Part shown: positions 1 to 34,926 of the stretch, one piece after another
How positions within the stretch are numbered: position 1 is the stretch's first letter
How the letters are laid out: each line of letters opens with the position of its first letter
Source of the DNA: a virus
Taxonomy: Duplodnaviria > Caudoviricetes
Virus record (IMG/VR): IMGVR_UViG_3300037467_000443
Coordinates: 1-34,926 of that record
DNA: 34,926 bases
Strand: one strand, 5' to 3'
The notes under the pieces: model-generated
Seen by the model: the letters and a program-made list of their open reading frames with translations, nothing else
What the model was told of the DNA's origin: nothing
Database searches by the model: none
Translations under genes and position numbers: made by a program

Positions 1-127
1 TGCATCCCAAAATGTCAGCGCTACGGGAGCCCGGAAATCCGAAGGCAAATCGTAAGCGTATTGACCAATCACCGTGCTGAACGTGTAAGTGCCCTGTAGG
101 GCCTGCCACGAATAATCACGGATAAGC
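1..127. repeat. Terminal direct repeat identical to 34800-34926 (circular assembly overlap)
   Basis: TGCATCCCAAAATG...CACGGATAAGC is identical at both ends. A gene reads in frame across the junction. Confidence 0.97.
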
Positions 128-261
128 TCTTTGCAGACTGCGGAAGCTGAACGCTTCAACAGAACGGCGTTGGCATCAGAGTTGCCAATGACGGTTTGTG
201 GAGCATCGTATAGAAGTTCTTCCGATGCCGCCTGACAGATGGAAAGCAGGGTCAAAGCCAT
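1..261 (-). CDS. Head-to-tail adaptor, 5' part (joins 34347-34799 across the origin; 237 aa total)
   Basis: ATG at 261 gives MALTLLSICQAASEELLYDAPQTVIGNSD...WQALQGTYTFSTVIGQYAYDLPSDF, in frame with ORF 34347..34871. It lies between the capsid cluster and the nozzle gene. Confidence 0.75.
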   Translation of the reverse strand, partial: MALTLLSICQAASEELLYDAPQTVIGNSDANAVLLKRSASAVCKELIRDYSWQALQGTYTFSTVIGQYAYDLPSDFRAPVALTFWDA

Positions 262-266
262 CTAGC

Positions 267-668
267 TTACTTCCCCGCTGGCTTCTTCGCTTTCGCTTCG
301 TCGGCAGTTGTTTCGAAGTTTGTCGCCATCTTGCGGGCAACTTCGGCTTCTACCTTGGCCTGCAACTCTAGTTCTCGGGTCGTTTCACGTGCCTTGAAAT
401 CCTTGTAGTCGGAAAAGGTATCAGGGAAACGTGCAGTCAGTTCGAACCAATCTTTTGAGGAAAGCTTTGATTCAACAGCCCATGTGTACGAAGAGTCACG
501 GCTTGGCGGTTCAGAAGCTTCAATCTTGTGTTCGATTGCCGGAAGCCATGTGCCATCCGCCATCTTCATTTCAATCATTCTGCCCGAGACAAAACGGTTA
601 TCTTTCGGGTCACGCTTATCCGTGGCCTGCTTCCAACCGGTCACCGGCCTAGTTTCATAATTGTGCAA
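267..668 (-). CDS. Hypothetical protein downstream of capsid genes
   Basis: 133 aa ORF with TTG start and GGAG RBS, in the late operon. Confidence 0.6.
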   Translation of the reverse strand: MHNYETRPVTGWKQATDKRDPKDNRFVSGRMIEMKMADGTWLPAIEHKIEASEPPSRDSSYTWAVESKLSSKDWFELTARFPDTFSDYKDFKARETTRELELQAKVEAEVARKMATNFETTADEAKAKKPAGK

Positions 669-697
669 ATTTAATTCTCCTATTGAATTTTACGTAT

Positions 698-732
698 AAA
701 AATGGGGCATCTGCGGTTAAACAGACGCCCCA
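698..732 (-). terminator. Rho-independent terminator after capsid/cement genes
   Basis: TGGGGCGTCTG/CAGATGCCCCA stem (one G-U on minus strand) followed by a T tract. Confidence 0.75.
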
Positions 733-766
733 CATTGCTAGTATTTAGGCTTTCTACAAAGTAGGC

Positions 767-1045
767 TTACTGAGTATCGTTGGCTGTCTTGAACACCCAA
801 CCATACTGGTTGGCAGGAATGCCAACCGTGCTGGTTGTGAAGTTGCCGTTGGCATTCGTAAGGGTGTTGAAGTTGCTGAACACTTTAACAACCGTAGTTG
901 CCGCAATGTCCGAACCACCACCATTCTTCACGTAATACCAGTTCCTAGCAGAGTCACCCTGAACTTTCGTTCCAAGGGTGAACTGCGAAGTGGCTGATGT
1001 TGCGGTAAGATCGATACCGATTTTTCCGTCTGTTACATATGGCAT
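767..1045 (-). CDS. Capsid cement/decoration protein
   Basis: 92 aa Thr/Gly-rich beta protein (LGTKVQG..WYYVK..NQYGW) directly after the major capsid gene, with a strong RBS. Confidence 0.65.
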   Translation of the reverse strand: MPYVTDGKIGIDLTATSATSQFTLGTKVQGDSARNWYYVKNGGGSDIAATTVVKVFSNFNTLTNANGNFTTSTVGIPANQYGWVFKTANDTQ

Positions 1046-1066
1046 ATTCTTATAATTCTCCTAAAA

Positions 1067-2026
1067 TTAAAGTACGATAACCGCTTGATAACGGCGACCG
1101 GAAGTTGTCAGATTGCCAGCGAACTTGATCAAGTTGGCGTATGCATCTTGGTTCGAAATTTCCTTGTTCTTAGAAACAATAAAGTTCGCCTTTGAGCTTG
1201 GACGCCAGTGCAGGAAGTTAGTGTTCAAAAGGTACATACGAGTTGCGGAGCAAGCGAGGTCTGGCTTAACAACTGCGTTCTTGTAACGATATCCACCAAA
1301 ACCAGCCTGTGCCGCATCAGCAACGCCAATAAAGCGCTGGTTAGCCTGCAAAGCAGTTTCGAAGTAACCGTAGAAGGTTGAACCAGCGATGATCAAATCG
1401 GGTTCTTCCGTGCCGAAGGTTGTGTTCAAGTACGCATCGTTCATCGCATTGATGATTGTTGATGCCGAAGCCGTCACGCTGTTGTTAGAGAAGTCGTAAA
1501 CGTAGTTCTTCCACCATGTCTGGACAGAAGAGTCGATACCACCAACTGTGCCTGTTCCGGTGTCGGAAACTAGGTGCTGTAGACCACCAATCGACTTACC
1601 GTTGTTTTCGGTATTCGAGTAGTACATAGCCGTTGCCACACCATTCATCATGGTAGCGGTAGCGGTATCAATACGGCTCTTGAAGAAGTCGTGGATGTTC
1701 GCCTTGCCGGTATGGATAACTTCGTCAATACCAGCGAAGGTAACTGGAATAGCTGCCTGTCTGATAGCGAAGTTGGCCGATGACAGGTATGGTGAGCCCG
1801 TCATGTCGATAGTTTCGTAACCAGCGTACCAGATAGTTGAGCCGGTTCCGGGGTATTTCACACCCTGAACGATTTCCACACCACCATCAAAGGTGTTGAC
1901 GTTCTTCTTTTTAGAAAGTTCCTTAAGAAGGGTATTTGAGTTGGTAACGTTGTCGGCTAGGTCTGCGGAGTAATTTGCAATTGTAGCTGAAAGCGCTTCC
2001 GAGTAATTTGAATTAGGCTGTGCCAA
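1067..2026 (-). CDS. Major capsid protein
   Basis: 319 aa, follows the scaffold. Motifs LADNVTNSNTLL, GGLQHLV, GTVGGID..WW.N and GNLTTS.R are typical of this podovirus capsid family. TTG start. Confidence 0.9.
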   Translation of the reverse strand: MAQPNSNYSEALSATIANYSADLADNVTNSNTLLKELSKKKNVNTFDGGVEIVQGVKYPGTGSTIWYAGYETIDMTGSPYLSSANFAIRQAAIPVTFAGIDEVIHTGKANIHDFFKSRIDTATATMMNGVATAMYYSNTENNGKSIGGLQHLVSDTGTGTVGGIDSSVQTWWKNYVYDFSNNSVTASASTIINAMNDAYLNTTFGTEEPDLIIAGSTFYGYFETALQANQRFIGVADAAQAGFGGYRYKNAVVKPDLACSATRMYLLNTNFLHWRPSSKANFIVSKNKEISNQDAYANLIKFAGNLTTSGRRYQAVIVL

Positions 2027-2069
2027 TTTAATATGTTCCCGTAAATTTTCTTGTTGTTAAAATCCGATT

Positions 2070-3152
2070 TTAGTTCAATCCAAACTGATCAAGGGCATTC
2101 GCAATATGGTCGTCTAGAGACATTTTTCCCGGTTGGGTTTTGCTACTTGAACCGGATGCCGGTTTGCGGGTAGCTGCCCTACGGGTCTTGTCTGCCTCTG
2201 CTTCTTGCAATTTCTTCGCTAGTTCTCTTTCGGTGATTTTGGCAGCGTTTTGACCCACCGCCATCTTGTATGAAAGATCGAACATTTTCTTTTCGTCCTG
2301 AATGTTTTCGAATTCAGGCGTACTAGCGATGATCCTTGCCATATCCTGCTTCAATTCATCATCAAAGTGTGGATACAGAAGGTTCCCATCAGCATCCTTC
2401 ATACTTGCGGCATTGCCTACAAAGTCATGGATACCTTTGGTGCGTTCAGCTTCGGCTTGCCGTTGTACGGCTTGCTCAAAGACTGCATATTTCTTTTCCA
2501 TTTCAGACAGTTTGTCTTGAAACTTCGAAACGGTAGGATCAATCCAAGTTTCTTCTTTCTTGGGCTGTTCCGCCTGTTTCTGGTCAAATAGCTGTTCTGG
2601 CTTGAGACCGGCTTGCTGCATGACAAACTTAACGTGCCCTACAGGGTCAGAGAGAATACCAGCGTAGCCTTGTACCAGTTGCCCGATGAAGTCGGGTTCT
2701 GATAGGCCGGACTGGCTCACCATCGCTTTGTAGTTGCTAAGTGTGCCTTCTACAGCTTCCCAGTTTTTGCGCTGGTCAGCGTATTTTTCACCTTGCTTGG
2801 TCAAACCACGTTCGTAGTCTTTCGACTGTTCCAACCATGCCTTCTTTGCGGCTTCTGGTAGAGTGTCGAAAACTTCCTTACGTTCTTTTGGCCAATTGGA
2901 CGGAGCGCTTAGAGTATCTTCCTGTTCGGTCGACTCCGTGCTTTCCGTTTCGTCACTGGCTTCTAACTTGGTTTCCTCCGGTATATCCGTTTCTTCAACA
3001 GACTCCGTTGGGGTAGTTTCGATAGCTGCTTTTTTGCTAGGTTCTACAATGAACTTGTCAATTGCGTCATCAATGTAATTGTCCAAAGTAGGCTTTACAT
3101 CCTGACCAGCATTGCCCTGTGAGCCGCTTTCAGTCGTCGTGTCTAGTGTCAT
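2070..3152 (-). CDS. Capsid scaffolding protein
   Basis: Acidic N-terminus, APSNW motif and coiled coil, directly upstream of the capsid gene. Confidence 0.8.
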   Translation of the reverse strand: MTLDTTTESGSQGNAGQDVKPTLDNYIDDAIDKFIVEPSKKAAIETTPTESVEETDIPEETKLEASDETESTESTEQEDTLSAPSNWPKERKEVFDTLPEAAKKAWLEQSKDYERGLTKQGEKYADQRKNWEAVEGTLSNYKAMVSQSGLSEPDFIGQLVQGYAGILSDPVGHVKFVMQQAGLKPEQLFDQKQAEQPKKEETWIDPTVSKFQDKLSEMEKKYAVFEQAVQRQAEAERTKGIHDFVGNAASMKDADGNLLYPHFDDELKQDMARIIASTPEFENIQDEKKMFDLSYKMAVGQNAAKITERELAKKLQEAEADKTRRAATRKPASGSSSKTQPGKMSLDDHIANALDQFGLN

Positions 3153-3195
3153 ATCGTTCCTATTTATCTTTCTAAAAATTTCAGTGTTTCAAAAT

Positions 3196-3657
3196 TCATT
3201 GCGAGTTGGAATCATCAAAGTAGATAGTTCCATCCGGGCCTATGAGCTTATCGCCAACCCACTTTGGCGCATTCTTCCCGGCAAATTTGGATTCGTTTGA
3301 AAAAGACTCGTGGTATGGAGTTTTCCAATAATCGGTGAAATGCAGTTTGCCGTCATTGGGATCAATCCCCGTTGTAGCTCTTTCATCACCAGTCATCAGA
3401 CCTTTGTAAAAACCCCGCATGTCGTAATCCTGTGGTTCTTTGGAATTCAGGTCATACGGGATTTGGTTCATATTCACCCAAGCTTGGAACTTCTTTTCGT
3501 CATTCGGTGACAGCTTGGTTGTGTAATCATCTTCCGTAATGCCCGGCTTCACAAACTTTGCGTTTCGGTCATAAGGGGAAGATGGCTGTTCGAACTCGGG
3601 AGTCGCCTTGGGTTTGTTCAGAGCCTCCACCAACATTTGGAAGGTGGATTTAGTCAT
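3196..3657 (-). CDS. Phage protein of unknown function (DYDMRGFY...HFTDYWKTPYHESFSNES)
   Basis: 153 aa ORF overlapping the upstream gene's stop, with an aromatic/His-rich motif block. Confidence 0.6.
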   Translation of the reverse strand: MTKSTFQMLVEALNKPKATPEFEQPSSPYDRNAKFVKPGITEDDYTTKLSPNDEKKFQAWVNMNQIPYDLNSKEPQDYDMRGFYKGLMTGDERATTGIDPNDGKLHFTDYWKTPYHESFSNESKFAGKNAPKWVGDKLIGPDGTIYFDDSNSQ

Positions 3658-3961
3658 GGTGATCTTCCCAACGAAGCCGCCTTAAATCAGCGCCTTTCCA
3701 CAAGTCGGATACCCGCTTCTTTTCCAGTTCCAACGTGTTGCCGAACGAGTCACCAACCTGAACAACATTGTGCTTTCGCTCATGGGCTTTCAGAGCCGCC
3801 CGAGACGAAATGATAGTGTTGTCAATTGGAGAGACGAATTCGGCTATGTCCGGCATGAAAGAAGGTGCTTCCGGAACCCATGACGAAGTGTCTTCATTAC
3901 AGAAGTTTCCATCGGCATCCACCATCCGGCCTAGCTTGGCATCATAGCGGTACTTGCTCAT
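3650..3961 (-). CDS. Small phage protein following the portal gene
   Basis: PDIAEFVSPIDNTIISSR...HERKHNVVQVG motif typical of post-portal genes; ATG overlaps the portal stop. Confidence 0.7.
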   Translation of the reverse strand: MSKYRYDAKLGRMVDADGNFCNEDTSSWVPEAPSFMPDIAEFVSPIDNTIISSRAALKAHERKHNVVQVGDSFGNTLELEKKRVSDLWKGADLRRLRWEDHHD

Positions 3962-6225
3962 TTAGAACCCCTTTGTGCCGCCACATAGTCTTGGAATGGA
4001 GCGGAGAAAGTTCCATCCGCTATCGCCCTGTCATATGCGGCTTTAAGTGGGTCTACGGCGTTCTCTGCTTGGTTCTGTTCAATCACCTTGGCCGTCTTCA
4101 ACTGAATTTCCAAACTCTTCAATTCAGCATCAGCCGCCTTGTTTGCACGGTCATCAGCCGATGAAGCGGCTTTCAATTGGAACTGTTGACGGTGCAATTC
4201 AACCTCTTGCTGCTTGATCGCCAGTTCGATGTTGGCCTTCTGAATCTCCATCTGCGAAATTTGCTGATGTTCCTGAACACGGATTTTTGCCAGTTCAAGT
4301 TCATGCTGCATCTTCAACTTTTCCAACTCCAACATCTGCGGGTCTGGCGCATTAGGTGATGGTGGTGGCGCTGGTGGCGTCTGAATCAACATGTCCATGG
4401 TGTGTTCAATGGTGTCTTCCATTGAACGGTCCACGTTGTATCCCTTGGTAAGGAACAGCATCAGTTCCTTGGCCAATGGACCGAAGATTTGCGGCGCTTG
4501 CTGAATGCCGGGAACCGCCGTCTGCATCTCTTGCGAAACCATCTGTGCGAATTCCATGCGGCGCTTTTTGTCAGCGTCCGTGTCTTCAAATGCGGTGATG
4601 TCGGTTTGCACGTTGATGGAATAGTTGCGGCGATCATCCGAACGGAGAATGCCGGACACGTCTTCCCATGTGACATCAGCGTTAGCCACTTGCTTCATCT
4701 GCTCGATCACTTCCGGTGGAGTGCCTTTCAGCGGGTCTTGCGGAAGCATCTGTGGCAGCGCTGCTTGGGCCTGTGCGGCCATAGCGGGGTTCTGTGCGGC
4801 TATCGCTTGCGCCTGTGGTGAGCTGGCCACGGCGGCAACCTGACTCTGTGCCTGTTGCGCCTGTGCGCCAGCGGCAAGCAGGGTACGGGCCTTGTCTCTC
4901 TGTTCAGCCGTTGGGAGCGGAATCCCGGTCATCACTTCAAGCTGTTCACGCTTGAAGTGTTCAGCGATGATTTCAGCCTTCATCCGCATTAGGTCACGGG
5001 TGAAGTCCTGAACTGCTTTCTGCTTAAGGCTGAAACGCTGAGTGCTGGCACGGGCTTTAATTTCCTGTGCCTCTGCGGTTGCGTATTCCTGCCCGTCACC
5101 GCCTCTCACAATGTCGGAAATGCCGGTAAGCTGGTAGATGTTCTGCAACAGCGTGTCGTGACGGGCCTGCAAGATCGGAATAGTTGCCGCAATCTGTGAC
5201 ACTGGAATTTGCATGAAGGCAGCGGACAAGCCTTTATCACCTACCGCACCATTGGTATTGATCGGCAAGAACTGCCCATCTTTCAAATTCCGAAGATTGG
5301 AAATTACATCAGCGTCTTGAATACCTTTGTCATACACACCGGCCCACTTCATTTGTTCCGTAAGTTCGGACATGCGGTATTCCAGATGGTCCAGTTCATT
5401 GGCCGCTTTCTGGTACATGATGAACTCTGGAACAGGTTCCAGAGAATCCGTAGTGGTCAAGCCATAGAGAACAGCGCAAGGGAAAAACCCTTGCTGATTG
5501 TAAGGATCATCATCGGAACCCAGAATTACCGGGCATCCTTCCGCCACATAGATTCTACGCTTTGAAGCCTTGTCCCAAACTTCCCATACAGGTGAACGCT
5601 TGGCGTCATCGTCTGGCATATCGGCATCTTTCGTGGCGTCCATATCCACAAAATTCAGCGATACTTGGTCTGCATAATCGGGGAACTGTGCTGCTACATC
5701 TTCTTTCGTGAAGAAGGTTCGTCTAGCTACCCAAGGAACATCAGACCAACGCTTTGCAGGACCATGGCGGAAGTCCATCCATCCGACATATACAGCCTTT
5801 ACCTCGTTCCTTTGGTCGGCAACTTCCAGTTCGATCCAGTTGACGCCACGGCCAACCAAAAGCATGTCCTGAACGGCTGCTTTGATGGAGTCGCTGAAAT
5901 CATACCCTTTCGAACATGACTTAAGCGCATTCTCCAATACAACCGCTGCGGTCTTTGAAATTTTTTCGTCCAGACCGGGCTTAGAAAATTCTCGCCTAAC
6001 ATCAGGGTTCCCAACCTTTGTGAACAGGTGGGATTGCATCGTGTCGGTATTTGACCAAAGGATGTTAAAATGGTTCGCCAAACTCTCTTCATGCGAAGTG
6101 TCGTCACGATACCTTGCAACAACCTGTTTAGCTCTTCCAAGAAACCGCTTATCTCGCTTCTTTGCGATGTCGAGTTGATTAAGCCAGTAATTGGACGGTG
6201 AACCCGCCTCTATATCTTTCTTCAA
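3958..6225 (-). CDS. Portal protein
   Basis: 755 aa after TerL. Motifs FNILWSN, W.DVPWVARR, VWEVWDK, GFFPC, IYQLTGISDIVRG and TAEAQEIK, plus a Q-rich C-terminal coiled coil. Confidence 0.92.
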   Translation of the reverse strand: MKKDIEAGSPSNYWLNQLDIAKKRDKRFLGRAKQVVARYRDDTSHEESLANHFNILWSNTDTMQSHLFTKVGNPDVRREFSKPGLDEKISKTAAVVLENALKSCSKGYDFSDSIKAAVQDMLLVGRGVNWIELEVADQRNEVKAVYVGWMDFRHGPAKRWSDVPWVARRTFFTKEDVAAQFPDYADQVSLNFVDMDATKDADMPDDDAKRSPVWEVWDKASKRRIYVAEGCPVILGSDDDPYNQQGFFPCAVLYGLTTTDSLEPVPEFIMYQKAANELDHLEYRMSELTEQMKWAGVYDKGIQDADVISNLRNLKDGQFLPINTNGAVGDKGLSAAFMQIPVSQIAATIPILQARHDTLLQNIYQLTGISDIVRGGDGQEYATAEAQEIKARASTQRFSLKQKAVQDFTRDLMRMKAEIIAEHFKREQLEVMTGIPLPTAEQRDKARTLLAAGAQAQQAQSQVAAVASSPQAQAIAAQNPAMAAQAQAALPQMLPQDPLKGTPPEVIEQMKQVANADVTWEDVSGILRSDDRRNYSINVQTDITAFEDTDADKKRRMEFAQMVSQEMQTAVPGIQQAPQIFGPLAKELMLFLTKGYNVDRSMEDTIEHTMDMLIQTPPAPPPSPNAPDPQMLELEKLKMQHELELAKIRVQEHQQISQMEIQKANIELAIKQQEVELHRQQFQLKAASSADDRANKAADAELKSLEIQLKTAKVIEQNQAENAVDPLKAAYDRAIADGTFSAPFQDYVAAQRGSK

Positions 6226-6243
6226 AATCCTTGTTTCCTGAAA

Positions 6244-7743
6244 TTAGATTTTTTTGTAAAAACGTGCTTTTTCTTGATCCCGTTCAATCTCACGTGACCA
6301 AGAATCCAAAGTTGGTTGTCTAACCCGTGGTTCCCGTGGCTTAGGCGCTGGCGCTGTCCAAGGTCTGGACATGCAGGCGTAGCGAACGGCATCCATCAAA
6401 TGGTCTTCACCATCCGTCACCATGTCTTCCGGATTGTTCGAGTCGTGCTGTTGAATCGGGAAGGTTCTGATGGTGTGTTCGCACGTGTCGAAAAAGTAGA
6501 TCATCGGCACGTCATTGAACCCACGCAAACGCTGGCGAAGCTCCATCCATCCACCACGGGCACCATCTCGGGCAATTCGGGTGTTGTCGGCTCTGCGGAA
6601 CCGGATTCCCTGTTCAGCCATCATTTCGGCTTCGGAAGGTCCGGATTTATGGGCGAATGCGGAAGGGTCTAGAACACGGTCATCAATGCGGGAACTGCCT
6701 TCTAGCTTCCCGATCTCTATGGCCACTTCCTTTGGTGTAAGCCGCACACCAACATTGTACTGCCACTTACCCTCTTTCTTGGCCAAGCCGTAGTATTCAC
6801 GGTAACAGACCATCGCACCTTTGGGGATGAATGTTCCGTCTGGCGTGTCACAGTCTTCCGAACACACGGCAAACCACAGATAGGCGAATGGCGATGAAAA
6901 GCCGGTGTCGCCAGCTAGAACTTTCGTCCAGTGAGCCGGGATAGCGAATGGCCTAATAACATGGGTCTTTTCCGAGAATTCGGGGAAGAACGCACCAGCC
7001 ACAACATTCCAGTCACCAAAACGCATGGCATTGACAAGTTCGTCCGAACCAAGACCCAAGAGCGAGTCAGCGTAGTTCGGGCTTTCCTTCATCAGAGTCG
7101 GATTGTCTTCCAACTTGGCCGGAATGAACTGGCGTCTAAAACCACCCTCTACCGGGTCCATCTGGCGGATTTGGCCGGGGTCAACTCCATCAACGAAGCC
7201 GCCTTTCAACCATTGGTGACCGATGCCACCGGGGTTGGATGAAAGCAGGATGCGAGGGAAACGACCTTGGTATTTCGCTGGAATGTCCAAGCCAGACATA
7301 CGGACACGAGAGCGAAGAATTTTGTACATCTTTTCCGAGAACGATGAAGCTTCATCGATCATCAGAACGTGCATTTCAACGGACAGGTAATTGGCTAGGC
7401 TGGATTCAAGCTGTAGGTGCGACAGGAAGATTTTGGAACCATTCCAGAAGCGAACTTCGTGTTCCACAATATCTACCAGCTTCGCTTTCACCCACTTGTT
7501 CAGTAGGGCACGGAAACCGGCTGGACCTTCCATGTGTGATTTTTTTAATTCATCGAAAGTTCGGCGGAACAAATAAATGTTGATGCCGGGAATTTCTATG
7601 GCCCAAGAAATGGCCGCAACACGCATCAAATAGGATTTGCCACCACCAACCGCTCCACCGTAAAGAATCTCGGTTGCCGGGGAGTCGAATGCTTCTGCCT
7701 GCTTTTGGTGTAGAGAAAGGTTTAGGTCTAGGTCTTTATTCAA
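6244..7743 (-). CDS. terL: Terminase large subunit
   Basis: Walker A GGAVGGGKS, Walker B LMIDEA, SSNPGG, and nuclease motifs AGDTG and EDHLMDAVRY. Confidence 0.95.
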   Translation of the reverse strand: MNKDLDLNLSLHQKQAEAFDSPATEILYGGAVGGGKSYLMRVAAISWAIEIPGINIYLFRRTFDELKKSHMEGPAGFRALLNKWVKAKLVDIVEHEVRFWNGSKIFLSHLQLESSLANYLSVEMHVLMIDEASSFSEKMYKILRSRVRMSGLDIPAKYQGRFPRILLSSNPGGIGHQWLKGGFVDGVDPGQIRQMDPVEGGFRRQFIPAKLEDNPTLMKESPNYADSLLGLGSDELVNAMRFGDWNVVAGAFFPEFSEKTHVIRPFAIPAHWTKVLAGDTGFSSPFAYLWFAVCSEDCDTPDGTFIPKGAMVCYREYYGLAKKEGKWQYNVGVRLTPKEVAIEIGKLEGSSRIDDRVLDPSAFAHKSGPSEAEMMAEQGIRFRRADNTRIARDGARGGWMELRQRLRGFNDVPMIYFFDTCEHTIRTFPIQQHDSNNPEDMVTDGEDHLMDAVRYACMSRPWTAPAPKPREPRVRQPTLDSWSREIERDQEKARFYKKI

Positions 7744-7767
7744 ATTTCAAAAATGCCTGTAAAAGGT

Positions 7768-7944
7768 TCATCTCTCCCATTCGTCATTCATCAATGCGGC
7801 TAGGTAGTCTGAAACTGCTTCGTTATAAATTTTAGAGGAGTCGGGGAATGGAAGAGCCCGGAGTTTGTCCAGCCGCTCCATCACATCATCCGACTCTAAT
7901 TGTTCCAAAAGGTCCAAATAGCGTCTGGCAACTTCACCAGCCAT
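7768..7944 (-). CDS. Small acidic hypothetical protein (58 aa, MAGEVARRYLDLL...)
   Basis: Read by hand; ATG overlaps the TerS stop (TAATG) and fills the gap to TerL. Confidence 0.55.
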   Translation of the reverse strand: MAGEVARRYLDLLEQLESDDVMERLDKLRALPFPDSSKIYNEAVSDYLAALMNDEWER

Positions 7945-8345
7945 TATTCGTCCTTCTTCAATGTGATGTTCACCGTGGGGATTATGCCATTGCCGGTGAT
8001 TTCCGTTTTATCGTTGTAGCGGCCTGCCAGACGATAAAGCTTGTCCTGTGCGGCTACCTTGTCGGCAGACTTGACCACTTTCCCATCAGCTTCCGCCAAG
8101 GCGATCTTGTATGTTTCGGCAAAGATCAATGACATGTCGAATTCAGCGGCATCCCACTTTTCTTTCAACCAAGCTTCCGCCAGTGGTTCTTTCAGGATTT
8201 TGCAGGCTGCTACAGCGGCGGCTTTGGGATTGTCGGGAGAGTATCCAGCCCGCATGGCGGCTTGTGCGCCGTTCATGTCCTTGACGTATTCAGCCAAAAA
8301 TTTCTTTTTCTTGCGGGAAAGGGTTCTCTTTTTAGGTGCCGCCAT
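7944..8345 (-). CDS. terS: Terminase small subunit
   Basis: LSRKKKKFLAEYVKDMNGAQAAMRAGYS is a Terminase_2-type HTH; it lies upstream of TerL. Confidence 0.9.
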   Translation of the reverse strand: MAAPKKRTLSRKKKKFLAEYVKDMNGAQAAMRAGYSPDNPKAAAVAACKILKEPLAEAWLKEKWDAAEFDMSLIFAETYKIALAEADGKVVKSADKVAAQDKLYRLAGRYNDKTEITGNGIIPTVNITLKKDE

Positions 8346-8562
8346 TCTCTTTCTTTTTTCTCCAATATTCCTTTTTCAACTCGCTTTGGAGTGTGCAGAA
8401 TTCCTTTGTGCGCTTTCTGCCAGTTCGTGACGCTGACATTTTGGCTCTGGTTTCTTCGCTCTTCGGCCTTTTGCCCGCTTCACTCATGGCCGCACGGGCT
8501 TCCGGTGAAAGGTATCTTGTCTTGGTCGCCTTTTCGGCTTCCGGGTTAATTTCGCTATCCAT
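8332..8562 (-). CDS. Stand-alone NUMOD3-repeat DNA-binding protein
   Basis: SPEARAAMSEAGK and SEETRAKMSASRTGRKRT repeats. The probable start is ATG 8562, just downstream of a TAAATA box. Confidence 0.6.
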   Translation of the reverse strand: MDSEINPEAEKATKTRYLSPEARAAMSEAGKRPKSEETRAKMSASRTGRKRTKEFCTLQSELKKEYWRKKKENGGT

Positions 8563-8576
8563 TTGTGTCTCTTGCG

Positions 8577-8582
8577 TATTTA
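8577..8582 (-). promoter_or_regulatory. TAAATA box (T4 late-promoter-like) heading the packaging/head operon; further copies at 742, 3161, 15601, 16697, 25114, 25249, 29112, 32305 (minus) and TATAAATA 9942-9949 (plus)
   Basis: Recurrent motif in intergenic positions, oriented towards downstream genes. Confidence 0.65.
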
Positions 8583-8794
8583 TGGTTTTGACCCTTTCTA
8601 GCAAAAAGGGTTGTTTCTTCGCTCTATTACTCCCAATATGTAACTTACCCTTCTATGTATAAAACAACAAAGGGTTGGTTGTTCAAAGTTGAACAAATAC
8701 TTTCCACCGGGACAAACTTTTTTTCAAAGAATCATCATTTTCTTTGATTGTTGGGATTGATTTTTTCTTCAAGTTGTTATACATAATAGCGTTA

Positions 8795-9265
8795 CAAGAA
8801 ATTCGGAACGTTGCTTTGTGCAGGTTCTTTTAGGGTAGGCGTCGGATTGTATCCAAGTGCGCCAGATCACAATTCCCTATCTCTATTGGTACATTCAGCC
8901 AGTCCGAATTTATAAAGGCAGGGGTAGAGCCTGCAACCTTACTTCTTGGGTTTCGTCGGGAAGTAAGACGGCGTTTCAATTTGGAAAAAGCTGGCGTAAA
9001 AGAGAGCATCCGCAAAACCCTCTCTTTCCTTTGGTTGCCTCACGAAACTGTGTCTAACGGACCTTAGTGCATACCAACGTTAGAAACACACTTAGGGCTA
9101 GTTTCTTCGGAATCAATGAATCCTGCACTTTTTGGATTTATCGATTCTGATGGCTAGCCCTAAGTGTATCTTCATACCAGTGCATCCCATCTAATGATGT
9201 AACTGGTTTCAATTAAAAATCACAAGAACATGGCCGTAGGCCAATCGATGCTTCGCATCGATCTA
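8795..9265 (+). ncRNA. Candidate large structured RNA (hairpin array 1)
   Basis: At least 8 stems, including 14 bp 9088-9101/9154-9167. Several mismatches are G-U on the plus strand, and there is no convincing ORF. Confidence 0.5.
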
Positions 9266-9279
9266 CTAATGAATCTTTT

Positions 9280-9819
9280 ATGGAACATAACGAACTCAAT
9301 TTAAACCCGTCAGAATGGCATTATAACGTGCCACAACCAGAAACTTCAACATTCTCTGTCTACTTGATTCAATGCCAAACTGAGAACCATTATTATGTGG
9401 GAATGACAAACAACGTGCAAAAACGAATGATAGAACATCTGTATGGTGAAAGTGGCTCATGGTTTGTCCGTGAACACAAGTTTGAAGCCTATAGAGTCTT
9501 GAAGAACGGAATCGTCACACAGAAAGAGGCAGAGATTTTAGAGCGGCTAATAACCGTGGAACTGAATAAAGCTGGAGTCGTCACCTGTGGAGGATCATAC
9601 ACGACAAGGCGAATGTTCGAACCAAGGAACTATCAGGATTTGGTTTTTAGCATCCGTAAGAAGAATCCGCATCGGCTAATTCCAAAAGCTAAAATTCTTA
9701 TAGAGAACGAGCAGAGCGAACTTAGGAAAGAACGGAGGATGGCCATCCTCAACGCTGTAGAAAGCGCACAACATTGCAGAATACCCGAATGGTATGAATT
9801 CAGAGGGGATTTGGTTTGA
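9280..9819 (+). CDS. GIY-YIG endonuclease
   Basis: SVYLIQC...YYVGMTNNVQKRMIEH...G and EAEILE motifs. Confidence 0.85.
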   Translation: MEHNELNLNPSEWHYNVPQPETSTFSVYLIQCQTENHYYVGMTNNVQKRMIEHLYGESGSWFVREHKFEAYRVLKNGIVTQKEAEILERLITVELNKAGVVTCGGSYTTRRMFEPRNYQDLVFSIRKKNPHRLIPKAKILIENEQSELRKERRMAILNAVESAQHCRIPEWYEFRGDLV

Positions 9820-9983
9820 AAACCCTACACGACCTTAGAACCGAACACGTTCCGATTTTCTTTCATCGAAGGAAGCGGAAAATTAATTTGAAAAAAGAGC
9901 AAAAAAATCCCGATACATCAAAGGGTAAGCACCCTATCTTGTATAAATAAGATCATAGAAGGAAATTTGAGACTTTAGAGAAA

Positions 9984-10673
9984 TTGCAGAAATATCCATT
10001 TGAAGAACGACTCCCACGAAAAAAATATGGGGATCATAAGGCACTAGCCAAACACAGGAACATCGAATGGGAATTCGACTTCCGTAGCTGGTGGAAGATG
10101 TGGGCTGAATCCGGCAAGTGGGAACTGAGAGGCAGACAAGCCGGTCAGTTCTGCATGTCTCGATATGATGACATTGGCCCGTACAGCCCTTCCAATTGCT
10201 TCATACAGCTTCATTCGGACAACGTTGGGCAAGGCCACGCTGGTAAGGCCAATCCCGGTGTAACAGCCGCTCTGACAGGCAGAACACGACCACAACACGT
10301 CATAGACGCCATTTCAGCGGCTAACAGCGGAAAGAAGCGATCTGATGAAGTCAAACAGCGTTTGAGCGCTGCATTCACCGGTGTGAAGCGCCAGCGGCTT
10401 CCCTGCCCTCACTGTCAGCAAGAGAAGCCATCTAACAGGCTGTTTGCCCACGTTAGAGCCTGTGAGGCGAATCCTGAACGAACGAGACTTGTTCACACGG
10501 AAGTCACAAAACAGAAAATGCGGGAAGCTGTCAGGAACCGGCCAAAAGCTCCCTGCCCGCATTGTCTCCAAAACATCGCTGTCAATGGCCTTCCAAGGCA
10601 CATGCCAGCCTGCGAGGCAAACCCGGAACGTACCGGGTCACATACAACATCAGAAAGAAACAAGAGGAACTAA
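9984..10673 (+). CDS. HNH-like homing endonuclease with NUMOD3 and two C2HC zinc fingers
   Basis: CMSRYDDIGPYSPSNC..N nuclease-like core, SDEVKQRLS (NUMOD3) and CPHC..H...C twice. Confidence 0.7.
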   Translation: MQKYPFEERLPRKKYGDHKALAKHRNIEWEFDFRSWWKMWAESGKWELRGRQAGQFCMSRYDDIGPYSPSNCFIQLHSDNVGQGHAGKANPGVTAALTGRTRPQHVIDAISAANSGKKRSDEVKQRLSAAFTGVKRQRLPCPHCQQEKPSNRLFAHVRACEANPERTRLVHTEVTKQKMREAVRNRPKAPCPHCLQNIAVNGLPRHMPACEANPERTGSHTTSERNKRN

Positions 10674-10677
10674 TTTA

Positions 10678-11178
10678 ATGGGAGCATCAGTAACGGAATT
10701 TGGCGAAAAGTACCAAGTTCAGCGAAGAGAACGGATTGCGGGAGTGGTGGAATATTCCAAGTCACCTTTCGGACATAGTAAGACCATCAGCAACAAACTT
10801 CACAGAATGGCAAACTTGGTTGGCCAGCTTATGGCCGATGCCGGTTTTGACGTGAAGCGATGTGACTTTGATGGCCGTGTTTGGGTAATGCTGAACTTCA
10901 AACGACATCGTGGAATCATCTACCTTACCAACAGCCAAGCCGAAGCATTCATGGGTAAAGCAAAGTGGCAGAAAGAAGCATTGCGGATTTTTGTTTTGCA
11001 GTCAGTGACCATGGCACAACGGGAAATGGAAATTGCCTGCTTCTATAACGATGGCGGTGCAGTTAGCGATGCTATCGAGCAATTCAGGGAAGTTAAGGAT
11101 TTTATCAGCACGGGTCCGAACCTATGGGAAATATGGGCGGATTTGACGGAACCAAAAACTAAGAAGGAAACAGAATGA
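10678..11178 (+). CDS. Hypothetical protein
   Basis: Probable start ATG 10678 after a GAGGA RBS; the track's longer start overlaps the previous gene. Confidence 0.6.
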   Translation: MGASVTEFGEKYQVQRRERIAGVVEYSKSPFGHSKTISNKLHRMANLVGQLMADAGFDVKRCDFDGRVWVMLNFKRHRGIIYLTNSQAEAFMGKAKWQKEALRIFVLQSVTMAQREMEIACFYNDGGAVSDAIEQFREVKDFISTGPNLWEIWADLTEPKTKKETE

Positions 11179-11321
11179 CAAACACAATCGTATGGTTCGG
11201 CAATCTGACCAAACAGACATTGCCGGAAGGCGTAAAAATCAAGATTGCAAATACCATCGTGACCGGCACCAAGGAAGGCAATCGGGTATCGAACACGGAA
11301 ACTACGAAGAGGTACATTTAA
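11175..11321 (+). CDS. Small hypothetical protein (48 aa, MTNTIVWFG...)
   Basis: Read by hand; ATGA overlap and AAGGA RBS; tiles the gap exactly. Confidence 0.55.
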   Translation: MTNTIVWFGNLTKQTLPEGVKIKIANTIVTGTKEGNRVSNTETTKRYI

Positions 11322-11663
11322 TTGGAATACCCAAAACCACAAACAAAGAAAGAAATTCGGGCTGGTTTCATCGCTCGCATTGATAGATGGCTAATGCAAT
11401 TCCCAGATGATGAACTTTTTGACTCCGGTTTCGCTGGCGCATGGTATCGAGACAAGAAAGAGAGATGCACCACCTTCCAAATTCATGTGCATTCGAACTT
11501 TGGGAATGAAGGCTATGCCGAGAACGTAGCCAACAGCCTGCAAACTTTGAACAACATGGTGGAGATGCGAAACGAAGATACATTGGCCGGAACTGACAGC
11601 TTCACGGAAGTCAAAGGGCCAGTGCCGGTTTTGAACATCAAGACATTTAAGGAAAAAGAATGA
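11322..11663 (+). CDS. Hypothetical protein
   Basis: 113 aa, TTG start with GAGG RBS, tightly coupled to its neighbours. Confidence 0.6.
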   Translation: MEYPKPQTKKEIRAGFIARIDRWLMQFPDDELFDSGFAGAWYRDKKERCTTFQIHVHSNFGNEGYAENVANSLQTLNNMVEMRNEDTLAGTDSFTEVKGPVPVLNIKTFKEKE

Positions 11664-12334
11664 CAGAAACAGCAAACAACGAACCACGGTTCACCAACGC
11701 CGCTGATGAAGCGTTTTTTAGGCTCACTAAGAAGACGGATGCCGCCCAAAAAGAAGCAATTGAAGAACTTAAGCGTCAAGGCTTTGCTGGCGATGGCCTT
11801 CTATGGGCTGATACACCTGTAACGATTGCAGAGGCAATCCACGTTCCACCGGAATATGAAACCGAATTCAAGGCATGGCAGGCGGCACAAGCCGGGTTCA
11901 ATCCCGATCTTGGTTATTCGAACGATGAAGCAACTTCACCAGACCCATACAAAGTAAGTGATGCAAAGCCAGTGTGGGGAGGACTTTTCCGATTCAACAG
12001 CAAGAACAATGAATTTGTTCCGCTTGACTACAACGAAGTAGCCAGATGGCAGGCTAACTTTGCATCATACAATGCACAGGATATTCCTGATCAAGACCTA
12101 GCGAACGCCATCAACACGTCATGGCATGAAGACGAACCGGTGAACCCTGCCCCGACTCCGCTTGAACTCTTTGAAGCTCTGGAACGGGAATTTCTCACGC
12201 TGGCCAATCATTATGCCGATCACTTGAACGGCAGAGAAATTGCATTGGCCAAAACCAACATGCAGCAAGCCGGGCACTGGATCAGAGACGCTTTGAAACA
12301 TTGGAACCCAGACACATTTAAGGAAGACGAATAA
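11660..12334 (+). CDS. Protein with C-terminal Acb2/Tad1-like helical domain
   Basis: GREIALAKTNMQQAGHWIRDAL...PDTF resembles the conserved Acb2 C-terminal helix. Confidence 0.55.
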   Translation: MTETANNEPRFTNAADEAFFRLTKKTDAAQKEAIEELKRQGFAGDGLLWADTPVTIAEAIHVPPEYETEFKAWQAAQAGFNPDLGYSNDEATSPDPYKVSDAKPVWGGLFRFNSKNNEFVPLDYNEVARWQANFASYNAQDIPDQDLANAINTSWHEDEPVNPAPTPLELFEALEREFLTLANHYADHLNGREIALAKTNMQQAGHWIRDALKHWNPDTFKEDE

Positions 12335-12595
12335 TTGACGAAGCCAGTACCAGCATTGGATGATGTTTATGTGGCTCTTTTAACCGGACAAAAACGATTG
12401 AAGCGGTCGAACTTTGAGGCAACCATTTTGTTCACGGAAGAAGCGGCGGTTGGATTCGACATTGAATCAAAGCATGGTTCCGGAATGATTTTGGTAAGTA
12501 GACGCCAGATTGAGCGGAACGGTGAAATCCAAGCGATTGAAGACGTCATCACCGACTATTTTGAGGCTCTAGTTGAATATAAGATCGGCAGATAA
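12335..12595 (+). CDS. Hypothetical protein
   Basis: 86 aa, abuts the previous stop, TTG start. Confidence 0.55.
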   Translation: MTKPVPALDDVYVALLTGQKRLKRSNFEATILFTEEAAVGFDIESKHGSGMILVSRRQIERNGEIQAIEDVITDYFEALVEYKIGR

Positions 12596-12834
12596 TGACC
12601 GACGAAGAAAGACAGTATTACAAGGATAAGTTCGGCATCAACTATGAGAAGGTCTTTTCAAGCTCGTTGCGTGAATATGGGTTTGTAAATGGCAATCGTA
12701 AACGTCCATATATGATCATTCATGACATGAATGAATTTTTGAAGGTGCCATGGCCAGAACGTGAAAAGATTGACAAGGAAGCTCTGGCGAACCCGGAGCT
12801 TGCTGAATGGAATGGAGCTACAAGTGGAAACTAA
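12595..12834 (+). CDS. Hypothetical protein
   Basis: 79 aa, TAATG overlap. Confidence 0.55.
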   Translation: MTDEERQYYKDKFGINYEKVFSSSLREYGFVNGNRKRPYMIIHDMNEFLKVPWPEREKIDKEALANPELAEWNGATSGN

Positions 12835-12994
12835 CAATTTTCCGATGGAAGACGAGAAAGCGTGGTTTGCGATGAACAAACTGCAATTAGTGGGTTTGTC
12901 GCAGATTGAGCTTCGAAGAAGCGTACCGTTGACATTCAAAGAGAGAATTGAAGTCATCCTAGACAAGTTGATGAAGGAACAATGGAAGGCATAA
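12812..12994 (+). CDS. Small protein, paralog of 13514-13690
   Basis: EDEKAWFAMNKLQLV...FKERIEVILDKLM; start may be 12812 or 12845. Confidence 0.55.
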   Translation: MELQVETNNFPMEDEKAWFAMNKLQLVGLSQIELRRSVPLTFKERIEVILDKLMKEQWKA

Positions 12995-13143
12995 CATACA
13001 GTCTTCCATTCCTAAATCGCCTGATTGAAGACTATGGAACCCATACTAGGATTTGGACGACAAAAGGCGGAAAGTTTCATTTCAAAGAAGGTGTGTCCGC
13101 CAAGCGGTACCTAGACTTTAAAGATATCAAGCCTGATAGATGA
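12982..13143 (+). CDS. Small protein, N-terminus similar to 13687-13887
   Basis: Read by hand: MEGITYSLPFLNR..., with AAGGA RBS and ATGA overlap with the next gene. Confidence 0.55.
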   Translation: MEGITYSLPFLNRLIEDYGTHTRIWTTKGGKFHFKEGVSAKRYLDFKDIKPDR

Positions 13144-13517
13144 CTAAACCTGAATTTGGCTACGATCCTGCCACTCGGGATTTTGTCAAAATATGTGTCG
13201 AGTGTGGAACCACCGATGTCAACAAACATCATCTGGCAATCCGGTGTGCAGAATGCCAGAAACTAGCTAACCAAGCCCGAAAAACCCGATACAAACGAAC
13301 GTTCAAAGAAAAACACCGGGAAGAATGGTTAGCCAAAGATCGTGAAGAAAAGCGGAAATACCGGGCTGAACATCCGGAACGTGTGAAGGCTGCAAAGAAG
13401 CGGGATTATGAACGTAAGAAAGCGAAGCTTGCTGATATGCAGTCTCGAATTGAAGCTCTTGAGTCAGAGCTTGCCAGCATCAAACTACTTCTAACAGAAA
13501 ACAAGGGAAATGAATGA
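13140..13517 (+). CDS. Zinc-ribbon plus basic coiled-coil protein
   Basis: CVEC...CAEC followed by a K/R/E-rich helix. Confidence 0.6.
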   Translation: MTKPEFGYDPATRDFVKICVECGTTDVNKHHLAIRCAECQKLANQARKTRYKRTFKEKHREEWLAKDREEKRKYRAEHPERVKAAKKRDYERKKAKLADMQSRIEALESELASIKLLLTENKGNE

Positions 13518-13690
13518 CAGAAGACGACAGAGCATGGTTTGTGCTGGACAAACTGCGATTAGTGATCCCGGCACAGGTCGTGGTTCGCAACGAAGCTGTA
13601 ACTGGCTGGAATGAGCCACCGGAAAGCGATTTTGAAGCCAGAGTTAGAATGATTTTGGACAAGATGATTGAAGATCGGAAAAGTCTATGA
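13514..13690 (+). CDS. Small protein, paralog of 12812-12994
   Basis: Read by hand: MTEDDRAWFVLDKLRLV...FEARVRMILDKMIED, with ATGA overlaps at both ends. Confidence 0.6.
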   Translation: MTEDDRAWFVLDKLRLVIPAQVVVRNEAVTGWNEPPESDFEARVRMILDKMIEDRKSL

Positions 13691-13887
13691 AGGGTAGAAT
13701 CTACAATACACCATTCGTGAATCGTTCAAGCTTCGATATGGGCGAATATGTTGAAATTTATCGGGCAGATGATCGCTTTACACGCATCAGAAGGAAGGGT
13801 TTTAGCTTAGACGAAACCCGACTTACCAGAAGAGAGAGAAATTCTATGATGCTGGAAAAAATCTACCCTACACAATTCGAAAATTGA
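13687..13887 (+). CDS. Small hypothetical protein
   Basis: 66 aa; last gene before the terminator. Confidence 0.55.
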   Translation: MKGRIYNTPFVNRSSFDMGEYVEIYRADDRFTRIRRKGFSLDETRLTRRERNSMMLEKIYPTQFEN

Positions 13888-13917
13888 AAGGCCCGGAGTG
13901 ATCCGGGCTTTCGTTTT
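13887..13917. terminator. Terminator between convergent operons (probably bidirectional)
   Basis: AAAG-GCCCGGA-GTGA-TCCGGGC-TTTCGTTTT. Confidence 0.85.
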
Positions 13918-15118
13918 ATGTTGTCATCGCCACCAATTCGGCATCTGTGAACACTAGATTTGCACCACAGGCAAAGCGTTCGTTGATACCCATGATCGTG
14001 TTAGCGCCTGAACCGTTCGTGCCCAAGTCCCAATGGGTTTGTGTGCCTGAGAAGACAACGCCGCTTCCAAGAGAACCAAGCTGACCATTGCAAGCCACTT
14101 TGATCCCAGAGGCAGAGACCCAACCCGCCACCTTGTTGACGTTACCGAGTCCTGTTCTCCATACACCGGCTGGTGTTGTAGATGTTGCTGGATTTTCTGA
14201 GAACGCTAAGGCACCAGTGCCGGTGACATTGCAGAATAGGTTGCCATCGGACGTGATAACGAAGCCACCAGTTGGCCGCTCCGATCTACCCTGCCAATAG
14301 AAGCCGAAAGGTGCGTTGGTGACGCTGAAAAGTGGGCCTGCATCGGCAGAGGCGACGTTAGGACGGCTCTGCGAATTGATCACCGTTGCCGATGTCGTGG
14401 CGTAGCGCTGTGGAGTTGGGATATTCAGCCCGGCAATGGAAGGAACACAAAGCTGCACCAAATCAACGTCCACCACGTCACCAGATGTGGCCAGACGAAT
14501 TTCAATTACCGGATTTGTGACTGTCTGGGTAACGAACTGTTGCGTGTAGGAAGTCGTTAAACCGCCAAGAATGGAAGTTCGTGTAGAGCCTCCATCCAAT
14601 GACAAGGTGACATCGCCAGTTCCCGTGACTCTCTTGATATCGAGTGAAAATACCTTCTGTCCAGATGCAATTGTGAATGATTGTGTGACCGTTCCACCAG
14701 CGGAAGTAGCCGTTAGGCGTGTTGCCGCATTGGCTGAACCATCTGCACCTGTAGCCGTCTTGGAAGCTGTTAGATTGGTCTTGGTCCATACCGCATTCGT
14801 CAAGTCTCTATTCCAGAGAACAGAGTTTGTTGACGACATGTAGGAAAAGACGCCTTTTGTTGTTCGTCTCAAACCAGCGGCGGCTACCGAAGAAAGCGAA
14901 CCAGATGCGTTAGGACAGAATGTTGCCGTGACATTCGAAGGATCACGAAACATTCGGCCATCATTGGAGTTGCCGCCATAGGGCTGTGTTCCGCCTTTTG
15001 CGGTTCCTGCGGCAAAATCGACATCATATGTGAATAGTGCGAATGGATCACGTTTGCCACTCACTCTAGAGATAGCGTTACCAGCGACTCGAAACGCATT
15101 GTTCAGTGCAATGCGCAA
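13916..15118 (-). CDS. Head spike/fibre protein (lectin-like beta domains)
   Basis: STNSVLWNRDLTNAVWTK..GADGSANAATRLTAT motif; lies downstream of the spike-base gene. Confidence 0.65.
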   Translation of the reverse strand: MRIALNNAFRVAGNAISRVSGKRDPFALFTYDVDFAAGTAKGGTQPYGGNSNDGRMFRDPSNVTATFCPNASGSLSSVAAAGLRRTTKGVFSYMSSTNSVLWNRDLTNAVWTKTNLTASKTATGADGSANAATRLTATSAGGTVTQSFTIASGQKVFSLDIKRVTGTGDVTLSLDGGSTRTSILGGLTTSYTQQFVTQTVTNPVIEIRLATSGDVVDVDLVQLCVPSIAGLNIPTPQRYATTSATVINSQSRPNVASADAGPLFSVTNAPFGFYWQGRSERPTGGFVITSDGNLFCNVTGTGALAFSENPATSTTPAGVWRTGLGNVNKVAGWVSASGIKVACNGQLGSLGSGVVFSGTQTHWDLGTNGSGANTIMGINERFACGANLVFTDAELVAMTT

Positions 15119-15119
15119 A

Positions 15120-15272
15120 TTATTTGGTTCCCTTGTTTTTGGGAAAAAACTTAATCATCGGATTTGTGATAACGTCCTTTTCGGCTTTCCAAACATAAAT
15201 TGTCTGGCCATTTTTTCTGATAAAAGTGCTGGTGTGCTTGCAGCCAACGAACGGCTCATTATTCGCTGTCAA
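15120..15272 (-). CDS. Small hypothetical protein (50 aa, MTANNEPFVGC...)
   Basis: Read by hand; TTG start; tiles exactly between the spike-base and fibre genes. Confidence 0.4.
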   Translation of the reverse strand: MTANNEPFVGCKHTSTFIRKNGQTIYVWKAEKDVITNPMIKFFPKNKGTK

Positions 15273-15273
15273 T

Positions 15274-15549
15274 TTAGAACAATCCGAGTATGGAATTTGC
15301 GGTTGTTCCAGTCCTCTTGACCTGAATCACCTGAATCGGCAGAACCGAACCGGATTGAACACCAACAAAGGTCAATGCCGTGTTCGAATTATCGTAGCCA
15401 AGCATGGTTACAGCGAGATTCCCGCCTACACCGACATAAACGCCACGTGTTGGTTGTGAAAAAACAGTTGTGTTGTTGGAAGTTACGGAAAAACCGTCTT
15501 GTGCAACGGAATCAATCGTTGGATTTTTGCGTGAAAATCTGTCAGCCAT
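15274..15549 (-). CDS. Head spike base protein, RcGTA Rcc01079-like
   Basis: MADRF...TRGVYVGVGGNLAVTM...TFVGVQSGSVLPIQVIQVKRTGTTA..I.GL; probable start ATG 15549. Confidence 0.8.
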   Translation of the reverse strand: MADRFSRKNPTIDSVAQDGFSVTSNNTTVFSQPTRGVYVGVGGNLAVTMLGYDNSNTALTFVGVQSGSVLPIQVIQVKRTGTTANSILGLF

Positions 15550-15753
15550 GAGAAACCTATGGAAAATACCTAAAATTGGGGTTGGAAGAATGTGTCCCAA
15601 TATTTAGGCGGATGGCTGTTTTGAGCCTTGTTAGGCTATTATGTTCGGATTCCTAAAAATTTTTAGAATCGTACAACAATGCACGAAAAGGCATCTCTGC
15701 CAGTTTTCGTTTCATAAGCATTCTTAGAGAATGTCACCATCTCCACCGGGAGC

Positions 15754-16398
15754 CTATCGCTGATTCCGGGCAATGATCCTGCTAACTGTCTTCATGTCCA
15801 TGCCAACTGCCTTGCCGATCTTAGCGAAGCTCTGACCTTCATCACGCATGGCCAGCATACGGGCAAGCACTGCTTGTTCAGTCGGGTTAGCCACCAGTTT
15901 CCCGGCTACCACATCGTAGCCATAGGGCTTTGTACCGCCCGCATAGACACCATCAGCGGCCAACCTACGCTTCACATCCCTGATGCGCTCTCGTGTCCTG
16001 TCCCGCTCTTGCTCTGCCACGGCTGACAGGATGGTGAACATCATCTTGGATATGCCATTGCCGGTCACATCGCCACCAAGGTCCAGCATGTGAAGCTGAA
16101 CACCCATTTCCTTCATATCTTCCAAGCTGTTCAAGCCGTCTCGGGCTGAACGAAACATGCGGTCTAGCTTGGTCACTATGATCACGTCGCCTTTGCCCAT
16201 TGCAGCGACCATACGGGCACCCTGTGGACGTTCGGACAATGGGATGGACCCAGACACACCCGCTTCAACGAACGTCTCTGTTATCGTCCATCCCTTCATC
16301 ATTGCGTAGCCTTCAAGCTGGCGTGTCTGGGTTTCCAGCGATTGGCCATTGTTGGCTTGTTCGTCGGTGCTGACTCGGATGTAGGCAAAGATTTGCAA
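15754..16398 (-). CDS. Small serine recombinase (resolvase/invertase)
   Basis: YIRVSTDEQ, GDVIIVTKLDRMFRS, AEQERDRTRER and a C-terminal HTH. Confidence 0.93.
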   Translation of the reverse strand: MQIFAYIRVSTDEQANNGQSLETQTRQLEGYAMMKGWTITETFVEAGVSGSIPLSERPQGARMVAAMGKGDVIIVTKLDRMFRSARDGLNSLEDMKEMGVQLHMLDLGGDVTGNGISKMMFTILSAVAEQERDRTRERIRDVKRRLAADGVYAGGTKPYGYDVVAGKLVANPTEQAVLARMLAMRDEGQSFAKIGKAVGMDMKTVSRIIARNQR

Positions 16399-16415
16399 GT
16401 GGTATTACTCCCGGT

Positions 16416-16471
16416 TTATGGCGCTGCAAATGCACGGCCATAAGAATGGCAGTGCCATAAGGGAAAGTCAA
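16416..16471 (-). promoter_or_regulatory. res-like binding sites overlapping the resolvase sigma70 promoter
   Basis: TTATGGC-N14-GCCATAA and ATGGC-agt-GCCAT inverted repeats; TTGACT-N17-CATTCT on the minus strand. Confidence 0.55.
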
Positions 16472-16486
16472 GGGGATTGAAGGGAA

Positions 16487-16790
16487 GCCGGGTAGTGTTT
16501 GCATAAAACACTTGGGAGTTTATCACTACCCGGCATTGCAGCCACCATGTCAAGGCTGCAATAAGTGGGACACTGATAGGGAGTAACTACCAGTGTCCGT
16601 GGCATCCAAGAGAGGATATGCTTAGATGCTCTGTCTTTCTACTATGTATAAACACCACTTCAACAACAACCAGCTTATCACGTACTGGTATGACCTTATT
16701 TAGTATTCTTTGATGCTCACCAGCGGTCATGATGACAGATTTTTATGTTCATGGAGCATCAAAGATGTTCAAAGCTGAACATTGTGGTGT
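16487..16790 (-). ncRNA. Candidate structured RNA (hairpin array 3)
   Basis: Seven adjacent stems, including 11 bp and 12 bp perfect ones. Two stems have G-U mismatches on the minus strand. Confidence 0.4.
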
Positions 16791-16941
16791 TGCTATAGCG
16801 TGGGAGCCCGTCCCGAGCGGCGAGTCGCCTGTGTTCTAGCGTGTTCTGGCACTCTATTAAATGTTATACAGTAACATTATTAGCGAACATTACGTTATAG
16901 GATTATATACCTACGCCATAAGGCAGAACAATATCAGGCAC

Positions 16942-17040
16942 TTACACGCCACCGAACCACATGACTGCATAAAGCGTGATAGCTCCACCAATGGCAAAGC
17001 TGACGGCACAAACCAGCACAAAAATCAGCTTATCGAACAC
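16942..17040 (-). CDS. Small hydrophobic membrane peptide (32 aa)
   Basis: Read by hand: GTG start, MFDKLIFVLVCAVSFAIGGAITLYAVMWFGGV. Confidence 0.35.
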   Translation of the reverse strand: MFDKLIFVLVCAVSFAIGGAITLYAVMWFGGV

Positions 17041-17066
17041 GTCTCTAACTCAAACTCACACCATCT

Positions 17067-18926
17067 CTACCGTTCTTCCCTTGCCATCCTGAATTCCTCT
17101 GCCGTTCTAGTGGCGTGGGGCAATCTTGATTGCCCGTTCGGTAGTTTGTCACGCTGTTCCATCGGGAAGCCCAAGTTCACCACCTTGAATGTTTCAAAGG
17201 CATCAGAGCTATCCGGATAGATCAAGCGTGATGCACCACCTTTGAAGCGCACCATAAAGTTTCTATCAAATCTGCTATCCGGATCATTCTTCAATGGGTG
17301 TTCAATGCCAGCTTGACGGCAAGCCTTGGCCAAGTTGGGTCTGTACAACTCGACACGCTCCACAACGCTTCTGATTTGTTGAGCGGTCTTAGCTCTCATG
17401 TCATACAATTCTGATGGTGACAAATCTGTTGGAAACCCTCTGAACTGAACCACCTTGGCAGCACGACGGCTTTCAACAATCTCTGCACGTTCCTTGTTCA
17501 GATGCTCCATTCGTGAAGCTATCCAATTCAAACGCTCGTTATGGGTTGCCAGCTTGGTCTTAATCGTGGTGGAAACAGGCGAAGCCTTTTCCCTATCCAT
17601 GGGCATATCTTCCATTAGCTCCACCAGCTTGTTCACCTTGGACTCGATGGCCTGCTTCTCACCTTCAAGCTGTTGTAACTCTCCATTGATCCTATCGCTT
17701 TGGCTATCGGTTCCACCATTGATGATGGACTCAACGTCCACTTCCGTACGCATGAAGGTTAGGAAACAATTTTCAAAATCTCCATAGTGCCAGTTCTTGG
17801 ACGTGCAATTGCCGTTTGGTGCCTCTGAACAGTACAGGATTTTGGTGTCCCGATACCGCTTCGTTACCTCTGGGTTCTTGCTCTTATATGTCCCTAGCCT
17901 TCTCTGATGCATCTTGCCGCCACACTCGGAACAGAATGCAATGCCCGTGAAAAGGTTTGATAATGTCTCACCCTTCCTGCCTGTGGCTTGTGTCTTCCTG
18001 TTGTTCCTGATTCCGGAAGATGCGTTCCAATCGGCTTCTGTGAGGATTGCCGGGTAATAGTCGGCTATCGGCTCACCATCGTTTGCCTTGCCCTTGTTGC
18101 CCTTCGTATGGGTTCTAATCTTCATCTGGAATTCGCCGAACACCGCCCGGTTGGACAGGATGGAATTGACGGAACTGTTAGCCCATGTGCCTCTTGGGTT
18201 CTTGCTGAACTTTCCACCACCATTGAATGGCTTCACACCTTCCCGGTTGAGGATTTGTGTAATTTTGTGGATGCCAAGCCCGTCCATGGACATACGATAG
18301 ATACGCTTCACAATCTCCACACGTTCAGGGATTTCAATGAAGCTCATGCGGTCATCTGACAGTTTCAACCAAGCCGGGCAAATCGATGAAAGCTTTTTGC
18401 CACCTCTCCGAGCTTCATCACGCTTGTTCTTCCATGCCTTGGCCAACATCGCTTTTTTGCGTTCGGACTCACCATTGCCCCTGCCTGCCATTGCGGAAAG
18501 CGTCACCATGTCGGCAAAGTCCAGCGGCCATTTGTATTCCTTGCCCGTGTCCAGCGTCACAAGGATGATACCCGCCTGTAGAAGCTCATAGATGATTGTT
18601 GCCATCGTTTTGAAGGCGTCTTGGCGTGACAGACGATCAAGGTTTTCCACCAGCAGCCATGAACCAGTGGCGATCTTTCCAGCCTTCACCAAAGCGAGGA
18701 ATTCGCCCAACCTACCTTCGCTGATGTTCCTTCCCCGGAAAGCCGAAACACCTTCATCCTTCATGATGTTTTCAGGATGAAGCGTGATGCCCTTTTGGGC
18801 ACACCAGTTCGTTCCAAGTTCCATCTGTCTGCGGTTGGAATCGCCATCTGCTTGAATGTCGGTTGACCACCGAACATAGAGATATGCCAGCGGCGAAGTA
18901 GCAGAAATTTTCATAATGGAATTCAT
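17067..18926 (-). CDS. Large serine recombinase (integrase)
   Basis: YVRWST catalytic motif, LLVENLDRLSR, recombinase domain, CSECGG zinc ribbon and coiled coil; 619 aa. Confidence 0.95.
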   Translation of the reverse strand: MNSIMKISATSPLAYLYVRWSTDIQADGDSNRRQMELGTNWCAQKGITLHPENIMKDEGVSAFRGRNISEGRLGEFLALVKAGKIATGSWLLVENLDRLSRQDAFKTMATIIYELLQAGIILVTLDTGKEYKWPLDFADMVTLSAMAGRGNGESERKKAMLAKAWKNKRDEARRGGKKLSSICPAWLKLSDDRMSFIEIPERVEIVKRIYRMSMDGLGIHKITQILNREGVKPFNGGGKFSKNPRGTWANSSVNSILSNRAVFGEFQMKIRTHTKGNKGKANDGEPIADYYPAILTEADWNASSGIRNNRKTQATGRKGETLSNLFTGIAFCSECGGKMHQRRLGTYKSKNPEVTKRYRDTKILYCSEAPNGNCTSKNWHYGDFENCFLTFMRTEVDVESIINGGTDSQSDRINGELQQLEGEKQAIESKVNKLVELMEDMPMDREKASPVSTTIKTKLATHNERLNWIASRMEHLNKERAEIVESRRAAKVVQFRGFPTDLSPSELYDMRAKTAQQIRSVVERVELYRPNLAKACRQAGIEHPLKNDPDSRFDRNFMVRFKGGASRLIYPDSSDAFETFKVVNLGFPMEQRDKLPNGQSRLPHATRTAEEFRMAREER

Positions 18927-18980
18927 GGTTTAGCCCTTTCCCCGCTCATATGGTGAGCTATTGGAAACGCACAAGCGTTT

Positions 18981-19032
18981 CCTTTCAGGAATGGTCTAAA
19001 CTATGAACATGGTTTGGTCAATTCCTGAAAGG
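18981..19032. other. Putative attP of the large serine integrase
   Basis: 52 bp imperfect inverted repeat with 25 bp arms (outer 12 bp perfect) around a central AA at 19006-19007, just upstream of the integrase. Confidence 0.7.
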
Positions 19033-19044
19033 GCATAGGACAAC

Positions 19045-19070
19045 AAAAAAGCCCGGAAAACCGGGCTTCT
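19045..19070 (-). terminator. Rho-independent terminator
   Basis: GCCCGG-TTTT-CCGGGC-TTTTTT on the minus strand. Confidence 0.85.
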
Positions 19071-19112
19071 GTGAGGCAATTACCAATTGCCCGTGTGGTT
19101 CTGTGTGTGGCT

Positions 19113-19481
19113 TTAGATGCGGGTCAAACCCCGTGCCGATAGCTCTTCTGCCGTGAACGGTTGCTTGGTCACTTGGTTCTTGTGAGCCCGCTTGTCATGC
19201 GGCGGATTGGTGGCAAACTCACAGATTGGGCAGACTTTACCAGCGGCGATGGCACCCTTGCCGGAACCGGTTCCCACCGCTTTCTTAGGCGTCACAAGCT
19301 TTGGTCCCTTGGTTTCCACAACCCTGTACGAATATCCAAGATCGTTCAGAGCCTCGATAGCGGCAATAACCGCTTTCATGCCTTCGTCATGTGCCTTGGC
19401 CTGAATTTCCTGCTTTTTCGCTTCAAGCGCTCTGATTTCTTCATCAATCTTTTTGGACTGGTCTGCGAACGAAATTGCCAT
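19113..19481 (-). CDS. H-NS-like coiled-coil protein with C-terminal C2H2-type zinc finger
   Basis: IDEEIRALEAKKQEIQ...AVIAAIEALNDLGY N-terminus, flexible K/G linker, and CPIC-x7-H-x4-H. Confidence 0.5.
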   Translation of the reverse strand: MAISFADQSKKIDEEIRALEAKKQEIQAKAHDEGMKAVIAAIEALNDLGYSYRVVETKGPKLVTPKKAVGTGSGKGAIAAGKVCPICEFATNPPHDKRAHKNQVTKQPFTAEELSARGLTRI

Positions 19482-19582
19482 CGGTTTGTGCCCCTTTCTG
19501 TGGTTGGTGCCGATGGAAGTTTCAATAGAATGATTCAGTTAACAAGCCAATAGGCAGTTTGGAAAAACTGCCCCATAGCGAA

Positions 19583-22500
19583 TTAGTATCTCTGCCAACG
19601 ATAACCCATGATGGTTCCAAGAACCCACGTGTTCGTTGTGCCAGCGCTTTTCTGTATCGTTAAGCCGTGGCCAAACGCTCTTGCCGTGCCAGACGGTATG
19701 TTGGTTGTGTGCTTGGTAGGTGTGAAATTCCATGTTGCACCAAGGTCTGTAGAATAGAAAAACTCCACGCTCGTTGCGTCACCGTTGATGAACGTTCCTA
19801 GAAGCGTCAATATCGATGCATCAACGGTGAAGCCCGTAATGGCATTGCTGGTAGCCGTTGTGTTGCTCATGGTCCTTGTTTGCCAAAGCGTACTCACAGT
19901 TCGGTCATAAACCCATCCGGCCATATCGGTTTGGGTTCCTGAATGCGCATCGTGAAAGCCAATGTAATTCTTGTATTCGTCTGTTGCGGTTGAAAGCACA
20001 TTGGGAACGAACGAAACCAGTGACAACATTGCGCCTACGCCAGCGGACATTCCGAGATAGCTAGTTGCAATTGAGCAACGCCCCGTAGTCGTTGTTCCAG
20101 TGTCAATCTCAAATCCAGAATATTGGCCTGATGTGATGCTGATTCCGGTATTGAAAAAGGTTGCTGCACCGGTTCCGCTTGGCCAACCGCTACCTGTGTA
20201 TGGTGATGAACCTTGCATAGCACTATCAAACATGTTGGCTACTGAACCAACTCGGGTGCCATTCGCAACTTTTAGATTTGTTCCGTCAAAAACTAGTTCG
20301 CATTCGTCACCCGGCATAAGGATGACCGGAACTCCATGTTCATTAGCTGGCATATCAAAGCGGTTTGCAGCCAAGCTAGAAGCGCTGTTGCGCTCCAATA
20401 TGATTATCCGGGCTGTAGAAGCTGACTTGCTAGTTCCGTTGCGGAGCTTGATGCGTTTACCGGTTTGCCAACTTGTCGTGGAGATACCAGTGATTTTGAT
20501 GCTGTTCGTTGGTGAAATGATCACCGTTGAAAGGACAGCTTTCTTGGTGGAAACACCGGTTGCATAGTCATTCTGGTTTGCCGATGGCGCAAGCGTGATG
20601 ACTTCCGAATCCACATCGGTTTGGTTGGCCATCTGTTGAGTTGCGCCATTGATGCGAGCAAAGAACCCGCCTGTGGTTGTCCACACATCACCATTGGTTG
20701 GTGAAGTCGGTGCGGTTCCATGCGGCACGTTGAACGATGGTCCGGAAGTCGTTGCCGCTGGTAGCGTCTTGATACCTGTTAGGGTCTGGTTTCCTTCAAC
20801 GGTCATCCATGAATAGTTGATGCCGTTGATACGAGCGGCCAAACCACCGGCTGATGTGGTCCACACATCACCGTTGAACGGCAATGTAGGTGCCGTTCCG
20901 TGAGGTAGATAAAGCCCGGCTGAACCAGTCGTTGAAGCTGGCGTTGTTACCTTGCCGGTGAACACGGCACCTTCAAGAAATGCAGCGGTTTTGGTTGCAC
21001 CGTTGATACGAACGAACCAACCGGCTGATGTGGTCCAGATATCACCGTTTACGGGTGAAGTTGGTGCAGTGCCATGAGGAAGTTTTAAATTGGCACCAGC
21101 CGTTGTAGAGCCCGGAGTAGTGAATACGTTGGCATGAACATAACCATTGGCACGTTCAATGTAGAATGGTGTATCGAGATAGCTACCGGCATCATCGTAT
21201 CTGTTTACCGCTAAATCGGAACCGACATTTGAGCCGGATTCAGTTGTAGCAGTTTTACCCAATTGCCAGCGCAAGGCAGCACTGTTGTTGTACCATTCCA
21301 AATACTTTGTTGTACCGGATGCAGCGGCCATATTGAAAGCAGTCACGGACGCATAAGAACCGCCTGTGATTGTCTTTCCGGTGAACGTTAGAGCGCTTGG
21401 AAGCCCGAACGTTGGGTTGCCCGAGACACCATCACCATTGGTCACAGAAATTTCGTTGGCAGTTCCGGTTAGGGTTCTGCCTGTGTAGACACCTGATGCT
21501 GTCTGGGTAACGATTCCATTCGTGCCGGAAAGCGTGTTCTTGGATGCCAGACCACCAAGCACGATGCCGTACACCAAGCCATTTGCAGTGGAATTGACTT
21601 GAACAATCTTGTTGTTCGCAGACGTGTAGTTTCCCGGTGTGTCTGTCAGACCAGTGAAGACGGTTACGCCACCGCCCGGCCCGGTTGGTCCCTGTGGTCC
21701 TGTAGCGCCAGTGTCGCCCTTATCACCCTTTGGAATCGTGAATTTGAGATTTGGAGCGGTGGACGTTCCAATGTTGACAACGTTCGCCAGTGTTCCCGCT
21801 GCACCGGTAATCGTGTTCGCTACAGTGAGCGTGATTGATGGTCCGATTGGTCCGGTAGGTCCGGTGTTACCAGTTGGTCCGGTTGCACCCGTATTACCTC
21901 TCGGGATCGTGAAGCGAATGTTTGGCGCTGTTGACGTGCCGATGTTGACAGCGTTCGCAAGACTACCAGCGGCACCAGTGACCGTATTCGCTACAGTGAG
22001 CGTAATGGATGGCCCGATTGGTCCGGTGGCACCAGTTGGCCCGGTTGGTCCCGTAGCGCCTGTGTCGCCTCTAGGGATGGTGAAGCGAAAATTTGCAGCC
22101 GATGAAGTTCCAAGGTTCGTAACGTTCGCTACGCTGCCTGCCGCACCTGTAATGGTTGTGGCTACAGTGATCGTAGCTGCCGTTCCGGTTGCACCTGTAG
22201 AGCCCGTGGCACCTGTAGTGCCAGTGTCACCTTTCGATGCGACCAAATTCCAATTGGCTGATGGTGGAGCGCTGTTCGTGTTGTTCGCTACAGCGATGTA
22301 GGTTGAACCATTTTGCAGAACCAAATCTGGTGTTGGAAGGTTCTTGTAGGCGGTTAGAGATGACCACGCACCTTTCCAATTGAAGTTCACGACGGAACCA
22401 CCAGTTACAATGTCCGAAACGAACTTTCCCGGTGTGATGGTCAAATCTGTAGGTTGACCGCTGACATAGATGGCAAAGTGAGAAGCGGAAGGATCAACAC

Positions 22501-22738
22501 CAAGGATCAAAGGCTTGTCTGGTGTGCCAGCCACAATCTGCATTGAGTTGGTAGAGTTGGCAGTTACAGTTGTCGTGCCGGTGCGATACCAGAAAGTTGC
22601 ACCGTTGCCTTGTTTGGCAACGATGGCAACAGCCGGGTTCTGGCTAGAGAGTGGCGGAAACTGAAAGCGCTGCGAAGATGTGGTTACACTGATCGTATTG
22701 GAAGAAGCGGAACCGCTAGGGATGAATGCTTGTGTCAT
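19583..22738 (-). CDS. Long fibre protein with collagen-like repeats
   Basis: 1051 aa; Gly-X-Y runs separated by three TIP(R/K)G(D/N) modules; three PHGTAPT.P.NGD.WTT repeats; lectin-like C-terminus. Confidence 0.85.
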   Translation of the reverse strand: MTQAFIPSGSASSNTISVTTSSQRFQFPPLSSQNPAVAIVAKQGNGATFWYRTGTTTVTANSTNSMQIVAGTPDKPLILGVDPSASHFAIYVSGQPTDLTITPGKFVSDIVTGGSVVNFNWKGAWSSLTAYKNLPTPDLVLQNGSTYIAVANNTNSAPPSANWNLVASKGDTGTTGATGSTGATGTAATITVATTITGAAGSVANVTNLGTSSAANFRFTIPRGDTGATGPTGPTGATGPIGPSITLTVANTVTGAAGSLANAVNIGTSTAPNIRFTIPRGNTGATGPTGNTGPTGPIGPSITLTVANTITGAAGTLANVVNIGTSTAPNLKFTIPKGDKGDTGATGPQGPTGPGGGVTVFTGLTDTPGNYTSANNKIVQVNSTANGLVYGIVLGGLASKNTLSGTNGIVTQTASGVYTGRTLTGTANEISVTNGDGVSGNPTFGLPSALTFTGKTITGGSYASVTAFNMAAASGTTKYLEWYNNSAALRWQLGKTATTESGSNVGSDLAVNRYDDAGSYLDTPFYIERANGYVHANVFTTPGSTTAGANLKLPHGTAPTSPVNGDIWTTSAGWFVRINGATKTAAFLEGAVFTGKVTTPASTTGSAGLYLPHGTAPTLPFNGDVWTTSAGGLAARINGINYSWMTVEGNQTLTGIKTLPAATTSGPSFNVPHGTAPTSPTNGDVWTTTGGFFARINGATQQMANQTDVDSEVITLAPSANQNDYATGVSTKKAVLSTVIISPTNSIKITGISTTSWQTGKRIKLRNGTSKSASTARIIILERNSASSLAANRFDMPANEHGVPVILMPGDECELVFDGTNLKVANGTRVGSVANMFDSAMQGSSPYTGSGWPSGTGAATFFNTGISITSGQYSGFEIDTGTTTTGRCSIATSYLGMSAGVGAMLSLVSFVPNVLSTATDEYKNYIGFHDAHSGTQTDMAGWVYDRTVSTLWQTRTMSNTTATSNAITGFTVDASILTLLGTFINGDATSVEFFYSTDLGATWNFTPTKHTTNIPSGTARAFGHGLTIQKSAGTTNTWVLGTIMGYRWQRY

Positions 22739-22746
22739 CTATCCCC

Positions 22747-23370
22747 TTATGGCCAAAGTGAATTGTCAGTGTAATTGTATGGAACTGGTGATGTTTCCTT
22801 GATGGCACGGGCTGCAAAGATGCATGACGATTCCCAAGCCGCCGCTGCCTGTCCAAAGGCAAAGCACGTTGGCGCATCCATCAGGGTCAAGCTGTTGTCA
22901 TCGGCAATCCAGACAAAATCCGTGTCGGCATTCGCCCAACGATAGTCACCGGCTTGTTTGCCAGAGGCTACAGCGAAGCCAGCAAGGGTAGCTGCACCGA
23001 TGATGCGAGCTTTGGACTCGTTATCCATGGCGTAGGATTTGCCCGAGAACACAAAGCCTGTGGCAATGCGTCTGTCACGCTCTGCATTCACTTCGGCTGA
23101 TATTGGTCGTGGCTTGTCGGCAAGCTCTAGTTCAAATTGAGCCGTCCAGCCGGATTCCGTTTGAGCAATCGTCACTGTCTGGTTAGCGGCAATCTTGTCT
23201 TCCGGAATGTCGCCAGTAGCGGGAGCGATGAAAACCAGTGTGTAGGTTCCATTTTCCCAACCCTGAACAACCGGGGAAACTTGAGCGCCGTTCGGCAGGC
23301 TAAGCCAACCGGCACCTTCTGAAACTTGTTGAATGAATGTCTGTGATTGTTTGTCAATTAAAGCGAGCAT
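22747..23370 (-). CDS. DUF4376-type tail fibre-associated protein
   Basis: VNAERDRRIATGF...WIADDNS...FAARAIK. Confidence 0.75.
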   Translation of the reverse strand: MLALIDKQSQTFIQQVSEGAGWLSLPNGAQVSPVVQGWENGTYTLVFIAPATGDIPEDKIAANQTVTIAQTESGWTAQFELELADKPRPISAEVNAERDRRIATGFVFSGKSYAMDNESKARIIGAATLAGFAVASGKQAGDYRWANADTDFVWIADDNSLTLMDAPTCFAFGQAAAAWESSCIFAARAIKETSPVPYNYTDNSLWP

Positions 23371-23390
23371 TTTTTACCTTTTGAAAAATT

Positions 23391-24086
23391 CTATGAGAGT
23401 GCGAAAGCTATAGCGCTCCAATTTCGGGAAGCGCTCCAAGATGATGTAATGGTTGCCGATGAACCTCGTGTTTGCGTTGTTCCGTAGCCAGCGTTAGTTG
23501 TGTCGCCATTGTCCTGTGTGATTGTGTCAACTGTAGTCATGCCAACACCCGAGTCCTGATATGTGACTGTGTTAGTAGCAGCCGTGTTGGTTGCTCCGAT
23601 AACCACGCTGTTCCATGGCACCGTTAGCGACACAGAAGAACTTGTGGCTGTTCCTGTGCTAGACACACCACCAGCATCAGAGCCGGGGACTCTTCTTCCC
23701 GTTACCCTGAATAGGTAGGCACCGAAGAAGACGATACCGGCAGAGAACGTTACATAGATGTTATCCGAAGGCGTTGAACCCGTTGGAATTGGGATAGCTG
23801 CGGCTGCAAATCCGTTTCCATCAAAATTGATTTGTTGGGAAAACACCGTTCCCGTGATGCTTGCCGGTGAACCCACATTGCAGGACGCAAGTGTCTTTGC
23901 TCCACTCTGATAGGTCCAGCAAGGAAGAACGATAAGTTCTCTTGTCGGATCGGGAGCACCCAAATCAATGCCAGACCCAAGTATTTGGTATGTCGTTTGA
24001 TCGGAACCGGTACTTACGCTCTTGATGAAAGAAACTTTGACCGGGTTCTTGCTCTGCACCGCAAACGGCATCAAAGGAAATGACAT
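23391..24086 (-). CDS. Tail fibre tip/receptor-binding protein
   Basis: S/T/G-rich beta protein located between the tail fibre and DUF4376 genes. Confidence 0.55.
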   Translation of the reverse strand: MSFPLMPFAVQSKNPVKVSFIKSVSTGSDQTTYQILGSGIDLGAPDPTRELIVLPCWTYQSGAKTLASCNVGSPASITGTVFSQQINFDGNGFAAAAIPIPTGSTPSDNIYVTFSAGIVFFGAYLFRVTGRRVPGSDAGGVSSTGTATSSSVSLTVPWNSVVIGATNTAATNTVTYQDSGVGMTTVDTITQDNGDTTNAGYGTTQTRGSSATITSSWSASRNWSAIAFALS

Positions 24087-24096
24087 TCAGACTCCC

Positions 24097-25077
24097 TTAC
24101 TGCATCGCCTGAACGTGCAAGTGTGTTCCCGTGCCACCTTTGGAAATGTACAGCTTGAACTTGTTGCCGTTGGTTGTGGTGAATGAATCACCCGTTACCT
24201 TCGTCCAACCTGATGTTGTGATAGCGCCAGCGGAAGCTCCGTTGGTGTACTCCACAACCATCATGAAAGAACCGATGTTTGTAGGTGGCGCTAGAGTATG
24301 CGCACCATTGTTGGTGACTTCACGGAACGAACCGCCTGTAGGGTCTGGCGTATAGGTTCCTGATGACTTTGTACCGTCATTGACAGCGGTGGAAGGATAT
24401 CCGGCTGTAAGGGTCTTGGATGCGTTGGATTTAAGCGTGTTCGTGTCAAATGCCTGAACGGTCACGCCAACCGTGTTGGCAATACGGGCATCAACATTCG
24501 CTGCCGTGAGAACGTGGGCAATCTGAACGTTGAAAGTGTCGGATGTGGAACTATAGGTGAACGGATAAACTCGCCCTGCCCCAAGTTCCGAAGATTGAAG
24601 ATTCCGACCATCCAAACGGGTGACACGCTTGGCACCAACACTGTTCACGTTCAACATGGTTGCGCCAACGCCAGACGTGTTTGCAGAAACCTTGGCCCAT
24701 ATGGTCATACCATCCGCATAGGCGGTGATAGCTGGCGATAGAGCTACAATGAGCGAATTGGCCGTACCGGTTGCAGCGGCATAATTGAACGAACCATCCT
24801 GAACCTGTGAGGTAAGCGGCAGATGTGTTCTAGCCGTAGCCGAACCGTGTCCTGTTAGCTTCTTACCGTTCATAGAAAGGTCAGCGGATGGCGAGTTGTC
24901 GCCATTGATCTGCCATGACGTGTTTACGGCGTTCGCTATGTCTTGATCGTGGGTATCTTGTGCAGACGAAAGAATCCCAACGCCAGCGGCTTCCGCTTCC
25001 TGCCAAACTTGCGTTGACTGCCTTGTTCCGTCCGTTCTTTGAAACGTCTTACTACCCGGTGAACCTGTGAAAGGGAT
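24097..25077 (-). CDS. Tail fibre (tail-attached), 326 aa with ATC start
   Basis: The frame is open 68 codons upstream of the track's ATG (xPFTGSPGSKTFQRTDG...DTHDQDIANAVN...ADLSMNGKKLT). AGGAG lies 8 nt before ATC, and there is no canonical start before the upstream stop. Confidence 0.75.
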   Translation of the reverse strand: MPFTGSPGSKTFQRTDGTRQSTQVWQEAEAAGVGILSSAQDTHDQDIANAVNTSWQINGDNSPSADLSMNGKKLTGHGSATARTHLPLTSQVQDGSFNYAAATGTANSLIVALSPAITAYADGMTIWAKVSANTSGVGATMLNVNSVGAKRVTRLDGRNLQSSELGAGRVYPFTYSSTSDTFNVQIAHVLTAANVDARIANTVGVTVQAFDTNTLKSNASKTLTAGYPSTAVNDGTKSSGTYTPDPTGGSFREVTNNGAHTLAPPTNIGSFMMVVEYTNGASAGAITTSGWTKVTGDSFTTTNGNKFKLYISKGGTGTHLHVQAMQ

Positions 25078-25122
25078 GGTCGTAACTCCTAAAAAATATC
25101 GTGTGATTGATACTATTTAGGC

Positions 25123-25500
25123 TGCACAGGTTTTCGGGTTCTTGCGCCAAACTATGCGCATTGCACAGGAATGTGAACGGCGACATTCTTGCAAATTCGG
25201 GGAAAGGTAACTACCTAAGAAAACGCAAACAGCCGAATGGTTCGGTTGTATTTACCAACCGGTTTATGCCAAGTCCCCACCTTTGTAGTGGCTGCGATTT
25301 TCAGTCACCGGGGAAGTTCGGAAAGGCATTCAAACGGATGCTCCAACGAACTTCCCCGTCTTTATTTTTAGGAGCGCAAGACATTCAAGCTCTGGCCAGA
25401 TGGTTATGAACCGGGTAGCCGTTTATAACTAGCCAACTGGTTAGATGGATTTTTGGCGCATTCTATGATAGAATGAATGCTCTCCATTTCATGATGAAAC
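25123..25500 (+). ncRNA. Candidate large structured RNA (hairpin array 2)
   Basis: Closing stem 25140-25147/25374-25381, 12 bp stem 25309-25320/25347-25358 and many G-U pairs on the plus strand. Extended -10 TGaTACTAT at 25108-25116. Confidence 0.55.
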
Positions 25501-25539
25501 TTGTTTGATAGATGGATACAAATATGAATAGAACGATTA

Positions 25540-26001
25540 TTGAGAAAGACAGATTTACCGTACTACCAAGCGTATAAAAGCCAAAAAGGTTCTTCTAAAA
25601 AGCGCAAGATTGAATGGCAATTCACATATGAGACTTGGATAAAGAAATGGGAGGAATCCGGGCTTCTTCACCTAAGAGGTAGAGGCAAGGGGAAAATGGT
25701 CATGTCGAGATATGGCGACATTGGCCCATACAATCCAGAAAATACCTCCATTCAGCTTCATAGAGACAATTTGAAGGAAGCCCACACGGGCCACGTTCAA
25801 TCAAAAGAACATCGACGCAAGATCGGTGACGCTCAAAGAGGCGAAAAGGATCATCAAGCCAAATTGACAGAGAAAGACGTGATCGAGATTCGAAATCTTG
25901 CTAAAACGAGTTCACAACGATACATTGCTGAACGTTATGGTATTAGCAATCAGCAAGTGAACAGGATTGTTCACCGCATCAATTGGGCACATATACCGTG
26001 A
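25540..26001 (+). CDS. HNH-like endonuclease with NUMOD3 and HTH; paralog of 9984-10673
   Basis: RGRGKGKMVMSRYGDIGPYNPEN core, SKEHRRKIG, and AKLTEKDVIEIR...IAERYGIS. Confidence 0.75.
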   Translation: MRKTDLPYYQAYKSQKGSSKKRKIEWQFTYETWIKKWEESGLLHLRGRGKGKMVMSRYGDIGPYNPENTSIQLHRDNLKEAHTGHVQSKEHRRKIGDAQRGEKDHQAKLTEKDVIEIRNLAKTSSQRYIAERYGISNQQVNRIVHRINWAHIP

Positions 26002-26011
26002 GGAAATCCAC

Positions 26012-26125
26012 ATGACAGACCACCAAATCGTTCAACTGGTAGCCGCCGCTGCGGTGATCTTCGCCACATACCCGTTCATGCGGCTCTTGTGGGCCGTAAT
26101 CACCCACAAGCGCACTCGGGATTAG
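26012..26125 (+). CDS. Small single-TM peptide (37 aa)
   Basis: Read by hand: GAGGA RBS, MTDHQIVQLVAAAAVIFATYPFMRLLWAVITHKRTRD. Confidence 0.5.
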   Translation: MTDHQIVQLVAAAAVIFATYPFMRLLWAVITHKRTRD

Positions 26126-27849
26126 TGATCGTTGGCCGATTGACCGGCCAACATGGCGTTTATCAGTTCTTGCCTTGCTGAAAATCCCTTACCGGCATTT
26201 AGCAACTGGTTTCCAAGATATGCCTGACCAATTTTGGTCGTTGCCGCTCTTGGTGCCAGCGCCAGTAAGCCCAATGCAGCGGTAGCAGGATGTCCGGTCA
26301 GAAGAGCCGCACCACCGCCGCCACCTAGAGCCGCCATCAAGTCTGTAGCAGCGCCACGGGCACCAGCACGAACGGCAGTGCCCGAGTCCGGCAAGTCTCG
26401 CAAGGTGGCTTCCCCTGCCCTTGCCAAGTCGGCAAAATCACCCTGACCACGGACATAGTTCCGTGCACCTTGCACCTGTGTCGTGGCATTGCGCAAAGCC
26501 TGTGGTGAGATGAGACCCTTAGCGGTTTCAGCGCCAGAGCCGGCAACCGCCTTTTCCAATACCAGATAGTTTCTGTAGTCCTTACGTGCTGATTGCCACG
26601 CTCCCACGTCATCCGGGTTTACGGCGGCAATATTTCGTTCCATCGCATCATCCAACGATGACATGATGCCCTGCAAAGCGTCACGCTGTTCCCCTGATGC
26701 CTTGGAAGCCTTCGCAGACAATTCCGAACGAAGTTCTTTGTATGCATCACCGGTCATTATTTTTTTGCCGTTGATATCCTTGACCGTGTTTTTGATAATG
26801 GCCGCCTGCATGGAAGGTCCAGTGTCGTTCTGATAATTTTTTAGAACGTCTTGCAAATCGCTCTTCAATGACGGATCAACCGGCATGTCATATTTGCTCG
26901 CAAGATCGTTGAACTTTTGTCCGATGTTCGTAAGGGCTTGGTCCATCACTTCCGGAGTCGCACGATCTGCGGTCACGCCAATCTTTTGCAAAGCAGCCGA
27001 TGTGAATGACTCTTTGGTTGGTGTGTAGAATTCGGAACCGCCAAGCTCGCTTTCAAGCGCTTTCAAAAGCTTGTTGCCTGTCTTCTGACCAGCGGTAAGC
27101 GAAACGCCTGCATCAGCCAAAGCACCTGTCTGCGCCTTCAACGCATCCGATGCCGGAAGCGGTGTGATACCACGTTCGATAGCTCCCGGAATTTGGTGAC
27201 CAGCTATGGCACCAGCGAAGCGGGCATAGGGTTCTAGTGCCGTTCCCTCTGTGGCCTGTCCTGCCGCCTCACTGGTTACGGCAGGCGCTAGAACGTCCTT
27301 CGCCACGTCCTTACCAAGGGCCTTCAAGAGTATCTTGGCACCGGATTCACCGGCCTTCACCGCTCCCGCCGCTTCACCACCGAACAACGAAGGTAAAAAT
27401 TCGCCTACCGTTTCACTGTATTTTCCAGCGGTTGTTTGCGGCGTGTAAAATTTTCCCGTAACGTTGTCTTCAATCTTCCCCTGAATGTCGGAAGAAGTTG
27501 GCAGTTGTGCACCATCCGCACTAAGGGCACCTCTAGCGATGTTTCCAACCGTTCCGTTTGGGTCAAAACCCATGCTGGTTACAGCGTTGTTGATTGTTTC
27601 GTTTGAAGGTAGGTATGGCTTTACAAAGCTTTCCAAATCGCCGCCAAGGCCAGCAATACCAATAGTTCCCTTCGCTGCACCAACGCCAAGTGACTTAGCC
27701 ATATCACCGGCTGTTGACGACGGTTGAAAGTTTCTCACATCGTCAAGGCTCACACCCTCTGATGCAATGTACTGGTCTATGTCGGACTCTGGCGCATTCT
27801 GGTCCACCATCTTCCGAACATTGTTCTTTATTCTTAATAGATCGGCCAT
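26122..27849 (-). CDS. DNA ejection/internal virion protein
   Basis: 575 aa Ala/Gly-rich helical protein with LTAGQKTG and LPDSGTA.R motifs; last gene of the ejection cluster. Confidence 0.75.
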   Translation of the reverse strand: MADLLRIKNNVRKMVDQNAPESDIDQYIASEGVSLDDVRNFQPSSTAGDMAKSLGVGAAKGTIGIAGLGGDLESFVKPYLPSNETINNAVTSMGFDPNGTVGNIARGALSADGAQLPTSSDIQGKIEDNVTGKFYTPQTTAGKYSETVGEFLPSLFGGEAAGAVKAGESGAKILLKALGKDVAKDVLAPAVTSEAAGQATEGTALEPYARFAGAIAGHQIPGAIERGITPLPASDALKAQTGALADAGVSLTAGQKTGNKLLKALESELGGSEFYTPTKESFTSAALQKIGVTADRATPEVMDQALTNIGQKFNDLASKYDMPVDPSLKSDLQDVLKNYQNDTGPSMQAAIIKNTVKDINGKKIMTGDAYKELRSELSAKASKASGEQRDALQGIMSSLDDAMERNIAAVNPDDVGAWQSARKDYRNYLVLEKAVAGSGAETAKGLISPQALRNATTQVQGARNYVRGQGDFADLARAGEATLRDLPDSGTAVRAGARGAATDLMAALGGGGGAALLTGHPATAALGLLALAPRAATTKIGQAYLGNQLLNAGKGFSARQELINAMLAGQSANDH

Positions 27850-29084
27850 TAATCGAGTCCGTACTTGCTTTTAAGGTTTGTGTTTGGTGTAGCTGGTGGC
27901 GCTCCCGGCACAACTGGTGCCGGCGATGTAGGCGCTGGCGTTCCGGTAGAAGCGGCGTCTGCCGCTTGCTGTTCCTTGTAAGCCCGAAATTTGTTTTCAA
28001 CTTCATCCGCCGCCCCTTGGGCATTACCCAATGAATGGCGGATAGCATCCATGGTAACCTGTCTGAGTTTTTCTTTTTGTGCGATTGTTTTTGGATCATC
28101 GCCGGGCATAGGCATGTACACGGACCAGTACTTATCATACTCGTCTTTGTTGATGACAGCGCCCGAGTCTCTGCGAAGGATTACCGTATTGATCCACGCA
28201 TCGGCGGCTTGTTTCGCCTGTCTGTAGTCGTCTGATACCCCGTAGTTTCCGATAACAGGAATGCCGCCAACCGCATAGTACTTCGGATTCAGCAATTCGG
28301 TTTGTTTGGAGTTGATAGAGTCGTTTGAATACAAACCACGTTCGTAGAAACTGAGGTCTTTTGCCTGTCCTTCATTCAGCTTTTGGTTAGTTCCCTCGCC
28401 ACCAACATTAACTGTTGTTCCACCGGCCTTCCCGATCTTCGCAAAATCTTCAAGAGAACCGGCATAACCGTTCGCTTTCGCCTTCTGATAGTCGGAATTC
28501 AGTTGGTCATAATCGGAAGGTGTCTGAACTGTAATCTTCCATGTGCCGTCCGGCTGTTGTGTATAGAGATTGCCGCCGATGATTTTAGTTTCTGGCTTCG
28601 AACCATCATAGAGAAGTTGCGAGTTGTGGTTTACGTCAATCGCCTTGTCACCAATGATCCTGATATCAGGCTTAGCCGCCGCTGCCTTCGCCTCCCTATC
28701 TTTCTCGAATTGGCTCTTAAGCGCATTGAATGTGTCATCGTCGGCAGCAAGTGCACCGGCACGTTCAGGCGATACGTTGTTGTCAATCAGGAATTGTTTT
28801 CTAGCCTCCAATGCAGAAGCTCTATTTTGTGCAGCGGTTTGCGCCGCTTGGTCCTGTGCAGCCTGTTCCTTGGTCATAGCACGGGTAGCAAAGAAATTCT
28901 TCGCCATATCCTGCAAACCAGCGCCAATCCCGCCAGAATCCCTTTGAAGCGGAACAGCGCCAGCGGTGGAGAAACCACCGCCACCAGTAGCACCGGCTAC
29001 ACCGGGACTCTGTAGAACTTCAAACAATGTCTTGCGTGGGCTAGGAGCTTCAACACGGGTGTCATACATTGGGTATTGTGGCAA
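27849..29084 (-). CDS. DNA ejection/internal virion protein
   Basis: 411 aa; LRRDSGAVI...Y.PMPGDD...IAQK motif. Confidence 0.7.
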   Translation of the reverse strand: MPQYPMYDTRVEAPSPRKTLFEVLQSPGVAGATGGGGFSTAGAVPLQRDSGGIGAGLQDMAKNFFATRAMTKEQAAQDQAAQTAAQNRASALEARKQFLIDNNVSPERAGALAADDDTFNALKSQFEKDREAKAAAAKPDIRIIGDKAIDVNHNSQLLYDGSKPETKIIGGNLYTQQPDGTWKITVQTPSDYDQLNSDYQKAKANGYAGSLEDFAKIGKAGGTTVNVGGEGTNQKLNEGQAKDLSFYERGLYSNDSINSKQTELLNPKYYAVGGIPVIGNYGVSDDYRQAKQAADAWINTVILRRDSGAVINKDEYDKYWSVYMPMPGDDPKTIAQKEKLRQVTMDAIRHSLGNAQGAADEVENKFRAYKEQQAADAASTGTPAPTSPAPVVPGAPPATPNTNLKSKYGLD

Positions 29085-29114
29085 TCAAAAGTCCTCGAAA
29101 ATGAATCGTTGTAT

Positions 29115-29333
29115 TTATGGTTTGAAGATTCCGGATAAAAACAGCTTGATCGAGTCCCAAAACGTGAACAAAGTGAGGAATCCGCCGATTGCAACTAACA
29201 ACACGTTCCGGATGTATTGACCTAGCCAGCCAAGCGCTTCCTGTTTGCGGATCATCTCCCGCATTATCTCGTAATCTTTACGTGGCAACTTTACGTCAAT
29301 GATTTCATCTTCTTTTGATGATGGTTCGGTCAT
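29115..29333 (-). CDS. Small membrane protein (holin-like)
   Basis: 72 aa with one C-terminal TM segment, next to the muralytic gene. Confidence 0.4.
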   Translation of the reverse strand: MTEPSSKEDEIIDVKLPRKDYEIMREMIRKQEALGWLGQYIRNVLLVAIGGFLTLFTFWDSIKLFLSGIFKP

Positions 29334-30595
29334 TATGAATTCCCCATTAGGGCCTTCAACAAAGCCGCATATTGTGTGTTCTTGCCGCCGCCCGGTGCCA
29401 TCGGATTGCCTTCTGATGCCAGAGGCGAAACCGGCATTGCCATGGTCTGTTCTGGTGGCTTTGGAAGCCCAACGGTATCCATCTGCGGAAATGCCTTTTC
29501 CAGCGCATTGGTGATGTTTCCAATTCGCTTGGCGTTCGCATCATGCTTGGCCTGTGCAATCTGTTCTGGTGTCTGTGTGGGCTGGCTAGGCGTAGCGCTA
29601 TTGTCGGCTACTGCTGTGCTGGTTCCGGAACCGGTAGCCGTACCATTGTAGAAGCCCTGTGCCAGCGCCAAACGTCTTGCCTGTTCAGCGTCACCATTGC
29701 CGTAGCGCTCATACTGGCGCATGGCCGCATTGGCTGAATCCAAGTCAGAGGCAGAGCGCAACGCATTGCCAGCCGTGCCTTCCGTGGTGTTCAGTTCGTG
29801 ACCAAGGTAGCCAACTTGGGCTTCAATGGAACTCGGGTCCAATCCGTTTGCCTGTGCGTATGCCCGCAAAGCGTCCTGTCTTGGTCCGTTCCACTGGTTT
29901 AGGCCAAATGAGCGTTCACCATTGTTGTTGGTAGCCAGCGGATTGAAGTTCGATTCCGCCTTCATGGAAGCCAAGATTGCTGCCTTGGCGTATGGGTTCC
30001 ATCCTTGCTGGTCGAGCAAAGCGGATATGCGGCTTGGCGCATCGGAACCCGTTCCTGTGGCCGTGGGAGCCGCTACAGAGGCGTTTGAGGCAACGGCGGT
30101 GCCGGACACCGGAGCGCTGTTGTTAATGCCCCATTGCTTCGCCCATTCAGGGGAAAGGCCATTGTCCAAATTGCCGGCCAAGGTTGGTCCGACTGTTTGC
30201 CCGGCTAGGTCAAAATGCATCAAATCCATTGGCTTCGCAGAACCGCCTTTCCCGAGCGGTCCCGAGAAGTAGCCGCCCCAACGAAGGTCTTTGTTCAATT
30301 CAGGATATGCCTGTGATTGAACGCTGCGAACGTGGTTTGCAAAATTTTGATAGACCGAAAAATTTTTGGAATCCTGATAATTCGGAATCGGATTTCCGTC
30401 TTTGTCGAATAGCTGAATGTCTACAGCGTTACCCTTGCCGTGCTGGCGGGGATCGCCTTCACGCTTACCCGATGTAACCATGACTCGGGAAATGTTGGGA
30501 TCATTGTAGGAAGCAGCGGCTAAACTCATGAGTTTAGCCAATTCCGGATTCACACCGTCAAGGCTGATGCCGTCTCTAAAACCAAATTGGGCCAT
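29333..30595 (-). CDS. Virion-associated peptidoglycan hydrolase: M15-type peptidase plus phage tail-type lysozyme
   Basis: TSGKR..QHGKGNAVD..LRWGG..D.MHFDL (M15) and AESNFNP..FGLNQW..R...AQ..Y..HEL (lysozyme). Confidence 0.8.
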   Translation of the reverse strand: MAQFGFRDGISLDGVNPELAKLMSLAAASYNDPNISRVMVTSGKREGDPRQHGKGNAVDIQLFDKDGNPIPNYQDSKNFSVYQNFANHVRSVQSQAYPELNKDLRWGGYFSGPLGKGGSAKPMDLMHFDLAGQTVGPTLAGNLDNGLSPEWAKQWGINNSAPVSGTAVASNASVAAPTATGTGSDAPSRISALLDQQGWNPYAKAAILASMKAESNFNPLATNNNGERSFGLNQWNGPRQDALRAYAQANGLDPSSIEAQVGYLGHELNTTEGTAGNALRSASDLDSANAAMRQYERYGNGDAEQARRLALAQGFYNGTATGSGTSTAVADNSATPSQPTQTPEQIAQAKHDANAKRIGNITNALEKAFPQMDTVGLPKPPEQTMAMPVSPLASEGNPMAPGGGKNTQYAALLKALMGNS

Positions 30596-30598
30596 GGC

Positions 30599-31756
30599 TT
30601 ACCCCGCATTTGGTCTAAAGAACATCAGCCCTTTTGACTTGGGCTGTTCATTATCGTTCGAACTATCCTTGGGTTTGTCGGAACTTTTCGGCTTCAAATC
30701 CTTGGTTCGTTCATTCAACGCCTGAATAGCTGCCATCATGTTGCCGTTGATGGAGTCACGATCAATCGTCACACCATCGCCACCAAACTGTTTGGCCCAA
30801 TCTTCGGCCATAGGTCCAGTGCGTCTTTCAGGAACATCCGAAAGAGCCTGAACCAAGTCCTTATAGCGGTAGTCCTTGATTGGGAGCTTATCCATCTTCG
30901 AAAGAACCTGTTCACCCGAGACGGCGTGAAAGTCTTCCTTGAAGTTCTTGGATGATTTCAGACCACCAAAGACGGAACCAACCGCACCCAACATACCGGC
31001 TGCACCAGAGTTGGAAGCATTGGACGCATTAACGGAAGCATTGTAGGCATTCCACACGTTACCAGCCACGTCCGTATTGGAAATGCTAGATGGAACCTGT
31101 GTGGCAAATCCCGGCTGTTGAACCGCTGGCGTTGCACCTTCCAATGAATTCAGTTCTTGGAATGGAAGTTCACGAAGTTGCAAGGCGTTCGATAGAAGGC
31201 GCTGATACTCGTTACCAGCGGCCAAATCGGCATCTTGTGAAAGACCGGTTAGGGTCTGGTCATGCGCTTGCTGGTAACGATTCATTTCCTTGTTCCAAAT
31301 GTCGGAACCTATCGGAATGCCACGGTTCGAAAGAGATGCAGCAAGCTTGTCTTGCGCATCATCGAACGATGGCTGCAAAAGCCCAAGCTGGCGACTGAAC
31401 ATCGTCTTGGAAATGGATGACGTGTCACCGATTGATGACGGGTCAAACGTTCCGGTTGGCAGATTGGCCAACTGCGCCTGTGTCTTGTCAGCTAGGTTGT
31501 TTGAAAGCCCTAGCTGCTTGTTTACGAAGTCCAGAACTTCCGGTGAGAAGTTTAGAGTCTGCCCGGTTGGAACTAATTCCTTTTGGCCCACGTTGCGAGG
31601 GTCATTAGGATCATAGTTCCAAGTTGTAGAACCAAAAGGCGAATAGAGATTCTGCGCATTTAGCTGCGCATTGGCTCTAGCAGTTGCAATGTTCTGTGTG
31701 GTCTGCGCATCACTTACTTTATAAGGGTCTGGTGGGGCTGGTGCTGATGAACCCAT
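30599..31756 (-). CDS. Ejection/pilot protein with C-terminal S74 auto-cleaving chaperone domain
   Basis: MGSSAPAPPDP start; SSKNFKED...YRYK...GPMAED...AAIQAL. Confidence 0.7.
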   Translation of the reverse strand: MGSSAPAPPDPYKVSDAQTTQNIATARANAQLNAQNLYSPFGSTTWNYDPNDPRNVGQKELVPTGQTLNFSPEVLDFVNKQLGLSNNLADKTQAQLANLPTGTFDPSSIGDTSSISKTMFSRQLGLLQPSFDDAQDKLAASLSNRGIPIGSDIWNKEMNRYQQAHDQTLTGLSQDADLAAGNEYQRLLSNALQLRELPFQELNSLEGATPAVQQPGFATQVPSSISNTDVAGNVWNAYNASVNASNASNSGAAGMLGAVGSVFGGLKSSKNFKEDFHAVSGEQVLSKMDKLPIKDYRYKDLVQALSDVPERRTGPMAEDWAKQFGGDGVTIDRDSINGNMMAAIQALNERTKDLKPKSSDKPKDSSNDNEQPKSKGLMFFRPNAG

Positions 31757-31785
31757 ATTGGTTCTAAACCTCTCGTTCTAAATTC

Positions 31786-32286
31786 CTAATTCAAATTTCT
31801 ATTCAACACTGGACGGAACAAAAATTCGCCGGTATCCCCGTTGGCAATTCTGCCTCTGAGGGTCCAATAGTTGATACCTGAAATTTCGGACGCCTCCATT
31901 AGCGGCATCGTCCTTCCTTGGTATTCAACCATCAGCGTGTTTCTTTTGTTTCTCGCCTGTTCCTTCGCAGTTGCCCAACGGCAATTGTCGGGCTCATAAT
32001 TTCCATTACTATCTATTCTATCGATGGTTCCACCGGCTGGACGTGGCCCCATGTCTTGTTTGAAGTTCTCATAGCCATCTGGACCTAGCCAGCGCTCACA
32101 AACTGTAATTCCACGGGCACCGTACCATTTGTATGAAGGAAAGTTCTCGTTCGTGCATCTGCTAATGAGATTATTCCAGCGGAACTTTTCTATTCTTTTT
32201 TCACGGTTCTTAAGGTGCCATGCTCTTTGATATTCTGCGTTCAAAATTCTTATTACTCCTAAATGAATTTTCATCAAAGGGATCAA
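31786..32286 (-). CDS. HNH homing endonuclease
   Basis: YGARGITVCERW...DMGPRP...TIDRIDSNGNYEPDNCRWAT..EQ.RN. Confidence 0.9.
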   Translation of the reverse strand: MIPLMKIHLGVIRILNAEYQRAWHLKNREKRIEKFRWNNLISRCTNENFPSYKWYGARGITVCERWLGPDGYENFKQDMGPRPAGGTIDRIDSNGNYEPDNCRWATAKEQARNKRNTLMVEYQGRTMPLMEASEISGINYWTLRGRIANGDTGEFLFRPVLNRNLN

Positions 32287-32331
32287 TTATTTGACCCTTT
32301 AATGTATTTATCCATTTAGAGTTTTTACCGA

Positions 32332-32811
32332 TTATGCCGCCTTCTCTAACGCCTTCTTCGCTTTCTCAAACTCTCTTTCTAAAACTTTGCATTCCGTTCT
32401 AAGCATGGAGTACGTCAAGCAATCTTGGTTCAGCCCATACCGGTCACGCAAAGTGCCTTCTTTCACGAACCCATATTTTTCTATGATCTTGATAGAGCGG
32501 TGATTGTCCTGATGAACACCCACAACAAGCCGGTGGCAGTTGAAGTGTACAAAGGCCAGCCACATGGCAGTTCGAATTGACCGAAGCGTCAGACCGTGAC
32601 CGGGTAGAACCGCAATGCTCATTTCAATTTCGTTGTGGTTCAGCCATAGCTCTTTCCAGCCGGTGAACACACAAGCAGCAACAATCTTGCCATCCTGCTT
32701 TAAAGCGAACGACTCGTTGTAGCCTTCAAGGCGAAGTGGAAATTCCTGAAACTGAGAAAATAAAAATTTTTCAATTTCCCGCTTAGGCTCAAAAATAATT
32801 TCGGATGTCAA
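32332..32811 (-). CDS. GNAT acetyltransferase (virion-module type)
   Basis: N.RSIKIIEKYGFVKEGTLR motif; lies between the nozzle and ejection genes. Confidence 0.85.
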   Translation of the reverse strand: MTSEIIFEPKREIEKFLFSQFQEFPLRLEGYNESFALKQDGKIVAACVFTGWKELWLNHNEIEMSIAVLPGHGLTLRSIRTAMWLAFVHFNCHRLVVGVHQDNHRSIKIIEKYGFVKEGTLRDRYGLNQDCLTYSMLRTECKVLEREFEKAKKALEKAA

Positions 32812-32814
32812 TTT

Positions 32815-34338
32815 TTAGAACACCCCTGCCGGTACAGCCATGATCTGGCTGGACTCCCATCTGGCGTTGTCGGCAGTCGAGAACAGGCGAACCACGGGAG
32901 CTACCGCTACACCGTACTGTGTCAGCGGCTTCCACGTTCTCACGGTCTTAGGTGTGGAACTCCATGAAGAACTCCATGCAGAGCCCCATGGAGTGCTACC
33001 AGTGCCATTGATTACCGTGGCCACTGGTGCGCTGATTGGGGACTCGTTGAAGTCCGTATCAACCTGAAACTGACCCTGAACAGTGCCATCAGCGATGATA
33101 ACCGGCTTCATCATCGTGAACTTTTTGGACACGTTCGGGTTCACCGGGTAGCTGTAGCCTTGTCTGGCTGTCGCCACGATCTGTGCACCATTGTCCGTTC
33201 CGCCTTGGTGGAGATAGACGTTTAAGCCGTTGTACTGGCTAAAGTAGATGCTTGTTCCGGTACTGGCGAATTGGGCCGCTGGTAGACCGTCGTATGTGGT
33301 CCAAGCCTGTGAATTGGTATTGAACACGTATTGCTTGGTTTTGGCCGTTCCGGTGACGATGTTAAAATAGGCAATGCCGTTGTGATATGTTGCTGACCAA
33401 CCATCATTTGAACCAAAGTTCGCCCAATCGGCTTGCCATGAAGATGAAATTTTTCCCCATGGCCCGAGCGCAATAGGATCATTGGCAACACCCTGCCAAA
33501 CGAACGTCATCGGGATTGGTCCCGCTTGCGTCATGATGACAAGCAGACCACCGATTTTAAGGGTGCATGAATATGACGTGTTGATTGGCGGTGGAGCTAG
33601 GAACTTACCTATCACGTTGAAGTCTTCCGTAGGGTCACCGGCATAAACAATGACTTCGCCTGTATCCATAACGAACACATGCGCATCCGTTGGACCATCA
33701 CCACCGAACCCGGCAACGGACCATGAGCCGATACCAACGCATTTGCCGCCAGATGAAACTTGCGACAAATCCCATTCAAACATCGGTCCAGTGATAGCGT
33801 TGCGATCACCAAAATAAACTTTGGCTGAGTTGTTCACAGTAAACCAAATGCGGTTCTGTACCAGCGCAACCTTGCTAAGGTTCGTGACGGTCAAACCGGG
33901 ATAGGTGAACCCTGCCGCATTGAATGTGGTTCCATTCCATTTCCATGGCGTATCAACGCCATTCGCACCGATGATGAACCCTTCATAGTTTACGGTACTC
34001 CAACGGTTCTTAGTGATAGTCGTGGTGGAAATCTGGGTTGCGGTGTTCGACGTAACGTCAAGAACCCGATTGTTCGCCGCCGCCAGTAGGCTTCTACCGG
34101 TTGGCGTATTGTAGACGAATAACGCTTCCGTTGCGTGGCCAGTAGACGTGTGAAGCTGGTAGCCGGGTCTTACCTTGCATGTTCCGCCGTCCGGTAAAAA
34201 ATTCTGCAAAACCGTGGCTTCGTCCGCACGACGAACATTGTGGGAATCTCTCGTATTCAGCCCTTGGAAGGGAGCCGGAACAGAGAACATCTGTCCGGTT
34301 CCCTGAATTGATTCTTGCGGAATTTTTCTGTTGGCCAA
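32815..34338 (-). CDS. Tail nozzle/DNA stabilisation protein
   Basis: 507 aa beta-propeller-like protein (VPAPFQGLNTRD, GEVIVYAG.P) after the adaptor. Confidence 0.8.
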   Translation of the reverse strand: MANRKIPQESIQGTGQMFSVPAPFQGLNTRDSHNVRRADEATVLQNFLPDGGTCKVRPGYQLHTSTGHATEALFVYNTPTGRSLLAAANNRVLDVTSNTATQISTTTITKNRWSTVNYEGFIIGANGVDTPWKWNGTTFNAAGFTYPGLTVTNLSKVALVQNRIWFTVNNSAKVYFGDRNAITGPMFEWDLSQVSSGGKCVGIGSWSVAGFGGDGPTDAHVFVMDTGEVIVYAGDPTEDFNVIGKFLAPPPINTSYSCTLKIGGLLVIMTQAGPIPMTFVWQGVANDPIALGPWGKISSSWQADWANFGSNDGWSATYHNGIAYFNIVTGTAKTKQYVFNTNSQAWTTYDGLPAAQFASTGTSIYFSQYNGLNVYLHQGGTDNGAQIVATARQGYSYPVNPNVSKKFTMMKPVIIADGTVQGQFQVDTDFNESPISAPVATVINGTGSTPWGSAWSSSWSSTPKTVRTWKPLTQYGVAVAPVVRLFSTADNARWESSQIMAVPAGVF

Positions 34339-34346
34339 TGCTTCTG

Positions 34347-34926
34347 TTATTCCCTAATTCCAAGTGGCCCCGGAATTGTGCAGGACGCATCGGAAAACAA
34401 TGAAGGTTTGTATCTGGATGAAAAATCAATCATCGGCTTTGGACGGTCCACACCCTGTAGGGCATCGATAGCGGCCAAATAGTCTGCCTTGTATTCAGCG
34501 CTTGGTTCCCCGAGACGGTATGCCAAGCGGTACTTCACGCCACGGATAACCAAATCGCCGTCCAGACGGCAAACATCAGAATCTAGTGTGAAGTCATCTT
34601 TTGGGGAACCATCAGCCGCCGTAGCAAATGCATTGCTGAGATAGCTGAACGAAATGGTTGTTACCGAAGTGGGGATTGGGAACAGCTTTAGTTGGTTCCC
34701 CTCCACCACAAAACGATATTGGATACCGCCGATGCTGTACCCTGATTGAAGGGTTTGCCAGTCAATGGAACTGACAACATCCATGGGGATATGTGACCCT
34801 GCATCCCAAAATGTCAGCGCTACGGGAGCCCGGAAATCCGAAGGCAAATCGTAAGCGTATTGACCAATCACCGTGCTGAACGTGTAAGTGCCCTGTAGGG
34901 CCTGCCACGAATAATCACGGATAAGC
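34347..34926 (-). CDS. Head-to-tail adaptor, 3' part (continues from 261 across the origin)
   Basis: YDLPSDF, LKLFPIP and FTLDSD motifs; in frame with 1-261. Confidence 0.75.
   Translation of the reverse strand, partial: LIRDYSWQALQGTYTFSTVIGQYAYDLPSDFRAPVALTFWDAGSHIPMDVVSSIDWQTLQSGYSIGGIQYRFVVEGNQLKLFPIPTSVTTISFSYLSNAFATAADGSPKDDFTLDSDVCRLDGDLVIRGVKYRLAYRLGEPSAEYKADYLAAIDALQGVDRPKPMIDFSSRYKPSLFSDASCTIPGPLGIRE
34800..34926. repeat. Terminal direct repeat identical to 1-127
   Basis: Exact 127 bp match. Confidence 0.97.

Follow-up and report, generated by a model that had tools for sequence, protein, structure and literature searches.

The window analyzed here, a stretch of 34,926 nt, holds the circular genome (34,799 bp; 34.8 kb) of a soil podophage that is probably a satellite virus, with operons predicted from sequence to be read by gp55 of a co-infecting T4-superfamily phage (we give this reading a probability of about 0.6). 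The host is likely to be a rhizobia-type alphaproteobacterium. Induction and multiplication are likely to occur only under T4-like infection because a late-promoter word precedes most operons and no recognizable reader is encoded. The parts of the reading differ in strength: wiring to a helper sigma factor is well favored by the promoter sequences, strict dependence on the helper for replication stands at roughly even odds, and silence as a prophage without a repressor is suggested only tentatively.

A preliminary description of this DNA regarded the genome as complete and circular, with full packaging and virion genes, an integrase and an attP-like site, and these points held. The exact 127-nt terminal repeat lies inside the SU10-adaptor gene, a single ORF runs across the junction, and IMG/VR records the window ends as direct terminal repeats. 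Positions 7000–26500 are contained within a single 34,821-bp contig of a public sequencing run that is possibly its source, and the CheckV completeness estimate for the circle is 61%. The virion genes form an Mx8-family podovirus set (portal, major head, adaptor, tail fibers, ejection protein, and tail lysozyme) alongside TerS and TerL, as judged by family matches. The integration module pairs a serine recombinase match with an intact repeat that is letter-identical in G006, the closest relative; G001 is the third member of the clade. Kaistia and Mesorhizobium account for two of the three loci with related integrases. GC content is 49% in the window, 48% in positions 1–50,000 of rhizobiophage phiM12, and 57–62% in the flanks of the integrase relatives, the latter two being stand-ins for helper and host, respectively. 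A strict consensus promoter scan did not pick up the putative integrase promoter, and no integrated copies of the clade were found among 185,579 species genomes.

Features of the window, in window coordinates (strand ".", not applicable)
Coordinates	Strand	Feature	Basis or remark
1..127	.	Terminal repeat (assembly overlap)	Identical to 34800-34926
742..748	-	CTAAATA box, then conserved hairpin and T-run	Counterparts in G001, G006, L001
767..1045	-	Small virion structural protein	phrog_26298
1067..2026	-	Major head protein, Mx8/Brucella-phage family	phrog_9953, tblastn
2070..3152	-	Scaffold protein, likely	Position alone; no family match
3161..3167	-	ATAAATA box	Lies 9 nt ahead of the scaffold gene; surrounding GAAAGATAAATAG conserved in G001, G006, L001
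3958..6225	-	Portal	phrog_12082; preceded by a box in relatives, not in window
6244..7743	-	Terminase large subunit	Family match
7944..8345	-	Terminase small subunit	Family match
8332..8562	-	NUMOD3 ORF at head of packaging operon	Domain match; G006 counterpart
8577..8583	-	ATAAATA box heading packaging operon	Counterparts in G001, G006
8654..8660	-	ATACATA variant box	Equivalent spot in G006: TACATA before gp33-like gene
8779..8785	+	ATACATA variant box facing replication slot	G006: TACATA before initiator gene
8796..9862	.	Segment between 16-nt inverted repeats (8796-8811, 9847-9862)	Slot of relatives' initiator or helicase
9280..9819	+	GIY-YIG nuclease ORF	PF01541; no close homologues found
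9942..9949	+	Exact TATAAATA box heading small-ORF operon	Counterpart in G006
9984..10673	+	HNH-like/NUMOD3 nuclease	phrog_16521
10678..13887	+	Operon of small non-conserved ORFs	Family and six-frame searches
13916..15549	-	Second tail-fiber/virion module	82-87% identical in G006
15601..15607	-	CTAAATA box	Counterpart in G006
15754..16398	-	Small serine resolvase/invertase	PF00239
16643..16703	-	Integrase-resolvase intergenic boxes: CTAAATA (16697), ATACATA (16643)	Counterparts in G001, G006
17067..18926	-	Large serine recombinase (integrase)	Family match; relatives in Kaistia, Mesorhizobium genomes
18947..18974	-	Putative host-type integrase promoter, TTGTGC-N16-CATATG	Inferred; similar in G006, G001
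18981..19032	.	attP-like inverted repeat	25-nt arms, 2-nt center, both arms intact
19113..19481	-	Coiled-coil and CxxC..HxxRxH protein adjoining integrase	Conserved; in window, G001, G006
19583..25065	-	Tail-fiber cluster: collagen-repeat fiber, DUF4376 protein, two more	Family matches
25114..25120	-	CTAAATA box heading tail-fiber cluster	Counterparts in G001, G006
25249..25254	-	GTAAATA	Only copy lacking both A/C at -1 and a counterpart
25540..26001	+	HNH-like, NUMOD3, and HTH protein	Domain matches
26122..29075	-	DNA-ejection proteins	phrog_26400
29112..29118	-	ATAAATA box overlapping stop codon	Counterparts in G001, G006
29115..29333	-	Membrane-protein-like ORF, 72 aa, holin candidate	G001 equivalent comes after spanins
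29333..30595	-	Peptidoglycan hydrolase, tail-lysozyme domain	PF18013
30599..31756	-	Virion protein with Peptidase_S74	Family match
31786..32286	-	HNH endonuclease	Family match
32305..32311	-	ATAAATA box	Counterparts in G001, G006
32332..32811	-	GNAT acetyltransferase	Family match
32815..34338	-	Tail structural protein, likely	Position; order same in ppBjS10J-1, Tbilisi, BUCT555
34347..34926, on into 1-261 over junction	-	SU10-type head-tail adaptor	PF24175, phrog_6013

The total of TAAATA in the genome is at chance (10 observed vs 9.63 expected) and an exact TATAAATA occurs at one site only. The earlier statement that late units are headed by TAAATA is borne out by placement and conservation, with the qualification that the divergent small-ORF operon is headed by a box too. 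All 10 copies are non-coding and aimed at the next same-strand gene, non-coding DNA making up 9.6% of the total; coding DNA contains none (expected 3.5 sense and 3.3 antisense). Shuffled non-coding segments held a mean of 4.2 copies, with 10 reached in 1 of 300 shuffles, and for [AC]TAAATA there were nine non-coding sites vs 2.0 in shuffles, none of 300 reaching 9. Gene starts for these placement counts were hand-chosen, partly after homologues; with automatic ORF calls, the hexamer ranked only 44th, 37th, and 5th across the three genomes. Counterparts of the 10 sites were found for nine in G006 (head protein 47% identical to that of the window) and for eight in G001 (58%); the relatives are drawn from few samples, and four contig names carry one sample number. 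A or C precedes TAAATA at 43 of 45 clade sites, and no −35 enrichment was detected upstream of the 45 boxes (p 0.80–0.93; TTG at the −35 position in 1–3 of 45).

Late transcription in the T4 superfamily likewise depends on −10-only [A/C/T]TAAATA promoters before virion genes, and the window boxes have the same character: a conserved (T/A/C)TAAATA oriented before late genes, with no −35. The late box is reported as TATAAATA in T4 and CTAAATA in Aeh1 (PMC1524935), and T4 late promoters are described as having no −35 (PMC2988020). In phiM12, [AC]TAAATA lies ahead of gp3, gp23, gp22, gp19, gp18, and gp16, with none within 110 nt upstream of gp43, gp45, or gp55. Brucella phage Tbilisi served as the control: it belongs to the same capsid family, has a GC of 48%, and encodes a primase-polymerase of its own. 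Its genome contains 16 copies of TAAATA, that of BUCT555 none, and that of ppBjS10J-1 three; none heads virion genes. A further likeness to the T4 superfamily is a gp33-like ORF in G006, just upstream of the packaging operon, which scored 29.8–30.9 bits against PF16805 (curated cut-off 25). It was recognized by HMM matches and one weak cyanophage match (E 0.07), and its single-sequence structure model, of low confidence (pLDDT 52.7), gave no Foldseek matches. Compared with phiM12 gp33, the protein is extended at the N terminus by a Cys/His-rich part and is missing the hydrophobic end. Identities in the T4-type phage homologies are only 24–46%. Unlike T4-superfamily late boxes, those of the clade, which fit [A/C]TA[A/C]ATA when the variants are counted, head non-virion genes as well, namely the small-ORF operon and, among relatives, the replication gene, and the gp55, gp45, and replisome of the T4 superfamily are present in none of the three clade genomes.

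Because the −7 T is reported to be missing in most alphaproteobacterial sigma70 promoters (PMC8407463), TAAATA might be read as a host −10. The window may then belong to an autonomous temperate phage, an unlikely alternative in which the boxes would be read by sigma70 with CarD or by an alternative sigma factor, ORF 19113 or an HTH nuclease would act as silencer or activator, and host proteins plus an unrecognized small initiator would replicate the DNA. Beyond the −7 T, a lambda-O-like initiator in G006, spanins and a PG-binding hydrolase in G001, and ORF 19113 in all three genomes would fit such a phage. It is harder to reconcile with the lack of a −35 signal at 45 sites, with an invariant word that is the phiM12 late word, and with an autonomous capsid relative that lacks the box pattern; a captured gp33-like gene would also have no obvious use if there were no gp55. 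In contrast to an ordinary temperate phage, the window gave no family match to a CI/Cro-type switch or a replication module.

The claim that polymerase, primase, helicase, initiator, CI, sigma, and antiterminator functions are missing holds for the window alone, as absent family matches: there were none among 45 called ORFs or 144 six-frame stop-to-stop ORFs (at least 38 aa, non-structural regions). Neither a gp33 nor a match to phiM12 gp55, gp45, gp44, gp43, or gp41 was found in the window. A silencer could be hidden, with ORF 19113 or the HTH-bearing nuclease genes as regulators. About 10 small ORFs have no assigned function. Relatives share the boxes, but the lack of these modules does not extend across the clade: G006 carries its initiator with 45-bp repeats, and G001 an SF2-helicase-like gene, Rz-like spanins, and a hydrolase with PG-binding domains. 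No polymerase or primase was matched in either relative. The G001 helicase-like protein matched 173 cultured records, of which the best 30 are all 156–490 kb; the top match is Agrobacterium jumbo phage Atu_ph07, and the cultured homologues among the matches listed are T4-type or jumbo phages. The window nuclease at 9984 matched 65 cultured records, and the 40 listed are all 164–183-kb phages; both results count toward the helper reading. Given what the relatives carry, dependence is better argued for transcription than for replication.

The replication slot is filled by an initiator in G006 and by a helicase-like gene in G001; in the window it contains an orphan GIY-YIG ORF flanked by 16-nt inverted repeats, and the relatives' spanins and second holin-like gene are also absent. 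These differences would suit a clade that is helper-wired in transcription and self-starting in replication, with the window a member, defective or hitch-hiking, in which a GIY-YIG cassette has taken the place of the initiator. We consider this quite improbable: the virion genes are all intact, and one run yielded an assembly of the free attP form (depth 30), with identical pieces in a second study's run. The earlier report of no free endolysin or spanin is correct for spanins and less so for lysis as a whole; PHROGs labels 32815–34338 as "amidase," and the 29333–30595 hydrolase adjoins a small membrane-protein-like ORF, so an absence of lysis genes is insecure. The N termini of the relatives' corresponding hydrolases gave weak M15-peptidase matches.

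Four nuclease-like ORFs and one NUMOD3 ORF are present, and three of these five immediately follow a box. For PLE, a nicking nuclease together with a domesticated endonuclease has been described, and the window might, by analogy with PLE NixI, be chiefly an anti-phage prophage whose helper-fired boxes drive nickases that cut the helper, virion output being secondary or otherwise driven. This is very unlikely, since most boxes head virion operons and Acb2/Tad1-like genes would protect infection rather than abort it; the Acb2/Tad1-like hairpin at 11660–12334 scored 24.9 bits, under the 27-bit cut-off.

For the preferred reading, a satellite virus wired to a helper sigma factor, we propose that the particle infects alone and that the integrase, expressed from its host-type promoter, makes a prophage. 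Host sigma70 would read the boxes poorly, so the prophage would need little repression; ORF 19113, which could be a silencer, an excision factor, or a sensor of the helper, may reinforce silencing or set off excision. Once a helper infects, all boxes would be fired by gp55-RNA polymerase, and the excised circle would be copied by the helper clamp, polymerase, and helicase, a step that would also supply DNA-loaded gp45, the late-promoter activator. Replication could start through an exchangeable gene, the O-like initiator in G006 or the SF2-helicase-like gene in G001, and in the window possibly by a nick or recombination route through the GIY-YIG ORF. The element would package itself and exit by helper lysis, perhaps helped by its own hydrolase and holin candidate. 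No helper-satellite pair was found. Of the earlier reading of a helper-only life, the promoter half is well supported by the conserved, oriented, −35-less box, the phiM12 word, and the gp33-like gene of G006; the half concerning replication, repressor, and lysis applies to this genome only, and as absence of family matches only.

The ORF 19113 family comprises 455 proteins, and a scan with ORF 19113 alone returned five loci: the three clade members and two unrelated proviruses. The latter are siphoviral and integrase-bearing, with strand-biased boxes (13:1 and 0:11) ahead of most virion genes. It is conceivable, although we lean slightly against it, that unrelated small temperate podo- and siphoviral phages with serine or tyrosine integrases have converged on wiring the whole genome to the T4-superfamily late sigma factor. 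They would be bacterial virophage-like parasites that share an ORF 19113-family marker, in which gp55 replaces the CI switch as the induction signal and captured helper parts (gp33) redirect late transcription. If the preferred reading is right, then the trigger that induces a prophage can be the sigma factor of a different phage and need not be DNA damage, many 25–36-kb phage genomes classed as "incomplete" are complete parasites of T4-like phages, such parasites can be found by sequence from the box and the ORF 19113 family, and a helper-triggered expression switch is available in rhizobia. phiM12 with Sinorhizobium meliloti is a cultured system suited to the key claim.

The arrangement has precedent in capsid-encoding satellites that are already known. 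The Streptomyces satellite viruses MulchRoom and MiniFlayer (PMC10690885) and the 13-kb Ando, which has no tails (PMC13587820), are described as carrying capsid and packaging genes without key replication genes; like the window, they have their own virion genes. Their GC is reported to follow the helper and not the host, and MulchRoom and Ando to carry integrase, HTH, and Lsr2-like genes. They differ in their actinobacterial hosts and non-T4 helpers and, for MulchRoom, a tyrosine integrase, whereas the window, at 35 kb, combines T4-type boxes with a serine integrase and a complete podovirus tail. Helper dependence is described as proven for the Streptomyces satellites and is predicted for the window; the word "promoter" occurs 0 times in the main texts of PMC10690885 and PMC13587820. 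Mx8, Tbilisi, ppBjS10J-1, and BUCT555 share the major head family (23–37% identity) and virion gene order with the window, but Tbilisi and BUCT555 each encode an endolysin and a polymerase or primase-polymerase of their own, and ppBjS10J-1 has a divergent HTH pair. P4, PICI, cf-PICI, and PLE are, like the proposed element, described as integrative and helper-activated (PMC10690885), and PLE as responding to a lytic phage and using that phage's replication machinery. The window had been called the reverse of P4, PICI, and PLE, which applies to its own virion genes and not to PLE bringing its own replication, as PLE depends on ICP1 replication machinery according to one abstract. P4, PICI, cf-PICI, and PLE are reported to borrow helper capsids or tails, whereas the window encodes a full head and tail set.

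The window is best explained as a satellite virus dependent on a helper sigma factor, with a probability of roughly 60%. The exact terminal repeat of 127 nt at the ends of its 34,926 bases lies inside the head-tail adaptor gene, and because the adaptor forms a single ORF that is open across the junction, the unit is a circle of 34,799 bp. CheckV completeness was 61%, likely an effect of having no close reference. Family scans of the 45 called ORFs identified TerS, TerL, portal, major head, adaptor, tail fibre, ejection and tail lysozyme families, together with GNAT, a large serine recombinase, a small resolvase and five homing-endonuclease-like ORFs. With the attP-like inverted repeat listed in the table, these results bear out the preliminary description of a complete circular genome with full packaging and virion genes, an integrase and an attP-like site. 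The head protein groups with those of Mx8, BUCT555, ppBjS10J-1 and Brucella phages (55 records, none reaching 60%), and a tRNA gene search of the window found none.

The raw count of TAAATA boxes was rejected as a signal, as 10 were observed and 9.63 expected; the signal lies only in placement and conservation. All 10 fall in non-coding DNA, which by our own gene calls makes up 9.6% of the window, and each is directed at the next gene on the same strand. Shuffled non-coding segments contained 4.2 copies, with 10 reached in 1 of 300 shuffles, and none of 300 shuffles was as high as the window for [AC]TAAATA (9 observed versus 2.0) or [AC]TA[AC]ATA (12 versus 2.7). Coding DNA contains no TAAATA, where 3.5 copies would be expected on one strand and 3.3 on the other. 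A cruder automatic test found boxes in 5 of 34 upstream windows versus 1.45 (3/200 shuffles), and automatic ranking in three genomes placed TAAATA 44th, 37th and 5th.

Scans of viral and metagenome contigs recovered a small clade of relatives syntenic with the window, with head protein identities of 47–58%: G001 (35,973 bp with terminal repeats; CheckV 100%), G006 (34,762 bp, both ends inside the portal gene) and the fragments G002, G003, G007 and L001. Few samples stand behind these relatives because four contig names carry one sample number. Boxes recur before the packaging operon, the scaffold, the post-head gene, the HNH gene after GNAT, the ejection gene, the tail cluster, the resolvase and the divergent operon, and of the 10 box sites in the window, 9 are matched by a site in G006 and 8 by one in G001. 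TAAATA follows an A or C at 43 of 45 sites; the sites come from four records and are related rather than independent. No -35 signal was detected before them in any of three registers. The oriented pattern is absent from the distant capsid relatives L002–L006, L024, L025, L030, L047, L048 and L051.

The T4 late promoter is TATAAATA at -13 to -6 and its Aeh1 counterpart is CTAAATA, according to a passage of PMC1524935; part of PMC2988020 describes T4-type late promoters as lacking a -35, with basal transcription repressed by gp33 and activation requiring DNA-mounted gp45. In the first 50 kb (48% GC) of the T4-superfamily rhizobiophage phiM12, [AC]TAAATA precedes gp3, gp23, gp22, gp19, gp18 and gp16 and is absent before gp21, gp20, gp17, gp15, gp13, uvsY, gp55, gp45 and gp43. 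Brucella phage Tbilisi, of the same capsid family and equal in GC, with a primase-polymerase of its own, contains TAAATA 16 times but never before virion genes; there are three copies in ppBjS10J-1 and none in BUCT555. The earlier claim that TAAATA boxes head the late units therefore held for orientation, conservation and the missing -35, but the genome-wide count is at chance and the divergent operon is headed too. The boxes may instead be host-sigma promoter elements, because the -7 T is missing from most sigma70 promoters of alphaproteobacteria (PMC8407463, in part). Integrase relatives were found at three loci, in Kaistia, Mesorhizobium and a Desulfobulbaceae MAG, and the first two suggest a host in the Hyphomicrobiales. 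For a satellite dependent on a helper sigma, the helpers vary, as gp33 is absent from phiM9 according to a section of PMC4621102.

Positions of features in the window and in related records
Feature	Record	Coordinates	Observation
Box ~10 nt before GC-rich hairpin and T-run	window	700-748 (-)	Kept in G001, G006 and L001; possibly a short RNA, 5' stabiliser or replication primer
17-nt word with ATACAT	window	8644-8660; 9913-9929	Opposite strands, before two divergent operons; possible operator or duplicated promoter
Acb2/Tad1-like hairpin protein	window	11660-12334	Score below cut-off; in small-ORF operon
Acb2/Tad1-like hairpin protein	G006 (L042)	11090-11434	Above cut-off; in small-ORF operon
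ORF resembling Acb2/Tad1-like proteins by eye	G001 (L016)	4089-4328	Matches only unnamed PHROGs
Small-ORF operon paralogues	window	12848-12915; 13520-13587	74% over 68 nt
54-nt inverted match	window	24911-24964; 12073-12126	85%; ORF 11660 seems to hold a copy of part of a tail gene
Joint in run X2	window	11923/15381	Opposite strands, one contig
Small resolvase/invertase	window	15754-16398	Adjoins second tail-fibre module (13916-15549); different resolvase (30%) in the equivalent position in G006; possible tail switching or dimer resolution
attP-like inverted repeat	window	18981-19032	
Non-coding stretch of 300 nt	window	25190-25420	Perfect 12-nt inverted repeat (25309/25347); sole unconserved box; other ORFs here in G001 and G003
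HTH	window	25540-26001	
Peptidoglycan hydrolase	window	29333-30595	Directly before 72-aa holin candidate
PHROGs 'amidase'	window	32815-34338	Position equals structural genes of related phages
SegE-type GIY-YIG endonuclease (PF19835)	G007 (L043)	10764-11132	Behind box
365-aa ORF, transcription-regulator-like domain	G011 (L079)	7892-8989	Behind box
DNA methyltransferase	G011 (L079)	3756-4652	Behind ATACATA

Neither the 45 called window ORFs nor 144 six-frame ORFs of at least 38 aa in four non-structural regions matched any polymerase, primase, helicase, initiator, sigma, antiterminator or CI-type family. PF16805 (gp33) and phiM12 gp55, gp45, gp44, gp43 and gp41, used as queries, also had no match in the window. 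As far as family matches go, the absences first described hold for replication and transcription, but not entirely for lysis, given a hydrolase beside a holin candidate, or for the repressor, given an HTH despite the lack of a CI-type match. Within 9280-13887, where hidden factors had been envisaged, ORF 10678 gave no Atlas match of at least 0.9 and a homologue search with the GIY-YIG ORF returned only itself; about 10 small window ORFs have no assigned function.

Opposite the packaging operon lies a slot with exchangeable content: an O-like initiator accompanied by 45-bp repeats in G006, a helicase-like gene in G001 and, in the window, this orphan GIY-YIG ORF flanked by 16-nt inverted repeats. 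G001 also encodes Rz-like spanins. The boxes are conserved in both relatives but the missing modules are not common to them. Because the replication slot follows a box in all three genomes, the common trait is promoter wiring and not the exact set of absences.

Genes of helper type also occur in the clade. A 107-aa ORF of G006, with a TACATA variant ahead of it and the packaging operon immediately following, scored above the PF16805 cut-off and matches phrog_254; the hydrophobic end of phiM12 gp33 is missing from it, and its product may therefore be a decoy. Its structure did not confirm gp33 identity, and the ORF had no homologue besides itself among 2 candidates and no PDB sequence match. 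The 560-aa SF2-helicase-like ORF of G001 (phrog_2467, weak DEAD) matched 173 cultured records, the best 30 of which are phages of 156–490 kb with Atu_ph07 at the top. For window nuclease 9984 the best 40 of 65 matched records are all 164–183 kb, and for nuclease 25540 (60 records) a sample of 25 rows taken across the ranking contains 23 of 158–175 kb. Judging by their names, we take these large phages to be T4-type. Identities to the large-phage homologues are only 24–46%, which argues for a shared gene pool and not recent transfer.

ORF 19113, beside the integrase, is present in the window, G001 and G006. CxxC and HxxRxH are invariant in its family (455 representatives), and the model has a long helix and a small domain (pLDDT 88, pTM 0.43) with no Pfam, PDB-sequence or Foldseek match; it may at most resemble H-NS. 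A scan of viral contigs with this ORF gave five loci, the three clade members and two proviruses, G011 and G012 (CheckV 42–44%), which are related to each other and count as one independent lineage. Both carry a tyrosine integrase and a virion module of an unrelated, long-tailed type, and most of their virion genes are preceded by strand-biased boxes, which shows that box-wired elements occur integrated. Because the box played no part in finding these proviruses, the link between ORF 19113 and the box is a real, if small, test. A reversed-pattern control was uninformative because ATAAATA is identical when read backwards.

No clade lysogen was found in species genomes (177 pattern matches to the ejection-protein alignment, 0 relatives), and L055 and L056, the two examined of the three integrase-scan loci, gave no virion-gene match. 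Window DNA occurs in soil run X1 and also in X2, a rhizosphere run from a different study; in X2, 21 of 31 aligned pieces show a likeness of 99% or more. Neither run contained an integration joint at attP, and among the matching runs listed none was an RNA dataset. Searching X1 and X2 with a T4-like locus returned only short pieces (40 and 30) and identified no helper phage. An X1 contig of 45,301 bp (depth 31.8; window 30.2) has a 94-nt match to gp23, but does not support a helper because T4-like phages are common, several such contigs were present and X1 may be the window's own source. The longest records of X1 and X2 (191,102 and 191,104 bases, near the 194,701 of phiM12) are absent among the listed pieces matching the T4-like locus.

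Searches of the literature outside subscription journals and bioRxiv supplements turned up no paper in which a satellite uses gp55 promoters. Tab was rejected as an analogue because it is constitutively expressed (PMC10884400), as were EPIPs, which induce their helper and lack tails according to part of PMC12822802. Streptomyces satellites encode capsids and are replication-deficient, as stated in parts of PMC10690885 and PMC13587820, whose main texts do not contain the word 'promoter'. Having its own head, tail and packaging genes, the window is not a P4, PICI or PLE, in agreement with the contrast drawn earlier; it would work like the Streptomyces satellite MulchRoom or a virophage, and its predicted dependence would make it a satellite virus.
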